IMG/VR virus record: IMGVR_UViG_3300040856_003054
Span: 72,141-136,140 of that record
From: a virus
Length of the DNA stretch: 64,000 nucleotides
Reading direction: 5' to 3' (one strand)
Shown: positions 1 through 64,000 of the stretch, one piece after another
How the letters are laid out: every line of letters starts with the position of its first letter
Numbering within the stretch: position 1 is the stretch's first letter
Made by a program: the position numbers and the translations under genes
Notes under the pieces: generated by a model
Told to the model about the DNA's origin: nothing
The model's database searches: none
Seen by the model: only the letters and a program-made list of their open reading frames with translations

Positions 1-2
1 AG

Positions 3-377
3 TTCCGCAGCCCTGCATCAGGCACCAGGCCGGTGGTTTCGTTGGACGACAACACCGCCAACGAGCGCATCGAGATCCTGACCAGCGGCACTGATCCGAA
101 GCTGCTGGTAACGGCCGGCGGCAGCGCTGTGGCTGATCTGGATGCAGGCACCGTTGTGGCCAATGTGGCTGCCCGTGCTGCGGCTCGCTTCAACACCGAC
201 AACTACGCCATCAGTATCAACGGCGGCACGTCGCAGCTCGATACCTCCGGCACGCTGCCCACCGTGAACCGCATCAGGATCGGCAGCAATCAAGCTGACA
301 ACTACCTGAACGGCACCATCGCACGGATCACCGGCTGGGACGTGGTGCTGCCCAACCTGCCACCGATTACCCAGTAG
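3..377 (+). CDS. C-terminal part of a tail fibre / LamG (concanavalin-like) domain protein, truncated by the window edge
   Basis: Frame is open from the window start; beta-rich C-terminus ...RIRIGSNQADNYLNGTIARITGWD resembles LamG-type fibre domains; much higher GC than the rest of the window. Confidence 0.55.
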   Translation, partial: FRSPASGTRPVVSLDDNTANERIEILTSGTDPKLLVTAGGSAVADLDAGTVVANVAARAAARFNTDNYAISINGGTSQLDTSGTLPTVNRIRIGSNQADNYLNGTIARITGWDVVLPNLPPITQ

Positions 378-392
378 TCGGCAACACTAATC

Positions 393-542
393 ATGACTGA
401 AGAACTCCTACCCATCGTTGCTGCAGAAATCGGGAATGGCATTGCTTGTGACCGACCAGACAAAGAAACTGCCAGACGAGTTTTAGCCCATGTAGAAACG
501 TGGCTGGCTGCTCAAACCACTACCCCTACCTCTCATGACTGA
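393..542 (+). CDS. small hypothetical protein (49 aa, MTEELLPIVAAEIG...)
   Basis: Manually read ORF; start context CATGACTGAAGAACT is identical to that of the next ORF; overlaps the next start. Confidence 0.45.
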   Translation: MTEELLPIVAAEIGNGIACDRPDKETARRVLAHVETWLAAQTTTPTSHD

Positions 543-843
543 AGAACTGCTCACACCCCCCACCCCCACGATGTTCCGCTTCCCAAATGCTGCTGTTGGC
601 ATGGCTGCGCTTGATGATGCTGGGCTACTTGATGACGACTTGAATCCCATCACCGCTAGTCATAACCACGCCCTAGATGTAATCGGCACCATCTCCCGTG
701 GTGGTGAATGGGACGATGAAGGTAATGTCATCACTTCGCCTGAGGTGCTGGAGGGCTTTCATTTGAACTACCAAGGACCGCTGCCGGATGGGTGGGACGC
801 TTATGCGGTGTGGCCGGAGCAGCCGGTGAGGGCGTGGGCGTGA
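535..843 (+). CDS. small tail-fibre-associated protein
   Basis: 102 aa, ...ALDVIGTI...GFHLN...WPEQPVRAWA, a pattern seen in ORFs that follow cyanophage fibre genes; inferred from position. Confidence 0.5.
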   Translation: MTEELLTPPTPTMFRFPNAAVGMAALDDAGLLDDDLNPITASHNHALDVIGTISRGGEWDDEGNVITSPEVLEGFHLNYQGPLPDGWDAYAVWPEQPVRAWA

Positions 844-844
844 A

Positions 845-889
845 ACTGTCACACACAATACACCATAAACCACAAAGACCTGCTATAAT
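845..889 (+). promoter_or_regulatory. early promoter with half palindrome
   Basis: ACTGTCACA at 845-853; TGCTATAAT extended -10 at 881-889. Confidence 0.6.
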
Positions 890-895
890 ATCATT

Positions 896-1132
896 ATGAA
901 ATACCTGAACTCTAAATGGGAAATGATTGTGTGGGGATTTGAACTATTCCAGAATGCAATCTATTTTCGGTTGACATTAGAGGATAACATTGATAGATTA
1001 TCCTTCTTTGAAGAACTCTCTGCTGGGTATATTGAAATGACTGATGAGTATCTAATGTCTCAACCCGACTTTGACCCATATAATCTATCGGGTAGAGATT
1101 CTTATTATTCTTATGTGATGAGTCAAAAGTGA
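896..1132 (+). CDS. hypothetical protein
   Basis: ORF directly downstream of the promoter. Confidence 0.6.
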   Translation: MKYLNSKWEMIVWGFELFQNAIYFRLTLEDNIDRLSFFEELSAGYIEMTDEYLMSQPDFDPYNLSGRDSYYSYVMSQK

Positions 1133-1353
1133 TGGACTTTCCAGTGTTCTTAAATAAATGGATAATCTCCAATAAGTTTCTTAAGTATACTCCATTCTGG
1201 TGGTGGTACAGGTTAATATCTCATCAAGGTTTTCGCTTTGATGATTATTATGTGTGGAAGGAGTTTTGGATGTCCTTAAATCAAGGATATATGGATATGA
1301 ACTATAAATGGGAGTTTGAACAATATTGGAGTGTAAAACCTAAACATAAATAA
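1129..1353 (+). CDS. hypothetical aromatic-rich protein
   Basis: Coupled ORF (GTGATG overlap). Confidence 0.6.
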   Translation: MMDFPVFLNKWIISNKFLKYTPFWWWYRLISHQGFRFDDYYVWKEFWMSLNQGYMDMNYKWEFEQYWSVKPKHK

Positions 1354-1414
1354 TGATGTCTGTTTGGACGGCAATCTCTACAGACAAAGATTAGGTGCTT
1401 TCGGGCACCTTTTC
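1345..1414 (+). ncRNA. candidate antisense sRNA / RNA switch cassette A
   Basis: CATAAATA at 1345-1352; stem TGTCTGT/ACAGACA; 1359-1373 complementary to 1430-1444; UUCG terminator hairpin at 1393-1410 plus T-run. Confidence 0.6.
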
Positions 1415-1417
1415 TAT

Positions 1418-1425
1418 TATAAATA
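1418..1425 (+). promoter_or_regulatory. T4-type late promoter TATAAATA
   Basis: Exact gp55 consensus upstream of the HNH gene. Confidence 0.8.
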
Positions 1426-1450
1426 ATAATGCCGTCCAAATAGAATAAAG

Positions 1451-2086
1451 ATGAACTATCTAAAGATTTATTGTAATCTTATCAGGAAAGCAGAGAATAG
1501 AACTCCACCTGAAGGTTATACGGAAAAACACCACATATTTCCTAAAAGTATTTTTGGAGATAATGATAGAGTTGTAATATTAAGTGGAAGAGAGCATTAT
1601 ATTGCTCACGCATTATTAGAAAAAGCATTTATAAAAAGGTATGGTGGAAATCACAAAAAAACTAAAAAGATGTCTTTTGCTTTTTGGTGTATGAATAACC
1701 AAAAATCAAAAAATACTTATTTAAATTCTTATTTTTATGAAAGTTCCCGAATGAGAGTTAGTGGGGAAAATAATATAGCAAAAGACCCAATTATTCGTAA
1801 AAAAATAAGTGAGAAAAAACGAGGAAAAAATCATCATCAATATGGAAAACCACATTCCCAGGAAACTAAAAATAAGATAAGTAAAAAGAGGAGTGGAAAA
1901 AATAATCATATGTCTAAACATTGGAAAATTACATTTTCCAATGGAAATGAAATTGTATTGTGTGGATTATATAAATGGTCCAGGGAAAATGGATATTGTG
2001 CTACTCATATTATTGGAGTTTGTCGTGGAAAAAGAAACTATCATAAAGATATTGTGTCAGTTGAAGAACTGGCACAAATTTCTTGA
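1451..2086 (+). CDS. free-standing HNH (Mob-like) homing endonuclease with NUMOD3-like repeats
   Basis: EKHHIFPKS...REHYIAH HNH core; GKPHSQETKNKIS NUMOD3-like motif. Confidence 0.8.
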   Translation: MNYLKIYCNLIRKAENRTPPEGYTEKHHIFPKSIFGDNDRVVILSGREHYIAHALLEKAFIKRYGGNHKKTKKMSFAFWCMNNQKSKNTYLNSYFYESSRMRVSGENNIAKDPIIRKKISEKKRGKNHHQYGKPHSQETKNKISKKRSGKNNHMSKHWKITFSNGNEIVLCGLYKWSRENGYCATHIIGVCRGKRNYHKDIVSVEELAQIS

Positions 2087-2112
2087 ATAAAACACTTAAA
2101 ATATGTTATTAT
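2053..2112 (+). promoter_or_regulatory. palindrome-associated early promoter overlapping the HNH gene 3' end
   Basis: TGTGTCAGTT-GAAG-AACTGGCACA at 2053-2076, TTGAAT at 2083, TATTAT at 2107. Confidence 0.7.
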
Positions 2113-2135
2113 GAAGAACACTAAAAAAGAAAAAA

Positions 2136-2366
2136 ATGAAAAATTTTCTGCTCACATTATGGTATTTTCCATCACATTTATGGTATAATTATAAATCTTG
2201 GAGATATGAGCAAAAATGTATAAAATACTTTGGAGCGAAACCTGAAAAGATTCTTCTACCAAAAGAACAATTCGATGCTCTTGTAGAACGATTAAATCAA
2301 CCATCAGACCCTAAAGTAGTTGAAAGATTAAAAGAGATTATGTCTAAAAAGGCTCCGTGGGAATAA
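2136..2366 (+). CDS. small protein with DUF1778/TacA-antitoxin-like C-terminal motif
   Basis: ILLPKEQFDALVERLNQPSDPKVVERLKEIM resembles the C-terminal L-x3-F-x6-L-x2-P-P motif of DUF1778 antitoxins. Confidence 0.4.
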   Translation: MKNFLLTLWYFPSHLWYNYKSWRYEQKCIKYFGAKPEKILLPKEQFDALVERLNQPSDPKVVERLKEIMSKKAPWE

Positions 2367-2511
2367 TGAAAGAATACTTTGAAAAACTAAAAAAGAGAGC
2401 AGGAGTTATTATTCTGTTCGGCCAAATGTGTATTATCATCTATCAACTTGGCACATTAGAATCAAAGAAGGTTACTATCTGTCAACCTGATACTTACCAG
2501 CAACGGATTAT

Positions 2512-2697
2512 TTGTGTAGAGCAGTGAACGATAAATCTAAAATCTTCTACAATGTCTGGTGCAATGCGTACCAAAGACGAACCATATATAAAGGAACCGA
2601 CAGAGAACACAGAGAGCACGAAACTGTGCGAATGTGTCTTGATATGAAAGATGTAAAGTTCTACCAATTTGATAGTGAGAGACCCAGATATGTTTAG
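2512..2697 (+). CDS. hypothetical protein
   Basis: ORF in tightly packed + strand run; true start uncertain. Confidence 0.5.
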   Translation: MCRAVNDKSKIFYNVWCNAYQRRTIYKGTDREHREHETVRMCLDMKDVKFYQFDSERPRYV

Positions 2698-3076
2698 TAA
2701 GCCTCTTCTTGGAACCAATACAAAGAAAACTAAACTTTCTTGGATTGAGTATATCTGGAACTCGTGTATTATTCAGGGGTGGTATAATTGCTGGTATTCC
2801 TTTAAGAACTGGGCCGATTTGATGGGCGATAATTACCAAGAATACGCTTTATTAGTATCTGATGACCCATTGGAGCAATGTATCTTATATTTCTGGGATA
2901 GTTTGGAAGATGAGATTTATCCAAAACACTTTTTGGATAGTTTACTTCAAATGGTAGACGATATTGAAACTGGCAAAGAAAAAGTATATCCACTTGATGA
3001 AGATTTCTTTGATAGAATGAAAGAACTTACTGATGGTATTGCTGTAAACCTTAACGAAAAGTTGGAGGAAGAGTGA
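2669..3076 (+). CDS. hypothetical protein
   Basis: 135 aa ORF; likely start MFSKPLL. Confidence 0.6.
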   Translation: MIVRDPDMFSKPLLGTNTKKTKLSWIEYIWNSCIIQGWYNCWYSFKNWADLMGDNYQEYALLVSDDPLEQCILYFWDSLEDEIYPKHFLDSLLQMVDDIETGKEKVYPLDEDFFDRMKELTDGIAVNLNEKLEEE

Positions 3077-3077
3077 A

Positions 3078-3464
3078 GTGGGACTTTATGATGAGATTCG
3101 TTCTTCTTATGATTTGGGAGAACAATTCACAAATGTAGAAATGCAAACCAAAGGTCTTGCGTGTGCAATGACTCGTTATTGGATTTCTCCTGATGGTTAT
3201 TTGTATGAATTGACTTATAGAGAAACTCACGACTTTGCAGAAATTGGTGAAGATGATGAAAGGTACGATCCTAAAAAGTTATTTTTGAATTTTGAGTGGA
3301 TTCCAACAGGAAAGAATGGTAAAGTTGAACCGTGTTATGTGACTGATTATGTTGAGGTTTATCCTGCAACTTGGAATCAATCTTGGGAATCTTGGCCCCG
3401 ACTAAAATTACACTTCAAACTGGGAAAACTACAAGATTATGAAAACATCACAGGACAACGTTGA
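3078..3464 (+). CDS. conserved phage hypothetical protein (MGLYD...QTK family)
   Basis: MG(L/M)(Y/F)D...QTK.L motif common in phage small proteins. Confidence 0.65.
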   Translation: MGLYDEIRSSYDLGEQFTNVEMQTKGLACAMTRYWISPDGYLYELTYRETHDFAEIGEDDERYDPKKLFLNFEWIPTGKNGKVEPCYVTDYVEVYPATWNQSWESWPRLKLHFKLGKLQDYENITGQR

Positions 3465-3765
3465 ACTATTCCCTTATGAGTCGTTCGGTGTAAGATTAGA
3501 ACACATAAACGAAAAAAGAATCTGTTGGTTCAAGGACGATTATGAGTTGCAAAAATACCTAGAAAGGTATAAACTGGATAAGAGAACTATTAAACTTGAT
3601 TATCGTGATGGAGAACCCACTAAACCCAGTCAAAAACGTAAGAGAAGTGTGGAGCAAAAACCTGAACCAAAGAGTAAAGGAAGTTCAGGTACAAGTAAAG
3701 GACGAACCACCCGCATGGATCCCACTCGCAACACTACTGGCACTACAAAACGCAAGAAAAAATGA
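3439..3765 (+). CDS. hypothetical protein with basic tail
   Basis: FPYESFGVRLEH...CWF...KYLERYKL, cyanophage-type small protein. Confidence 0.6.
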   Translation: MKTSQDNVELFPYESFGVRLEHINEKRICWFKDDYELQKYLERYKLDKRTIKLDYRDGEPTKPSQKRKRSVEQKPEPKSKGSSGTSKGRTTRMDPTRNTTGTTKRKKK

Positions 3766-3903
3766 CGGAGCAAACTAAACTCATTCTTGCTCTAATGCAG
3801 ATTGATAATCTTACAAATCTTTTGGAAGGTAATCAATATCAAAAATTTTTATACAGCAAATTAATTTCTACGCGAATTGAACTACAGAGGCAATTGAGTC
3901 ATT

Positions 3904-4119
3904 ATGGAAAGACAGTGGTATGATGATAAAGCATTTTATGTGGAGGGAAAGAAGTATGGATTATGGGATTCATATGATAAAGATGGCAAATGTATTATTA
4001 CCTCACTAACCGAAGAAGAGTGTGTTAAAGCTACGCGATTTATGTTGAAACTCAAACAAGAGAATAAACTAAATGAAGTAGGGAACACCTATTCTGGCAC
4101 CGTAGATGGAAAACTTTAG
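3904..4119 (+). CDS. hypothetical protein
   Basis: ORF ending YSGTVDGKL. Confidence 0.6.
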   Translation: MERQWYDDKAFYVEGKKYGLWDSYDKDGKCIITSLTEEECVKATRFMLKLKQENKLNEVGNTYSGTVDGKL

Positions 4120-4315
4120 AGCAGGAAACAATGTAAAATTCATTGGTTGTTCAAAGGAACAGATTGCTTGGGGTAATAATGATGACCCCACAGGTATTTT
4201 GATTGTGGGTGACAAGTATTATGTGGAAAAGGTAGAAGTTCACTCACAACACACAAAGTTGACATTGCGAGGAATATGCGGTAGATTCAATAGTGTATGT
4301 TTTGAAAAAGTATGA
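4106..4315 (+). CDS. hypothetical protein
   Basis: Overlapping ORF in operon. Confidence 0.6.
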   Translation: MENFRAGNNVKFIGCSKEQIAWGNNDDPTGILIVGDKYYVEKVEVHSQHTKLTLRGICGRFNSVCFEKV

Positions 4316-4724
4316 CAGTAAGAACTTTCGTTGATAAGAATGGAAATGAGTGGAGTTGGGAAGAAACTCCAGAAGTCCTTGAAGCACTGAAGAATCTCCA
4401 TGAAATTAAGAATGACACAAAAACAACAGATGTGGGCTAATATCTTCCAGTGTGCTATTCAAAGGTCTGATATTTACTTCAAAGAAAAAGATCTAGATCG
4501 ACACGCAAGAGAACACACAACAGTCACATTAGCACTTCAAAAAGGTGAACAATTTTGGAAAGAACTACTGTAGAATATCCATACCACGTTCTTGATGAAA
4601 CAACTCCTTGGAATTCGTGGTTGGAATATTCTGAAATATGTCATCAACTTAATGTTCCTGGACAACCATCTCTGGGACGTTTTATGTCATTTAGACGTTA
4701 TTTGAAATCTGCTGGACTATTATA

Positions 4725-4949
4725 ATGATTAAAAGATTTGTCAAATGGTTTATCACACCATCAAAAAAACCTATCGTTGAAGATATTGATTTGTATGCTA
4801 AAATTGTAGAACTGGAGAATCGTATTGCTAATCTAGAAGAAGAAAACATTGAGACAAATAATGTGCTCTATGAACTTGGAAACTCTATTGATGCTGTTGA
4901 TGTCCGTATAGATATTCTATCACTTGAGACATTTACTAAAAATGTATGA
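4725..4949 (+). CDS. hypothetical coiled-coil protein
   Basis: LENRIANLEEEN heptads. Confidence 0.6.
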   Translation: MIKRFVKWFITPSKKPIVEDIDLYAKIVELENRIANLEEENIETNNVLYELGNSIDAVDVRIDILSLETFTKNV

Positions 4950-5151
4950 AAATCTATCACAGTATGAACGAGCACTCGCAAGGTTTGGTGATAAAGTGGG
5001 CCTCATTGCAGGACTTGAAATCGCGGATAAGATCTCACCAGAAGATGCTTATCAACAAATCAAGGAACTTTACAAAGAACTTAAGAAACTCCGTAAGAAA
5101 GAAAGAAGAATCTGGGGAAATACTGGAATCGGGACTACGAAAGTGCGCTAA
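4924..5151 (+). CDS. small conserved cyanobacterial-type hypothetical protein
   Basis: FGDKVGLIAGLEIADKISPEDAYQQIKELYKELK; likely start MYENL. Confidence 0.55.
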   Translation: MRHLLKMYENLSQYERALARFGDKVGLIAGLEIADKISPEDAYQQIKELYKELKKLRKKERRIWGNTGIGTTKVR

Positions 5152-5262
5152 CTGTGGAGAGGTAAAACCACTTGACATCGAGCACTTTCAGGTGGTAAAA
5201 TATTTTCATCAGGGATTTTCATTCTACTGCAACGAGTGTAACAAACCCAAACCAAGAGATGA

Positions 5263-5931
5263 TTGATTATGACAGACTTTGACTACAAAAAGTATTCACT
5301 TGAGAATCTTGAGAAGTGGATGAGTGATGCTTTGATTTCGGCAGAAGCAACACCAAAAGAAATCTATGATATTATTCACAAAGTCGTAGAAGAAGAGTAT
5401 TATTATTTCAAACATCAAACTGGTCGTTGTTATGAACTTCTAGCACTTCTGAAAGGTAATGGTAAAGAACATCTAACTTGTGATAAAGATGATAAGTCTC
5501 CCGAGTGTCAAAATGCCTGGAACGATTTCTGGGAAGAGTATTATTATCCTGAAGAGCATCAGAAACACACTGAAGAAGTAAAAGATAACGGTATGCGTCC
5601 TTGGGGGCATAGTGATTTGGAATACATGATTGCCAATCCAACTTTGACCGAAGATCGTGTTAGTAACTTTCCTGGAGAGCAATACACTGAAGAAGAACTG
5701 AATGCGATGTGTGATTCTGCTAAAAAGGAAGATAAAGTAGTAAAGTGGCAACTACCTGTTCAAGTTGATGGATTGAGTGGTGAGTGTTTTGTGGAGTTCC
5801 CTGATGATTTGTTAGAAGCAGCAAATCTTAAAGAAAACGACCTTGTGAGCTGGATTGACCGTGGCGACGGTAGTTTTGAATTAAGAAAAGTAACTAAACC
5901 TATTGGAATGGAGGAAAGTAAATGTCACTAA
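5263..5931 (+). CDS. protein with C-terminal AbrB/MazE-like swapped-hairpin domain
   Basis: FVEFPDDLLEAANLKENDLVSWIDRGDGSFELRK matches the AbrB-fold pattern. Confidence 0.55.
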   Translation: MIMTDFDYKKYSLENLEKWMSDALISAEATPKEIYDIIHKVVEEEYYYFKHQTGRCYELLALLKGNGKEHLTCDKDDKSPECQNAWNDFWEEYYYPEEHQKHTEEVKDNGMRPWGHSDLEYMIANPTLTEDRVSNFPGEQYTEEELNAMCDSAKKEDKVVKWQLPVQVDGLSGECFVEFPDDLLEAANLKENDLVSWIDRGDGSFELRKVTKPIGMEESKCH

Positions 5932-6146
5932 GTAAACAAACACTAGATCATTTATTAGAAGCAGAGAGTCATCTTCGTGCTGCTATTAAATCCGCTGCTA
6001 CAAATGAAAAACCTTTAGTAGTTAAACAACTATCACAACTTCTTCTTGATATCGAACAGTGTAAAAAGTTTGAAGATTTGATGGATATTCTTGAGAATCG
6101 TAAACCTGGAAGTAGTGGTTCTTTTGGTTCATTCTTTAATGATTAA
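5922..6146 (+). CDS. hypothetical protein
   Basis: MSLSKQTLDHLLEAESHLRAAIKSAA, cyanophage-type small protein. Confidence 0.6.
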   Translation: MSLSKQTLDHLLEAESHLRAAIKSAATNEKPLVVKQLSQLLLDIEQCKKFEDLMDILENRKPGSSGSFGSFFND

Positions 6147-6202
6147 AAAGTATTATCACACTCTTAAGAGAATATTAAGAAACATCACATCTTGCTTAAA
6201 TA

Positions 6203-6403
6203 GTGTTAGGATTTGCTGATAAACGCGGGAGCAAAGGTATGACTCTTCCATCAAAGGGACAAAGGAATCTTACTGACGATGAGTGGCAAGAAATGGATGC
6301 TCTTAGAAAAGTCATCAGTCAAAGACCACAAGCACTTGTGCCAGAGAAGATGGAAAAGTTTTCTGAATATATGGTGCGAAGTTTAAGGGAGATGGGAAAT
6401 TGA
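6203..6403 (+). CDS. hypothetical protein
   Basis: ORF, likely start MTLPS; followed by a terminator. Confidence 0.55.
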   Translation: MLGFADKRGSKGMTLPSKGQRNLTDDEWQEMDALRKVISQRPQALVPEKMEKFSEYMVRSLREMGN

Positions 6404-6406
6404 TAG

Positions 6407-6434
6407 AGAGGGTCAGCAATGACCCTCTTTTTTT
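6407..6434 (+). terminator. intrinsic terminator
   Basis: AGAGGGTCA-GCAA-TGACCCTCT plus T-run, immediately followed by late-type CTAAATA. Confidence 0.85.
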
Positions 6435-6459
6435 CTAAATACTTGAAAAGGATAATAAA

Positions 6460-8169
6460 ATGGTAAAGGGAAACGTTGGCAATACTAAAGAATATGTCCA
6501 ATGTTTAGCATTTGCTTACTTTGCAAATCACAAATATCCAAACAAAAAAGAAGATCAAGAAGAACATAAATTATCTTTTTACAATCTTTTTGTCACCTCT
6601 TCAGATAGAAAGGAATTTAATATCGAAAAATTAAATCTCCGAGAATATAAAAGTCATTTGGGTAATAGATTTCCTTATATAAGAACTACAAGAGATTTTA
6701 AAACAAAAGTTAATCAAAAAGGAAAGATTACTGCAGATACTACAGTACAAAAAGTATATGATGTTGCACTGGAACTTTATAAATCTAAAGTTATTGGTCA
6801 AAATTGGGAAAATTATGAATTTTTAGATCAAACTGATATTTTTACACAAACTGTAAAAGATGCTGCATTGAATAAAATTAAGGAGGTTTTGGGAATAACC
6901 TTTAAACTTGATATGCTTGCAAGTTTTGATATGTTTGTTGTTCATAAGAAAAAAAAGCAAACTATATTAAATGAAATAAACACTTATATATTAAATGCAA
7001 GTGATTCGACAATATTAAAAAATTATAGTTTAAATCAGCATACTTATAGAACCATATTAAATCGTCATTTCAAATCAACGACAAATACAAGGTCTTTAGT
7101 GGCAATTTCTCTTAAATTGCCAGGAACTGTTGAACAAAAAAAATATATAAACATAATTGGAACTGAAAATGTAAAAAAAGAATTATCTGACTACATTGAT
7201 CCGTATACGAAGTTTTTAACTTTAGCAATATCTTCTAAACCAAATGAATTAAAATCCTTAATTGAAAATTTGATAAAAATAGAATATGGTCAATTTAGAA
7301 CTGGATCAAATGTGTTGACTTGGGAATTGCCAGTAACTTTTAGGTATAAAGTAGCCGCACAAAAAGTATTTGGTAGGGATATAGAACCTTTGAGTGACAT
7401 GGACTATAAGATAGTGTTTCTTGCCCAAGGATATGGTGCTGGATGGAATGGATTTGTTAAAGTTGGAAAGCAGGGACCACCTTGGACAGGTGGTGGGGCA
7501 GCATCAACATTCGAATTTTTTTATGAACAATATCCAGAATACTCTCTTGTTATTCAAAAGTTGGTGCAGTTAAGAGCAAAAGCTTTCAATTATGTTTTAA
7601 CTGGTAAAGAAAATGGAAGAATAGATGATTCTACGTTTTCAACTAAATTAAAAACATCTTATCGAGCAGCACTAAGAGAAATAACAACTAGAAAAATATT
7701 AGTTAATAGTCGTACTGCCAAATATGACAAAATTGAAGAATTTTTTAATCTTTATGATAAAGAAACTGGTAATAAAGATAGTATAACAATGTACTATGTT
7801 GCTGTTATTAATTTGGTTAGAGGAAAAGTTAAATCTTCAATTAAAATAACAGATAATTATGCAAGTTTTAGTATGTTCGTTGGACAAAAAAAAGAAAGAA
7901 AAGCAACAACGTCTGAAACTCAGGAAAGAATAAAAGCACATTATGCACATGCGCAACTTGCATGGTTTACTTTCATTGGAGGGAAAAGCTATCAAGCATA
8001 TCTTAAACAAAGAATGTTTTTGACAATATATGGAGTCATTAGTAAAAAGGGATATAAAATTTTCGATTACAACAAAAATATCAGTACTGTTAAAAGTGCA
8101 ATTACTGCATCAATTAAAAAAATGCCCAAAGCAGCATTTGATTCTGCTCCCCACTTGTTACTGTCGTAA
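6460..8169 (+). CDS. 569 aa basic protein, possible PD-(D/E)xK-like nuclease
   Basis: N-terminal KE helix, ASFDMFVV and LVAISLK resemble the D...(G/A)ISLK variant active site; AT-rich; late promoter upstream. Confidence 0.4.
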   Translation: MVKGNVGNTKEYVQCLAFAYFANHKYPNKKEDQEEHKLSFYNLFVTSSDRKEFNIEKLNLREYKSHLGNRFPYIRTTRDFKTKVNQKGKITADTTVQKVYDVALELYKSKVIGQNWENYEFLDQTDIFTQTVKDAALNKIKEVLGITFKLDMLASFDMFVVHKKKKQTILNEINTYILNASDSTILKNYSLNQHTYRTILNRHFKSTTNTRSLVAISLKLPGTVEQKKYINIIGTENVKKELSDYIDPYTKFLTLAISSKPNELKSLIENLIKIEYGQFRTGSNVLTWELPVTFRYKVAAQKVFGRDIEPLSDMDYKIVFLAQGYGAGWNGFVKVGKQGPPWTGGGAASTFEFFYEQYPEYSLVIQKLVQLRAKAFNYVLTGKENGRIDDSTFSTKLKTSYRAALREITTRKILVNSRTAKYDKIEEFFNLYDKETGNKDSITMYYVAVINLVRGKVKSSIKITDNYASFSMFVGQKKERKATTSETQERIKAHYAHAQLAWFTFIGGKSYQAYLKQRMFLTIYGVISKKGYKIFDYNKNISTVKSAITASIKKMPKAAFDSAPHLLLS

Positions 8170-8213
8170 AACTGGCACACCGACGACCCTGTTGGGATTT
8201 GGTGTGCTATACT
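8156..8213 (+). promoter_or_regulatory. palindrome-associated early promoter
   Basis: ACTGGCACA at 8171-8179; TGCTATACT extended -10. Confidence 0.6.
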
Positions 8214-8408
8214 AAGAATGTTCTGAGAATTCCAATGAAATTCCATTTTACCAACAGGGAAGAAGCAGTTTCGTCGGTGTATGATTCTGTTAGTTTGATT
8301 GTTGACTGTTATTCTAAGGATTCTATGTTGGATAATTACCTCGACCAAGAAACGATTGACAAATTGAGGTTTATTCTCAACGATATTGGTGAAGGTATCA
8401 TCAAATAA
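8199..8408 (+). CDS. hypothetical protein
   Basis: ORF; likely start MKFHF. Confidence 0.5.
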   Translation: MVCYTKNVLRIPMKFHFTNREEAVSSVYDSVSLIVDCYSKDSMLDNYLDQETIDKLRFILNDIGEGIIK

Positions 8409-8465
8409 TGTTCACTTAAACAACTGGCACACACTCTTGCCACAGCACCTGATTTCTGATATTAT
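8408..8465 (+). promoter_or_regulatory. palindrome-associated early promoter
   Basis: AACTGGCACA, TTGCCA at 8437, 17 bp spacer, TATTAT at 8460. Confidence 0.65.
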
Positions 8466-8486
8466 TACTTTATTGATTCTTAATTC

Positions 8487-9713
8487 ATGCTTTCTCTTCG
8501 ACCTCAACAGCAAGAGTTTATGTTTCTCTCTGGTCAGCACGATAAGATGCTGACCGTTGCTCCTACCAGTGCTGGTAAGAGTATTATGATGATTGCTGAT
8601 GCTCAACGTCAACTGCAAAGCAATCCTGATTCTACAATTCTGATCGTTGCACCAAAACTACTTTTGTGCAATCAACTCTCTGATGAGTTTGAGAAGTTTA
8701 TTCCTAACACTCACATTATTCATATGCACAGTGGAGACACTGAGCACACTCGCATCACTAACTTCCTAGAACTTGCTTATCATTGGGAAACAACTCCAGG
8801 TTCTAAGACAATCTTTACAACTTATCATTCTCTGCATAAAATTGCACAAGCAGAGATTGATATTGATGTGACTTATCTTGATGAAGCACACAATGCAACC
8901 AATCGTCGTTTCTTTGATTCTGTCAAAAGTATCAGCAAGAGTTCCAAACGATTCTATTCTCTGACTGCGACTCCTAAGTTCAGTCAGTCAAGTCGTCCTG
9001 GCAATAATGATGCTGAGGTTTTTGGTAGCAAGATCTTCAGTGTCAAAGCACCAGATCTGATTGAGAATGGTAGCATCCTTGCACCTAAGGTTTCTGTTGT
9101 GCAAGTATCTGCTGCACGGGAAAAGGATAGTGCAGCAGAACGAGACTTCTATACTCTCTGTGATACTATTCTCAATGAGGATGACATGGATAAAGTTCTG
9201 GTTGTTGCACCAAATACTAAGGTTTTGAATCAGATGCTATCAACCACTGCTCTCATTCCTGAGATGCGGAACAATGGTTATGATGTGCTTTGGATTACTT
9301 CAAAGCACGGTGCCTTTGTGAATGGTAAGAAAGTTGCGAGGTCTGAGTTTCTTCATACTCTTTCCGAATATGGTGCAGATCCTTCTCGCAAATTTGTTGT
9401 CTTCCACATTGGTATTCTGACTGAAGGTATTAGTGTGCCTGGTATTCAATCCTGCATCTTTATGCGAAATCAGAACTTTGTGTCTACTGTGCAGAGTATT
9501 GGTCGTTGCATCCGTGTACATCAAAAAGACACTGAACGTATGAAGAATGGGAACTTGATTCCTGGTGATTTTGATAACTATGTCAAACCTTTTGGTAAAG
9601 TTGTGATTCCAGTGTATAATAATCGTGTTGGTATTGCTACTGCACGTCGAGTTGAGAGTGTTGTGCAGGAAGTATTTGTCAACGGTAATTTTGTTGCTGA
9701 TTATGTAAAATGA
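8487..9713 (+). CDS. superfamily 2 helicase (ResIII-like)
   Basis: APTSAGKS (motif I), DEAH (II), TAT (III), QSIGRCIR (VI). Confidence 0.85.
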   Translation: MLSLRPQQQEFMFLSGQHDKMLTVAPTSAGKSIMMIADAQRQLQSNPDSTILIVAPKLLLCNQLSDEFEKFIPNTHIIHMHSGDTEHTRITNFLELAYHWETTPGSKTIFTTYHSLHKIAQAEIDIDVTYLDEAHNATNRRFFDSVKSISKSSKRFYSLTATPKFSQSSRPGNNDAEVFGSKIFSVKAPDLIENGSILAPKVSVVQVSAAREKDSAAERDFYTLCDTILNEDDMDKVLVVAPNTKVLNQMLSTTALIPEMRNNGYDVLWITSKHGAFVNGKKVARSEFLHTLSEYGADPSRKFVVFHIGILTEGISVPGIQSCIFMRNQNFVSTVQSIGRCIRVHQKDTERMKNGNLIPGDFDNYVKPFGKVVIPVYNNRVGIATARRVESVVQEVFVNGNFVADYVK

Positions 9714-9850
9714 GTTCTAAATCTGGATTTATAACATCTGATAACTATGCTGCAGTACCTTGGGGAAAGAGGTATGTTATCCTTTACAATGGACAGCAGT
9801 TGACTGATGTAAAAACTGTCCTTCAAGCACAAAAGTTTATCAAGCAGCAC

Positions 9851-9909
9851 CGTACCACTCCTCAAAGTGGCACAGTGTTTGTTTGATATCCCTTCTTTTA
9901 CTCTATAAT
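9851..9909 (+). promoter_or_regulatory. palindrome-associated early promoter
   Basis: GTACCACT-N6-AGTGGCAC; TATAAT at 9904. Confidence 0.65.
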
Positions 9910-9932
9910 TACTTTGTCCTCCACCAAAAACA

Positions 9933-12218
9933 ATGCAAAGAAAAAATCTTTGGGACCAAATCATTTCCCAAGCAATTCCTTCAGATAAAAACGGTGTTCT
10001 TTTTCTAAATCAAGAAATCAAAGATCTTGCAGACAAATATCCTTGCGGATTTTATGGTTTTACTAAACTCAGTGCATTTCTCAACAATGAATATAAGTGT
10101 GGTCAAACTGAAAAGTTTGCTGCTGAGAGGGTTCATGATCAACGTACAGCATCTGAACGCGAAGAGTATGTAATTGTTAGTTGGATTCCATCTCCTCTTG
10201 CAAAGATTAGTTCTCAGGATCAGCGTATTCTTCTTGAACTGCACAATCTCAAGCGTTGTACCTTGAGTAATGTTCTGGACTCTAATCGAACTTCAAAAGA
10301 GTGGGCAGTATTTCCTGATGATAATCCAGAGGAGATCTGGAGGAAGTATCTTGGTAGTAATGCAACCAAATTTGATCTTGGACTGACCATTTGGCAACTT
10401 GAAGCGATGGATCAGATCTTTACCTTTCTTGGTGAAGGTAAGAAAAAGATCATGGCAGAACTTGCTGCGCGATTTGGTAAGACTCTGGAATATCTTTCCT
10501 TGTTTGTTGCCAGCAAGTACAAAGTTATGGTTGTCGGAACCTATTACTTGACTGCACTCTCTTCCTTTGAGAAAGAGGTTTGTCGATATAAAGAGTTTTC
10601 TGATTTTGTTGTCCTTGAATTAGGATCGGAAACTTTTGAAGAAGATTTTGAGTATAATCTCAATCAGAATAAAAAGATTGTTGTTCTTGTCTCTCTTTGT
10701 GGTGATAAAGAAGTTGACCATAGTGTGCGCAACCAAAACGCATATATCATTGAACAATTCTCCAACAAAATCACCATCATTGATGAAGCAGACTATGGAG
10801 CACATACCGAGAGTTGTGTTCCCTTTGTAAATCGCATTGGTCACGGCGCACCTGTAATTCTCACTACAGGAACCAATAGCGAACGTGCAAGGGGTTTCCA
10901 TACTGATGTTGATGCTTTCTTCAGGGTTACTTACCTTGATATGCTCATGAAAGCAGGTACAAAACTGAGGATTAAAAATGCGATTGTCAATCAATTTAAG
11001 CGAGCAGATAAATTTGAAAGGAATCTTGCAAAGGTTCAATTCTATCGTTATGATTGGAGTCGCTTTTTGTCTTATATTGATGGTCATGAAGTAGAACTCA
11101 ATCCTTCATTTGCAAAGTGTTCCACAGATGTTTGTAAAAATTCTGGATTCTGGATTGGTCTATATCAATCCTTCATGGGCGTAAGTCCAATTATGGATGT
11201 AAATGATTATAGTCTCTTTAATTGTCTTGAGAACGACACTGCAAAATCAGTTATCCAATTTACAAGTATGGATAATAAACAGTTGGATGCTCTTGAATCT
11301 ATTGCAAAACCAATTCTAGATTCTCGCTATGATGTTTATGCTATTCATGGGGAAAAAATCAAAGGGAAAGACGCAGAACAATTTGTGAAGGATAAGATTC
11401 GAATTGCAGAATCTAAGGGCAAACATGTTTGGATTATTGCATGTAATATGTGCCAACGTTCCTTTAGTATTCCTGAGATCAATGTTGTCATTCTAACCTA
11501 TGATAATGGTGACACTGGCGCCACTGTGCAAAAAATGAGTCGTGCTTTGACTGCTGGTGACAGTAGAAAAATTGGTCACATTGTCTCTATTTCGATTGAT
11601 GGAAGTAGAGATGATAAAGTTACCACAATGATTATTGATACGGCAAAAGAAGTTGCTGATCATGAGGGAATTGATGTTGTTACTGCACTTCGTAAAGTCA
11701 TGAAGTCTCTTCCAATTTTCCAAATGGGAGAGGATGGTTATAATATTCGACTTGAACCTGATGAGTATTCTAAGGAAATTTTCTCATCCTCTAATTCTCA
11801 TCAACTTATTACCAATAATGCAAATTTTTTCCTGGATGATAATGGATATGAAGTTCTGTTAAAGTGTTCCAATGTCATCAAAAAACTTGATAAAAACAAA
11901 GTAGATGCTGCATTTGAACCTGGGAAAACTTATTTAACAAAAAGGGAGAATAGTCCTTCCCAAAGGACTAAAGATGAGATTGCAGAACTTCGTAAAACTC
12001 TCAGGAACATTGTAGATCGCATTGATTATTGTGTTCGACAGATTTCTAAAGTTGAACGTAAGATTGATTATGCAAAGTTTGTTTCTATTCTAGAGCAGAA
12101 GAAGTATGTGAGTGAAATCATTGGCATTGATTCTTCTGAACTACAAATTCTTGTGAATGACAATTACATTTGTAAAGATCTCTTTTCAATCTATCTTGAA
12201 TGTGTGGTGAGCAAATGA
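9933..12218 (+). CDS. SF2 helicase with N-terminal GIY-YIG/T5orf172-like domain
   Basis: GFYGF...YKCGQT...ERV...EW N-terminus; LAARFGKT, IIDEADYG, TTGT and QKMSR helicase motifs. Confidence 0.7.
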   Translation: MQRKNLWDQIISQAIPSDKNGVLFLNQEIKDLADKYPCGFYGFTKLSAFLNNEYKCGQTEKFAAERVHDQRTASEREEYVIVSWIPSPLAKISSQDQRILLELHNLKRCTLSNVLDSNRTSKEWAVFPDDNPEEIWRKYLGSNATKFDLGLTIWQLEAMDQIFTFLGEGKKKIMAELAARFGKTLEYLSLFVASKYKVMVVGTYYLTALSSFEKEVCRYKEFSDFVVLELGSETFEEDFEYNLNQNKKIVVLVSLCGDKEVDHSVRNQNAYIIEQFSNKITIIDEADYGAHTESCVPFVNRIGHGAPVILTTGTNSERARGFHTDVDAFFRVTYLDMLMKAGTKLRIKNAIVNQFKRADKFERNLAKVQFYRYDWSRFLSYIDGHEVELNPSFAKCSTDVCKNSGFWIGLYQSFMGVSPIMDVNDYSLFNCLENDTAKSVIQFTSMDNKQLDALESIAKPILDSRYDVYAIHGEKIKGKDAEQFVKDKIRIAESKGKHVWIIACNMCQRSFSIPEINVVILTYDNGDTGATVQKMSRALTAGDSRKIGHIVSISIDGSRDDKVTTMIIDTAKEVADHEGIDVVTALRKVMKSLPIFQMGEDGYNIRLEPDEYSKEIFSSSNSHQLITNNANFFLDDNGYEVLLKCSNVIKKLDKNKVDAAFEPGKTYLTKRENSPSQRTKDEIAELRKTLRNIVDRIDYCVRQISKVERKIDYAKFVSILEQKKYVSEIIGIDSSELQILVNDNYICKDLFSIYLECVVSK

Positions 12219-13060
12219 CTTTTCTTACTATTGAACAATACCAAAAGTATTTCTCCTGTGATGAGAATACTTTGATTCTTGGTTCTCCTCAAATTGCACT
12301 AATTGCCGATCTTCTTGGTGAAAAGTTTGTCTATGCTTCTACCATTGATGATGTGAATAAGAAGTATGATCGGGTTTTGATTGATGTTGAGGAGGGGAAA
12401 CAATATCGTAACATCAAACAAAAAACTGAGAAAACATGGTACAATGATGCTGTAAAGTGTCTGAGTAAGACTGGTGTATTGATTGGAGCATTTCCAAGGA
12501 AAGTTTGCTCTTCATTTTCCTCTTCCACTCAAGCACATCGAAGAGGTGTTATCAAACAATCTGGTTATGATATTACCATGATTGAAAACGATAGAATGAT
12601 TGTGAAAAATAATTCACAGTCTCTCTCTACCATTCAATATGGGAACAAGACAATTACTTTGGACACTAAAAAAGTACCAATCCTTCACACATACAACGAA
12701 AAGCATTATAATTACTTAATGCAAACTGATCTCTCAAAATCTATTGAGAAATACTCTCTTCCAGGTAAAAAAATTCGCAACATTGAAGGAGACAAAAAGG
12801 AAATAAATGAGATGGGTAAAGAAGGTCTATTGATCTTCACAAATTGTCGCTCTCTTAAAGTTATTAAACTTGAAGATGTTGATAAATTGAGTTCCGCTGC
12901 AGATTGTCATTTGTTCCCATCTGTAAAGGAAAGAGATCTCTACTATAATGCTCTTTTGTCTCTAAAGGTTCAAGAATTTGCAATGAATCTTTCTCATTAT
13001 CAACCAATCAATGTTAAAATGAGATCATACCTGTTCAATCCAAATATTTTTTCGCTGTAG
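12200..13060 (+). CDS. degenerate N6-MTase-like protein
   Basis: KKYDRVLIDVEE...WYNDAVKCLSKTGVLIGAFP resembles the KFDxIIGNPPY...LKxxGxLxxIxP pattern of gamma MTases but lacks NPPY; overlaps the helicase stop. Confidence 0.4.
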   Translation: MCGEQMTFLTIEQYQKYFSCDENTLILGSPQIALIADLLGEKFVYASTIDDVNKKYDRVLIDVEEGKQYRNIKQKTEKTWYNDAVKCLSKTGVLIGAFPRKVCSSFSSSTQAHRRGVIKQSGYDITMIENDRMIVKNNSQSLSTIQYGNKTITLDTKKVPILHTYNEKHYNYLMQTDLSKSIEKYSLPGKKIRNIEGDKKEINEMGKEGLLIFTNCRSLKVIKLEDVDKLSSAADCHLFPSVKERDLYYNALLSLKVQEFAMNLSHYQPINVKMRSYLFNPNIFSL

Positions 13061-13064
13061 TTTT

Positions 13065-13901
13065 ATGAAATATACATCCACAAGTTTATATCGCTATGCT
13101 GGTGGTAAAAACAAAATGAAAGATGAGATCATTAAGATCATTGATGAGGTTCATCCAAATCTAGAAAGAATGATGTCACCTTTCATGGGTGGTGGATGTA
13201 TCGAACTCTCACTTGCAGCAAGAGGTGTAAAGGTTCAAGCATATGACTTGTTCCGACCTCTTGCTGATTTTTGGGAGATTCTTACAACTGAAGGTGGAAA
13301 AAGAATTGCAGAAGAAGCAGCAAAGCACTATCCAGTGAGAGATAGAGAACACTACAAATCATTTCTACCACTGCTTGAGAGTGACGATAAGTTCACTCGG
13401 GCGTGGTCTTTTTATATTTCTATCAAATGTGCATTTAGCGGAGATCTTGGTCACACATCAGAATCATCAAGAAAGAATCTCTGTGCTGCGAGTTTGATTA
13501 AACTTGCAGGATTCCATAATCCAAACTTCTCATTCTCTTTTGGAGATTGCTTTGAGACAATACCAAAGCATCAGAATGACTTTTTATACTTGGATCCACC
13601 ATACTATAAGACAACTTCATACTATTATGGTATTGATGGAAGCACACATGAAGGATTCAATCACGATAAACTTGCAGAGATCTTGAAAGAACATGAAGGT
13701 GGATTTGTGATGTCTTATGACAACACAGATTATCTCAAAGAACTCTACAAGGATTGGACAGAGTTTCGCTATCTTGAATTTGATTATCAGATGGCGGGTG
13801 ATGTAAGTCGTAGGGGTAAAAAGACCGAACTTATTCTCATTAAAGAACCCAAAATCAAACCAGAATCTAATGTAAATGTCTTGGAGAGTTTATTGTATTG
13901 A
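13065..13901 (+). CDS. dam: DNA adenine methyltransferase (Dam/D12 family)
   Basis: RYAGGK, PFMGGG (motif I), YLDPPY (motif IV). Confidence 0.9.
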   Translation: MKYTSTSLYRYAGGKNKMKDEIIKIIDEVHPNLERMMSPFMGGGCIELSLAARGVKVQAYDLFRPLADFWEILTTEGGKRIAEEAAKHYPVRDREHYKSFLPLLESDDKFTRAWSFYISIKCAFSGDLGHTSESSRKNLCAASLIKLAGFHNPNFSFSFGDCFETIPKHQNDFLYLDPPYYKTTSYYYGIDGSTHEGFNHDKLAEILKEHEGGFVMSYDNTDYLKELYKDWTEFRYLEFDYQMAGDVSRRGKKTELILIKEPKIKPESNVNVLESLLY

Positions 13902-13958
13902 GGACACTTGGAGAAGTGTCCTACAGGTGCTTGAGGGGGTCGCAGGAGACCCTATAAT
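13901..13958 (+). promoter_or_regulatory. palindrome-associated early promoter
   Basis: Perfect AGGACACTT-GGAG-AAGTGTCCT; TTGAGG at 13931; TATAAT at 13953. Confidence 0.75.
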
Positions 13959-13984
13959 ACAAAGGTAATCGACAGGACACTTCA

Positions 13985-14398
13985 ATGGCGACCAGAGGAA
14001 GAATCGGCATCGAACTCAAAAATGGTTCGGTGCTTTCTGTTTATCACCATTGGGACTCATATGAATCTTGGTTGGGTCGTATTCTGAACACTCACTACAA
14101 CACCCGTCAGAAAGTTGCTGAACTAATTGATGGGGGTGATATGAGTTCCTGCTGGTCTGATGATCGTTGGGATGATAGTGCTGATGGTTCTTATGGTCCT
14201 CAATACTACTCCCAAAGGGGCGAAGATCGCCCACCACGACTTGATGCTAACCTTGCAGAGTATTTGCTCCCTGATGGTGCAGAAGAGTTCCACTACATTT
14301 TTCGTAACGGTGAATGGGTGTGCTATAATATGAATCAGTTTGATGATTCCAAACTACCTGAAATCGTCGAAATTCCTTCTGCTGCTCTTTACGTTTGA
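13985..14398 (+). CDS. conserved phage hypothetical protein (YxHWD family)
   Basis: MATRGRIGI...SVYHHWDSY..WLG.IL. Confidence 0.7.
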   Translation: MATRGRIGIELKNGSVLSVYHHWDSYESWLGRILNTHYNTRQKVAELIDGGDMSSCWSDDRWDDSADGSYGPQYYSQRGEDRPPRLDANLAEYLLPDGAEEFHYIFRNGEWVCYNMNQFDDSKLPEIVEIPSAALYV

Positions 14399-14649
14399 AC
14401 ATTATCATGGAAACTATGGAATTGAACGAAACCAACTATTGCGATCAGCAACCTGTCACAGTGGAGTTTACTTTTGAAGAACATGATCTTCTCAATGACA
14501 TTCTGTGTCATGCTTCTGATGGAATGTATGTAGCATGTCCAAATTATCATGAACTTCCAGAAGATTCTGAATTTGTGCAACGATTCAAGATGCTTGAACA
14601 ACTCAGGCATAAATCTAATCAACTTTGGGCACAACGATTTGGTAACTGA
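14395..14649 (+). CDS. hypothetical protein
   Basis: Packed ORF; start uncertain. Confidence 0.55.
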   Translation: MNIIMETMELNETNYCDQQPVTVEFTFEEHDLLNDILCHASDGMYVACPNYHELPEDSEFVQRFKMLEQLRHKSNQLWAQRFGN

Positions 14650-14652
14650 TTC

Positions 14653-14844
14653 ATGAAAACTTCTACTGCTCTTGGTGTTGCTTTTGGTGTACTTGTTCTT
14701 GCTGTTGCAGGACTATTTTTCCAAGCATGGATACTTGGAATTATTCTTTCTTGGTTTAGTGTCTCGTTGACATTCTGGCAAAACTTTCTTATTATTCTTC
14801 TTGCCAATATGATTACTTACAACTCTGGAGGTTCTTCTAAGTGA
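14653..14844 (+). CDS. small membrane protein
   Basis: Two hydrophobic segments. Confidence 0.6.
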   Translation: MKTSTALGVAFGVLVLAVAGLFFQAWILGIILSWFSVSLTFWQNFLIILLANMITYNSGGSSK

Positions 14845-15083
14845 ATCGTAAATATGTCGCATCATTTGTATTAGGTTTTCTTGCTATTATTGGATGGAAT
14901 GTGTTTCTAATCCAACGCGATGAGCGACTTTATGATTCATACTATCGCGCAAAAGCGATAGAGAATCTTCAGAAACCTCCATCTGCAGAGATTCGGTGAT
15001 TTACTTTCTTCTCATCTCTGCAGCATTTGGATGGTGCTTTACTGTCCTATTCTCAAAACACTTCAACTATCTGGACGAGAACA

Positions 15084-15221
15084 ATGATTCCCAAAAGCAT
15101 CCGTGACCTTATCAAAAAAGCAGAAATGGACAAAGTAGCAGAAGAGTTTTGGAAAGAGATTGAGGCAGAAGCAGCGGCAAGAGAAGTAACCGTAGAATAC
15201 TATTTGGCCGAGTTCTATTAA
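15084..15221 (+). CDS. small hypothetical protein
   Basis: ATG at 15084; ends EVTVEYYLAEFY. Confidence 0.55.
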   Translation: MIPKSIRDLIKKAEMDKVAEEFWKEIEAEAAAREVTVEYYLAEFY

Positions 15222-15222
15222 C

Positions 15223-15251
15223 TTGACAAGCAACACTTTTAATTCTAAACT
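15223..15251 (+). promoter_or_regulatory. sigma70-like promoter without palindrome
   Basis: TTGACA-17-TAAACT. Confidence 0.65.
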
Positions 15252-15274
15252 TGAGAGGTAATTTACACAAACAA

Positions 15275-15514
15275 ATGGCACAAAAGTTCTTGTATATCGT
15301 CGATCACTTTTGCAACTTTCCCCGTTCAGAATATGGTGGAATTTGGAATGTTATTGCAGAAGATGACGATGAATGTTTCGATTTGATTAAAGATTATGAT
15401 GATGGTTTCAACGAAGAATATTATGTAAATCTTCGTGAAAAAGTAGTCAATGCAAGAACTTATGCTCTTGCTGAAGATGTAGAATCCACTATTGTTGAAA
15501 GTTTCACCACCTGA
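15275..15514 (+). CDS. hypothetical protein
   Basis: MAQKFLYIVDH...SEYGGIWNVIA. Confidence 0.65.
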   Translation: MAQKFLYIVDHFCNFPRSEYGGIWNVIAEDDDECFDLIKDYDDGFNEEYYVNLREKVVNARTYALAEDVESTIVESFTT

Positions 15515-15661
15515 TTATGACACAAAATGTTGCCCACTCGAACAAAATGTTGGTTGATTTGAAAGAACAATACCAAGCACAAATCAGTCGCCTTCAGAAT
15601 AAAATCAGTGAGCAAGAGCAGGAAATCTTGAAACTTAAAACACTGATTTCTCTTCTATCTG

Positions 15662-15964
15662 TTGAAAGAGAATATGACGTGTGAAGTTCCTCCTCTACCC
15701 TATTCCCCCCCAGAGGGGTATTTTTATGAAGCAGAAGAGTTCAAGAGGAATGTTGTTAGTATCTGGTTATGTAATACTCACAAGTTTGTCTATAATGGTG
15801 GTGTTCAAACCAGAACTATTCACTCTTTTTACAACACCAAAACCAGAGAATACTTTGCCCCAATCAATAGTAAGACCATTGGTGCTTGTGTAAATATCAA
15901 GGAAACGCGGAATTACTCTGCGATGCCGATTAAATATATCGGATTGGAGCAGTTCTTTGTATGA
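15662..15964 (+). CDS. hypothetical protein
   Basis: PPEGY...SIWL...YFAPINSK, cyanophage-type. Confidence 0.6.
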   Translation: MKENMTCEVPPLPYSPPEGYFYEAEEFKRNVVSIWLCNTHKFVYNGGVQTRTIHSFYNTKTREYFAPINSKTIGACVNIKETRNYSAMPIKYIGLEQFFV

Positions 15965-16227
15965 CAGAATACATTCCAAAAATCAATGATTATGTTGTAT
16001 GGACAAAAGGTGTTGAAGGTTGGATTTATTTTGTGGATGAAGAATACATCACCATTGAGTATATTGTTCGCCCAAAAAATAAAGTAAACTATCGCGCTTG
16101 TCCTATTCATGCAAATGAAAGATTGCTTGTGGTTTGTTATAAGGAACAATGGAACGAATTAGAATACATCAAGTCCCGTCAATCAATCTATGAAGAAGAG
16201 GAAAACTGCTTGGCGATTGTAAGTTAG
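15961..16227 (+). CDS. hypothetical protein
   Basis: Coupled ORF; DYVVW...EGWIYF. Confidence 0.6.
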   Translation: MTEYIPKINDYVVWTKGVEGWIYFVDEEYITIEYIVRPKNKVNYRACPIHANERLLVVCYKEQWNELEYIKSRQSIYEEEENCLAIVS

Positions 16228-16231
16228 TATT

Positions 16232-16279
16232 GTGGGCAGCAACATTGCGGGGGCGTAAGGTTGTGTAAGTCCCACTTTT
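16232..16279 (+). ncRNA. variant antisense hairpin cassette B
   Basis: GTGGG/CCCAC stem plus T-run; loop TTGCGGGGG at 16245-16253 is complementary to CCCCCGCAA at 16298-16306. Confidence 0.5.
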
Positions 16280-16283
16280 ATGG

Positions 16284-16291
16284 TATAAATA
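16284..16291 (+). promoter_or_regulatory. T4-type late promoter TATAAATA
   Basis: Exact consensus. Confidence 0.8.
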
Positions 16292-16310
16292 ATAATACCC
16301 CCGCAAAAGA

Positions 16311-17087
16311 ATGATGAACTATCTAAAAGTTTATTGTAACCTCATCAGGAAAGCAGAGAATAGAACTCCACCTGAAGGTTATACGGAAAAACATCATATA
16401 TTTCCAAAGAGCATTTATGGAAATAACAATAGAGTTGTAATTTTCACTGCAAGAGAGCACTATATTGCTCACGCATTATTGGAAAAAGTTTGTATCCAAA
16501 GGTATGGATTGAAAGATAAAAGAACTATAAAAATGATTTATGCCCATAGTGGAATGAAAGGTAATAATGGTTATATCAATTCCACTTTATATGAAGGTGC
16601 AAGAAAAAGAAGAAGTGATAATATGAAAGGAAAACCTTTGTATATTCCAACTGAAAAGCATAAAGAAGAAATCAGACAAAGAAGATTGGGAACCAAAGCA
16701 TCCGAAGAAACAAAAAGAAAAATGAGCGAATCGCATAGAGGTAAAAAATGTCCTCCAAGAAGTGAAGAATGGAAAAAAAGGGTGGGTGAGAGAATGAAAA
16801 AATATGTTGGAGAAAAAAATCCTTTTTATGGAAAAAAACATACAGAAGAAACTAAAAGAAAGATAAGTGATTCGAAAAAAGGTAAAAAGTATGATAAGAA
16901 AATAATAAAAAAATCAAAATACTTATGCAAAGTTAAAAATTCCAAAGGAGAAGTATTTTCTACCACAAATTTAAAAAATTTTTGTAGAGAAAATAATCTA
17001 AACCCCAGTTGCATGTATAGAATAATATCTGGCAAACAAATTCAACATAAAGGATGGGAAATTGTTGAAAGAATTAAAATAGAATGA
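16311..17087 (+). CDS. free-standing HNH (Mob-like) homing endonuclease with NUMOD3 repeats
   Basis: N-terminus nearly identical to 1451-2086; EETKRKMSES and NPFYGKKHTEETKRKIS. Confidence 0.8.
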   Translation: MMNYLKVYCNLIRKAENRTPPEGYTEKHHIFPKSIYGNNNRVVIFTAREHYIAHALLEKVCIQRYGLKDKRTIKMIYAHSGMKGNNGYINSTLYEGARKRRSDNMKGKPLYIPTEKHKEEIRQRRLGTKASEETKRKMSESHRGKKCPPRSEEWKKRVGERMKKYVGEKNPFYGKKHTEETKRKISDSKKGKKYDKKIIKKSKYLCKVKNSKGEVFSTTNLKNFCRENNLNPSCMYRIISGKQIQHKGWEIVERIKIE

Positions 17088-17353
17088 AAAAGAAAAAAGG
17101 ATTTCTTTATTATGTTTACTGTGCTTTGGGTGAAAAATCTCATCCACATTGCAACAAAACAGCAGATAGAGTTGCTCTTATTCGTTTATTGATTACTCTA
17201 CAAATTTTAATCACTAATGGTTTTATTGTTGCTAATGCCATCCGACATTGGAATGATAAAACAACCATCCAAGTTGTGATTGATTCTTCAACTCTTCCAG
17301 AATATCAAACACCAGAAGCAATAAAAACTAATAAATCCTTTGAGTTCGAATAA
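17084..17353 (+). CDS. small membrane-associated hypothetical protein
   Basis: ALGEK...ADRVALIR...TNGFIVANAIRHW. Confidence 0.6.
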   Translation: MKKKKGFLYYVYCALGEKSHPHCNKTADRVALIRLLITLQILITNGFIVANAIRHWNDKTTIQVVIDSSTLPEYQTPEAIKTNKSFEFE

Positions 17354-17372
17354 ATAATCAAAAACAAGAAAG

Positions 17373-17789
17373 ATGCTGACATTTAGAGAGTTCTACGAAA
17401 TCTGTGAAGGTAAGAAACCTGATACTCCTCCACACGCAGTTCCTGGGACTGTGAATAGAGATTCTAGTGGCACTCTAACATATACTCTTCAGCGTTATGA
17501 TGGACCAAAGGTTAAACCATCAAAGAAAGAAATTGAGAACCAAGTATTAGACCAGAGTGGTAGAAACAAAGTAGAAAAACATGCCAAGAGAGTGGCAAAG
17601 TCAATTAAAAAAATTGAAGAAGATATTGAAACAAGACGTAGAGAGTTGAGACAGAGACAAAAAGATCAAATGTCAGCACAAAGAGAACGTGTTGCAGGTT
17701 ATCATGCAGCACAACAAGAGAAAAAAGAAAAGGAATCAGAAAGAGAAGAACTTAAAAAAGAAATCAAGAGAGAACTCAAGGACAGTTGA
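17373..17789 (+). CDS. probable capsid-internal protein
   Basis: Late promoter AATAAATA at 17349; N-terminal MLTFREFYEICE resembles the T4 capsid-targeting sequence; highly charged. Confidence 0.5.
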   Translation: MLTFREFYEICEGKKPDTPPHAVPGTVNRDSSGTLTYTLQRYDGPKVKPSKKEIENQVLDQSGRNKVEKHAKRVAKSIKKIEEDIETRRRELRQRQKDQMSAQRERVAGYHAAQQEKKEKESEREELKKEIKRELKDS

Positions 17790-17836
17790 GGAACCGTCCA
17801 CCATTCTCACACAAGCACCTTAATCTCCTGTATATT
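17780..17836 (+). promoter_or_regulatory. palindrome-associated early promoter
   Basis: GGACAGTT-GAGG-AACCGTCC; TGTATATT -10 region. Confidence 0.65.
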
Positions 17837-17862
17837 ACATTTGTTCAGTTGAGGAACACCAA

Positions 17863-17994
17863 ATGAATCACTTTGATGATATTCAGGTTGAAGAACTTGA
17901 AAACTTTGACTTTTGTTTTGATGGTCTCTTCGATGAAGAAGAGAAAGATGCACAATCTTTCAACTCTTACCTGAACTCTAACATTGATTATTGA
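17863..17994 (+). CDS. small acidic protein (43 aa)
   Basis: Manually read ORF MNHFDDIQVEE..., GAGG SD-like sequence. Confidence 0.55.
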   Translation: MNHFDDIQVEELENFDFCFDGLFDEEEKDAQSFNSYLNSNIDY

Positions 17995-17996
17995 TT

Positions 17997-18203
17997 ATGA
18001 CTGACACTGTTAATGTTCTTCCTCACATCCGAGAACTGAAAGATACTTGGCGTCGTCAAGATTTCAGTTTCACTAAATCGCAGAAAGAAGAATACGATCT
18101 CTTGATTGCTGCTCGTCGTGAAAGGGTAAAACAACATTATAAAGAAGGAAAAGTTTGCACAATCAGCAAATCTGCAATGGACAAACTTAAAGAAGATAAC
18201 TAA
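17997..18203 (+). CDS. hypothetical protein
   Basis: MTDTVNVLPHIRELKDTWRRQDF. Confidence 0.6.
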   Translation: MTDTVNVLPHIRELKDTWRRQDFSFTKSQKEEYDLLIAARRERVKQHYKEGKVCTISKSAMDKLKEDN

Positions 18204-18269
18204 ATAATGATGCCTGAAGTTGACTGACATCTCTACAGGCAGAGGAGGAGCAGAAATGCTCCTTTTCTT
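18199..18269 (+). ncRNA. candidate antisense sRNA / RNA switch cassette C
   Basis: ACTAAATA; stem TGCCTG/CAGGCA; loop AAGTTGACTGAC at 18217-18228 is the reverse complement of 18284-18295; AGGAGCA-GAAA-TGCTCCT terminator. Confidence 0.65.
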
Positions 18270-18270
18270 G

Positions 18271-18278
18271 TATAAATA
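18271..18278 (+). promoter_or_regulatory. T4-type late promoter TATAAATA
   Basis: Exact consensus. Confidence 0.8.
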
Positions 18279-18307
18279 CTTAAGTCAGTCAACTTAAGAG
18301 CAGAACT

Positions 18308-19000
18308 ATGGTCAAAAATCCATATAGATTTTATACCTATGCCTATTTGCGTGAGGATAGAACTCCTTATTACATAGGTAAGGGTAGTGGAAGAAGAATA
18401 TATGATAAAAATGGAAGACCTTGTGGTAAACCGAAAGATAAATCCAGAATTATTTTCTTAAAGCAAAATCTAACCGAAGAAGAAGCATTCAAACACGAAA
18501 TCTATATGATTTCTGTGTTTGGTAGAAAAGATTTGGGGACAGGTATTCTTCATAATAAAACCGATGGAGGTGATGGAGTTTCTGGGGTAATAGTTAGTGA
18601 AGAAACAAGAGAAAAATTAAGAAAATCATCTACAAAATATAATAATGAAGGTCAAAGAAAATTGGCAAACAAAAAAACTCATAAAAATTATTATCTAAAG
18701 AATAAAGAAAAAATATCACGATACTATAAAGAAAAATATAAGAAAATGAGTTCTGATTTGGAATGGATGGAGAATCAAAGATTAAAACAAAGAATACCTA
18801 AAGAAAATCAAAAAACAAATAGATTGTGGAAAACTTGGAAAATAACTTTCAGTGATGGTAGAATATTGGAAATGACTGGATTATATAATTGGTGTAAAAA
18901 TAATGGATATAGTGATGGGTTAGTTTATCAGGTAGCAAAAGGCACCAGAAATAAACATAAAGATATTGTGTCAGTAGAACAACTGACCACTTACTCTTGA
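18308..19000 (+). CDS. free-standing GIY-YIG (Seg-like) endonuclease
   Basis: YTYAYLRED.TPYYIGKGSGRR...E...N; C-terminal domain shared with HNH 1451-2086. Confidence 0.8.
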   Translation: MVKNPYRFYTYAYLREDRTPYYIGKGSGRRIYDKNGRPCGKPKDKSRIIFLKQNLTEEEAFKHEIYMISVFGRKDLGTGILHNKTDGGDGVSGVIVSEETREKLRKSSTKYNNEGQRKLANKKTHKNYYLKNKEKISRYYKEKYKKMSSDLEWMENQRLKQRIPKENQKTNRLWKTWKITFSDGRILEMTGLYNWCKNNGYSDGLVYQVAKGTRNKHKDIVSVEQLTTYS

Positions 19001-19025
19001 TTTTATTCCCAATACCCGATATACT
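18967..19025 (+). promoter_or_regulatory. palindrome-associated early promoter overlapping the GIY-YIG gene 3' end
   Basis: TGTGTCAGT-N6-ACTGACCAC; TTGATT-17-TATACT. Confidence 0.7.
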
Positions 19026-19046
19026 GAAAATGTCAGATACATAAAA

Positions 19047-19946
19047 ATGACTAAAAATCTTCACCTTGAACATCCTTGTGATAGCATCCTGACAGGAGAT
19101 TTAAGTGTCTTGGATTGGTTTCATGAACCCAACTCCACTATCAGCACTAAGATGGATGGAAGTCCAGCATTAGTTTATGGAACTAATCCTGCAAATGGAA
19201 AGTGGTTCTGTGGAACAAAAAGTGTATTCAACAAAATAAAGATTAAAATAGCACACTCTCATGAAGAAATTGATCAGTTTTACACTGGGAAGGTAGCAGA
19301 AATCCTACATCTTTGTTTTGACTATCTTCCTCGTACAAAATCAATTATTCAATGTGACTGGATCGGTGTAGGAGGTTCTCAAGAATACAAACCAAATACT
19401 ATTACTTATCGTTTTCCGCAGGTAGTTAAAGAGAAAATCATTGTCGCACCTCACACAACTTATGGTGGCGGTGATGATCTCCGTGATGTATTTGCTGCTC
19501 CTCTGTGCAGCAAACTAATCAGCACAAAACACTGCAAATTCGTGCAACCTCAAGTGGAACTGAATCCTTATCGTGAAGATTTGGAGGATGTGTGTAAGTT
19601 TGCCAAGCAAATGAGCACTCTATGTGAGTTTGTGACTGCTCGCAAAGCATTAGAAATCAAAAAGGAAATAAACAACTGCATTAGGGAGCAACGGGTCGTC
19701 AATGAAGATGAAATTGCAGAAAAATGTGATTGTGATAGAAATTTGATTAGGTTGTGGAAGTTAGTGTATTCAATCAAGACAGACATGTTCATGTTCATTC
19801 ACGAAATGGATCAGATTGAATGTTCTATCAACGGTGAAGATAGTTTCCATGAGGGTTATTGTATCTCAAACAAATACGGTATGTATAAAGTCGTAGATAG
19901 AGAAGTTTTCTCATACAATAATTTCGTGACACCTAAAACTTGGTAG
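19047..19946 (+). CDS. conserved cyanophage protein with ligase-type KxDG nucleotidyltransferase motif
   Basis: MTKNLHLEHP...STKMDGSPA...EGY...KVV. Confidence 0.6.
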   Translation: MTKNLHLEHPCDSILTGDLSVLDWFHEPNSTISTKMDGSPALVYGTNPANGKWFCGTKSVFNKIKIKIAHSHEEIDQFYTGKVAEILHLCFDYLPRTKSIIQCDWIGVGGSQEYKPNTITYRFPQVVKEKIIVAPHTTYGGGDDLRDVFAAPLCSKLISTKHCKFVQPQVELNPYREDLEDVCKFAKQMSTLCEFVTARKALEIKKEINNCIREQRVVNEDEIAEKCDCDRNLIRLWKLVYSIKTDMFMFIHEMDQIECSINGEDSFHEGYCISNKYGMYKVVDREVFSYNNFVTPKTW

Positions 19947-19954
19947 GTGTCTTT

Positions 19955-19981
19955 AGACCACCTTCGGGTGGTCTTTTTTTT
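19955..19981 (+). terminator. intrinsic terminator abutting a late promoter
   Basis: AGACCACC-TTCG-GGTGGTCT plus T-run; TATAAATA at 19981-19988. Confidence 0.9.
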
Positions 19982-20009
19982 ATAAATATCTAAAAAAGTA
20001 TTGGGTAAA

Positions 20010-20813
20010 ATGGCATCAAATAAGACATTTGCGGAGTTCATGGAGATTTGTGAGAAGTTTTCGATGGCAGCAGACACATCGAAACCACAATCAGCAAAAC
20101 CAACTAAACTTCCAAAAAGTCGTGAAAGAAATGTAGGAACGCACGATGATTGGAAAGATAAAGTACCAACTGAATGGAATGATACGACAACTGAACAAAA
20201 AAAGAAAAATAAATTAAGATCAAGAGCAAGTGCAGTTGTTGGTACACAGCAAAGACAAGATGTTGAAACTGGTGTAAGAAAAGAGGAAGCACAGTTAGAT
20301 GAACTTCGTATCACAAGAATGTCGCCAGAGAAGCAAGAAGTAAAGAGACGTGCTAAAAACATCAAAGACATTAGAACAAAGAGAGAAACACTTGCTGCAT
20401 TGATGAGACATGCAGAACTTCAAAAGAAAGGATTGGCAGATGAAGTTGAGTATGATGGTGAGAATGTTGATGAAGTATTGATGGTAACTCCTGCAAGAAA
20501 GAAACCAACCAAGAAAGTTGTAAAGAGTGTTGTCAAGATAGAAAAACCAGATCCAAGTGATCCTGATTATGTAAGAAAGCAGAGAGCATATGTCAAATCA
20601 AAGCAGCAAGAGGAAATGGTTGACTATGAAAGATTAAGAAGTGGTGCAGAAGCAGCAACTGATAGAGCAGCAGCAGTAAAGAAAGCAAAACAACAAAGAC
20701 AACAAAGTGATGCAGAAGCAGCAAGAAGTGCATTTAGAACAAAAGGTGTTCCATTTAGTGATGCAAAAGGTTCTGGTCACATTGTAAATGGTAAGAAAGT
20801 ATATGCCAGTTGA
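20010..20813 (+). CDS. probable capsid-internal (processed) protein
   Basis: Late promoter; MASNKTFAEFMEICE CTS-like N-terminus; multiple xxE sites; charged. Confidence 0.55.
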   Translation: MASNKTFAEFMEICEKFSMAADTSKPQSAKPTKLPKSRERNVGTHDDWKDKVPTEWNDTTTEQKKKNKLRSRASAVVGTQQRQDVETGVRKEEAQLDELRITRMSPEKQEVKRRAKNIKDIRTKRETLAALMRHAELQKKGLADEVEYDGENVDEVLMVTPARKKPTKKVVKSVVKIEKPDPSDPDYVRKQRAYVKSKQQEEMVDYERLRSGAEAATDRAAAVKKAKQQRQQSDAEAARSAFRTKGVPFSDAKGSGHIVNGKKVYAS

Positions 20814-20859
20814 GATTCTGTCACATCATCTTGTTTTTTGAGTCAAAATCTGTTATTCT
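20802..20859 (+). promoter_or_regulatory. palindrome-associated early promoter
   Basis: TATGCCAGT-N6-TCTGTCACA; TGTTATTCT -10. Confidence 0.6.
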
Positions 20860-20881
20860 AATCAAGTAGCAAAACTTTTTC

Positions 20882-21043
20882 ATGAATCCTTCCGAAATCC
20901 GTAAAGTAGCACGACTTCTTGAATATGAAGATGATTGTCGTGCAGCACGTCAGGAGTTTATGGAACATGGTGTAAGATTTTATGATAAATTTGGAACTGG
21001 TCACATTGTTGATGGTGTGAAGAAATATACTGAGAAGTATTGA
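20882..21043 (+). CDS. 53 aa early protein paralogous to the C-terminus of 20010-20813
   Basis: Manually read: ...AARQEFMEHGVRFYDKFGTGHIVDGVKKY. Confidence 0.65.
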   Translation: MNPSEIRKVARLLEYEDDCRAARQEFMEHGVRFYDKFGTGHIVDGVKKYTEKY

Positions 21044-21044
21044 G

Positions 21045-21104
21045 TGTGACAATCCGAAAGGTGTCACCCAAAATGAGCACAGCATCCTAAATCGTGTATT
21101 GTAT
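21045..21104 (+). promoter_or_regulatory. palindrome-associated early promoter (ATGAGCACAG subtype)
   Basis: TGTGACAAT-N6-GGTGTCAC, AAATGAGCACAG, TGTATTGT. Confidence 0.65.
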
Positions 21105-21127
21105 CTGTATTGAAGCAAATCACTCCC

Positions 21128-21364
21128 ATGCCTTCCTTCATTCAACACACAACCAATCCAACCTTTGTTGAAGTTGGTGTAGAGTTCTTTCTTCCCACTG
21201 ATTCTACTTCCTGGATTCCGAATGGTTTTGACATGGTAGAGTTTTGTGTGGATGCAGATGAACTCGAAGATGATCGTTATGCTACACTTGAAGAGGTTGC
21301 AGAACAATTCTGCAAGAAAATCGGTGTAGTGTTTTCTCAAGTAATCGAATCGGATTTGTGGTGA
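21128..21364 (+). CDS. acidic hypothetical protein
   Basis: ATG after promoter. Confidence 0.6.
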   Translation: MPSFIQHTTNPTFVEVGVEFFLPTDSTSWIPNGFDMVEFCVDADELEDDRYATLEEVAEQFCKKIGVVFSQVIESDLW

Positions 21365-21444
21365 TTATGGCAACTTGTGGAATCTTAGTGCTCCTTGCAT
21401 ACTCTCTGGGTGCATTGCAAATTATAGTTTTGCATCGACTGCTC

Positions 21445-21504
21445 AGGGACAATCCCTGAAGTGTCCACCAGACGCACCAGAATCGTCTCTAGTGCGTCTA
21501 TAAT
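21445..21504 (+). promoter_or_regulatory. palindrome-associated early promoter
   Basis: GGACAAT-N6-AGTGTCC; TATAAT at 21499. Confidence 0.6.
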
Positions 21505-21532
21505 GACTTTGTTGAATCAAACCACGCAACTC

Positions 21533-21754
21533 ATGGTTTTCCACTATACGACCAACTGGAAAGAGAATAAGGTGTGCCAGATGTTCATTCAGGAGGTTAC
21601 ACCAGAGTTTCAAGAAGGTGACAACAAATACGTTGCTATTGCTCTCAATCCCGAAACAAACAAGAGCATGGTGATGTCGAAACCCCGCAGTCATTATGAT
21701 ACACTGCAATGGGTTCGTAAGTGGTGTGGTTCCTTTTGTATTCTTCCTGCCTGA
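21533..21754 (+). CDS. hypothetical protein
   Basis: ATG downstream of promoter. Confidence 0.55.
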   Translation: MVFHYTTNWKENKVCQMFIQEVTPEFQEGDNKYVAIALNPETNKSMVMSKPRSHYDTLQWVRKWCGSFCILPA

Positions 21755-21785
21755 TTCTTTTCACTCAACTCACCATCATTTACTT

Positions 21786-21935
21786 ATGACTACCAAAACT
21801 TGGGTTGTTAAACTTGAGATTGCGATTGATGAGAATAGTCATCCTCGCAAGTTTATCCCTGATGCTATTGCTGAATGTCTGAATCTTGAAGAAGGTGAAG
21901 ACATTATTGATTACAACTTTGTGTGTCTTGATTGA
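21786..21935 (+). CDS. small hypothetical protein
   Basis: MTTKTWVVKLEI...HPRKFIPDAI. Confidence 0.5.
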   Translation: MTTKTWVVKLEIAIDENSHPRKFIPDAIAECLNLEEGEDIIDYNFVCLD

Positions 21936-22099
21936 TGAAAAACTATCGAGTTCGTGTTGAAACTAACGATGGATGTGTCACTATCTGGCATGAGAAATCG
22001 AAAGCAAAAAGCGCAGACAAATTGATTCTCAATCGTGTCTACAATCAACTCTGTGGACTAAACATTAAAGAAATCTCTGTTAATCCTTCTGTTTGAATC

Positions 22100-22576
22100 A
22101 TGGCAACTTGGAGAGCAAAGTGTTGGTTAGGTTCTTCTTCTGGTTATCAAGAACTGGAAGTGCAATCTAACACAACCTACGGAGCAAAAGAGCAGTTTAA
22201 GAGAATCTATGGTGCAGAGCAAATCATCAACCTTCGGGAAGTTCGTGGAGAATCTACATCAGGTTCTGGAATTGGTGATGTTGGAGGAACTGTGGGTTTG
22301 ATTGGTTTGGTTGCACTTTGTTGGGCATTTGTATCATTTACACCGTGGATTCTCATGGGTTTGGGTGGTGCTTTTGGAACTTGGGTTGGTGAACAAGTAA
22401 CAGGACAAAGCATCGAAGAGTATAATGAACGTGATGATGGTTTGGGTAACAAACGAGCATCAGTTGTTGTTGCGCTTGCTCTCATTCTAGGTGGAATTGG
22501 TTTTGTGAAAGGTGATGAAATCAAAAAAGGTTTTGATGCTGATAGTGTTCCTGCTGAGGTGAAGAAAACTAAATGA
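22100..22576 (+). CDS. membrane protein, hypothetical
   Basis: Soluble N-terminal domain plus hydrophobic Gly-rich segments. Confidence 0.65.
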   Translation: MATWRAKCWLGSSSGYQELEVQSNTTYGAKEQFKRIYGAEQIINLREVRGESTSGSGIGDVGGTVGLIGLVALCWAFVSFTPWILMGLGGAFGTWVGEQVTGQSIEEYNERDDGLGNKRASVVVALALILGGIGFVKGDEIKKGFDADSVPAEVKKTK

Positions 22577-22782
22577 TTATCACACCAGATAAACTAAAAC
22601 TAATCAATGCACTTTCTGCAGAGTATGAGTATCTGTGCCATGATGACTTTGACCCAGATGTTGATACAACACCTGAAGAATACAATAAGATGCTGAGAAA
22701 AATGTCCTATGAAGAATTGATCGAAGAGGCAAGTATTGGTGAAGAATATACCCTTGAAGATTACCTAGGAACTTGGTTATGA
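22573..22782 (+). CDS. acidic hypothetical protein
   Basis: EYEYLCHDDFDPD. Confidence 0.6.
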   Translation: MIITPDKLKLINALSAEYEYLCHDDFDPDVDTTPEEYNKMLRKMSYEELIEEASIGEEYTLEDYLGTWL

Positions 22783-22979
22783 ACTACACTGACATCACAA
22801 CACTTGAGAATTGCCCCGAGTGTGGTGCTAACTGGGTTGATAAACGCATCCCTGAAGAACTCTGGGATCGCTATTCTCCTCCCTATTTCTATAGTCGTGT
22901 GATAGGAGTTGAGTTGCTCCATGAAGATCGAATCAATCATTGGTTGTGCCCTGATTGTAACCACAAGTTTCCCCGATGA
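22773..22979 (+). CDS. zinc-ribbon protein
   Basis: CPECG...CPDC. Confidence 0.65.
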   Translation: MVMNYTDITTLENCPECGANWVDKRIPEELWDRYSPPYFYSRVIGVELLHEDRINHWLCPDCNHKFPR

Positions 22980-23230
22980 TTTACTCTAACCTCTCAAAGA
23001 TTCGTCCTAAACTAAGGACAACTGGACGTGTTTCAGGCAATTTCGGAAAATTGAAAGTTGTCGCTGGTTCATCACTCAATGAGATCGGTGGTGATGGTAA
23101 CATAGGTGCCACACAAGATGAGTACCTGAATCGTCTTTATTATGCTTTTGATAACACCACAGACACTAAACTTCAGCAGTTTCTCTATCAAGAAATCAAA
23201 AAGATTCACGTTCAAAGAGGAACCTGGTGA
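22976..23230 (+). CDS. hypothetical protein
   Basis: Coupled ORF; stop lies within the next palindrome. Confidence 0.6.
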   Translation: MIYSNLSKIRPKLRTTGRVSGNFGKLKVVAGSSLNEIGGDGNIGATQDEYLNRLYYAFDNTTDTKLQQFLYQEIKKIHVQRGTW

Positions 23231-23295
23231 CAGTTGTAGAAGTGTCACAATAAATGAGCACAGAGACCAAAATCATGTATTATTAAAGAGTCAAA
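23226..23295 (+). promoter_or_regulatory. palindrome-associated early promoter (ATGAGCACAG subtype)
   Basis: GTGACAGT-N6-AGTGTCAC, AAATGAGCACAG, TGTATTAT, AAAGAGTCAAA. Confidence 0.7.
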
Positions 23296-23308
23296 GCAAT
23301 TCAAGCAC

Positions 23309-23662
23309 ATGACTACTGCTTTCGCTGACTTCGTTGCACAGCAAGATGCAAAGAACACAATCCAACTTAACATTGTTAAGTATTGTCTGATGCTGTGTGA
23401 TGCTCTTGGACATGATGCTCCTGATGGGTATCACTACTCTCTAGATTCTTCTGGTCGCAAGTATCACAAAGTATTCATGCACATTGGTGATCGTAGGGAT
23501 TCTATTCATGCTTTTATTGATAAGCAAACTGGTTCTGTGTATAAACCAGCAAGTGTAAAAGCGCCTGCAAAAGGTCAGCGTTACAATGTGCTGAGTATTG
23601 AATCTCGTGAGCAAATGTTTGAGCGTTGCGATTGGTCAGGATCTTATCTTTACGCACGTTGA
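23309..23662 (+). CDS. conserved phage early protein
   Basis: GRKYHKV...SIHAFIDKQTGSVYKPAS.KAPAKG.RY. Confidence 0.7.
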   Translation: MTTAFADFVAQQDAKNTIQLNIVKYCLMLCDALGHDAPDGYHYSLDSSGRKYHKVFMHIGDRRDSIHAFIDKQTGSVYKPASVKAPAKGQRYNVLSIESREQMFERCDWSGSYLYAR

Positions 23663-23676
23663 TACAAACTAAAGGG

Positions 23677-23745
23677 TGTGACAATCAAATCTCTGGCACA
23701 CTCGATGGTTTTCCTCCCCAAAATCCTGTATATTAAAAGAGTCAA
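23677..23745 (+). promoter_or_regulatory. palindrome-associated early promoter
   Basis: TGTGACAAT-N6-TCTGGCACA; TGTATATT; AAGAGTCAAA. Confidence 0.7.
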
Positions 23746-23758
23746 AAACAACAACGAC

Positions 23759-24043
23759 ATGACCACTGCAACCGCTTCCCGCACTTTTGTTCATCAGTCT
23801 GTGAATAGCAGCGCAATCTCTCAACTCTCTGTGATCTCTGGTGAGATTGAAGGAACCTATGATCTGCTGGTGATTTTTAACAGCAACCCCGACAAAGTGT
23901 ATCATTATGCTTTTGAGGATGATGGTGCTGCTGCTCGCTGGATTGATCTTCTGAGTGATGAAGAATCCCGCAATGCAACATCTTGGGGTCGTGAATTGCA
24001 TCGTGCATTGAAGCACGGTGACCTCGAAACTGTCGAGGTGTGA
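23759..24043 (+). CDS. KTSC-like domain protein
   Basis: VNSSAIS...LLVIFNS...VYHY...SWGR. Confidence 0.55.
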   Translation: MTTATASRTFVHQSVNSSAISQLSVISGEIEGTYDLLVIFNSNPDKVYHYAFEDDGAAARWIDLLSDEESRNATSWGRELHRALKHGDLETVEV

Positions 24044-24111
24044 CAATCTGAAAACCCGCACAAGGGGGATTGCAAAGTCCCCCATTACCTGCAATACTTA
24101 AAGAGTCAAAG
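24039..24111 (+). promoter_or_regulatory. palindrome-associated early promoter
   Basis: TGTGACAAT...CGCACA; TTGCAA; CTGCAATACTTAAAGAGTCAAAG identical to 29475-29497. Confidence 0.7.
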
Positions 24112-24124
24112 GAATCGCAACCAA

Positions 24125-24388
24125 ATGACTGAGTTTCCAACACTCCAATCCAAAGATGGGACGATGATTGTATCATTCTATCCCATCAAAGTTCCATTTG
24201 GTAACATCAGCGAAACCTGGACACTTAAGGTTCTTGAGTGGGAGGGTATTGAGACAATCTCCAAGAAATGTATCAACAAAGCAGATCGAATCCGTGAGAT
24301 TGCTGATCGTCTTGCCCATGATTATGTTGTTGTCAAAGATAACACGAATCTCCCCCAACTTGCCAACCCTATGATGGGTGCTTGCTGA
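24125..24388 (+). CDS. hypothetical protein
   Basis: MTEFPTLQSKDGTM. Confidence 0.6.
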   Translation: MTEFPTLQSKDGTMIVSFYPIKVPFGNISETWTLKVLEWEGIETISKKCINKADRIREIADRLAHDYVVVKDNTNLPQLANPMMGAC

Positions 24389-24576
24389 TTATGAAGTTCA
24401 TTGGTAACTGCATTAACTCTTTTGATGAGAATGGTGATTGTATCATCCCTTCACTTCCATTCGCAAATGTTACTGAATTTGCTCAACTTGTGGAAGAAAG
24501 TGATAATGTAGAGATTGGTGATTTTATCATTCAATACGACGAAGAAACCGACGTTCATTCGTTCTACTTTAACTGA
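24382..24576 (+). CDS. acidic hypothetical protein
   Basis: Packed ORF. Confidence 0.55.
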   Translation: MLIMKFIGNCINSFDENGDCIIPSLPFANVTEFAQLVEESDNVEIGDFIIQYDEETDVHSFYFN

Positions 24577-24578
24577 TT

Positions 24579-24785
24579 ATGCAATTCCAAGTTACTGAAA
24601 TTGAGTTCGATTTCACTGATGATCTTGATGATGAAGCACTTGATGTTGAAACCCAAGATGAAATCTACGATGAAGTGATTGGTAGTTTCTGGGAAGCAGA
24701 TGATGAAGATGACCTCATCGAAGAACTAACATCTGCCTTTGGTTGGTGCATCAAATCCATTGATTATCGTCACATTCTAAAATGA
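24579..24785 (+). CDS. acidic hypothetical protein
   Basis: MQFQVTEIEFDF...WEADDEDDLIEE...GWCIKSIDY. Confidence 0.65.
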   Translation: MQFQVTEIEFDFTDDLDDEALDVETQDEIYDEVIGSFWEADDEDDLIEELTSAFGWCIKSIDYRHILK

Positions 24786-24812
24786 GAATCGCACTGTGGA
24801 AAGTGTAAAGAA

Positions 24813-24885
24813 TGTGTGCCAGTCAAATCACTGGCACACAAAATGAGCACAGCACCCCAGATGGTGTATTCTTAAGAAGTCGAGA
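24813..24885 (+). promoter_or_regulatory. palindrome-associated early promoter (ATGAGCACAG subtype), perfect copy
   Basis: TGTGTGCCAGT-CAAATC-ACTGGCACACA perfect 11-bp inverted repeat; TGTATTCT. Confidence 0.8.
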
Positions 24886-24897
24886 GGAACACACCCG

Positions 24898-25215
24898 ATG
24901 GCAGTCACCAAAACCGCAAGCAGCAATCGAGTCCACGATAACATCGACGAGAACGATGTTTGTATCATCAACCTGGGACGCAAGCACAACTTTAACATTC
25001 TCCCAGTTGTGATGCGTCAGGAGACCGAAAAAGCAATCCAGTTTGGTTCGATTCTCACGCCACGTCACTCTATCTGGTTTCCGAAGAAAGCACTGCGTGA
25101 GTGTAAAGAAGTGCCTGGAACTTTCACGATTGCGCCTTGGTTTTCTTTCGATTCTTGGGGTTGCTTGTTTCTGAGCAGCAACATGCGTCGTTCGATGTCT
25201 ACTCTGGAGTTCTGA
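24898..25215 (+). CDS. hypothetical protein
   Basis: ETEKAI...IWFPKKAL. Confidence 0.6.
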   Translation: MAVTKTASSNRVHDNIDENDVCIINLGRKHNFNILPVVMRQETEKAIQFGSILTPRHSIWFPKKALRECKEVPGTFTIAPWFSFDSWGCLFLSSNMRRSMSTLEF

Positions 25216-25218
25216 ATC

Positions 25219-25404
25219 ATGACTGCATTTGTAACACCAAAGAGCAAGAAAGCACGCAACCGATTCTGTAACTTAATGGGACAAGAATCGGAGTGTGTGA
25301 TTGAACAAAACAAAGGTGATCGTGTGTTTCTGCGATCACTGAATGGTAAAAACTTCTTCTGGGTTAATCTTCTCAACGATTCTGATTGGAGCATTGAACT
25401 ATGA
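25219..25404 (+). CDS. hypothetical protein
   Basis: VTPKSKKARNRFCNLM...FFWV. Confidence 0.65.
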   Translation: MTAFVTPKSKKARNRFCNLMGQESECVIEQNKGDRVFLRSLNGKNFFWVNLLNDSDWSIEL

Positions 25405-25586
25405 CTTTTGTTGATGCACTTTTTGCTTCTGGTTATGATTATGACAAATACGTTGGTGCATTTATGAAAGAAGAATCCAATGGTGATTTGCATACTTATC
25501 TTAATGTAGAAGATGATGAATGGATCTATGAAAAGTGTGATGCTGATGATAATGTTCTGTCTACCGTTCCTTTCACTCTGAACTGA
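25401..25586 (+). CDS. acidic hypothetical protein
   Basis: Coupled ORF. Confidence 0.55.
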   Translation: MTFVDALFASGYDYDKYVGAFMKEESNGDLHTYLNVEDDEWIYEKCDADDNVLSTVPFTLN

Positions 25587-25588
25587 TC

Positions 25589-25813
25589 ATGAATCTCTAC
25601 ATTCTCAATGAAGTGCTGTATGATTACACTGATGGAATGTGTGTGATTGCAGCAGAATCTATGGGTCGATGTGAACAACTTTTTATGAAAGAGTTTAGTG
25701 GTGATTATAATAAAGAAGAGCGACAAAAAGAGTTCAGTGCTGCACCAATTAAAGTGATTGAAGGTATCAATCATCCTGAAGGAATTGTAAGTTATGTGTA
25801 TGGAGGTGGTTGA
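25589..25813 (+). CDS. hypothetical protein
   Basis: LYDYTDGMCVIAAES...VYGGG. Confidence 0.6.
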   Translation: MNLYILNEVLYDYTDGMCVIAAESMGRCEQLFMKEFSGDYNKEERQKEFSAAPIKVIEGINHPEGIVSYVYGGG

Positions 25814-26003
25814 GATGAATCAAGCACAACTCATCAATTCGATTGAACAACAACTTGAAAATCTGATGCACTTTGATGGTGATCTTGCCGATGATTTTGA
25901 GTTAATGTTGTATGATGATCAAGAGCAACCAATTATCAAGAACTTCACACCACAAGTGTTAGAACAACTCACTCAAATTGTCTATGAACTTGATAACAAC
26001 TGA
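25794..26003 (+). CDS. hypothetical protein
   Basis: Likely start MNQAQ. Confidence 0.5.
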   Translation: MCMEVVEMNQAQLINSIEQQLENLMHFDGDLADDFELMLYDDQEQPIIKNFTPQVLEQLTQIVYELDNN

Positions 26004-26157
26004 TTTTTCTGTGATTTCCTTGTAGCGCATGACCCAACCTACCATGCCACTGAAATTGCAGAAAAATCACGTTTCTGCTTAAGTGGTGGACTGCGATCTC
26101 AGCGAGTCGCATGGTGAGATCTGACAGGATACCAGCAGCAAGCATCAAATCTCACCA
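26001..26157 (+). ncRNA. candidate structured non-coding element with three hairpins
   Basis: 18-bp stem 26001-26018/26052-26069; stem TGCGA/TCGCA at 26092-26111; stem TGGTGAGAT/ATCTCACCA at 26112-26157; no substantial ORF. Confidence 0.45.
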
Positions 26158-26158
26158 G

Positions 26159-26230
26159 TGTGCCAATTCAATCTCCGCACACTATTGCTTGATTTCTCAT
26201 CCGATTCATGGGATTCTATAGAAGTCGAAA
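26159..26230 (+). promoter_or_regulatory. palindrome-associated early promoter
   Basis: TGTGCCAAT...CCGCACA; TTGATT; GATTCT; AAGTCGAAAGG. Confidence 0.55.
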
Positions 26231-26243
26231 GGAACACAACCAC

Positions 26244-26420
26244 ATGACCAACGAAATTCTTCAATCTCTCCCACAGTTTATTCTTGAGATGGATGCTGAT
26301 TGGGAGATGGTTTGTGACTTTGTTTTGTCACAAGATTCGTCCATGAGATTTGTTAGTGCTGAAAGTGATTCTCTATGGTTAGCAGTTGAGAAACTTTTCC
26401 TGGAGGAGATTGATGCCTGA
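26244..26420 (+). CDS. hypothetical protein
   Basis: ATG after AGGA. Confidence 0.55.
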   Translation: MTNEILQSLPQFILEMDADWEMVCDFVLSQDSSMRFVSAESDSLWLAVEKLFLEEIDA

Positions 26421-26604
26421 AATGTTTGCTGTTCAACCTAAGTCATTTGGTGAGTTTGATGATTATTCTGCAGAGTATTGTTCAAGTTATGATGATGCTC
26501 AAGATGTTGCATTTGATTGGTCTATCAGTGAAGGTGGAGCACCAATGATCATCTGGAGAATTACATCGAACAATCCTATTCGCTGGTCTGAGGTGATTGC
26601 CTGA
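26386..26604 (+). CDS. hypothetical protein
   Basis: Likely start MPEMF. Confidence 0.5.
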   Translation: MRNFSWRRLMPEMFAVQPKSFGEFDDYSAEYCSSYDDAQDVAFDWSISEGGAPMIIWRITSNNPIRWSEVIA

Positions 26605-26738
26605 TGTTCACTATTAAGTATCAAACTCCTTACAATCAATGTGAGTGGAGAACACAAAGTTTCTCTACACTTGAAGAAGCAAAGAGAATGGTAGAGTTCT
26701 ATCGTTCTTGTGGATCACCTGCCCAACTTGTTTGAATT

Positions 26739-27035
26739 ATGACAACTGCAATCTTTGATTCTGCTTTCTTCGGTTATTCTAATCTGCCTGATTTGATTGA
26801 GGTTAATGATCAAAAACTGATTCCAATTAAAACTCTAAAGGTATTTCAAAAAGGAACACATTTTGTTCAGTATGCTTGCAAAGTTCTAAAGATTCAGATT
26901 CATCGACCAGTCAAAGGTTTGTTGTGTGTAGAAGATCAGTATGCTCAAGTTCTTGAGTATTTGTATCTGAATTATAGCAATCCTTCTGGACGTAATGATG
27001 CACAAGCAATTCTAAATGTGTTTTCTATTCAATGA
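26739..27035 (+). CDS. hypothetical protein
   Basis: 98 aa ORF. Confidence 0.55.
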   Translation: MTTAIFDSAFFGYSNLPDLIEVNDQKLIPIKTLKVFQKGTHFVQYACKVLKIQIHRPVKGLLCVEDQYAQVLEYLYLNYSNPSGRNDAQAILNVFSIQ

Positions 27036-27283
27036 TCAAATCTCTTCTGAATCTGATACCAGTCAAACACGGATCTTATACTCAAGAAGGTAATCAGATT
27101 CGTCGAACATTCTCATTTGGTTATAGTTACATTATCACCACATGTAAGACATCAAAAGAAGCACAACGTATCGTAAATCAATTCAATTTGTTATGACTAA
27201 AACAAGTTTCTATCAAGGTCAATCGTATTCTAAGTTTGATGCCTATTATGAAGAGGAAGATTGTGAGCACGATGATTATATGA

Positions 27284-27490
27284 GTGCAGAAGATTACGAA
27301 CGTCGTGAATACTATCGGACTCATGATTGAAACTGATTTCTTTATTCTGAATGGTGAACAGTATCAAGAGTATTATACTGAAGCAACAAAGGTAGGTGTT
27401 ACTCTTGATTACTATTTGATGGAGTTTACGGATACTGAAGGACCAGATGTTGTATATGATGGAGAGAATTGGGTTGAGATTAGTGAATAA
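27284..27490 (+). CDS. acidic hypothetical protein
   Basis: Likely start MIETDF; GVTLDYYLMEF. Confidence 0.55.
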   Translation: MQKITNVVNTIGLMIETDFFILNGEQYQEYYTEATKVGVTLDYYLMEFTDTEGPDVVYDGENWVEISE

Positions 27491-27552
27491 ATAGTGATGC
27501 TTAAATGAGTCGCATCTTTAAGTAGAGAGGGGGCAGAAATGCTCCTTTTCTT
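27486..27552 (+). ncRNA. candidate antisense sRNA / RNA switch cassette D
   Basis: AATAAATA; stem TGCTTAAA/TTTAAGTA; CTTAAA-T-GAGTCGCA at 27500-27514 complementary to 27566-27579; GGGGCA-GAAA-TGCTCC terminator. Confidence 0.6.
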
Positions 27553-27553
27553 G

Positions 27554-27561
27554 TATAAATA
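27554..27561 (+). promoter_or_regulatory. T4-type late promoter TATAAATA
   Basis: Exact consensus. Confidence 0.8.
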
Positions 27562-27585
27562 ATACTGCGACTCTTTAAGACAAGA

Positions 27586-28350
27586 ATGAATAACAAGTAT
27601 TACACTTACGCCTATTTGCGTGAAGATGGAACTCCCTATTATATTGGAAAAGGAGAAGGGAATCGTGCATATAAAAAGCAACATAATTGCCCTGTTCCAA
27701 AAGATAGAAATCGCATCATCTTTCTTAAACAAAATCTTTGTGAAGAAGAAGCACTTAGACACGAAACTTATCTAATAGCAGTTCTTGGTAGGAAAGATTT
27801 AGGAACTGGAATCTTACGCAATTTGACTGATGGTGGAGAAGGTGTGAGTGGAGTTGTTTGGACTGAAGAAAGGAGAAAAAGTTTTAGTGAATATAAAAAG
27901 AAAAATCCATCTATTATGTCTGATGAATATATTGAAAGATTGAGAAGAAGGATGAAAAACTTCAGTCACACTGATGAAGCAAAGGATAAAATAAGCAGAG
28001 CAAATAGTGGTAGAAAATGGGATGAAGATAGTAGGAAAAGAGGAAGTATTGCACAAAAAGAAAGATATAAAAAAGGCAACAATTCTCTTGCTAATCTCAC
28101 TCCAGAAAAGAGAAAGGAAATTGTGCAAAAGTCAAATGAAACTAATAAGAAAAATGGAACAGGCGCCTGGGGTTTAAGTGAAGAAGAAAGAAGAGAAAGA
28201 GCAAAGAAAAACTATCACAAAACTCTTGGAGTTGTTAATTCTACAATGTGGAAATGTTTAGTAACTGGAAAGATTACAAATGCAGGAGCATTGACAGGTT
28301 ATCAGAAAGCAAGAGGAATTGATATTTCATTAAGAGAGAAAATTGTATAA
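27586..28350 (+). CDS. free-standing GIY-YIG (Seg-like) endonuclease with NUMOD3-like repeats
   Basis: YTYAYLREDGTPYYIGKG; HTDEAKDKISRANSG. Confidence 0.8.
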   Translation: MNNKYYTYAYLREDGTPYYIGKGEGNRAYKKQHNCPVPKDRNRIIFLKQNLCEEEALRHETYLIAVLGRKDLGTGILRNLTDGGEGVSGVVWTEERRKSFSEYKKKNPSIMSDEYIERLRRRMKNFSHTDEAKDKISRANSGRKWDEDSRKRGSIAQKERYKKGNNSLANLTPEKRKEIVQKSNETNKKNGTGAWGLSEEERRERAKKNYHKTLGVVNSTMWKCLVTGKITNAGALTGYQKARGIDISLREKIV

Positions 28351-28389
28351 AATCTTTGTTTTTATGGTCAAATAGTGCTAAAAAGTAAT

Positions 28390-28780
28390 AAAAACGTTAA
28401 TAAATGTATTTTTAAATGTATATGAATGTTTTTAATCGCTGATAATTATTCTTATTAAATGGTGATAATAATACTGATTCGTATCAGATAGTAGGTGTTT
28501 ATTGTCTTATAAATGTCTCTCTGAGTCCTTATTTGACCTTTTAAATGTGCTCAGGTCTTGTGATTATGCCCTTATAAAGTATCAATTAAACTCCTTAAAT
28601 GTCTTATAAATGTGTCGAGGTCTTGTGATCTTAGGCCCCACTGTAACACGAACGACCCCAAAATGTCAAGCACCCCGAAATAAAACTCCACAACCCCGTC
28701 ATAAAACCCACACAGACCCCGCAAAAACATCACCAGACCCCCATAAATACGCTCAACCCCCTTGACATAAAACCCACAGC
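28390..28780. repeat. non-coding repeat tract, origin-like
   Basis: Six TAAATGT copies, two AGGTCTTGTGAT copies, six ACCCC boxes at about 20 bp spacing, strong strand skew. Confidence 0.65.
28640..28669 (-). promoter_or_regulatory. leftward sigma70-like promoter
   Basis: Minus strand TTGACA-18-TACAGT with TGn extension. Confidence 0.5.
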
Positions 28781-28790
28781 ATCTTAGAGT
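28762..28790 (+). promoter_or_regulatory. rightward sigma70-like promoter
   Basis: TTGACA-17-TAGAGT. Confidence 0.55.
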
Positions 28791-28817
28791 ATTTCTATAC
28801 ACATCAGGAGCACACTT

Positions 28818-28991
28818 ATGTCAGTTGCGTATTCTCAAGCACAGAAGCAGCGTTATAGGGTCACTCTAGATCTATCAGTGTTCGGTGACTTCGACCCACA
28901 TCAGATTGACTGGGAGAAGTTATTTAAGTTAGAACCTGCAGAGAAGTGTGATGCTTATGTTGAGGACCTAAGTGTACCTGATAAGTGGTAA
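28818..28991 (+). CDS. small conserved hypothetical protein (57 aa)
   Basis: AGGAG SD; RYRVTLDL...DFDPHQIDWEKLF. Confidence 0.65.
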   Translation: MSVAYSQAQKQRYRVTLDLSVFGDFDPHQIDWEKLFKLEPAEKCDAYVEDLSVPDKW

Positions 28992-29013
28992 GTTGCTCTG
29001 ATTGTTGATACCA

Positions 29014-29085
29014 TGTGCCAAAAGTACTAGTGTCACAATAAATGAGCACAGCACCCAAAATCATGTATTCTATAAGGGTCGAGAT
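29014..29085 (+). promoter_or_regulatory. palindrome-associated early promoter (ATGAGCACAG subtype)
   Basis: TGTGCCA...TGTCACA, AAATGAGCACAG, TGTATTCT. Confidence 0.7.
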
Positions 29086-29097
29086 CACCACACAGCA

Positions 29098-29412
29098 ATG
29101 CGCAAGATCGAAACCCTGATGAATGAAGCAGTGACTGAAGCACTGAACTGGAAAAGTGGCAACACTGAGGTGAAAACAGATCTTTCAAATAACTCCCGTG
29201 TGTTTCTTCACGGCAACCATATTGCAACCATTGGTGAGGGTTTCATTCAGTTATTTGATGGAGGTTGGCGTACAGCAACGACTAAATCACGCCTCAATTC
29301 TTTACTCTTTGCTCACGGTGCTGATGATAAAGTATTCCAGAAGAAAGGAGAGTGGTTTGTGTCAACTAACAGCGGCACAGTTAAGTTCACCACTGGTATG
29401 ATTCTCTGGTGA
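29098..29412 (+). CDS. conserved cyanophage early protein
   Basis: MRKIE..M..A....NWKSGNT...LHGNHIA...GGW.T.TTKSRLN. Confidence 0.7.
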   Translation: MRKIETLMNEAVTEALNWKSGNTEVKTDLSNNSRVFLHGNHIATIGEGFIQLFDGGWRTATTKSRLNSLLFAHGADDKVFQKKGEWFVSTNSGTVKFTTGMILW

Positions 29413-29422
29413 TTGTTTATAC

Positions 29423-29497
29423 CTTGTGCCAGTCAGATCTCTGGCACAAGACCCCTTGAGATCTCCACCGATCTCTGCAATACTTAAAGAGTCAAAG
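29423..29497 (+). promoter_or_regulatory. palindrome-associated early promoter
   Basis: CTTGTGCCAG-N8-CTGGCACAAG; TTGAGA; CAATACT. Confidence 0.75.
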
Positions 29498-29507
29498 AAC
29501 GACACCG

Positions 29508-29816
29508 ATGCAACTCCAAGACCTCTACAAAAACATCACCCTCACTGAGGAACTTGCACTGGAAAACTATCAGCAACGCAATGGGGTTGTTGATTATAAA
29601 CTGCCTGGGGAGTGTAATCATTACTTCGCAAAGTATGATTTGAATGGCACTCGCATCGGTGAGATCTGCCTGACCTGTAAAGTTGCCAAGAGTGTAAAAG
29701 GTCAGTTGCGTTATACTTTCCAGATCGACGGTAAGAGAGTTTCAAAGGCGCAGATTGATCACTCTATGATCTATCGGGGCGCGATTGAAGGTTATGCTCC
29801 TGGCACCTACTTCTGA
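29508..29816 (+). CDS. hypothetical protein
   Basis: ORF after promoter. Confidence 0.6.
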   Translation: MQLQDLYKNITLTEELALENYQQRNGVVDYKLPGECNHYFAKYDLNGTRIGEICLTCKVAKSVKGQLRYTFQIDGKRVSKAQIDHSMIYRGAIEGYAPGTYF

Positions 29817-29818
29817 GG

Positions 29819-29877
29819 TGTGACAATCGGGGAACTGGTCAGAACCCCTTGACCTGATCCCCCAGATACCATAAGAT
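29819..29877 (+). promoter_or_regulatory. palindrome-associated early promoter
   Basis: TGTGACAAT-N6-ACTGG; TTGACC-17-TAAGAT. Confidence 0.7.
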
Positions 29878-29923
29878 AGGTTCATCGGGGGGAGGAAACG
29901 AACCCCACACAATCTTCACTCTC

Positions 29924-30175
29924 ATGAGCACCACTTTCCAGACCAACATCACCGACACCAACTATAACGGTTGGACCAATTATGAAACCTGGAATGTATC
30001 TCTGTGGATTCAGAATGATCCTGGTTTGTATTATTTCGCCAAGGATTGTGAGTCCTACGATGATCTGATCTCTGGTCTTTATGATTGTGGTTCTACTGAA
30101 ACCCCTGACGGTGTGAAGTGGAATGATTCTAAGATCAACCACATTGAGATCAACGAAATGCTGGAAGATCTCTGA
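29924..30175 (+). CDS. conserved phage early protein (NGWTNYETW family)
   Basis: YNGWTNYETWNVSLWIQND...TPDGV. Confidence 0.7.
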   Translation: MSTTFQTNITDTNYNGWTNYETWNVSLWIQNDPGLYYFAKDCESYDDLISGLYDCGSTETPDGVKWNDSKINHIEINEMLEDL

Positions 30176-30211
30176 TCTCCAGTCACACCAACCCCACCAC
30201 ACTTTCCTCTC

Positions 30212-30403
30212 ATGACTGTTACCCAGTTCGCAACACTGTCTAACATCGACCTTGCAATTGCTGAGGTTCAAGGTAAAGTTAAGGTGACACGGTTAGCAAC
30301 AGTGAAACCCCGTAAGTCTGACCTGATAATGACACAAACTAAGGGGAATCGTTGTAGAACTAACCGTAGCAGTGGCACTAACTTTGTGACACAAGTTCGC
30401 TGA
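30212..30403 (+). CDS. small basic hypothetical protein
   Basis: ORF. Confidence 0.5.
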   Translation: MTVTQFATLSNIDLAIAEVQGKVKVTRLATVKPRKSDLIMTQTKGNRCRTNRSSGTNFVTQVR

Positions 30404-30476
30404 GTTAGTGACACAAACAGTCCTGAGTATGACTCTAAACTACTCACACACAGTTCTCTACTCTTTCTTCTACATT

Positions 30477-30614
30477 ATGACCCGCTCGATTGCACTTTCT
30501 CTTCTGAATCAAGCATCTAACGGCACTGAACTTCTGTCCATTCTGGATGTTATCATGAGTGATGAATCTGCGGTAAGTAACAACGAACCCACTGCAGATA
30601 GCATCGAGTTCTGA
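30477..30614 (+). CDS. small hypothetical protein
   Basis: MTRSIALSLLNQASNGTELLSILD. Confidence 0.55.
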   Translation: MTRSIALSLLNQASNGTELLSILDVIMSDESAVSNNEPTADSIEF

Positions 30615-30618
30615 TCGT

Positions 30619-30663
30619 TAACTGGGTGGGGATTTAGGTATTCTTTCTCCCCGCCCTCAGTTA
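30619..30663 (+). terminator. GC-rich hairpin closing the early gene block
   Basis: TAACTG-GGTGGGGA...TCCCCGCC-CT-CAGTTA; lacks a good U-tract. Confidence 0.4.
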
Positions 30664-30709
30664 TATCATGAATTAGATGTTTGAGTGATTATAATTAAAC
30701 AGTGGTGAT

Positions 30710-30800
30710 TGATTGTTTATTCGTGCAATCGCAGTTTATTCGTATTCTTATTCGCAGTTAATTTATATCGTTGTTTATTGTTTATATCGGGCGATGCGGT
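30710..30800. repeat. T-rich short-repeat tract
   Basis: TTATTCG x3, TTTATATCG x2, TCGCAGTT x2. Confidence 0.6.
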
Positions 30801-30884
30801 TATAAAAATCGATAACTACCCTAACCTACACTGTATGTCTTTTTCGACCTCTAAATATCAATCTCATAAAAATTTTCCGAAGGT

Positions 30885-31046
30885 ATGACAGCACTCAAAA
30901 ACCGCCACCATAGAAATCCTTATTGGAATTTTTGGAGAGTGATACTCGCAGGTTGGATAATCAGATATCCAAAGACAATGAGTAGAGTGATACTAGTTCC
31001 TCTTGGGTTTTTGATAGTACTGATATATAATGCGATAGTAAATTAA
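30885..31046 (+). CDS. small membrane protein (53 aa)
   Basis: Manually read ORF ...PYWNFWRVILAGWIIRYP...; CTAAATA upstream. Confidence 0.5.
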   Translation: MTALKNRHHRNPYWNFWRVILAGWIIRYPKTMSRVILVPLGFLIVLIYNAIVN

Positions 31047-31080
31047 GATTTGCGCAAAAAATTCCGGAGATATTTTTCAT

Positions 31081-31272
31081 ATGGAAAAGGTCTATCACAT
31101 CTATGCAAAAGATAGATGTTTATTTCATTCAGTAAAAGAAGATGAATTCATAACAACTTGGAATACCCTCAATAATATGGTTGGTTTAATGAAAACCGAC
31201 TATAGTGTTGAGGATTTATCGTATGAAGAATTGACTGTAAATAAAGACACAATATTGAATTCATCGCATTGA
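31081..31272 (+). CDS. conserved cyanophage hypothetical protein
   Basis: VYHIYAKD.CL...MVGLMKTDY...LSYEEL. Confidence 0.65.
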   Translation: MEKVYHIYAKDRCLFHSVKEDEFITTWNTLNNMVGLMKTDYSVEDLSYEELTVNKDTILNSSH

Positions 31273-31322
31273 CAAAGACATATATACACTGTTAAAATTG
31301 ACATTGAAGGTTTATTTCTCTT

Positions 31323-32093
31323 ATGGCAAAAGGATTTACTGTTAAAGCTGCTGCTCCCACAAAAAAGACAGAAGCAGAGTGGGATTATGGTGCAATTAAA
31401 GAACGAATGAAAGGTAAGACAATTGTATTTTGTCTTCCTGGTCGTGGATGTTCTTTTATCTTTCTGAAGAACTTTGTGCAACTGTGCTTTGATATGGTAC
31501 AGAATGGAATGAGTATTCAGATTTCTCAAGATTATTCTTCGATGGTTAACTTTGCACGCTGTAAAGTATTAGGTGCAAATGTTCTCCGTGGTCCGAAGCA
31601 AATTCCTTGGGACGGTAAACTACAATATGATTATCAACTTTGGATTGATAGTGACATTGTATTCACCACAGAAAAGTTCTGGCAATTGTGTGACGTTGCA
31701 TTTCCTGCAGAAGGTGAGGATCGTCCTATCAGTGCTGGATGGTATGCAACAGAAGATGGTCACACAACCTCAGTAGCACACTGGTTGGAAGAAGATGATT
31801 TCCGCAAGAATGGTGGAGTCATGAACCACGAAACTGTGGAATCGATCAGCAAGCGTAAGAAGCCATTCACTGTGGACTACACAGGTTTTGGATGGGTGCT
31901 CATTAAGAAGGGTGTCTTTGAGAACCTTGAGTATCCTTGGTTTGCTCCGAAGATGCAAGTCTTTGAGTCCGGAGCTGTTCAGGATATGTGTGGAGAGGAT
32001 GTATCATTCTGTCTTGATGCAATTGAAAAGGGTTATGAGATCTGGTGCGATCCTCGTATCAGAGTGGGACATGAAAAAACTCGTATTATCTGA
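31323..32093 (+). CDS. glycosyltransferase family 2-like protein (cyanophage conserved)
   Basis: LWIDSDIVF (DxD), GFGW, GEDVSFC, D..I.VGH; TTGACA promoter at 31269. Confidence 0.75.
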   Translation: MAKGFTVKAAAPTKKTEAEWDYGAIKERMKGKTIVFCLPGRGCSFIFLKNFVQLCFDMVQNGMSIQISQDYSSMVNFARCKVLGANVLRGPKQIPWDGKLQYDYQLWIDSDIVFTTEKFWQLCDVAFPAEGEDRPISAGWYATEDGHTTSVAHWLEEDDFRKNGGVMNHETVESISKRKKPFTVDYTGFGWVLIKKGVFENLEYPWFAPKMQVFESGAVQDMCGEDVSFCLDAIEKGYEIWCDPRIRVGHEKTRII

Positions 32094-32242
32094 TGAAACA
32101 ATACAACGTACTTTACAAAGGACGTAAAATTTATACAAACCTCAGTGCAGAAGAGTGTACTGAGGTTCTTCAAGAACTTTCTGAGCGTTTTTACTCGGAA
32201 GAGGATTTTGATCTAAATTTAATTGAAATGGAGGAAGTTTAA
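32093..32242 (+). CDS. small hypothetical protein
   Basis: TGATG-coupled ORF, manually read. Confidence 0.55.
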   Translation: MKQYNVLYKGRKIYTNLSAEECTEVLQELSERFYSEEDFDLNLIEMEEV

Positions 32243-32376
32243 TGGCACTCAAAGGTAATCTGTTCCAATCTGGAGCACCTAAGAAAACACGTCAAGGTTG
32301 TTCTTCTCGTACACTACTCAGTGCGACCTCTCGTAATGGTCGTAAAAAGAAGTATCGTGGACAAGGTAAAGGTTAA
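32242..32376 (+). CDS. small basic conserved cyanophage protein
   Basis: PKKTRQG...KKKYRGQG. Confidence 0.65.
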   Translation: MALKGNLFQSGAPKKTRQGCSSRTLLSATSRNGRKKKYRGQGKG

Positions 32377-32402
32377 ATATTAATAGATCTGTAAGTTGAT
32401 AC

Positions 32403-33020
32403 ATGTACCATCTCGATTCCAATGATGAATGGAAATCGATTCATGTAGAAGATTTGTGGGTATATAACAAACTGATCTTAAATACTCATCTAAGACATCT
32501 CTGTGGACCTACAGGGGTGTCTGTTCCATATTCAGGATATTATATCGTCCGACCAAGTATTAATTTACTTGGGATGGGAAGATTTTCTCGTATAGAGTGG
32601 ATTGATAAAGAAACAGAACACTTTCATCCAGCAGAGTTTTGGTGTGAAATTTTTAAAGGTGAACACATGAGTGTTGATTTTCACTATAAAAAGTCATCAT
32701 TAGTTGTAATTGGAGAAAGAGAATTGGAAGATCCATTCTATAAGTGGAAAAAATGGCATAAGATAGATAGAGAAGTAGAGTTTCCTGGAATATTAAATGA
32801 TTTAAAGGGAGATTATGAGTGGATAAACTGCGAATTCATTGATAATAATCTCATAGAAGTGCATTTTAGAAGAAATCCTGACTTTAGATACGGAAATTCC
32901 GTTGCCATTCCTGTTTGGATTGGAGAAAAAGTAGAAGAAAAAGAAAATTTAACATTTGTAGAAGAGAAAGATTACTTAAGAGAAGGTTTTTATATCAATA
33001 ACGGGATAGTAACCCCGTAA
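32403..33020 (+). CDS. ATP-grasp-like protein
   Basis: YIVRP...GMG...E.F.GEH.SVD...INCEF...IEVHFR.N follows the ATP-grasp motif order. Confidence 0.5.
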   Translation: MYHLDSNDEWKSIHVEDLWVYNKLILNTHLRHLCGPTGVSVPYSGYYIVRPSINLLGMGRFSRIEWIDKETEHFHPAEFWCEIFKGEHMSVDFHYKKSSLVVIGERELEDPFYKWKKWHKIDREVEFPGILNDLKGDYEWINCEFIDNNLIEVHFRRNPDFRYGNSVAIPVWIGEKVEEKENLTFVEEKDYLREGFYINNGIVTP

Positions 33021-33053
33021 AAAGTTCTGATCTAACAAATCAGGAGCAAAGAG

Positions 33054-33308
33054 ATGACCAAAAAAGTCGATAAAGACCAAAATTTCATGAAAAATGAGTG
33101 GGGAACTGAATTTTTATCATCAGAATATGGTTGGGAGGAGAAAATCCAGAAGCAAAAGATGCTTCGAGAGATTGCAAATGATGATGCAACACCAAAAAAA
33201 CACGATTTTATGGTTCAAAATGAGTTACATGCAAAAATTCGTAACGATGAGGACTATGATGATTGGGAATATGGAACAGAACCTCTTTATGAATCAAAAA
33301 ATCTCTAA
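33054..33308 (+). CDS. hypothetical protein
   Basis: AGGAG SD; acidic C-terminus. Confidence 0.6.
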   Translation: MTKKVDKDQNFMKNEWGTEFLSSEYGWEEKIQKQKMLREIANDDATPKKHDFMVQNELHAKIRNDEDYDDWEYGTEPLYESKNL

Positions 33309-33334
33309 TAAATAAGATAGATTTATAATTTTCC

Positions 33335-33736
33335 ATGCCTGTAGAACGGGTAAGTAAAGGTTTCAAAGACATTAGCGCATCATTTCAGGTCAATCCGTTG
33401 ACCTATGATTTGATTGCGATTAAAAACGAAACTGCAATTGCCCGTTCAGTTCGTAATCTTGTCTTGACTGCACAAGGAGAAAGATTTTTTAATCCTATTC
33501 TTGGATCAAAGGTAAGTAGATTATTATTTGAAAGTGTTGATGAGATAACAGCATCTGCAATTCAAGAAGAAATCACAACAACGATCAATAATTTTGAACC
33601 AAGAGTTAATTTACTATCAGTAGATGTCTCTCCAGATTATGATAATGGAGAATTTAATGTAACCGTCAGATATGAAATTGTTGGAATTGATGTATTACCT
33701 CAACAATTATCATTTGCATTACAACCAACACGCTAA
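33335..33736 (+). CDS. gp25: baseplate wedge subunit gp25
   Basis: AIARSVRNLVLT..GERFFNP..GS...LFE...FEPRV; late promoter AATAAATA at 33307. Confidence 0.92.
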   Translation: MPVERVSKGFKDISASFQVNPLTYDLIAIKNETAIARSVRNLVLTAQGERFFNPILGSKVSRLLFESVDEITASAIQEEITTTINNFEPRVNLLSVDVSPDYDNGEFNVTVRYEIVGIDVLPQQLSFALQPTR

Positions 33737-35637
33737 TGACATTAGTAAATTTCGCTAATTTAGATTTCGATCAAATCAAAACTTCGATTAAGGACTACCT
33801 TAGATCGAATTCAAATTTTACTGATTATGATTTTGAAGGGTCAAATCTATCAGTAATTATTGATGCGCTTGCATACAATACTTACATTACCTCATATAAC
33901 GCAAATATGGTTGCGAATGAGGTATTCATTGATAGTGCAACTTTAAGAGAGAATGTAGTATCTCTTGCGAGAAATATTGGATATGTTCCAAGATCAAAAA
34001 GATCTGCAAGAGCAAAGATATCCTTCTTTGTTGATACAAGCAACTTTACTAATGTCCCTACTCAATTGACACTTAAGGGTGGTCTAGTATGTACGACACG
34101 CTCTTTTGGAGATGAAAGTTACTCTTTTATTATACCATCAGATATAACAGTTCCAGTTACAGATAATATTGCAGAGTTCAATGATATTGAAGTATATGAA
34201 GGAACAAGAATTACAGAGAATTTTACGATAAATTCCTTTGATTTAAATCAAAGGTATATTCTAAGCAATGCTGGTATTGATACTAGAACATTATCAGTTA
34301 GCGTTAGACCGAGTGAACTATCCACCGTTTCTAGAAAATATAATCTTGCAGATAGCTTATTTGATGTAACTCCACAATCGGCAGTATTTTTCATTCAAGA
34401 AGTAGAAGATGAAAGATATGAATTAATTTTTGGTGATGGTGTATTTGGCGTTCGACTTGAAGAGCCAAATTATATCACCGTTAGTTATACTGTATCAAAT
34501 GGAGATAATGCAAATAATCTTTCATCTTTTGTTTTTAGCGGTACAATCGTAGATCAGAGTGAAAGAGTAATCACCTCTGGAATCTCTCTTATAACCACCG
34601 TAGAAGCGTCTACATTGGGTTCTGAGATAGAAACGGTAGAATCTATCAAAAAGTATGCAACTAGAATATATGCTTCTAGAAACAGAGCAGTAACAGCAGC
34701 AGATTATGAAGCATTGATTCCAACGATTTATCCCGAAACTGAATCAGTGTCGGTTTATGGTGGAGAAGAACTAACTCCTCCTCAATTTGGAAAAGTTTTT
34801 ATTAGTATCAAACCATATAATGATAGATATCTTTCCAATTTAATCAAGGATAATATAAAAAGAGAACTTAGACAATATGCAGTTGCCGGTATTATTCCAG
34901 AGATTATAGATCTTAAGTACCTTTATGTTGAAGCAACAGCAAATGTTTATTACAATACCAATCTTGCACCATCTGCAAACTTTGTAAAGAGTATCATATC
35001 ATCAAATGTCAATACATATGCAGATTCTACCGAACTTAATAAGTTTGGTGCTAGATTTAAGTATAGTAAGTTTCTGAATATTATTGATGGAAGTCACGAA
35101 TCAGTTACTTCAAATATCACAAACATAATTATCCGCAGGGATCTAAGAGCAGTTTTAAATACCTTTGCAGAGTATGAAATTTGCTTTGGTAACAGATTTC
35201 ATATTAAAAACGTGAATGGATATAATATAAAATCATCTGGATTTAGAATCAGTGGAATATCTGATACTGTTTATATGTCAGATGTACCAAACTCAAATAT
35301 GCGAACGGGTTCGATTAATATTTTCAAGTTAAATTCTCCTACAGAACCACAAATTGTAAAACGAAATGTGGGAGTTATTGACTATATTAAAGGTGAGATA
35401 AAACTTTATCCGATTAATATTATATCCACTGAAATAAACAGAGGAACACCAATTATTGAAATATCAACATCACCGTATTCAAATGATGTTATTGGATTGC
35501 AGGATCTTTATTTGCAACTAGATATTAATAACACTTTGATTAATATGGTTTCAGATAGCATAGAATCTGGAGCTGATGTTTCAGGAACAAATTATAATGT
35601 TTCATCAAGTTACTCAAACGGAATTTACATAAGATAA
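33736..35637 (+). CDS. gp6: baseplate wedge subunit gp6
   Basis: LDFDQIK...FTDYDFEGSNLS..ID.LAYNT; RAVTAADYE. Confidence 0.93.
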   Translation: MTLVNFANLDFDQIKTSIKDYLRSNSNFTDYDFEGSNLSVIIDALAYNTYITSYNANMVANEVFIDSATLRENVVSLARNIGYVPRSKRSARAKISFFVDTSNFTNVPTQLTLKGGLVCTTRSFGDESYSFIIPSDITVPVTDNIAEFNDIEVYEGTRITENFTINSFDLNQRYILSNAGIDTRTLSVSVRPSELSTVSRKYNLADSLFDVTPQSAVFFIQEVEDERYELIFGDGVFGVRLEEPNYITVSYTVSNGDNANNLSSFVFSGTIVDQSERVITSGISLITTVEASTLGSEIETVESIKKYATRIYASRNRAVTAADYEALIPTIYPETESVSVYGGEELTPPQFGKVFISIKPYNDRYLSNLIKDNIKRELRQYAVAGIIPEIIDLKYLYVEATANVYYNTNLAPSANFVKSIISSNVNTYADSTELNKFGARFKYSKFLNIIDGSHESVTSNITNIIIRRDLRAVLNTFAEYEICFGNRFHIKNVNGYNIKSSGFRISGISDTVYMSDVPNSNMRTGSINIFKLNSPTEPQIVKRNVGVIDYIKGEIKLYPINIISTEINRGTPIIEISTSPYSNDVIGLQDLYLQLDINNTLINMVSDSIESGADVSGTNYNVSSSYSNGIYIR

Positions 35638-35643
35638 GAGAAT

Positions 35644-38600
35644 ATGTCAGAAACAAGAGTAAAAATTCAATCCATTATTGAGAATCAAATTCCGGATTTT
35701 ATTGCCGAAGAATCTCCTCTTTTAATTGAGTTTTTAAAGCAATATTATATTTCTCAGGAATATCCTGGAGGTTCTTCTGATTTAATACAAAATATTGATA
35801 AGTATACTAAACTTAACGAAATTTCAAAATCTGAAGAATCAACCATTTTACTTTCGGATATATCTTTTTCTGATACTACTATTACAGTAAGAGATCCTAT
35901 TTTTACAAAAGGATTTCCTGATAGATACGGTATTATTCAAGTTGATAATGAAATTATCACTTATACTAGTAAAACTCTTACAACTTTTGAGGGTTGTATT
36001 CGTGGATTTAGTGGAGTAACTTCATATACAAAACCAAACAGACCAGAAGAACTTGTATTTACTTCCTCTGTAGCAGAAGACCACTTAGCAGGCGCAATTG
36101 TTTATAATTTAAGTTCTCTATTCTTGCAGCAGTTTTTGCGAAAAATAAAATATCAGTTTATTCCTGGGTTTTCCGATAGATCTTTTGATTCAAATTTGAA
36201 TGAAAATTTATTCATCAAACAATCTAAAGATTTTTATGATTCGAAAGGAACAGATAAATCTTTTAAAATTTTATTTGCTGCATTGTATGGAGAAAATGTA
36301 GAGGTAATTAAACCAAGAGATTACTTGTTTAAACCTTCGGATGCAGGGTATCGAAGAACAAAAGATCTTGTAGTCGAGTCATTGTTAGGAAATCCATTAG
36401 ATCTTTTGAATAAAACTCTTTATCAGGATGAATATTCTGATTATGGAATTGAAGAATCTTACGCATCTATTACAGATGTAGAGAAAATTTTCTTAGGTGG
36501 AAAAGAGTACTTTAAATTAAGTTTTGACTCGGATTTTGATAAAGATATTATTCTTGATGGTTCACTTTATGGTAATTTTTCGCTTCATCCAAAAACAATT
36601 AATATTTCTTCGGTATCTGCAGGATCAACTATATTAGATGTTGATTCCACCATTGGGTTTCCCACATCAGGAACAATTATAACAAAATATTCCAATGGTT
36701 CTGAGGCATCTTTAACTTATAATGGCAAATCAGTAACTCAATTTTATAATGTAATCAACATAAGTTCGGAAATTTCTTCTGGAGAAGAAATTAGATTAGA
36801 TGTGTATGCATATGGTTATTCTGGTATAACAACTGAAAATAAAATAACAGTAAGGGTGGGATCAGTTTTAGAAGAAGTTGAAATATTAGAAAATACTTAT
36901 CTATTTGAAAAAAATGATACTGCTAGAATTAAAACTTTAGGAATTTCTTTGGATAATGCAAAAACATCCAATTGGATTGAAAATATTGCAAATAATTACA
37001 AAGTAGCATCATTTTTATTGCAAGATATATCTAATTATACTTACGATTTAACTCTTTATGACAATCACAATTTTAGAATTGGTGATAAATTAAATATTAT
37101 TAGTAGTAACTCCGAATCTAATGATAGTATTGTAATAGATGTTCTTGATGAGAAAAGAATTTCTATTAGAGGTCAAGGTCAATTAAATTCCAATTTATCT
37201 TATATTGTTAGTAGATATATTTTAAAACCAAATTCTTCATTATATTCATATTTAGATAATGGCACTGCAAATATACAAAACGTATACACAAATTATTTTG
37301 ATGAAGTTTTAGTCGCTTCTTCTTCTATACCTTTTTATTATGATCAACTTTTAAATCCTTTTGATAAGAAAGTTACATTTTCTGGAAATTTCAGTGGTAT
37401 TGTATTACAAATAACATCCAGCGGAAGAGATCATGGTTTTTATACAGGAGATAAAGTTTATTATTCTCCTGGAAAAATTGTTACTAGTACAACAGGTGTT
37501 GATGGAGAAATCGTCAATGTAACTACAGAAAGTAAATTTCCAGAACTTGTTGAGGGATTATATTACGTTAAGAGAGTTAACTCTACTAGCATTAGTTTAT
37601 CAAAAAGTCCATCAAGTTTAGCAAATAATGAATTTATTTCTGTCTCTGGTACAGTTACTTCTAATACAATATCGTATTATGATTTTGCAAATAAGAGTTT
37701 ACAACCTCAGAACATTCTGAGAGAAGTAACTAATCCAGTAAATAAGAGTGGTAATTATGAAACAAATCCCGGAAAAATTGGTATTCTTGTTAATGGAGTA
37801 GAAATCCTAAATTACAAATCTGCAGAAACCATTTTCTATGGTCAGATTGATAATTTAGAGGTATCTTCAAGGGGAAGTGGATATGATGTGTTAAATCCTC
37901 CTAGTTTGGACATATCGGATCCTCAAGGTATTGGAGCAACAGGTATTTGTGCAGTAAATGGATCTCTGCAAAGAATTGAAATAATTGATCCTGGTTTTGA
38001 CTATGTGAATAAACCATTTGTCACGATTACTGGAGGAAATGGTAAAAATGCTTTAGCAGAAATTAATATGGTTTCTGTTGAACATAATTCATTCTTTAAT
38101 GCAGAATCATCTTCAGCTAATGTAAATCTATTTACTGATACGATTGGATTTGCTACTTATCATAAGTTTAGAGATTATGAAAGAGTCATCTACCTGCCAG
38201 ATGGTCAAAAAGGTATTGCAGGTCTAACTACTGAAGCATCTTACTACGTTTCAGTAATCGATGGATTCAATGTAAAACTTCATGAAAAAGAAAGTGAAGC
38301 AATATCTGGAATCAACACAGTCAATCTCAATGATTATGGAACAGGTATCCATAGATTTAAAGCAGCAGTTAGAAAAGAGGTCATTTCTGACATCATTGTA
38401 ACTAATTCTGGTGAAGGATATCAAAATAAAGAAAGAAGTATATCAGTTTCAGGAATTAGTACTGCATTAAGCACAATTAATATTGAATCTCATGGTTATT
38501 TGACAGGTGAGGAAATAGTATACTCAACTAATGGTGCTGTAATTAGTGGACTAAACACTGCTTCTCAGTATATTGTCAAAAAAATTGATGAAAATTCCTT

Positions 38601-41600
38601 TAAATTAGCATCTGTTGGATTGGGAACAACATCAAAAACATATTATCTTGAGACAGAACAGTTTATAAAATTTGGTTCAACTGGTTCTGGTACGCATACA
38701 TTCAACTATACACCTATAGATGTAAACATAACTGGAAATATTGGCGTATCTACTCTTTTCGGTCAAGATTTTTCCGCAAAAATTCAACCAATCTTTAGAG
38801 GAAGCATTGATTCTGTTTATTTGACTACAAAAGGATCAAATTATGGTTCTGAAGAGGTTATTAACTACAATAGACAACCTATTTTTGACCTAATAAGTGG
38901 AACTGGTGCAGAATTAATCACTATAGTTAATAATCAAGGAAAAATTGCCGAAGTTTTGGTATCAAGACCTGGTTCTGGTTATAACAGTCCTCCAAATTTA
39001 TTAATCAATGGAAAAGGTAATTATGCAAAACTAACACCTATTATTGAAAATGGACAATTAGTTGAAGTTAAAGTAATAAACGGTGGAATTGGGTATGATG
39101 GCGGAACTACTATAGATGCTATTCCTGCTGGACAAAATTGTAGATTATTTGCAAATATTCAAAAGTGGACTGTCAATTTATTCCAAAAATATTTTAATAT
39201 ACTTGGAGATGATGATGGAGTTGTTACATTATCTGATAGAGATTCTTACGGTTTACAATATTGCCATTTATATTCTCCGAGAAAGTTGAGACAGTCATTA
39301 TATGCAAAATCTCAAGATGGTAGTAATGTTAGTAATGTAATTGATGATTTAACTTTATATGGTATAACAGACCTGCGAGAAGTAAATAATGAAGAAATAT
39401 CCTCTACATATCATTCTCCAATAATTGGTTGGTCATATGATGGCAATCCAATTTATGGCCCTTATGGATATTCAACTCCAACGGGTGGAACTGCAAAGTC
39501 AATGGTTTCTGGTTATGAATTAGTTTCAAAACCGAATAGACCTTCTCTAACTTATTTTGCACAAGGTTTCTTCAATGAAGATTATGAATTCAAAGGAAAT
39601 GGTGATTTGGATGAGCATAATGGTAGATTTTGCATAACTCCAGATTTTCCAAATGGAGTTTATGCATATTTTTCAACTATCAGTTCTGGTTCTGTAGACA
39701 CAGATGGTCCTTTTAGAGGATATAAAAGACCAACTTATCCATATTTAATTGGAACAAGTTTCTATTCACAACCAAATAGTTTTAACTTCAGTAAAGAATC
39801 CAATCAAGATGAATATAAGTTTGATAGTTTTAAGTGGTTCAGAAGTACTCTCAACTATGCTCTGAAGAGTTCAAATAGTTCTTACAACTATATCTTCAAT
39901 CCAGATAAAGTTAAAAATCAAACAGTAAATGTAAATTATGCATCAAGAGGAAAAGTAGAAACTATCGGAATTTTAACTGGTGGCACAAACTACAATGTTG
40001 GTGATAGATTAATATTTGATAATTCAGGAACTGGTGGATTAAATGCTGCAGCGAAGGTAGAAAAAGTTTTTAGTAAAGATGTAACCAATGTAAGTGCATC
40101 AACAACTTCTTTCTCCTCAGTAGAATTTTCTACTTTAGATGGTTCTGGTCAAATTATAGGATTTACCACTGCTCCACATGGACTCAAGAATCTTGAGTTA
40201 GTCAATGTATCTGGATTAAACACCTACTTCTCAAAAATAGAAGGGACTTATAATATTGGAGTTCGGACAGATAACTTCATCACTACTCTAGGCATATCAA
40301 CAATTGGTGTAACTGGACTTACTACCTACTTCTATTTGTCAGGAATTCTAGATTTTCCTTATATTAGAGAAAATGACATTCTTGGAATTGGAACTCAAGA
40401 AAAAGTAAAAGTTCTTAACGTAGATTCTACTTCTGGAAGAATTAGAGTACTAAGAGGGTATGATTCAACAGTAAGTTCTGCATACACGGCAACCACACCA
40501 CTTTATGAAGATCCTAGAAAGTTCAGAATTAATACTGGATTCAAAACGGATTATGCATATTCAGTAAATAGAGAAATTTATTTTAATCCTCAAGAATCTG
40601 TAGGTATCGGAACTAGTGCATCTGTAGGCGTTGGAACTATTGTTGTATTTTCACTTCCAGGTGTTGGTGTTACTCAGGTATTTGTTCCTTATCAATCAAT
40701 TTATCTACCAAATCATCAGTTAAGAACTGGTGAAAAGGTAAATTACTCAACAAATGGAGGATCTGAAATTCTTGTATTTGATGGCATTTCTTCTTTCTCT
40801 TTGCCACAGACACAAGATCTTTATGTTGCAAATATTTCAAATAATTTCATAGGTGTTTCGACCGTTAAGATTGGTCTTGGAAGCACAGGTTTCGTCGGAG
40901 TTGGAACAACAAACTCGGTTGGACTTCTATTCTTTGATAATTTTGGTACTGGAGATTATCATAGTTTCACTACAAGAAGAGAATCCATTATCGGTGAAAT
41001 ATCTAAAAATATTGTTACAGTTGCAACAGCATCAACACATGGTCTCTCAGTTGGAGATACTGTTGATATGGTTTCTGTACCAAAAGATACCGAAACTATT
41101 GTAGTGAAGTATAATGATAATAGTAGAAGAGTAGTATTTAAACCCCAATCATTCTTAGCAATTAATGTTGATACAAGCGAAGATACAATTTACATAGAAA
41201 ATCACGGTTTCAAAAATGGTGATAAAGTTGTTTATACTTCAGCATCTCCTTCAGGTGGATTATCCAACGAAGGAATATACTACATTCTATACTATACAAA
41301 AGATAAGGTACGCCTATGTTCTACGAAATATGATCTAAACTTGAATGTTCCAAATTATGTGAACATAACCAGTGCTTCGGATGGTACTTTATCTCTAATT
41401 AATCCTCAACTCAACATATACAGAAATAAGGTAGTTGTATTTGATCTTTCTGATTCTTCTCTCTCTTATTTGAGTGGGCCCACTTTATACTCTGCTTTTG
41501 ATCTCAATTTCTACAAAGATGCTGATTATAAGTATGAATTTGAAGGGACTGGAATATCTAGAAATTTTGAAGTAATTAGAAGTGGTAGAGTTGGTATTGA

Positions 41601-44600
41601 TACAACTGCTAGAGTTTCAATATTACTGAATGATAGTGTTCCTGATAATTTCTTTTATAGTTTAGAAAATATAAATGAAGATTTTATCGGAGACATTAAG
41701 AAAGAGATAATTGTAGATACTGAAGTTTATAATCATAATCAAATTAATATAATATCCAGCAAATATACTGGATCTCATAGAATTACTGGTATTGGAACAA
41801 CAAATGCATTTACCTTTGACTTGACCGATTATCCAGAAACAGATTCATATGATCAGATAACATCAAATCTTTATTATGAAACAAACTCTTCTACTGCTTA
41901 TGGTGCAATATCTAGAGTTAATATTATTAATGGTGGTTACAATTATCAATTTACTCCAGGAATCAGTACAGTAATTAGCAATCATGGATCGGGTGCTATT
42001 TTTGAAGTGCAAAGTAACTCAATAGGAAGTATCATTAAGGATGAAATAGAAGATATTGGATTTGATTATCCAACTGACTTAACATTAAGTCCTTCCTTAA
42101 ACCTCCCCGAAATACTTCAGATTGAACCACTGGCATCTTTTGTTGATATTACCATTCTCTCTGCAGGTAAAAACTACTTAACTCCACCTGGACTTGTTGT
42201 AATTGATGGTTTCACTAAAAAAGTTGTTTCTGATGTCGATTTAAGATATGAAATTGGCGCAACTAAAGTTATAATTGTTAAGAATACTTATGGAATGTAT
42301 AATACAACTCCTACAATTATTCCTATCAATAATTCTAATGGTGTTGGTATTAATACAATATCATATAACTCAACTACCAAAGACGTAACTGTTGGATTTA
42401 ATACTGGATTCAGTGATGTATTTCCATTCTCAGTTGGTGATGAAGTATTAATTGAAAATACAAGTGTTGGCGTTGGTTCTACAGCAAAAGGATATAATTC
42501 ATCTGCTTATGATTACAAATTATTCACTGTTACTTCGGTAAATTCTGCTCTTGGGGGAAATACTGGATCTATAACTTATAACTTATCAGATTATCTATTT
42601 GCAGGTGAATTTCCCGGTATTCCTGATTTGAGTGTTTCTACTGGTAGAGTAGTTAATAGTAATGATTTTCCAATTTTTGACATAAAACTCAAGAAAAATG
42701 ATTTCTTTGTTGGAGAATCTGCCATTTCTCAATCAGGAATTGGTATCGTAGAGAGTTGGAACAACAAAATTGAGTATCTTAAAGTTTCAACTGATAGTGA
42801 TTTGTTAGTTGGAGAAACTTTGACTGGTCAATCATCAAACACTAGAGGTGTTATAAAGAAAAAAATTGACTTTAACTCATTTATTAAACTATCAGCAATT
42901 TCAAAAGTTAATAAGGGATGGATTTATGATACTGGATTCCTCAACAATAATGTACAGAGAATAGCGGATAATAACTACTACCAATACTTCTCATATTCTC
43001 TCAAATCAAGAGTTCCTCTTGAAACTTGGAACGATTCTGTTCAATCGTTGAATCATACATCAGGATTCTTGAAATTCTCTGACTTAATGATTGAAAACCA
43101 AGATGTGGATATAACATCCGCTAAGGTATTTACAGAAGATAGTATTGCTGATTTAACTGTAGATATTGTCGGAAAGGGAAATCTAAATTGCGTTTACACT
43201 TTTGATCTTGCAACTGAAAAAACAACAAGAATCGGAAATGGATTGGTTTCTAATGAAATTATCTTACAAAATAGAGTTTTAACCGATTATTTTGAGTCAA
43301 TAGGTAACCGAGTTCTAATTATTGATGATATTAGTGATCAGTTTAATAGTAATCCAAGATCAACTAGATTCAGTACAGTCGATGAATTTGAATTGGCATC
43401 CGCAAGAACTAAAAAATACTTTACTTATGTAAGAGATAAGAGATTTACTGCAGAAAGACAAATCCTAATTGTTTCTCTTCTACATGATGGTACTTATGGT
43501 TATTTAAATCAGTATGGAAGAGTCGAAACTTATATAGATTTGGGATCTTTTGACTTTAATATAAGTGGAACACTCGGCCAACTTAATTTCTATCCAATTA
43601 AATATTCAGTTAATGATTATGATATTTCTTTAGTTTCTCATGATCTTAAAAGTAATATTTCTGGTATAGGTCAAAGTTCTCTTGGCAATATTGTTGATTT
43701 AAAATCAAGTCAATCTACTATTCCATCCGGATCTTCTTCTGCAACCAATATTGTTTCAATAGCAAATACATATAGATCTGCAAAAGTTTTGGTTGAAATT
43801 GGATTTGTTGATGGTTCTTATTATGAATTTGATGAAATAAATTTACTTCAAGATGGAACTAATGTTGATATTGTTGATTATGGGCAGATAACAGATAATA
43901 CTATCACAAATCCATATGGTATTCCAGGTCTAGGAACTTATATTCCGTATATTGACGGATCTAATATAAAAATTGACTTTAAACCAAATTCAGTTCTTGG
44001 AGTTGGTGTAACAATTAATACATTAACTATTTCGATTGCAAGTTCTATTTCTTCACCAATAGGCATAGGGACAGAAGAACTTATTACTGGATATATTAGT
44101 TCAGGAATTTCTTCTATTACTGCTTCAGTATCTCCTGTTGAAAATATAATTACAGAGTATCCAAATAACCATGCGTGTGCTTATTACATAGTAAGTGTTG
44201 AAGATACTACAAACCAAAAATATCAAATGTCAGAGGTTATTGTAATTGATGATGGTAATGACACATCAATTACGGAGTATGGAATAATACAAACGCATTC
44301 ATCACTTGGAGCAGTTGGTGCAGCTGTTAGTACAAATGGAACACAATTGACATTCACACCAGAACCAAATATTGATGTTCAAGTGAGGGTTTTTCAAAAT
44401 GCACTAAGTTTAGAAAAGATTAATGTTGATCAGAATTCTATAGATTTTACTAATGCAGAAATTACTAGTAATTTTGGAATTTATGAAGGAACTGATAGAT
44501 CTGTGAAGAGAAGTTTTGATCTTACTCACAATCAAAGTCCAATTTTCTTAAGATATTTTGATGGCAATGATTCCTCCATAGTAAGCGTTGGATCTGGCAC

Positions 44601-47600
44601 AATTACAATACCAGATCACTTCTTTGTAACTGGTGAAGAAGTTAAATATATCTATGCAGGTGCTGGCACAACACAGGCAATTGGTATTGCACAAACGTCT
44701 GTTGTTGGTATAGGGACAACCGACAAATTACCACAAACAGTTTATGTTGTAAAAGTAAATGAAAGCACTATTAAATTATCAGGAAGTGCGGAGGATGCTT
44801 TAAAAGGAAATCCAAATACATTTGACATTACTTCTGTTGGCATTGACACTTCACATTCTTTTGTAGCAGTCAATCAAAATACTAAAAACATTATTGCAAT
44901 TGATAATTATATACAATCTCCGATTGTTTCTACTGCGATAACTACAACATTGTCAAAAGACGCTTCTACTGCGGATAATCGTCTTACTTTCTCTGGAATA
45001 ACTTCTTTCTTTGGTGGCAATTTAATTCAGATTAATGATGAAATTATGAAGATTAACACTGTTGGTCTTGGAAGCACCAATGTTATTTTGGTTGATCGAC
45101 CTTGGATGGGAACTGGATTATCAACACACTCTACAGGAGATTTGGTTCGTGTTATTGAAGGTAATTATAATATTGTTGAGAATACAATACACTTTGCAGA
45201 AGCACCTTATGGTCCAACTCCAATAGGTTCTATAACAAATCCACCAAATGATAGAGATTGGACGGGAATAACAACTCATTCTACTTTCCAAGGTAGAACC
45301 TTCCTGAGAAGGGGTACACCTAATACCACACAAGAAACCTACGAATCAAATTATATCTTTGATGGAATTTCAAACCAGTTCACTGGAATTGGTAAGACAT
45401 TCACTCTCACTACCAACAATCAAAATATAACAGGTTTCTCCACAAATAATGCAGTCGTACTTATTAATGGCGTATTTCAAGGACCTCAAGGAGCGCAAGC
45501 AGAACTTGAAGATTATACTTTAGTAGAAAGTGTAGGCATTTCTAGCATTAGATTCACTGGAACTGCATCATCTGTTGGTTATGATATCAATAGCGGAAAT
45601 ATTCCTGTTGGTGGAGTAATAGTTTCAGTTGGTTCAACATCAGGATTTGGTTTACAACCACTAGTCGCTGCTGGAGGTACTGCAACTGTTTCTGTAGGAG
45701 GAACAATTTCATCTATTAGTATTGGTAATAGTGGTTCTGGTTATAGAATTGGTATTCAGACAGTGGTTAATGTTGGAGTTCAAACCTCAAGTACAGGAAC
45801 TCCAAATATTGAGTTTATTGGAACTGCATCTGTCAGTAATGGACACGTAATTGGAGTGACCATAACAAATCCAGGATTCGGTTATACTTCATCAAATCCA
45901 CCATTAGTTATTTTTGATTATCCACTCTCATATACCAATATTCCGCTCATTTACAGCTCTTCCTCATCCCAAGGAATAGGAACAGAAGCAAAAGTAGATA
46001 TTGTTGTTGGTCAAGGATCTAGTGTAATAGATTTTACAATCAAGAATACTGGATATGGATATGGCCAAAATGAAATTTTAACCATGGAAATTGGAGGTAA
46101 TATTGGAATTCCCACTGATACATCAAAACCATATTCAGAGTTCCAAATTGTAATTAATAAAACTTACAATGACTTTTTCTCTGGATGGACTCTTGGCCAA
46201 CTTGAGGTCCTTGATAGTTTTGAAGATTTATTCAATGGAGTGACAAAGAAGTTTCCACTCAAACTTAATGATAGTTTGGTCACTATTCGCTCCGCAAAGG
46301 GTTCAAATATTGATGTTAAATCAACATTATTAATATTCCTTAACGATATTCTTCAGAAACCCGGTGAAGCATATTTCTTTGAAGGTGGAAGTGTAGTTGA
46401 ATTTAGTGAAGCACCTAAGGAAGGTGATACAGTGAAGGTTATATTCTACAAAGGTAGTGGAGACATTGATGTTATTTTCAGAGATATTCTTGAAACAATC
46501 AAAGTTGGTGATGAAGTTACATTAAATTATGAACCGGGATTTGATCAAGGATTTGGACTTCAACAAGAAGAAAGAGTTATTACTGGCATTAATACAACTG
46601 ATTCACTAGAAACTAATCCATATTCAGGTCCAGGTATCACAACAGACGATACTCTAATAAGACCAATCAAGTGGTGCAAACAAACCTTTGATAAGATTAT
46701 TAATGGAAGAATTGTTGGAAAAGATAGAATTCAGTACGAACCACTTATCAATCCATCTTCTTACTTGATTAGTGCTGTTGGATTTGGTTCGACAACAATT
46801 TATGTTGATAATATCAAACCATTCTTTGATGCACAAAATGAAAGTCCATTACTTAGTTTCCAAAATCAAGTTACCTTTGTTTCTCAGAATTCTTTAGTTG
46901 CATCTTCTGCAACATCAGTTGTTTCTATTTCAGGTACAATAACTTCAATTGATATCGTTGAAGGTGGTTATGGATATTCATCCGCACCGATAGTGACAAT
47001 TGAAAATCCAGTAGGACTTGCAGTTTCGTATAGAGCAACAGCAACTTCTACGATTTCCTCTGGAGTTGTTGATTCCATACAGATTGTAAATCCTGGTATT
47101 GGTTATACAATTACAAACCCACCTTCTGTTCTTATTGAACCGCCAACATTATCTAAGGAAACTATTGATGTTAATGTTTATTCTGGAGACTCTGGAATTC
47201 TTGTTGGAGTTGGAACAACAACTTTAACTACAATATTTGATTTGTATATTCCAACAGATTCCTTCTTAAGAGATAATACTCTAGTTGGTTCCGCAATTAC
47301 AGTAAGTGGAATATCTACGGGAGATTTCTTCATAGTTTATAATTCAAATATTGGAAGTATATCAACATCTATTAACTCATATGACTCTTCTGATAATATA
47401 ATTGGTGTCGGCACACAGTATATCGATAACGTATATCAGGTTTCTAATGTAGAAACTATCCAATCTAATGTTATTGGAGTGGGAACTACAGCGATTAGAA
47501 GAGTTTACATTAAATCTGGAATTACTACAACATTTGACTCCATATATTCTGGATTTTCTACTTCAAATTATCATGGAAATTATAGTTGGGGCAAAATTGA

Positions 47601-47724
47601 ATTGTCTAATCCAATTCAAACTCTTAATTTTGAATCATATACCTTAAATGGTATTGGTGGAATATCTACATCAACTTTAGTGAATAGAAGTTCACCTCTT
47701 AAATATTTGAATTATACATCATAG
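35644..47724 (+). CDS. gp7: baseplate wedge initiator gp7 (4026 aa)
   Basis: Position between gp6 and gp8; DFYDSKGT..SFKILF N-terminus; YYQYFSYSLKS...HTSG; HSPIIGWSYDGNPIYGP insert. Confidence 0.85.
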   Translation: MSETRVKIQSIIENQIPDFIAEESPLLIEFLKQYYISQEYPGGSSDLIQNIDKYTKLNEISKSEESTILLSDISFSDTTITVRDPIFTKGFPDRYGIIQVDNEIITYTSKTLTTFEGCIRGFSGVTSYTKPNRPEELVFTSSVAEDHLAGAIVYNLSSLFLQQFLRKIKYQFIPGFSDRSFDSNLNENLFIKQSKDFYDSKGTDKSFKILFAALYGENVEVIKPRDYLFKPSDAGYRRTKDLVVESLLGNPLDLLNKTLYQDEYSDYGIEESYASITDVEKIFLGGKEYFKLSFDSDFDKDIILDGSLYGNFSLHPKTINISSVSAGSTILDVDSTIGFPTSGTIITKYSNGSEASLTYNGKSVTQFYNVINISSEISSGEEIRLDVYAYGYSGITTENKITVRVGSVLEEVEILENTYLFEKNDTARIKTLGISLDNAKTSNWIENIANNYKVASFLLQDISNYTYDLTLYDNHNFRIGDKLNIISSNSESNDSIVIDVLDEKRISIRGQGQLNSNLSYIVSRYILKPNSSLYSYLDNGTANIQNVYTNYFDEVLVASSSIPFYYDQLLNPFDKKVTFSGNFSGIVLQITSSGRDHGFYTGDKVYYSPGKIVTSTTGVDGEIVNVTTESKFPELVEGLYYVKRVNSTSISLSKSPSSLANNEFISVSGTVTSNTISYYDFANKSLQPQNILREVTNPVNKSGNYETNPGKIGILVNGVEILNYKSAETIFYGQIDNLEVSSRGSGYDVLNPPSLDISDPQGIGATGICAVNGSLQRIEIIDPGFDYVNKPFVTITGGNGKNALAEINMVSVEHNSFFNAESSSANVNLFTDTIGFATYHKFRDYERVIYLPDGQKGIAGLTTEASYYVSVIDGFNVKLHEKESEAISGINTVNLNDYGTGIHRFKAAVRKEVISDIIVTNSGEGYQNKERSISVSGISTALSTINIESHGYLTGEEIVYSTNGAVISGLNTASQYIVKKIDENSFKLASVGLGTTSKTYYLETEQFIKFGSTGSGTHTFNYTPIDVNITGNIGVSTLFGQDFSAKIQPIFRGSIDSVYLTTKGSNYGSEEVINYNRQPIFDLISGTGAELITIVNNQGKIAEVLVSRPGSGYNSPPNLLINGKGNYAKLTPIIENGQLVEVKVINGGIGYDGGTTIDAIPAGQNCRLFANIQKWTVNLFQKYFNILGDDDGVVTLSDRDSYGLQYCHLYSPRKLRQSLYAKSQDGSNVSNVIDDLTLYGITDLREVNNEEISSTYHSPIIGWSYDGNPIYGPYGYSTPTGGTAKSMVSGYELVSKPNRPSLTYFAQGFFNEDYEFKGNGDLDEHNGRFCITPDFPNGVYAYFSTISSGSVDTDGPFRGYKRPTYPYLIGTSFYSQPNSFNFSKESNQDEYKFDSFKWFRSTLNYALKSSNSSYNYIFNPDKVKNQTVNVNYASRGKVETIGILTGGTNYNVGDRLIFDNSGTGGLNAAAKVEKVFSKDVTNVSASTTSFSSVEFSTLDGSGQIIGFTTAPHGLKNLELVNVSGLNTYFSKIEGTYNIGVRTDNFITTLGISTIGVTGLTTYFYLSGILDFPYIRENDILGIGTQEKVKVLNVDSTSGRIRVLRGYDSTVSSAYTATTPLYEDPRKFRINTGFKTDYAYSVNREIYFNPQESVGIGTSASVGVGTIVVFSLPGVGVTQVFVPYQSIYLPNHQLRTGEKVNYSTNGGSEILVFDGISSFSLPQTQDLYVANISNNFIGVSTVKIGLGSTGFVGVGTTNSVGLLFFDNFGTGDYHSFTTRRESIIGEISKNIVTVATASTHGLSVGDTVDMVSVPKDTETIVVKYNDNSRRVVFKPQSFLAINVDTSEDTIYIENHGFKNGDKVVYTSASPSGGLSNEGIYYILYYTKDKVRLCSTKYDLNLNVPNYVNITSASDGTLSLINPQLNIYRNKVVVFDLSDSSLSYLSGPTLYSAFDLNFYKDADYKYEFEGTGISRNFEVIRSGRVGIDTTARVSILLNDSVPDNFFYSLENINEDFIGDIKKEIIVDTEVYNHNQINIISSKYTGSHRITGIGTTNAFTFDLTDYPETDSYDQITSNLYYETNSSTAYGAISRVNIINGGYNYQFTPGISTVISNHGSGAIFEVQSNSIGSIIKDEIEDIGFDYPTDLTLSPSLNLPEILQIEPLASFVDITILSAGKNYLTPPGLVVIDGFTKKVVSDVDLRYEIGATKVIIVKNTYGMYNTTPTIIPINNSNGVGINTISYNSTTKDVTVGFNTGFSDVFPFSVGDEVLIENTSVGVGSTAKGYNSSAYDYKLFTVTSVNSALGGNTGSITYNLSDYLFAGEFPGIPDLSVSTGRVVNSNDFPIFDIKLKKNDFFVGESAISQSGIGIVESWNNKIEYLKVSTDSDLLVGETLTGQSSNTRGVIKKKIDFNSFIKLSAISKVNKGWIYDTGFLNNNVQRIADNNYYQYFSYSLKSRVPLETWNDSVQSLNHTSGFLKFSDLMIENQDVDITSAKVFTEDSIADLTVDIVGKGNLNCVYTFDLATEKTTRIGNGLVSNEIILQNRVLTDYFESIGNRVLIIDDISDQFNSNPRSTRFSTVDEFELASARTKKYFTYVRDKRFTAERQILIVSLLHDGTYGYLNQYGRVETYIDLGSFDFNISGTLGQLNFYPIKYSVNDYDISLVSHDLKSNISGIGQSSLGNIVDLKSSQSTIPSGSSSATNIVSIANTYRSAKVLVEIGFVDGSYYEFDEINLLQDGTNVDIVDYGQITDNTITNPYGIPGLGTYIPYIDGSNIKIDFKPNSVLGVGVTINTLTISIASSISSPIGIGTEELITGYISSGISSITASVSPVENIITEYPNNHACAYYIVSVEDTTNQKYQMSEVIVIDDGNDTSITEYGIIQTHSSLGAVGAAVSTNGTQLTFTPEPNIDVQVRVFQNALSLEKINVDQNSIDFTNAEITSNFGIYEGTDRSVKRSFDLTHNQSPIFLRYFDGNDSSIVSVGSGTITIPDHFFVTGEEVKYIYAGAGTTQAIGIAQTSVVGIGTTDKLPQTVYVVKVNESTIKLSGSAEDALKGNPNTFDITSVGIDTSHSFVAVNQNTKNIIAIDNYIQSPIVSTAITTTLSKDASTADNRLTFSGITSFFGGNLIQINDEIMKINTVGLGSTNVILVDRPWMGTGLSTHSTGDLVRVIEGNYNIVENTIHFAEAPYGPTPIGSITNPPNDRDWTGITTHSTFQGRTFLRRGTPNTTQETYESNYIFDGISNQFTGIGKTFTLTTNNQNITGFSTNNAVVLINGVFQGPQGAQAELEDYTLVESVGISSIRFTGTASSVGYDINSGNIPVGGVIVSVGSTSGFGLQPLVAAGGTATVSVGGTISSISIGNSGSGYRIGIQTVVNVGVQTSSTGTPNIEFIGTASVSNGHVIGVTITNPGFGYTSSNPPLVIFDYPLSYTNIPLIYSSSSSQGIGTEAKVDIVVGQGSSVIDFTIKNTGYGYGQNEILTMEIGGNIGIPTDTSKPYSEFQIVINKTYNDFFSGWTLGQLEVLDSFEDLFNGVTKKFPLKLNDSLVTIRSAKGSNIDVKSTLLIFLNDILQKPGEAYFFEGGSVVEFSEAPKEGDTVKVIFYKGSGDIDVIFRDILETIKVGDEVTLNYEPGFDQGFGLQQEERVITGINTTDSLETNPYSGPGITTDDTLIRPIKWCKQTFDKIINGRIVGKDRIQYEPLINPSSYLISAVGFGSTTIYVDNIKPFFDAQNESPLLSFQNQVTFVSQNSLVASSATSVVSISGTITSIDIVEGGYGYSSAPIVTIENPVGLAVSYRATATSTISSGVVDSIQIVNPGIGYTITNPPSVLIEPPTLSKETIDVNVYSGDSGILVGVGTTTLTTIFDLYIPTDSFLRDNTLVGSAITVSGISTGDFFIVYNSNIGSISTSINSYDSSDNIIGVGTQYIDNVYQVSNVETIQSNVIGVGTTAIRRVYIKSGITTTFDSIYSGFSTSNYHGNYSWGKIELSNPIQTLNFESYTLNGIGGISTSTLVNRSSPLKYLNYTS

Positions 47725-47757
47725 AAATAACTAATAAATAAATAAAAACTCTGCAAA

Positions 47758-49326
47758 ATGTCTGCAATAATTACTGATCAACTTCGTATATTAAATGCAA
47801 AGAATTTTATAGCAGGAGTTGCTTCCACTAGTAACTCCTATTATTCTTTTGTTGGATTACCAAATCCTACTGATTATAATGTTGATTGGAATACCAGTCC
47901 ACCATCACCAGTGGATAATTTTAATCAAGAGAACAATCATTGGGATACAATGATTGCGATGAAAAAGATATCTAAGACAGATGTAAGACAAGTAATTAGA
48001 AAAATTACTTGGACATCTGGCGTTACTTATGATATGTATCGTCATGATATCAGTGCAACAAATCCTTCACAACCATCGAATGCTGTAGATTTATATTCTG
48101 CAAACTACTATGTTCTGAACAGCGACTATAGAGTTTATATTTGTCTACAGAATGGATCTTCTCCAGAAAATCCATCAGGAAGACCTTCGCTTGATGAACC
48201 AACATTCACCGACTTAGAACCAAGAGAAGCAGGCACTAGTGGTGATGGTTATGTTTGGAAGTATCTTTATACAATTAGTCCAAGTGACATTGTAAAGTTT
48301 GATTCAACAAACTATATGCCAGTTCCTCCCGACTGGGAAACCAGTTCTAGAGAGGCGGCAGTTAGAAATAATGCATCAACAAGTGGTCAATTAAAAATTG
48401 TTACGATCACAAATAGAGGTGTTGGATTAGGAACTGCAAATAGAACTTATACAAGAGTACCAATTCGTGGTGATGGTTCTGGCGCAGAAGCAACGGTCGT
48501 AATTAATAATGATTCAAAAGTTGAAAGTGTAACAGTTTCTAATGGTGGTTCTGGATATACTTTTGGAACTCTGGATTTAGTTGGCGGTAACGTTCCAACT
48601 GGCACAACATCTCCGGTCTTTAATGTTATTATTCCACCTCAAGGAGGACACGGAGCAGACGTTTATAAAGAGTTGGGTGCCTACAACGTTCTTCTATATT
48701 CAAGAATTGAAAATGATACAGAAAATCCAGATTTCATTACCGGAAATCAAATTGCAAGAGTTGGTATTGTTGAAAGTCCATTAAGTTATGATTCTGATAG
48801 CATTTTAACCTTAGATAAAGCAAGCGCAGTTTATGCACTCAAACTTTCCGGAATTGGATATAGTTCTGTTGTTTTTAACGCAGACACTCAAATTACGCAA
48901 ACAATTGGTGTTGGATCAACTGCTTTTGGAAGAGTAATTTCATATGATCAAAGCACAGGTGTACTGAAGTATTGGCAAGATAGATTCCATTGTGGTTTTA
49001 ATACCAATGGAACTCAAAATGCAGCACCAACATATGGATTTACGATGCATAGATTTACCGCCGACATTGGAAGCGGTGGTTCTTTCAACATTCTGGGTGG
49101 AAGTGCAACACTTGCTATCCAAACTACATTTGGAAGTGAAAGTAATCCTGGTATTAGTACCATAATAAATAGTAGGACATACTACTTGGGTCAACAATTT
49201 ATTAAAGGTGTGTCTCAACCAGAAGTTCAAAAGTACTCTGGAAATATTATTTACGTTGACAATAGACCATCAATTACTCGGTCAACAAACCAAAAAGAAG
49301 ATATCAAAGTTATTTTGCAATTCTAA
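47758..49326 (+). CDS. gp8: baseplate wedge subunit gp8
   Basis: MSAIITDQLRI..A..F; YRVYICL.N; DGYVWKYLYTI; late promoter at 47733. Confidence 0.9.
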   Translation: MSAIITDQLRILNAKNFIAGVASTSNSYYSFVGLPNPTDYNVDWNTSPPSPVDNFNQENNHWDTMIAMKKISKTDVRQVIRKITWTSGVTYDMYRHDISATNPSQPSNAVDLYSANYYVLNSDYRVYICLQNGSSPENPSGRPSLDEPTFTDLEPREAGTSGDGYVWKYLYTISPSDIVKFDSTNYMPVPPDWETSSREAAVRNNASTSGQLKIVTITNRGVGLGTANRTYTRVPIRGDGSGAEATVVINNDSKVESVTVSNGGSGYTFGTLDLVGGNVPTGTTSPVFNVIIPPQGGHGADVYKELGAYNVLLYSRIENDTENPDFITGNQIARVGIVESPLSYDSDSILTLDKASAVYALKLSGIGYSSVVFNADTQITQTIGVGSTAFGRVISYDQSTGVLKYWQDRFHCGFNTNGTQNAAPTYGFTMHRFTADIGSGGSFNILGGSATLAIQTTFGSESNPGISTIINSRTYYLGQQFIKGVSQPEVQKYSGNIIYVDNRPSITRSTNQKEDIKVILQF

Positions 49327-49332
49327 GGAATT

Positions 49333-52300
49333 ATGTCTCAAGAAACCAACCTCAACGTAGCTCCATACTTTGACGATTACAATGAACCAGTAATTGGCGG
49401 TAAAGATAACAATTATTACAAAGTTCTATTTAAACCCGGATATCCAGTTCAAGCAAGAGAATTAACAACATTACAATCTATTCTACAAAATCAAGTAGAA
49501 CAGTTTGGTAATCACTTCTTCAAAGAAGGTGCAAAGGTAATTCCAGGTAACTTAACTTATATTCAAAATTATTATGCAGTACAAGTTGAAAGTAATTTCT
49601 TAGGTATTCCCGTATCATTATATCTTGATAACTTAGTAGGAACTCAAATCCGAGGTGAAAATTCTGGTGTTGTTGCAATTATCAGAAAAGTAATTACGTC
49701 AGAGGAGTCGGAAAGAGGAAATATTACACTTTATGTTGACTATTATCAGTCAAATCAAAATAACCTTTCCACAAGAGATTTTGAAGATGGCGAAAATTTA
49801 ATTACTGACTCAAATATTGCTTTTGGTAATACTTTTATTTCTGCTGGAGAGGGATTTGCAAGAACAATCGCTACTAATTCTACTGCGATTGGTTCTGCAT
49901 TTGCATTAGGCGCAGGAGTTTACTTTATCAGAGGTTATTTGGTTGATGTTGCTGATGAAACTCTAATCCTGGACCAATATACCAATACTCCAAGTTATAG
50001 AGTAGGTTTTGATGTTATTGAGGAAATTATATCCGCAGATGTTGATCCTAATCTAAATGATAATGCAAATGGTTTTAATAACTTTGCAGCACCAGGTGCT
50101 GATAGATTAAAAATAACAGCACAACTATCAAAAAAACCAATAGATTCGTTTGATTATCCAAACTTTATTGAACTTGCAAATGTAAAAGATGGTGTCCTCA
50201 GAAAAATAAACAAAAATACTGAGTACAATCTTTTAGCAGATGAGTTTGCAAGAAGGACCTTTGATGAATCTGGCCATTACTATATTAAAGCATTTAATAC
50301 TTATTGTAGAGAAAGTTTAAATGATGGAAAGGGAAATAATGGAATTTATTTGGAGAATCAATTAACTTCTTCTGGAACTTTACCCTCCGAAGATTCTTTA
50401 GTTTATAAAATCAGTCCAGGAAAAGCGTATGTAAGAGGATATGAAGTAGAAACGATTGCTCCAATTTTCTTAGATGCACCAAAAACAAGAACAACTAAGT
50501 TATTGGAAAATCAATCCGTTAACTTTAGTTTTGGATTTTCTTTAAATCTGAACAGAGTTTCTGGATCTCCTTCTATTGGAATTAATACTTCTTCAACTAT
50601 TAGTTTAAGAAATGAAAGAGTTGGTTTAAGTTCATATACTCCTGCAGGAAAAGAGATAGGAATTGCAAGAGTTTATGATTTTGCTCTAGAATCTGGTGGA
50701 TATGAGTTAGAAAATCAAAATATCAATAGATGGGATATTTCTTTATTTGATGTTCAAACATATGGTGACTTAACACTTAACCAACCAATTACACTGAATA
50801 CTCCAACTTACATTAGAGGTGATTCTAGTGGTGCTACTGCATTCCTAAAGAATAATGTATCTGTTGGAACTGCGCTCACAGTTTATCAAATTTCAGGAAA
50901 CTTTATTAATGGTGAGAAACTAGTATTTGATAGTACTAATGATACTAGAGTAAGTATTGGTTTTACGAACTATGGCATTTCTGAAGTAAAATCTTTATAT
51001 GCAAATGTAGGTGCATCAAAAACTTTCTCTGCAGATACTTTACAATCAGTTTCTGCATTAGTTGGTAATGGCAATGCTACTATTACAGGTTTTTCTGCAG
51101 GTGTAGCAACAGTAACGAGTCCAACAGTTGCTTTTCCTGGAATTGTAACTACCGGTAATTTGATTCAGTACACAAGACCTGGGTTTACTGTAAAATCATT
51201 TGCAAAAGTTGATGAAGTTTTAACAAATTCTATTATCGTCAGTGGTATTACTACAGTAACTGGAGTTTGTGATGGTGGATTACCTGCATCATCAACTACC
51301 GTGAATGATCTTTCTGTTCTTTATACAAGACTTCCAGGAACACAAAACGACGAAAAATTATTCTCAACTCTTCCTAAGTCAAATGTCAATTCTGTAGATT
51401 TGACCGGTTCAACAATAATAATAAGAAAAGAGTTCAGCACTTCTATCGTAGATAACTCTACATCACCAATAACTGCAGATTCTAATGAGGTATTTTTACC
51501 TTTTGATGAAGAGAGATATGTTTTAACTAGATCTGACGGAACTATTGAAGTACTGACAGAAGATAGATTTCAATATTTCAATGGTTCTAATGAAATTGTA
51601 ATCAATGGTTTAGGTAGTAACGATGCGAATTGTAAACTTATTGCGACTCTTAGAAAAAGTTCAATAACTTCTAAAGTTAAGAGAAAGGCACGTATAGAAT
51701 CTTTAGTTGTAAATAAATCTAAGTATGATTATTCGGGAACTGGTTCAACATCAAAAAATGATGGTTTAGTTTTCGGAGATTATCCATTTGGAACAAGAGT
51801 TCAGGATGAAAAAATTTGTTTAAATGTTCCTGACGTTATTAAGATACATGCGATTTATGAATCAACTAATACATCAGATCCAGTATTACCCAGTATAACT
51901 GTTGGTTCTTTAGATGGACCTAGTTCCACGACTAGTGATTTAATTATTGGAGAAGAATTTGTTGGAACAATTAGTGGTGCAAGAGCACTTCTTGCCGAAA
52001 GATTAGATAGTTCTAAAGTATCATTTGTATATTTAAACGAAAGCGTCTTTAGTGATGGAGAAGTTGTCGAATTTTTAGAATCTAGTGTTAATGGAATTTC
52101 TTTTGCATTAAACCAAGGAAGTAAAAATATAACAAGTAACTATAATTTTAATAATGGACAGAAATTAACTCATTATGATTATAGTTATATTTTAAGAAAA
52201 CAAAATGTAAAAGAACCTTTGAGAAAATTAAGAATTATATATTCTCAAGCTTTCTACGATTCATCAGATAGTGGCGATATAACTACAGCAAGTTCATATG

Positions 52301-55300
52301 ATAGTTTTGATTATGGAAAAGAAGTGCAGTTGGTGGATATATTCAGAAACACTGATATGTTGGACGCCAGGCCAAGGGTCAGCAACTATGCAGTTGCTGA
52401 AGGAATAAGATCTCCATTTGAATTTGAAGGAAGATCATTTACAGGTGGAAACCATAGTTCAGATCATGTGTTAGCATCTGATGAGTCTGAAACAATAGCA
52501 TTTACGTATTATTTGCCAAGAATTGACAGAATTTATCTTACTAGAGATGGTAGTTTTCAGTTAAAATTAGGCGAGCCCTCTGATAATCCAAAGCTTCCAG
52601 AAGAAGTATCTAATGGATTAAATATTGCAAATATTGCTTTACCACCATATCTTTATAATGTAAGAGATGTAGAAATAACTTTTGTTGACCATAAGAGATA
52701 TCAAATGAGTGATATCTTTAGATTGGAAAACAGAATCAAGAATCTTGAGTATTATACTAGTTTGTCTCTTCTTGAGAACAATACGGCAAATCTATTCATT
52801 TCAGATTCTGTTGGTTTCAATAGATTTAAGTCAGGATTCTTAATTGATAATTTTTCTTCTGTCGGCGTACAAGATAATAGTATAGGTGTAAAAAATAGCG
52901 TAGACCTAGAGAATGGTCAATTGAGACCATCTCATTATACAACTTCATTGAATTTGGAGATTGGTTCTGATGCCATAACAGGAATTGGAACAACGACAAA
53001 TGCAAATCAAGATAGAAAATATTTAAACAATATCCTGGGGACAAATATTAAGAGAACGGGCGATGTTATTAGTTTAGATTATGACGATACTGTTTGGTTA
53101 GAACAACCATTTGCTACAAGAGTTGAAAACGTAACTCCATACCTAGTAAAAACTTGGGAAGGAACAATTCAACTAGAACCCACTGTCGATGTTTGGATTG
53201 ATGTTAATCTTTTAGAAATTAGGGATGTTAGAGTTGAAGGTTCGTTCCAAGGTGTAGCGGAAGCCCTAAGAGCAGAGATCCAAGACACTGCTGATGGTTC
53301 AAGATTGGGAGTTAGCCCAATAATTTGGAACTCTTGGGAAACAAATAACATAAGACAAAATCTTGGAATGACTTTGACAGCGAGTATGGACACTACTCAA
53401 AACAGTTTCCAAACTGGCGCAAGAACTAAAGAAGGAACACCTATAGTTCAAACAGACACAACATCAACTCTCAATATTGGTGGAAGTGTAAGTCTCACAA
53501 CCAATTTAGATCAAAGAAGAACAGGTGTTCAGCATACGGTTAGAGAACAAATTAATACAGAATCTCTTGGTGATAGAGTTATTAGTAGAAATATTATTCA
53601 ATTCATGCGTTCAAGAAACATTGAATTTACTGCAAGACGCATGAAACCAAATACTCAATTATATACATTCTTTGATGGTGTAGATGTATCCAGCTTCTGT
53701 ACGCCAAAATTACTTGAAATTGAAATGACATCAGGAACATTCTTGATTGGTGAAGGTGTTTTTGCAGAATCTGGCGTTTTCCAAACAGTTGAGGGTGTTG
53801 ATCCCAATTCTCTACCATATATTGAGTTTAGACTTGCTACACCAAATCATAAATATGGACCATATAACAACCCAACTGATTTTTATGATGAAAATCCATA
53901 TGACAGGGGAAATACACTCCCAGCAACGTATTCATCAACTACTACTGTTTTAAATATTGATACCTTCAGTCTTGCAAACGAAAGACAACCATTGTTCTGG
54001 GGAAATGCAAGACCTGGAATGATTTTAAGAGGAATCACTAGTAGAGCAACTGCAGTAGTTAAGAGTGTCAGACTTGTAACTGATAGATTGGGAACACTTC
54101 AGGGCAGTTTCTTTATTCCTGATGGAAATGTTTCAAATAATCCAATTTTTGAAACTGGTAGATCCGTCTTCAGATTAACAAACAGTTCTACTAATTCTAG
54201 AATTGAAGGCATATCTACAACATCTGCTGAGGAGATATTCTACTCGCAAGGTGATATTGATAATACTCAGCAAGTTACTCTTTCTTTAAGAAATGCAAGA
54301 GTTGAGCATGAGGATTTTGAAGAAACTAGAACTCTTAGTGTGTCCACTACGGCAACCGCAAATGCAACTGCTCAGACCACAGAATCTCGCCAACAAAGAC
54401 ACCTTGACCCTCTCGCACAATCATTCTATGTAGATGATGAAACTGGTATTTTTGTAACTAAACTTGACGTTTTCTTTAGGACAAAAGATTCTACTCTTCC
54501 AGTTTACTGTCAACTTAGAGAAGTTGAAATCGGCATACCTACTAAAAAAATTATTCCATTCTCCGAAATTGAACTTGCGCCAGATAAAGTTAATATATCA
54601 AATGATGCTAGCGTACCAACATCATTTGAATTTGAATCACCAATTTATCTAAATGGACAAACTGAATACGCATTTGTTCTTCTATCAGATTCTACAGAAT
54701 ATACTGCCTGGATTTCTAGATTGGGAGAAGCGGATGTAACTTCTGCAGCAAATGAATCGGGTCAAGTTCTTGTATCTGCACAACCATTATTAGGTTCTCT
54801 ATTTAAATCACAGAATGCTTCCACCTGGGATGCAAGTCAATATGAAGACCTGAAGTTTATTTTACATAGAGCAAGTTTTATTTCTAATGGTTCGGTTCAG
54901 TTCTTTAATCCAACATTACCAACAAATGGAGTTGACGTTTTAAGAAATAATCCATTTGATATTGATTCAAAAACTATTAGAATAGGAATTGGAACAACAG
55001 TCAATGATTCTGACTTATCTAATGGAAACACTATTATCCAATTGCAATCAAATGCAACAGGAACTCTTATTGGCCTTGCTGGAACAATATCATCTTTAAA
55101 TATAACAAATTCTGGTATTGGTTATACGCCTAGTGCAGGTCAAACTACATTTAATAATTTAACACTATCTAATATTTCCGGAACAGGAAAGAATGGAACT
55201 GCAGATGTTACTATTTCCAATGGAATAGCAATTGCCGCAACAGTTTCTGATGGTGGTTATGGATACTCAGTTGGAGATTTACTTACAATTTCCACGATAG

Positions 55301-56859
55301 GAATATCATCTGTTGGTAAAAACCTAAGATTGAGTGTTTCTGAAATAAGTGGAATAAATGAACTAATAGTTGATGATGTTCAAGGTGAATTTATTGTTGG
55401 TGCGGGGTATTCACTAACTTATATCAACAATTCTGGTGTAACTACAGAAATGAATGGTTCTTATGGTGGTAACGTTATAATAACACAACCAGTCGAAGAA
55501 ATTTTTGATGGACTTCACTTTAAAGTCAATCAAAGAAACCATGGTATGCACTCTGATGTTAATAAAGTAACTATTCTTAGAGCAAAATCTGATATTTCTC
55601 CAACCACACTTTCTGTAAATTATTCTGCTTCTTCAACATCTGAGATTTCTGTTGCTAGCACAGCAAACTTCGCAACATTTGAGAAAGTTAGTGTTGCATC
55701 TACAAATCCAGGATATTTGTTGATCGGAGATGAAATTATAAGTTACACAGGAGTTTCTAATACAAATACTCTAACGGGTATTACCAGAGGAATTAATGGA
55801 ACAAATACATATCCATATTCAAGTGGTTCTTTAGTTTACAAATATGAACTCAATGACGTTTCTCTTCTCAGAATAAACAAAACACATGACTTAAATTTTG
55901 CAGATATAGACAATCAAATAGATCTAGATTCATATTATCTTAAAGTTGATATGTCATCTGGGGATAATACTACAGATAGAACTGGATCAGGAACTTTGCC
56001 AAAATTATTTTTTGGCGAATCTAAAAAAACAGGTGGTATTAATGTATCTGCAACATATAATGTTCCCTTTGAACTTATAACACCATCCATTAGAACCATT
56101 AGTCCAAAATTCACCGCTATATCTGCTTCTGTTAGAACAGTTACGGGACAGAGTATTGATGGAAATGAAACTCCATATGTAGATAAAGGATTTCAACCAG
56201 TTACATTGAATAGTACAAATTATTTTGATTCGCCAAGAATTGTTGCATCTCAAGTAAATGAAGATGAAAGATTGACTAGTTTGCCCGGCAATAAATCATT
56301 CACAATGAATATGAATCTTTTGAGTGCTGATGAGAGGTTGTCGCCATGTATTGATATGTCAAAAACAAATGTGATATTTACATCTAACAGAGTTAATAGA
56401 CCAATTACAAATTATGTAACTGATAGTAGAGCGAATACTATTGTTAATGATCCAAACTCATTCTACTATGTTTCAAAACCAATTATTCTTGAGAATTCAT
56501 CTACTGCGATTAAAGTTCTATTAACTGGAGCGATTAATGAGCAAAATGATATTAGAGTTTTCTATGCTTTACAAAATGATGCAAATGAAACTCCTATCTT
56601 CACACCATTCCCAGGATACTTAAATACTTCTATCGGAGTTCCTGCTGATCCGTCCCTCAGCAATGGAACACCTGACAAGAAAATCCTCAAAAATTCTTTC
56701 TATGAATATGTTCCATCAGCAAGATCATTCAAAGAATATGAATTCACAGTTGACAATCTGCCATCATTTAAGATCTTTAGAGTAAAACTTATAATGACAT
56801 CTACGAATCAGGCTATTGTTCCTGTAATACAAGATCTTAGAGTTATCGCACTTGCTTGA
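49333..56859 (+). CDS. VrlC-like / DUF4815 large virion structural protein
   Basis: NLNVAPYFDDY...KVLFKPGYPVQARELT.LQS; APGADR; DPLAQSF; GSLFKSQN. Confidence 0.85.
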   Translation: MSQETNLNVAPYFDDYNEPVIGGKDNNYYKVLFKPGYPVQARELTTLQSILQNQVEQFGNHFFKEGAKVIPGNLTYIQNYYAVQVESNFLGIPVSLYLDNLVGTQIRGENSGVVAIIRKVITSEESERGNITLYVDYYQSNQNNLSTRDFEDGENLITDSNIAFGNTFISAGEGFARTIATNSTAIGSAFALGAGVYFIRGYLVDVADETLILDQYTNTPSYRVGFDVIEEIISADVDPNLNDNANGFNNFAAPGADRLKITAQLSKKPIDSFDYPNFIELANVKDGVLRKINKNTEYNLLADEFARRTFDESGHYYIKAFNTYCRESLNDGKGNNGIYLENQLTSSGTLPSEDSLVYKISPGKAYVRGYEVETIAPIFLDAPKTRTTKLLENQSVNFSFGFSLNLNRVSGSPSIGINTSSTISLRNERVGLSSYTPAGKEIGIARVYDFALESGGYELENQNINRWDISLFDVQTYGDLTLNQPITLNTPTYIRGDSSGATAFLKNNVSVGTALTVYQISGNFINGEKLVFDSTNDTRVSIGFTNYGISEVKSLYANVGASKTFSADTLQSVSALVGNGNATITGFSAGVATVTSPTVAFPGIVTTGNLIQYTRPGFTVKSFAKVDEVLTNSIIVSGITTVTGVCDGGLPASSTTVNDLSVLYTRLPGTQNDEKLFSTLPKSNVNSVDLTGSTIIIRKEFSTSIVDNSTSPITADSNEVFLPFDEERYVLTRSDGTIEVLTEDRFQYFNGSNEIVINGLGSNDANCKLIATLRKSSITSKVKRKARIESLVVNKSKYDYSGTGSTSKNDGLVFGDYPFGTRVQDEKICLNVPDVIKIHAIYESTNTSDPVLPSITVGSLDGPSSTTSDLIIGEEFVGTISGARALLAERLDSSKVSFVYLNESVFSDGEVVEFLESSVNGISFALNQGSKNITSNYNFNNGQKLTHYDYSYILRKQNVKEPLRKLRIIYSQAFYDSSDSGDITTASSYDSFDYGKEVQLVDIFRNTDMLDARPRVSNYAVAEGIRSPFEFEGRSFTGGNHSSDHVLASDESETIAFTYYLPRIDRIYLTRDGSFQLKLGEPSDNPKLPEEVSNGLNIANIALPPYLYNVRDVEITFVDHKRYQMSDIFRLENRIKNLEYYTSLSLLENNTANLFISDSVGFNRFKSGFLIDNFSSVGVQDNSIGVKNSVDLENGQLRPSHYTTSLNLEIGSDAITGIGTTTNANQDRKYLNNILGTNIKRTGDVISLDYDDTVWLEQPFATRVENVTPYLVKTWEGTIQLEPTVDVWIDVNLLEIRDVRVEGSFQGVAEALRAEIQDTADGSRLGVSPIIWNSWETNNIRQNLGMTLTASMDTTQNSFQTGARTKEGTPIVQTDTTSTLNIGGSVSLTTNLDQRRTGVQHTVREQINTESLGDRVISRNIIQFMRSRNIEFTARRMKPNTQLYTFFDGVDVSSFCTPKLLEIEMTSGTFLIGEGVFAESGVFQTVEGVDPNSLPYIEFRLATPNHKYGPYNNPTDFYDENPYDRGNTLPATYSSTTTVLNIDTFSLANERQPLFWGNARPGMILRGITSRATAVVKSVRLVTDRLGTLQGSFFIPDGNVSNNPIFETGRSVFRLTNSSTNSRIEGISTTSAEEIFYSQGDIDNTQQVTLSLRNARVEHEDFEETRTLSVSTTATANATAQTTESRQQRHLDPLAQSFYVDDETGIFVTKLDVFFRTKDSTLPVYCQLREVEIGIPTKKIIPFSEIELAPDKVNISNDASVPTSFEFESPIYLNGQTEYAFVLLSDSTEYTAWISRLGEADVTSAANESGQVLVSAQPLLGSLFKSQNASTWDASQYEDLKFILHRASFISNGSVQFFNPTLPTNGVDVLRNNPFDIDSKTIRIGIGTTVNDSDLSNGNTIIQLQSNATGTLIGLAGTISSLNITNSGIGYTPSAGQTTFNNLTLSNISGTGKNGTADVTISNGIAIAATVSDGGYGYSVGDLLTISTIGISSVGKNLRLSVSEISGINELIVDDVQGEFIVGAGYSLTYINNSGVTTEMNGSYGGNVIITQPVEEIFDGLHFKVNQRNHGMHSDVNKVTILRAKSDISPTTLSVNYSASSTSEISVASTANFATFEKVSVASTNPGYLLIGDEIISYTGVSNTNTLTGITRGINGTNTYPYSSGSLVYKYELNDVSLLRINKTHDLNFADIDNQIDLDSYYLKVDMSSGDNTTDRTGSGTLPKLFFGESKKTGGINVSATYNVPFELITPSIRTISPKFTAISASVRTVTGQSIDGNETPYVDKGFQPVTLNSTNYFDSPRIVASQVNEDERLTSLPGNKSFTMNMNLLSADERLSPCIDMSKTNVIFTSNRVNRPITNYVTDSRANTIVNDPNSFYYVSKPIILENSSTAIKVLLTGAINEQNDIRVFYALQNDANETPIFTPFPGYLNTSIGVPADPSLSNGTPDKKILKNSFYEYVPSARSFKEYEFTVDNLPSFKIFRVKLIMTSTNQAIVPVIQDLRVIALA

Positions 56860-56869
56860 GGTTAAAAAA

Positions 56870-57094
56870 ATGAGTTTAATACCAGTTGAAGGTGATAATT
56901 ATCTTTTTAGAGATATGAACACCAATGCTATTGTGAATACAAATCAATCCGAATATGCAAATTATCTTGCACGTAGAAAGGTTCAGGAGAGAGAAAAAAA
57001 TAGAATTGATTGTATGGAAAAAGATCTCAACTCAATCAGAGGTGACTTGAATGAAATTAAAACATTACTTAGGAGTTTATCTAATGGATCCTGA
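56870..57094 (+). CDS. small virion-associated coiled-coil protein
   Basis: IPVEG...L.RD..TNAIVN; typically follows VrlC-like genes. Confidence 0.7.
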   Translation: MSLIPVEGDNYLFRDMNTNAIVNTNQSEYANYLARRKVQEREKNRIDCMEKDLNSIRGDLNEIKTLLRSLSNGS

Positions 57095-57269
57095 TAAAAT
57101 TCAACTGGAAAATTTATCTAAAAACTTTGAATATGTAAAAGCATCTATAGAAATAGATTCTATTGATGACTTAGAGGATTTGAGAAATATTGCTAAATCA
57201 TATATGAAACTTTATATGAAACAGCAAGAAGTTTTATCAGAAATGCTTTCTTCAACAAATCATAAATAA
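57084..57269 (+). CDS. small hypothetical protein
   Basis: MDPDKIQLENLSKNFEY...KLYMKQQEV. Confidence 0.65.
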   Translation: MDPDKIQLENLSKNFEYVKASIEIDSIDDLEDLRNIAKSYMKLYMKQQEVLSEMLSSTNHK

Positions 57270-57289
57270 TTCTTAGAGGTAGTAAATAA

Positions 57290-58138
57290 ATGGCGCAACC
57301 TTCTTCCAGACAAGAGTTAATAGATTACTGCAAAAGAAAACTGGGTGCGCCAGTTTTGGAGATTAACGTTGCTGATGAGCAAATAGAAGATCTCGTCGAT
57401 GATGCAATACAGTTTTTCCAAGAAAGACATTTTGATGGTGTCTCTCAGATGTTCTTGAAGTATCAAATAACTCAAGATGATATTGATAGAGGAAGAGCAC
57501 CTAATGGAAATATTCCTACTGCAGGAATAGTCACAACAACTGCTACAGCAAATATTGCAGGATCTTCTGTAACATTTGATTACAAGGAAAATAGCAATTA
57601 TTTGCAAGTTCCACCATCAATAATCGGTATTACTAAAGTTTTTCACTTTGATGGAACAAATACTGTTACAAATAACATGTTTAGTGTTAAGTATCAGTTA
57701 TTCTTGAATGATGTCTACTATTGGGGTTCTACTGAACTTCTAACTTATGCTATGGTTAAAACATATCTAGAAGATATGGATTTTCTTTTAACTACTCAAA
57801 AGCAAATTAGATTTAACCAAAGAATGGATAGATTATATCTCGATATTGATTGGGGAAGTGTTAATGTTAACGATTATTTGATTATTGATTGTTATAGAAT
57901 TTTGGATCCAAATGATTTTTCAAGAGTTTGGAATGATTCATTTTTAAAACCATATTTGACATCTCTTATTAAAAGACAGTGGGGCCAAAACTTAATTAAG
58001 TTCCAAGGAGTAAAACTTCCTGGTGGCGTCGAACTTAATGGTAGACAAATCTATGATGATGCACAGAGAGAATTGGATACAATCATGGAGAAAATGTCAA
58101 ATACATATGAACTTCCACCTTTTGATATGATAGGGTGA
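57290..58138 (+). CDS. gp13: neck protein gp13
   Basis: SRQELIDYCKRKLGAPVLEINV; QWGQNL.KF.GV.LPGG; late promoter at 57261. Confidence 0.93.
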   Translation: MAQPSSRQELIDYCKRKLGAPVLEINVADEQIEDLVDDAIQFFQERHFDGVSQMFLKYQITQDDIDRGRAPNGNIPTAGIVTTTATANIAGSSVTFDYKENSNYLQVPPSIIGITKVFHFDGTNTVTNNMFSVKYQLFLNDVYYWGSTELLTYAMVKTYLEDMDFLLTTQKQIRFNQRMDRLYLDIDWGSVNVNDYLIIDCYRILDPNDFSRVWNDSFLKPYLTSLIKRQWGQNLIKFQGVKLPGGVELNGRQIYDDAQRELDTIMEKMSNTYELPPFDMIG

Positions 58139-58142
58139 TTTT

Positions 58143-59519
58143 ATGCTTAATCCTTTTTTCCAACAAGGTTCAAAAACCGAGCAAAGTTTAATACAAGATC
58201 TCATTAATGAGCAATTGAGAATGTATGGTGTTGAAATATATTATCTTCCAAGACAATACGTTACAGAAAAAACGATTATTAAGGAAGTAATTGAATCTAA
58301 ATTTGAAAATGCATATCCAATAGAAGCATATGTTGATACGTATGAAGGATACAATGGATTAGGAACTTTAATGTCAAAATTTGGCATTCAAGAAATGGAC
58401 GATATTAATTTAATAATATCCAAAGAAAGATTTGAAAATTATATATCTCCATTGATAAAGAATATACCAAATATAAAACTTTCAACTAGACCAAAAGAAG
58501 GGGATTTAATTTATTTTCCTTTAGGCGATAGATTATTTGAAATTAAGTATGTTGAACACGAAAAACCATTCTATCAACTTCAGAAAAATTATGTCTATCA
58601 ACTAACTTGCGAATTGTTTAGGTATGAGGACGAAATTATCGACACTGACGTTGATGAAATCGATGATAATGTCATAGATCAGGGTTATATTCAAACTCTC
58701 ACTTTAGTAGGAACTGCATCTACTGCATCAGCAATAACGGATATTGTTAATGGTGGTGTTAGAAGAATTACATTAACAAATAGAGGCAGTGGTTATACCA
58801 CAGAACCAAGAGTTGCAATATCATCTGCTCCATCCGGAGGACTCACTGCAACTGGAATTGCAACAATAATTTCTGGTTTGATTGATTGCAATGGAGTAAC
58901 TTCCGATAAGATTCAAGGAGTTGAATTGACTAACCCTGGGTATGGATACACAGTTGCTCCAGGAGTTAGTTTTATTGGAGGTGGAGGAGTTGGAGCAGCT
59001 GCAACTACAGAAATTGCCAATGGAATTATTGGGATAATTACTGTTACTAATGGAGGATCTGGTTATACTTCATCGCCATTAGTAACAATCAGTTCTCCTG
59101 GAATTGGAACTACAGCAACAGCAGTATCATCAATTAACTCTGCCGGAATTGTCACCTCCATTAGAGTTGTAGATGCTGGTGTAGGTTATACTTTTGCCCC
59201 TACAATTACGATTGGATCTCCGGATGTTGGAAGCGTAGGAACATACACTCTCAATGAAGTAGTAACAGGTTCTATAAGCAGTACTACAGCAAGAGTTAAA
59301 TCTTGGAGTTCTATTACTAATGTTTTAGAAGTTTCTATAATTTCTGGTTCATTTGTTGTTGGTGAAATAATAGTTGGTGCTGCAAGCAGCGCAAGCAGGC
59401 AACTTAGAATTATCAACACTGATGATATCAATGATCCATACGCACAGAATGAGGAAATAGAAACTGAGGCAGATCAAATACTTGATTTTAGTGAAACGAA
59501 TCCTTTTGGAATGCCATAG
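58143..59519 (+). CDS. gp14: neck protein gp14 with internal repeat insertion
   Basis: LNPFF.QG...EQ.L..DL..E..RMYG..YYLPR; FSETNPFG. Confidence 0.92.
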   Translation: MLNPFFQQGSKTEQSLIQDLINEQLRMYGVEIYYLPRQYVTEKTIIKEVIESKFENAYPIEAYVDTYEGYNGLGTLMSKFGIQEMDDINLIISKERFENYISPLIKNIPNIKLSTRPKEGDLIYFPLGDRLFEIKYVEHEKPFYQLQKNYVYQLTCELFRYEDEIIDTDVDEIDDNVIDQGYIQTLTLVGTASTASAITDIVNGGVRRITLTNRGSGYTTEPRVAISSAPSGGLTATGIATIISGLIDCNGVTSDKIQGVELTNPGYGYTVAPGVSFIGGGGVGAAATTEIANGIIGIITVTNGGSGYTSSPLVTISSPGIGTTATAVSSINSAGIVTSIRVVDAGVGYTFAPTITIGSPDVGSVGTYTLNEVVTGSISSTTARVKSWSSITNVLEVSIISGSFVVGEIIVGAASSASRQLRIINTDDINDPYAQNEEIETEADQILDFSETNPFGMP

Positions 59520-59567
59520 CATAAATAGATCTAACGATTTTGTTACACACTTTACAAAAATTTTAAC

Positions 59568-60581
59568 ATGTTTGAGTATTTTTACCACGAAATATTAAGG
59601 AGAACCATCGTTTCATTTGGTTCTCTCTTTAACAATATTTCGATCAAGCACACTAATAATTCTGATGATGTTGTTAGCGTCATCAAAGTCCCGCTTGCAT
59701 ATGGTCCTACTCAAAAGTTTTTAGCAAGATTAGAACAATCCCCAGATCTGAACAAACCAGTTCAGATGAATCTTCCTAGAATGTCATTTGAATTTATTGG
59801 ATTGAACTATGATTCTGGAAGAAAGGTAACACAAACTCAAACATTTATAACATCAACAACATCAAATAAAACAAGTGAAAAGAAGGCATACATGCCTGTT
59901 CCTTATAATATGCAATTTGAGCTTAGTATCATGACTAAATTGAATGATGATATGCTTCAGATTGTAGAACAAATTCTACCATATTTTCAACCATCATACA
60001 ATATGACAGTTAATTTGGTAGAAGAAATTGGAGAAAAAAGAGATATACCTGTTGTTCTTGATAGTATAACCATGAGTGATGATTATGAAGGGGATTTTAA
60101 TACAAGAAGAGCATTAATTTATACCCTAAGATTCACTGCAAAGACATATATTTTTGGACCCGTTCTTTCTGCATCTTCGGATATTATCAAAAAAGTTTCT
60201 ATTGGTTATATTGCAGCATCTTCTTCTGGAGCAGATTCAAAAGCAGGATCAAGAGATCTTACATACTCTGTAGAACCAAGAGCAATCAAAAATTATACTG
60301 GCACTGTAACTACAAGCTTGGTGAATGATATTGGAGTATCAGAGACAGAAATTACTGTTGGAGATGCATCATCAATTCCAGAGAACACGTATATTGTTAT
60401 TGATAATGAAGAAATGTACGTCGATTCAAAGTCAGGAAATAATCTAACAGTTATAAGAGGATCTGATCAAACTGTAGTAACAAATCATGTTTCTGGTGCT
60501 GATGTTAAGAAAATAACTAGCGAGGATAATTTACTAATTGAAGTTGGAGATGATTTTGGATTTGATGGCGGATTCTCATGA
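59568..60581 (+). CDS. gp15: tail sheath stabilizer gp15
   Basis: YFYHEILRRTIVSFGSLFNNI; VPLAYGP.QKFL; LPRMSFE; late promoter at 59520. Confidence 0.93.
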   Translation: MFEYFYHEILRRTIVSFGSLFNNISIKHTNNSDDVVSVIKVPLAYGPTQKFLARLEQSPDLNKPVQMNLPRMSFEFIGLNYDSGRKVTQTQTFITSTTSNKTSEKKAYMPVPYNMQFELSIMTKLNDDMLQIVEQILPYFQPSYNMTVNLVEEIGEKRDIPVVLDSITMSDDYEGDFNTRRALIYTLRFTAKTYIFGPVLSASSDIIKKVSIGYIAASSSGADSKAGSRDLTYSVEPRAIKNYTGTVTTSLVNDIGVSETEITVGDASSIPENTYIVIDNEEMYVDSKSGNNLTVIRGSDQTVVTNHVSGADVKKITSEDNLLIEVGDDFGFDGGFS

Positions 60582-61009
60582 AGATGACAAAAAAATTCGA
60601 CGATTTAAATGAAACATTTAATGTTTCTGGCGAAATAGTAGAAAAGCAAATTGAACCTATCGAAAAGGTTGAAAAAGTTGCATCTTCAATTGAAGACGTA
60701 AAAAAAGATTATGAATATACTAGAGGTAACTTATATTCATTGATTGAAAAAGGTCAAGAAGCAATCAATGGAATTCTTGAACTTGCACAAGAAAGCGAAA
60801 TGCCAAGAGCATACGAAGTTGCTGGCCAGTTAATTAAAAATGTAGCAGATGCAACTGATAAGTTGATGGATCTTCAGAAGAAACTAAAAGATCTTGATGA
60901 AGACAAAGTTGGAAAAGGTCCAACAAATGTAACAAATGCATTATTTGTTGGTTCAACAGCAGAATTAGCAAAACTACTTAAGAAGCAATCTACCAATGAA
61001 AACGTTTAA
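60578..61009 (+). CDS. gp16: terminase small subunit gp16
   Basis: DYEYTRGNLY.LIEKGQEA...PRAYEVAGQLIK...NALFVGST.EL. Confidence 0.93.
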   Translation: MKMTKKFDDLNETFNVSGEIVEKQIEPIEKVEKVASSIEDVKKDYEYTRGNLYSLIEKGQEAINGILELAQESEMPRAYEVAGQLIKNVADATDKLMDLQKKLKDLDEDKVGKGPTNVTNALFVGSTAELAKLLKKQSTNENV

Positions 61010-61151
61010 GCAGTTTCAAGAAGAGTGGAGTAATAAATATAAAAAGAGTATTGATTGCTCAAATCCAAAAGGTTTTTCTCAACGTGCTCATTGTGCAGCG
61101 AGAAGAAAAAGAGCAAAAGGTGAAGAAACTAAATCAAGTCCAGTAAAATGA
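60996..61151 (+). CDS. small probable internal head protein (51 aa)
   Basis: Manually read MKTFKQFQEEWSNKYKKSIDCSNPKGFSQRAHC. Confidence 0.65.
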   Translation: MKTFKQFQEEWSNKYKKSIDCSNPKGFSQRAHCAARRKRAKGEETKSSPVK

Positions 61152-62671
61152 ACGAAGATCTCAGAAAATGGTTTGGTAAAGGCGGCGAAGGTGGCGTCGG
61201 CGGTGATGGATGGGATCGTTACAACACTAAAGGAGAAAGAATTGGTAAATGTGCTCGTGAGCCAGGAGAGGCAAAACCAAAGTGTTTATCAAAAGAAAAA
61301 GCAGCAAAAATGTCAAAAGATGAAATTGCTGCAGCAGTAAGAAGAAAAAGGGAAGCAGATCCAGTAGCAGATCGTCCAGGAAAAGGAGGAAAACCAAAAA
61401 TGGTATCTAATAAGATAGAAGAACAATCCAGTGAAGAAAGATATTGTCCTATGTGTAGAAAAAAAGAAAGGAGAATGGATTGTTCCTATGGACCTGCTAT
61501 GTGGGATGCAGTAACTATTGGTGGAGTTGCAGAATCTAAAAAACCTGAACCAGATCATGAACACTCAATGGCAAGATCTGAACTTTCTACCATTGAGAAA
61601 GCAGTCAAGCGTCTTAAATCAAAAATGAAGGGTGAAGGTAATATTGAAGCATGGGTACAATCAAAAATTACAAAAGCAGCAGACTATATTGATTCGGCAG
61701 CAGATTACTTGGATAGTGGTGAACATGATGTTCAAGGATCAATGGATGAAGCAAAAGGTCCTTGCTGGACTGGATATAAGCAAGAAGGACTGAAGAAGAA
61801 AGGTAATAAAATGGTTCCTAATTGTGTACCAGAAGAATTAGATTTAGAAGAGGAAAATAAACCAACTAATCCTTCTCTCTGGGCTAAGTGGAAAGCAAAG
61901 GCAAAAGCAAAGTTTGATGTCTATCCTTCAGCATATGCAAATGGTTGGGCAGCGAAAGGATATAAATCTGAGGGTGGTGGTTGGAAGTCAGTAAAAGAAG
62001 AAACTATTGAAGATGCAAATGGAAATTCATTTGCAGAAGTTATTGATATTATCAAAGCAGAACCATTAGTTTCTGAAGAAAGTGGTAAGGTTTGTGATGT
62101 ATGTGGAAAGTCTCCTTGCGAGTGCTCTCCAAAAAGACCAATGGGAGGGAGTTCGGCAAAACCTGGTCCGGATAAAAACTATGTAAAACCAATGGCAGAA
62201 TCTGTAAGGATTCCTGCAAAAACTGGAAATATTATTCTCGTTACTCTGAATTGGAGAGGGAAGTATTTTATGATGAAGATGTTCTTTCCTCAAACATCAA
62301 AACCAAACAGGCAAGAAGTTCAATCTCAAATTGAAAAGGTTTATCCAGGATCAAGAATACAATCATATTATGTTTCCGATATAAAACCAGGAGAGCAGTT
62401 TCTTCAAGTAGAAGACTGGCAAAAAGTAAATCGTCAGGATAAGACTGATGGATTAAGTCAAAAAGCAGTTAATGCATATCGTAGAGAGAATCCAGGTTCA
62501 AAACTACAAACTGCAGTAACTGAAAAGAATCCTGAAGGAAAAAGATCAGATCGTCGCAAGTCCTTTTGCCGTCGTATGACCGGAATGAAAAAAAGATTGA
62601 CTTCTGCAGAAACTGCAAGAGATCCTGATTCAAGAATCAACAAAGCCCTTCGCCGTTGGAACTGTAACTAA
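61148..62671 (+). CDS. multi-module basic protein, probable processed head protein
   Basis: Modules EDLRKWF, PCWTGY...VPNCV, AKAKFDVYPSAYANGW and RRKSFC.RM.G separated by xxE sites. Confidence 0.6.
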   Translation: MNEDLRKWFGKGGEGGVGGDGWDRYNTKGERIGKCAREPGEAKPKCLSKEKAAKMSKDEIAAAVRRKREADPVADRPGKGGKPKMVSNKIEEQSSEERYCPMCRKKERRMDCSYGPAMWDAVTIGGVAESKKPEPDHEHSMARSELSTIEKAVKRLKSKMKGEGNIEAWVQSKITKAADYIDSAADYLDSGEHDVQGSMDEAKGPCWTGYKQEGLKKKGNKMVPNCVPEELDLEEENKPTNPSLWAKWKAKAKAKFDVYPSAYANGWAAKGYKSEGGGWKSVKEETIEDANGNSFAEVIDIIKAEPLVSEESGKVCDVCGKSPCECSPKRPMGGSSAKPGPDKNYVKPMAESVRIPAKTGNIILVTLNWRGKYFMMKMFFPQTSKPNRQEVQSQIEKVYPGSRIQSYYVSDIKPGEQFLQVEDWQKVNRQDKTDGLSQKAVNAYRRENPGSKLQTAVTEKNPEGKRSDRRKSFCRRMTGMKKRLTSAETARDPDSRINKALRRWNCN

Positions 62672-62672
62672 A

Positions 62673-62981
62673 ATGAAATCCTTCAAACAATTTCTATCAG
62701 AATCAGTAAATATCTCTGGAGATTTCAACGGAAATCTTTATATTAATAGTTCTGAACCAGAAGTCAGTAAAGAATCTTTTGTTGCTGATGTGGTTTGGGA
62801 AGGAAAAATTTATAGAATGGAAGTTGAAGGTAGAATGATGAACAAGAATGAACTTGCAGAACATCTCCAAGGAGAATATCCCGGAGCAATTGTTCATAAC
62901 ATTTATCCAGCATCTCAACAAGCATCAAGAATTAAAAATGTACAGAGATATCAACCAGAAAGATTAACTTGGGGTGAATGA
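62673..62981 (+). CDS. probable internal head protein
   Basis: MKSFKQFLSES CTS-like N-terminus. Confidence 0.55.
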   Translation: MKSFKQFLSESVNISGDFNGNLYINSSEPEVSKESFVADVVWEGKIYRMEVEGRMMNKNELAEHLQGEYPGAIVHNIYPASQQASRIKNVQRYQPERLTWGE

Positions 62982-62984
62982 TTA

Positions 62985-64000
62985 ATGGCTCAGTGGAATT
63001 CAGGAATACAAACATATTTAAAAGATGGAACAACTCTTTTTGAAGTATTCAATGTAGCGACAATTGATGGGCAACAAGTAACTTTTGATAATCCATTTCC
63101 AGTATCTCTTGGTTCTTCAAATATCAGTATTGGTGGAACTGTTGTTATTCCTGGTTCAATTGAAATCAGTAATGATGAGGGAAATCCAATTCCAACTCAT
63201 ACACATCTATATGATGAGAATGAAGATGAATATACAGCATCAAATCCATTCACAATAGATGGAACAGTTAATATTGGTGCTGGAAATACAATAGATGTAA
63301 ATGTTCTTAATCCTGTAACAGAAGTTTCTGTAACAGGTATTGGTTCTACTGTTAATATTTCGGGAACAGTTAATATTGGAAATGAAGTAAGTATCAATGA
63401 TGGTGGTAATAGTATCACTGTTGATGGAACAGTTTCTGTTAGTGCTGGTGCATCAATCGCAATCACAGGACAAAATCTTGATGCATTTGGAAGATTAAGA
63501 GTATCAGAACCATATACACTTGCAGATTATTCTCATGTTTATGGTGAAGAATTAGAACTTCTCACAAAAACAGTTGGTGCATCATCAACAACAACTTCAA
63601 GTGCAACAGAAGCAGCAATTATTCTTTCAGTTGGAACTGGTGCAACGGATCAGGTGATTCATCAGTCCAGAATGTACCATCATTACATGCCTGGAAAATC
63701 TCAATATATTCTAGAAAGTTTTAATTTTAGAGAACCAAGAAATAATACTTATAAAGCAATTGGATATTTTGATGACTATAATGGTGTTTTTGCAAAACAA
63801 GTTGGTATTGGAACAACAGCAAGATATGATATTGTAAGAAGGTCTAATGTTGGTGGAGCAGTCACAGAAACATCAATTCCTCAAAGTGAGTGGAATATTG
63901 ATTCATTAGATGGAACTGGACCTAGTGGTATTAATATATTCTTTGAAAGGTCTCAATTACTCTTTATTGATTTCCAATGGTTAGGTGTTGGTAGAATCAG
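62985..64000 (+). CDS. virion structural protein, truncated by the window edge
   Basis: Open frame MAQWNSG...NPFPV...DAFGRLRVSEP...YMPGKS running to the end of the window. Confidence 0.65.
   Translation, partial: MAQWNSGIQTYLKDGTTLFEVFNVATIDGQQVTFDNPFPVSLGSSNISIGGTVVIPGSIEISNDEGNPIPTHTHLYDENEDEYTASNPFTIDGTVNIGAGNTIDVNVLNPVTEVSVTGIGSTVNISGTVNIGNEVSINDGGNSITVDGTVSVSAGASIAITGQNLDAFGRLRVSEPYTLADYSHVYGEELELLTKTVGASSTTTSSATEAAIILSVGTGATDQVIHQSRMYHHYMPGKSQYILESFNFREPRNNTYKAIGYFDDYNGVFAKQVGIGTTARYDIVRRSNVGGAVTETSIPQSEWNIDSLDGTGPSGINIFFERSQLLFIDFQWLGVGRI

Follow-up and report, generated by a model that had tools for sequence, protein, structure and literature searches.

Homing-endonuclease genes (HEGs) in a 136-kb T4-like cyanophage contig are preceded by a compact cassette in which an upstream segment, the arm, is complementary to the leader of the gene that follows. 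We analysed a 64-kb window of this contig (the whole stretch of 64,000 nucleotides) and found such a segment ahead of all four of its HEGs; across the contig 10 of 11 HEGs have one. The claim of the first-pass annotation that every homing-endonuclease gene carries the hairpin thus holds for the window but not for the contig, where TATAAATA stands alone, without a complementary segment, ahead of the HEG at contig position 39803. Its three start codons (ATG at 1451, 18308 and 27586) are correct, and it missed the fourth gene, an HNH gene with a differently built cassette. Homologous cassettes elsewhere are complementary as well: cognate arm-leader pairing is present in 73 of 74 distinct HEG upstream regions drawn from this contig and IMG/VR, which represent about 25 arm specificities, and the cultured phages S-SRM01, B3/B23 and Sf-CH5 also carry the cassette. 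The observation is therefore confirmed as genuine and is wider than first claimed. From these sequences we infer that the HEG cassette is a portable, self-silencing late-expression unit of ~110 bases, with an upstream RNA hairpin that would pair with its own leader.

The cassettes have a 10-16-nt arm whose reverse complement makes up the opening 10-16 nt of the leader. The two are separated by a hairpin, rich in G+C and with a T run, and by the TATAAATA late promoter (P2). The leader is very short, about 21 nt from predicted start to AUG (range 17-25 nt). Box-to-start placement follows the -13..-6 rule from Nolan 2006 (PMC1524935). The pairings reported for the window were all verified, with 15 bp including one G-U for arm 1359-1373, 12 perfect bp for arm 18217-18228 and 14 bp with one bulge for arm 27500-27514 (Table 1), as was a 29-mer common to cassettes 2 and 3 (18250-18278 and 27533-27561). 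Cassettes 1-3 folded as single RNAs give z = -6.8, -6.0 and -6.3, with 0/200 shuffles equally stable. The predicted P1 RNA of cassette 1 begins with a 5' hairpin (1358-1363/1380-1385) displaying the arm, followed by a second hairpin (1393-1410) and a T run. Cassette 2 has the same order, with a 5' hairpin at 18212-18216/18236-18240, the arm, and a hairpin with T run at 18241-18268; in cassette 3 the 5' hairpin is at 27499-27505/27517-27523 and the second at 27524-27551. A terminator consensus matches the description of these second hairpins as terminators for cassette 1 only: its scan of the window flagged 1393-1410, the sole one of four hairpins, and did not flag those at 16232, 18241 and 27524.

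Table 1. Features of the four HEG cassettes, in window coordinates
Feature	Position	Strand	Remarks
Cassette 1 box 1, CATAAATA	1345..1352	+	late-promoter-like; predicted start G 1358
Cassette 1 predicted 60-nt P1 RNA	1358..1417	+	from folding
Cassette 1 P2, TATAAATA late promoter	1418..1425	+	predicted start near 1431
Cassette 1 leader segment (anti-arm)	1430..1444	+	complementary to 1359-1373
Mob-like HNH homing endonuclease, 211 aa	1451..2086	+	phrog_655 E 5e-34, NUMOD3
Class II hairpin and T run	16232..16279	+	without box 1
Class II P2, TATAAATA	16284..16291	+	
Class II leader segment	16298..16306	+	9 bp complementary to 16245-16253; ends 4 nt before ATG
Second HNH homing endonuclease, 258 aa	16311..17087	+	phrog_655 E 1.7e-33, NUMOD3
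Cassette 2 box 1, ACTAAATA	18199..18206	+	predicted start G 18212
Cassette 2 predicted 59-nt P1 RNA	18212..18270	+	from folding
Cassette 2 P2, TATAAATA	18271..18278	+	
Cassette 2 leader segment	18284..18295	+	complementary to arm; helix extendable over AAGAGCA to 18302
GIY-YIG-like homing endonuclease, 230 aa	18308..19000	+	
Cassette 3 box 1, AATAAATA	27486..27493	+	predicted start G 27499
Cassette 3 predicted 55-nt P1 RNA	27499..27553	+	from folding
Cassette 3 P2, TATAAATA	27554..27561	+	
Cassette 3 leader segment	27566..27579	+	complementary to arm
GIY-YIG-like homing endonuclease, 254 aa	27586..28350	+	phrog_15526 E 1e-29; phrog_314 'homing endonuclease' E 7e-13

The HNH endonuclease of cassette 1 has relatives in 491 phage records. 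The GIY-YIG label given to the other two genes has moderate support: Pfam GIY-YIG gives no match, but the AlphaFold N-domain aligns with GIY-YIG domains (Z 5.2-7.2). The last codons of the gene at 18308 enter a palindrome, GTCAGT-N6-ACTGAC (18970-18987), that belongs to the early-promoter region downstream.

The second HNH gene is preceded by a class II hairpin, in which an outer stem (GTGGG/CCCAC) and an inner stem (GCAAC/GTTGT) carry the arm, 16245-16253, in the apical loop. Folded as a single RNA, the class II region of the window is no better than its shuffles (z = -0.73); what supports this cassette is the comparison with other loci. The class II family was confirmed at 39 further loci, all of which keep the pairing (on average -26.6 kcal/mol, with the helix ending 0-3 nt from ATG). 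The upstream box at these loci is TAAATA in 12, TAAAT[CT] in 7 and absent from 20.

The complementarity is conserved and specific to each arm and its own leader. Over the 74 distinct cassettes the mean arm-leader energy is -24.3 kcal/mol for cognate and -12.5 kcal/mol for non-cognate combinations. With one representative for each of 25 arm families, the values are -21.2 for cognate and -8.7 for permuted pairs, with 0/10000 permutations as low, and the cognate leader is the best partner in 24/25 families. RNAalifold, run on 64 cassettes that MAFFT had aligned blind to structure, picked the long-range arm-leader helix, and compensatory changes are present in 12/12 of its predicted pairs. A fixed-column count found 84.4% of cells paired, a share that shuffling lowered to 67.1% and sliding to 36-47%, and 258 double-change cells against 91 expected. 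G-U pairs outnumber A-C 67:20, which indicates that the arm-leader pairing is that of + strand RNA. The first-pass annotation described a layout, a complementarity specific to each locus and a scaffold stem that covaries; all three are borne out and generalise to dozens of loci. Its description of the RNA-target pairs as orthogonal was overstated, since two cassettes of the contig have identical arms; the arms of two further cassettes differ by one compensated base pair. Identical arm alleles are also found ahead of different nuclease families. In the contig TATAAATA is biased to the + strand (18:1). Ten of the 18 + strand sites precede HEGs, and locus-specific leader complementarity is confined to these.

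T4 I-TevI, I-TevII, I-TevIII and segB and Aeh1 mobE have a late promoter nested within an RBS-masking hairpin (Edgell, Gibb and Belfort 2010, PMC2988022). By analogy with these genes, the core mechanism common to both cassette classes is likely to be a mask of the I-TevI/mobE type acting in cis. Upstream transcripts, whether early, middle or started at box 1, would mostly terminate at the internal hairpin. In RNA that reads through, the arm would lock the leader and ribosome-landing region in a 12-20-bp helix, so that this RNA would not be translated. Only RNA begun at the embedded TATAAATA would be free of the arm and translatable, late in infection. Consistent with such a mask, the mean unpaired probability of positions -15..+4 in class I is 0.62 in the P2 RNA, 0.38 in the read-through RNA and 0.51 with the arm shuffled; the class II values are 0.70, 0.28 and 0.55. 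Moreover, class II pairing persists at 39/39 loci although 20 of them lack box 1. Several observations fit the mask less well. The computed drop in accessibility is moderate, the class I helix ends 6-12 nt short of the AUG, no canonical Shine-Dalgarno is evident, and the class II cassette of the window is no more stable than its shuffles. With the T-run hairpin between arm and leader, read-through RNA, the sole substrate of the mask, may be rare. The terminator consensus flags 1 of the 4 hairpins in the window. Finally, a scheme acting only in cis has no use for box 1 or the local 5' hairpin.

These last two elements are what a free antisense small RNA would account for, either in addition to the cis mask, with which it is compatible, or as the main function; we place this at slightly under an even chance. 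Here box 1 would act as a late promoter of the T4 type, yielding a 48-65-nt RNA with an arm-displaying 5' hairpin and a terminator hairpin. Pairing would nucleate between the loop of this RNA and the 5'-terminal bases of the P2 mRNA and then zip over the leader, throttling HEG translation (or triggering cleavage) even late in infection. TAAATA is invariant in 64/66 arm-bearing class I cassettes, fixed 5-6 nt before the hairpin, and the box 1 8-mer is NATAAATA in 49 and NCTAAATA in 15. Each form is a documented variant of the late promoter: for cyanophages NATAAATA has been reported (PMC2984593), and in Aeh1 CTAAATA lies from -12, with the start 6 nt past the motif (PMC1524935). In the contig, + and - strand counts are 45:2 for NATAAATA and 15:4 for [AT]CTAAATA, against 22:21 for NTTAAATA, and such sites lie about 20 nt ahead of tail-fibre, tail and baseplate genes. 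The predicted transcript comprises two hairpins, the first beginning at nt 1-2 in 63/64. The 5' hairpin covaries locally (cognate -6.8, permuted -4.5 kcal/mol; 0/10000 permutations as low), and the net dimer gain after hairpin opening averages -12.3 kcal/mol (<= -8 in 61/64), compared with -2.8 for non-cognate pairs. The TAA of box 1 in cassette 2 (18201-18203) doubles as the stop codon of the upstream ORF, but such a role fails to explain the box: in 53 cassettes the open frame upstream extends over at least 40 codons, and in 26 of these the stop precedes the box. One cassette lies behind a tRNA-like end, and some lie behind divergent promoters. Comparison with HEG-less alleles places box 1 within the insert. 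Given its conservation, the predicted start at the first base of the hairpin and the lack of a stop-codon role, an upstream promoter is credible.

Other evidence weighs against the free RNA. No discrete short RNA was seen, and metatranscriptome contigs give one weak hint only: one RNA-library contig spans the upstream gene through the arm (17862-18250), which, if RNA, places the arm at least also within a longer transcript. Box 1 is a perfect TATAAATA in only 14/64 cassettes, unlike most P2 sites, and class II keeps its pairing with the box mostly altered or missing. Arms within the contig are not orthogonal. Orphan modules were absent from 1.2 Mb of sequence, P2 following 85/88 structural matches and the other three being chance-like. 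The first-pass annotation had offered a separate ~60-nt RNA or a cis switch, and each finds partial support. Because the class I arm has its own promoter-like box and a covarying 5' hairpin at the predicted start, it may well also be made late as a free ~56-nt RNA.

We consider it unlikely that the cassette is an RNA processing or stability element instead of a translational brake. The duplex could be an RNase III-type cleavage site separating the upstream mRNA from the HEG mRNA, or the hairpins could stabilise upstream messages at the 3' end or the HEG mRNA at the 5' end, with a possibly activating effect. The helix length of 12-20 bp would suit this, and a 5' hairpin with a terminator is a classic end-protecting arrangement. 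A terminator with TATAAATA directly after it also stands, armless, at a non-HEG gene (19955-19988), so part of the layout is generic punctuation. Yet leader complementarity is restricted to the HEG TATAAATA sites, and the duplex covers the ribosome-landing region of the short leader, as in the T4 precedent. A function in DNA, as a recombination, cruciform or nuclease-operator site, is highly improbable. The arms do form an inverted repeat around a promoter, and I-TevI is known to bind an operator at the late promoter of its own gene (PMC2988022), but the excess of G-U over A-C fits one-strand RNA pairing and not DNA, bulges are tolerated, and the same arm alleles precede different nuclease families.

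Several known antisense systems share parts of this design. In IS10/Tn10, the loop of RNA-OUT, a short stable hairpin RNA, nucleates at the 5' end of RNA-IN and covers the start region. There, as proposed for the cassette, the nuclease or transposase of a selfish element is held in check by the element itself. RNA-OUT, however, is read from the other strand of the DNA that encodes its target, whereas arm and target of the cassette are separate segments of the same strand. The P1/P7 c4 and P4 CI RNAs are same-strand antisense RNAs processed from a longer transcript. They too lie upstream on the strand of their target, with covarying loop-target pairs that differ between relatives; unlike the cassette, they act on genes for immunity or antirepressors and not on nucleases that follow a late promoter. 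In type I toxin-antitoxin loci, too, a terminator-bearing small RNA adjoins a potentially harmful gene and masks its leader, but the cassette is not known to show toxicity, differential RNA stability or addiction, and both of its RNAs would be late and co-directional. The antisense RNA CfrI of cyanophage S-PM2, also tied to a cyanophage HEG, is ~225 nt long and overlaps both the HEG and psbA from the opposite strand; as described in PMC2984593 and PMC12197685, it lacks the modular arm and leader design.

Among the closest counterparts of the cassette are hairpins that Dassa et al. 2009 (PMC2677866) described ahead of metagenomic HEGs; they contain TATAAATA and a pair of motifs complementary to each other. 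The HEGs in question stand free within 'fractured genes' of GOS metagenomes. Of their 5' UTRs, 15/16 have a hairpin and 10 include TATAAATA, which was interpreted as mobE-like translational control. Like the HEGs studied here they are marine and freshwater and phage-like, and their hairpins are probably the same or a sister cassette. The UTR-hairpin section of that paper mentions no second promoter or upstream box, internal terminator or small RNA; the first-pass statement that no description of the architecture was known is apt for these features but not for the hairpins with TATAAATA. The T4 and Aeh1 systems, as PMC2988022 describes them, share several traits with the cassette: they belong to HEGs of phages of the T4 type, the ribosome-landing region lies under a stable RNA helix, and a TATAAATA-type late promoter between the arms yields a late RNA without the 5' arm. 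The cassette differs from those descriptions in an intrinsic-terminator-like hairpin inside the loop, a 5' arm housed in a covarying hairpin of its own that follows a second late-promoter-like box, hypervariable arms on a conserved scaffold, and its nature as one mobile family common to several nuclease families. By this comparison, the cassette is an elaboration of the known phage T4 device for HEG silencing. What goes beyond published work is the class I box N[A/C]TAAATA before a covarying 5' hairpin, which predicts a two-hairpin RNA of 48-65 nt.

The source contig, of which the window is the right-hand 64 kb, comprises 136,140 bp at 35.8% G+C (64% complete by CheckV estimate) and belongs to a T4-like cyanophage whose closest named relative, Synechococcus phage S-SRM01, is matched over short stretches only. 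The first-pass annotation had claimed three cassettes in front of homing-endonuclease genes (HEGs), each with an upstream segment (the arm) complementary to a segment of the gene's own leader (the anti-arm), and we recovered their positions and pairings exactly. Folded as single RNAs, cassettes 1 to 3 form a long-range arm-leader helix around a G+C-rich hairpin, with z = -6.8, -6.0 and -6.3 and none of 200 shuffles as stable. A cassette had also been proposed before every HEG. This extends to a fourth window HEG missing from that annotation, the HNH gene at 16311, whose differently built upstream region also pairs with its leader, but not to the HEG at contig position 39803, which has the promoter only. 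The 16311 upstream region alone is not unusually stable (z = -0.73).

The predicted late promoter TATAAATA, called P2 here, lies 4-5 nt upstream of the anti-arm in all four window cassettes, and every cassette has a G+C-rich hairpin with a T run between arm and anti-arm. Class I cassettes add a local 5' hairpin and, upstream of it, a late-promoter-like N[A/C]TAAATA (box 1). Across the contig, TATAAATA has 18 copies on the + strand and a single one on the - strand; 10 of the 18 + strand sites precede HEG-like ORFs, and those ten show arm/leader complementarity. A terminator-like hairpin and P2 also adjoin in front of a non-HEG ORF that has no arm, so that junction of terminator and late promoter is a general feature of this phage; specific to HEGs are the arm, box 1 and the local hairpin.

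Coordinates of cassette-related features and neighboring observations (window, the analyzed stretch; contig, the source contig G000)
Feature	Sequence	Coordinates	Description
HEG of cassette 1	window	1451	HNH
HEG of class II cassette	window	16311	HNH
HEG of cassette 2	window	18308	GIY-YIG-like
HEG of cassette 3	window	27586	GIY-YIG-like
Class II cassette of the 16311 HEG	window	16245-16253 (arm)	9-nt arm in loop of hairpin GTGGG..CCCAC with T run; then TATAAATA, then complementary leader
Hairpin-promoter junction	window	19955-19988	strong terminator-like hairpin, then directly TATAAATA; no arm/leader complementarity
Non-HEG ORF after this junction	window	20010-20813	no family match
End of GIY-YIG-like gene	window	18970-18987	near-identical in coding sequence to the HNH gene end
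End of HNH gene	window	2056-2073	near-identical in coding sequence to the GIY-YIG-like gene end
Repeats downstream of third HEG	window	28500-28640	two direct repeats of ~30 nt (..TAAATGTG.-.-AGGTCTTGTGAT..), CTTATAAATGT before each
Eleventh HEG-like ORF	contig, outside window	39754-40291	162 aa, phrog_314, NUMOD3; TATAAATA and 41-nt leader, without upstream arm or hairpin
Class I cassette (L001)	contig	29280-29300	directly after sequence that by appearance resembles a tRNA 3' end (T-arm-like GGTTCGAATCC)
psbA (photosystem II D1, phrog_182)	contig, outside window	892-1981	ACTAAATA, a C-variant late-promoter-like motif, 20 nt upstream
HEG with cassette (L167)	S-SRM01, MW015081.1	51291-51992	deposited CDS start is a GTG inside the cassette hairpin

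We next consider the nucleases themselves. Both HNH genes match phrog_655, 'homing endonuclease' (E 5e-34 for 1451 and 2e-33 for 16311), with NUMOD3 above the cut-off and no match to Pfam HNH_3; relatives of this Mob-like HEG are present in 491 phage records. Within the contig, NUMOD3 matches are confined to HEG-like ORFs. The GIY-YIG label given earlier to the genes at 18308 and 27586 finds no profile match: Pfam PF01541 (GIY-YIG) matches nowhere in the contig, LEM-3_GIY-YIG reaches only E 0.2-1.1 against the two genes, and the proteins have no Pfam domain above cut-off, no PDB match by sequence and no Foldseek match at E <= 0.001. The label draws moderate support at most from the structure model (pLDDT 82), whose segment 1-88 aligns to the UvrC N-domain and PD-T4-3 at Z 5.2-7.2, with segment 162-229 matching the DNA-binding part of I-HmuI at Z 8.7. 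Among 47 relatives, 2 match a GIY-YIG profile at E < 0.01 and 33 carry NUMOD3.

The cassette is real and widespread. We collected 90 upstream regions, 74 of them distinct, from 80 IMG/VR loci encoding relatives of the 18308 protein and from the 10 cassette-bearing HEGs of the contig. In 85 of the 90, NATAAATA is present, with ATAAATA within 60 nt of the start. Of the 74 distinct regions, 73 (all but locus L040) have an upstream segment that pairs with the leader of the same gene, with a mean energy of -24.3 kcal/mol for cognate against -12.5 kcal/mol for non-cognate partners; the cognate partner ranked first in 40 regions and among the top three in 65. The first-pass annotation had called for a search of viromes for co-variation of loop and leader; in this set, the variable arms are complementary to their own leaders. 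Class I (67 regions) has the order box, spacer, local hairpin with arm, separate hairpin with T run, P2 and leader; in class II (7 regions) it is the terminal hairpin whose loop holds the arm. A class II pattern scan returned 53 stretches, representing 41 distinct loci with sufficient flank, of which 39 have P2 and a complementary leader (mean -26.6 kcal/mol); of the remaining two, one matched by chance and the other has a variant P2 outside the search expression.

Cultured phages carry the cassette as well. S-SRM01 has seven copies, all on one strand and with an ORF of 178-261 aa downstream of each, and six of the seven N-termini resemble, by eye, the nuclease families of this contig. The start deposited for one of these genes (L167) is probably mis-called: all relatives agree with the ATG that follows the leader 54 nt farther downstream. 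The cassette is also found in B3/B23 and, as class II, in Sf-CH5; the HEG of S-N03 has none. Apart from unrelated terminators, BLAST of the cassettes against the 'phages' collection returned S-SRM01 and B3/B23 only. No Rfam family reached its gathering score in the whole window, hits to cassette 2 were at chance level, and the cassette is not in Rfam 15. At seven IMG/VR loci (L015, L021, L022, L026, L027, L029 and L035), the cassette has a divergently oriented neighbor with a late-promoter-like motif of its own (TATTTAT on the + strand), 5-6 nt away from box 1; the two motifs form an inverted pair.

Arm and leader covary in the aligned sequences. When each of the 25 arm families was represented once, the cognate energy was -21.2 against -8.7 for permuted pairs (0 of 10,000 permutations as low), and the best partner was the cognate leader in 24 families. 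RNAalifold returned the long-range helix from a structure-blind alignment of 64 class I cassettes, with double changes in all 12 pairs. A fixed-column count gave 84.4% paired cells compared with 67.1% after shuffling and 36-47% after sliding, and 258 double-change cells where 91 were expected. The local hairpin also covaries among the 25 representatives, in agreement with the covarying scaffold stem noted before; the signal is weaker on the MAFFT alignment (75% of cells paired), which places the hairpin's 3' strand inconsistently. The earlier view that the pairs are mutually orthogonal goes too far: two of the ten contig cassettes are duplicates with identical arms, and another two, distinguished by a single compensated base pair, are followed by nucleases of different families. 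G-U is commoner than A-C (67 to 20), indicating that the pairing belongs to + strand RNA and not to DNA. An RNA from the opposite strand is ruled out by this asymmetry and by the T runs and TATAAATA on the + strand (18:1).

We propose that the cassette is probably, at its core, a cis mask of the leader backed by the internal hairpin as terminator. The predicted late mRNA leader is 17-25 nt long with the anti-arm starting at its first base, and the duplex would cover about -20 to -6 in class I and extend as far as the ATG in class II. The mean probability of being unpaired over -15 to +4 is 0.62 for class I RNA from P2, which lacks the arm, 0.38 for read-through RNA carrying arm and leader, and 0.51 with a shuffled arm; the class II values are 0.70, 0.28 and 0.55. 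The sequences establish the architecture and the covariation, and we infer termination, masking and late bypass: transcripts from upstream would mostly end at the internal hairpin, in any read-through RNA the arm would lock the leader, and late RNA from P2 would escape the mask. A leader peptide from the spacer ATG was rejected, as frames differ among near-identical cassettes and many spacers end in ATA.

The T4-type mask of I-TevI, I-TevII, I-TevIII, segB and Aeh1 mobE shares with the cassette a stable helix over the HEG leader or ribosome-binding region and a late promoter (predicted here) between the arms, giving late RNA without the 5' arm. That mask is a simple hairpin with the promoter alone between its arms, both of which are present on the longer early or middle transcripts; the cassette differs because it has an internal hairpin, box 1 and a local hairpin. 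In IS10, the loop of the RNA-OUT hairpin is directed against the 5' end of the RNA-IN mRNA, a geometry that the cassette resembles. The c4 RNAs of P1/P7 are encoded on the same strand as their targets with covarying specificity, and the cassette resembles them in both respects. The architecture had been thought undescribed. Its mask logic is in fact described for the T4-type genes (PMC2988022) and was proposed earlier for metagenomic HEGs by Dassa et al., 2009 (PMC2677866), but in the literature searched we found no publication describing the second promoter or a small RNA. The terms 'late promoter', 'hairpin', 'small RNA' and 'terminator' each have 0 occurrences in the S-SRM01 genome paper, and CfrI is the sole cyanophage HEG entry in a 2025 review of phage sRNAs (PMC12197685).

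Class I might, in addition, make a free antisense RNA of 48-65 nt (about 56 nt, two hairpins) from box 1, with a loop-displayed seed pairing with the extreme mRNA 5' end; we hold this as a tentative reading. Of the 66 class I cassettes with arms, 64 have an unchanging TAAATA that precedes the local hairpin by 5-6 nt, and the box 1 8-mer is NATAAATA in 49 and NCTAAATA in 15. Both are late-promoter variants documented with a start 6 nt after the motif (PMC2984593, PMC1524935), and both are strongly strand-biased in the contig, preceding tail-fibre, tail and baseplate genes. By contrast, box 1 is a perfect TATAAATA in only 14 of 64 cassettes, and class II keeps its pairing although just 12 of the 39 loci have TAAATA. 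The RNA predicted from the box 1 start has a 5' hairpin from nt 1-2 plus a second hairpin in 63 of 64 folds, the second carrying a T run in 63 of 64, although a terminator consensus scan flags just one of the four window hairpins. Once the hairpin is opened, intermolecular pairing has a mean ddG of -12.3 kcal/mol for cognate partners (at most -8 in 61 of 64) and -2.8 for non-cognate ones. Box 1 as the mere stop codon of the upstream gene is ruled out, since, among the 53 cassettes preceded by an open frame of 40 codons or more, 26 have the stop ahead of the box.

Box 1, the folds, the local covariation and the ddG values together make the free RNA plausible. Against it, a structural scan of 1,212,069 bases found no orphan arm modules, and in one RNA-library contig the arm is part of a longer molecule. 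The RNA data are assembled contigs from four RNA-library runs, three of which, together with one DNA run, were placed on window 8600-28599; coverage there is low and patchy, and a contig at 17862-18250 that stops within the 5' half of the hairpin of cassette 2, at a point which a DNA contig runs past, is a single weak hint. Class I cassettes are possibly, with the same reserve, two-gene modules in which a late-promoter-driven antisense RNA bears a re-programmable, loop-displayed seed.

Alleles with and without the HEG define the insert at the cassette 2 locus (18271). In two IMG/VR contigs without the HEG, the next early-promoter region begins its half-site ACTGACCAC immediately after the TAA of the upstream gene, whereas three HEG-bearing alleles have three different arms and a common left junction, TAAATAATGATG. 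Box 1 therefore travels with the insert, and the cassette is ruled out as native junction sequence by its absence from the HEG-less alleles. The right end of the HEG-bearing alleles lies inside the palindrome GTCAGT-N6-ACTGAC, completed by the nuclease ORF. In the window, this GIY-YIG-like gene end and that of an HNH gene complete the downstream early-promoter palindrome (GTCAGT-N6-ACTGAC/ACTGGC), and HEG-less alleles have its right half-site only; the insert appears to rebuild an operator-like site that insertion disrupts. Near cassette 3, DNA contigs of another sample break at window 27296 and 27598 and continue with unlike sequence, that before 27598 looking like a leader of class II type. 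Some strains of the population may have another cassette joined to this nuclease ORF around codon 4.

The cassette explains annotation errors such as the S-SRM01 HEG start inside a hairpin, and its presence in the cultured phages S-SRM01, B3/B23 and Sf-CH5 makes it testable. With dozens of specific RNA-RNA pairs provided by nature on a common scaffold, the family is of direct use for testing the rules of antisense recognition or as a source of orthogonal regulators. If the short RNA exists, it would add a class of late-promoter sRNA to the biology of T4-type phages: at least 25 specific sRNA-leader pairs on a constant scaffold, accompanying selfish nucleases of several unrelated families, and the first regulatory sRNAs acting in trans to be made from late promoters in T4-like phages. 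More generally, the cassette suggests a way in which large phage genomes keep selfish nucleases harmless: each travels with a terminator, a promoter and a mask of its own, and insertion falls precisely between transcription units.
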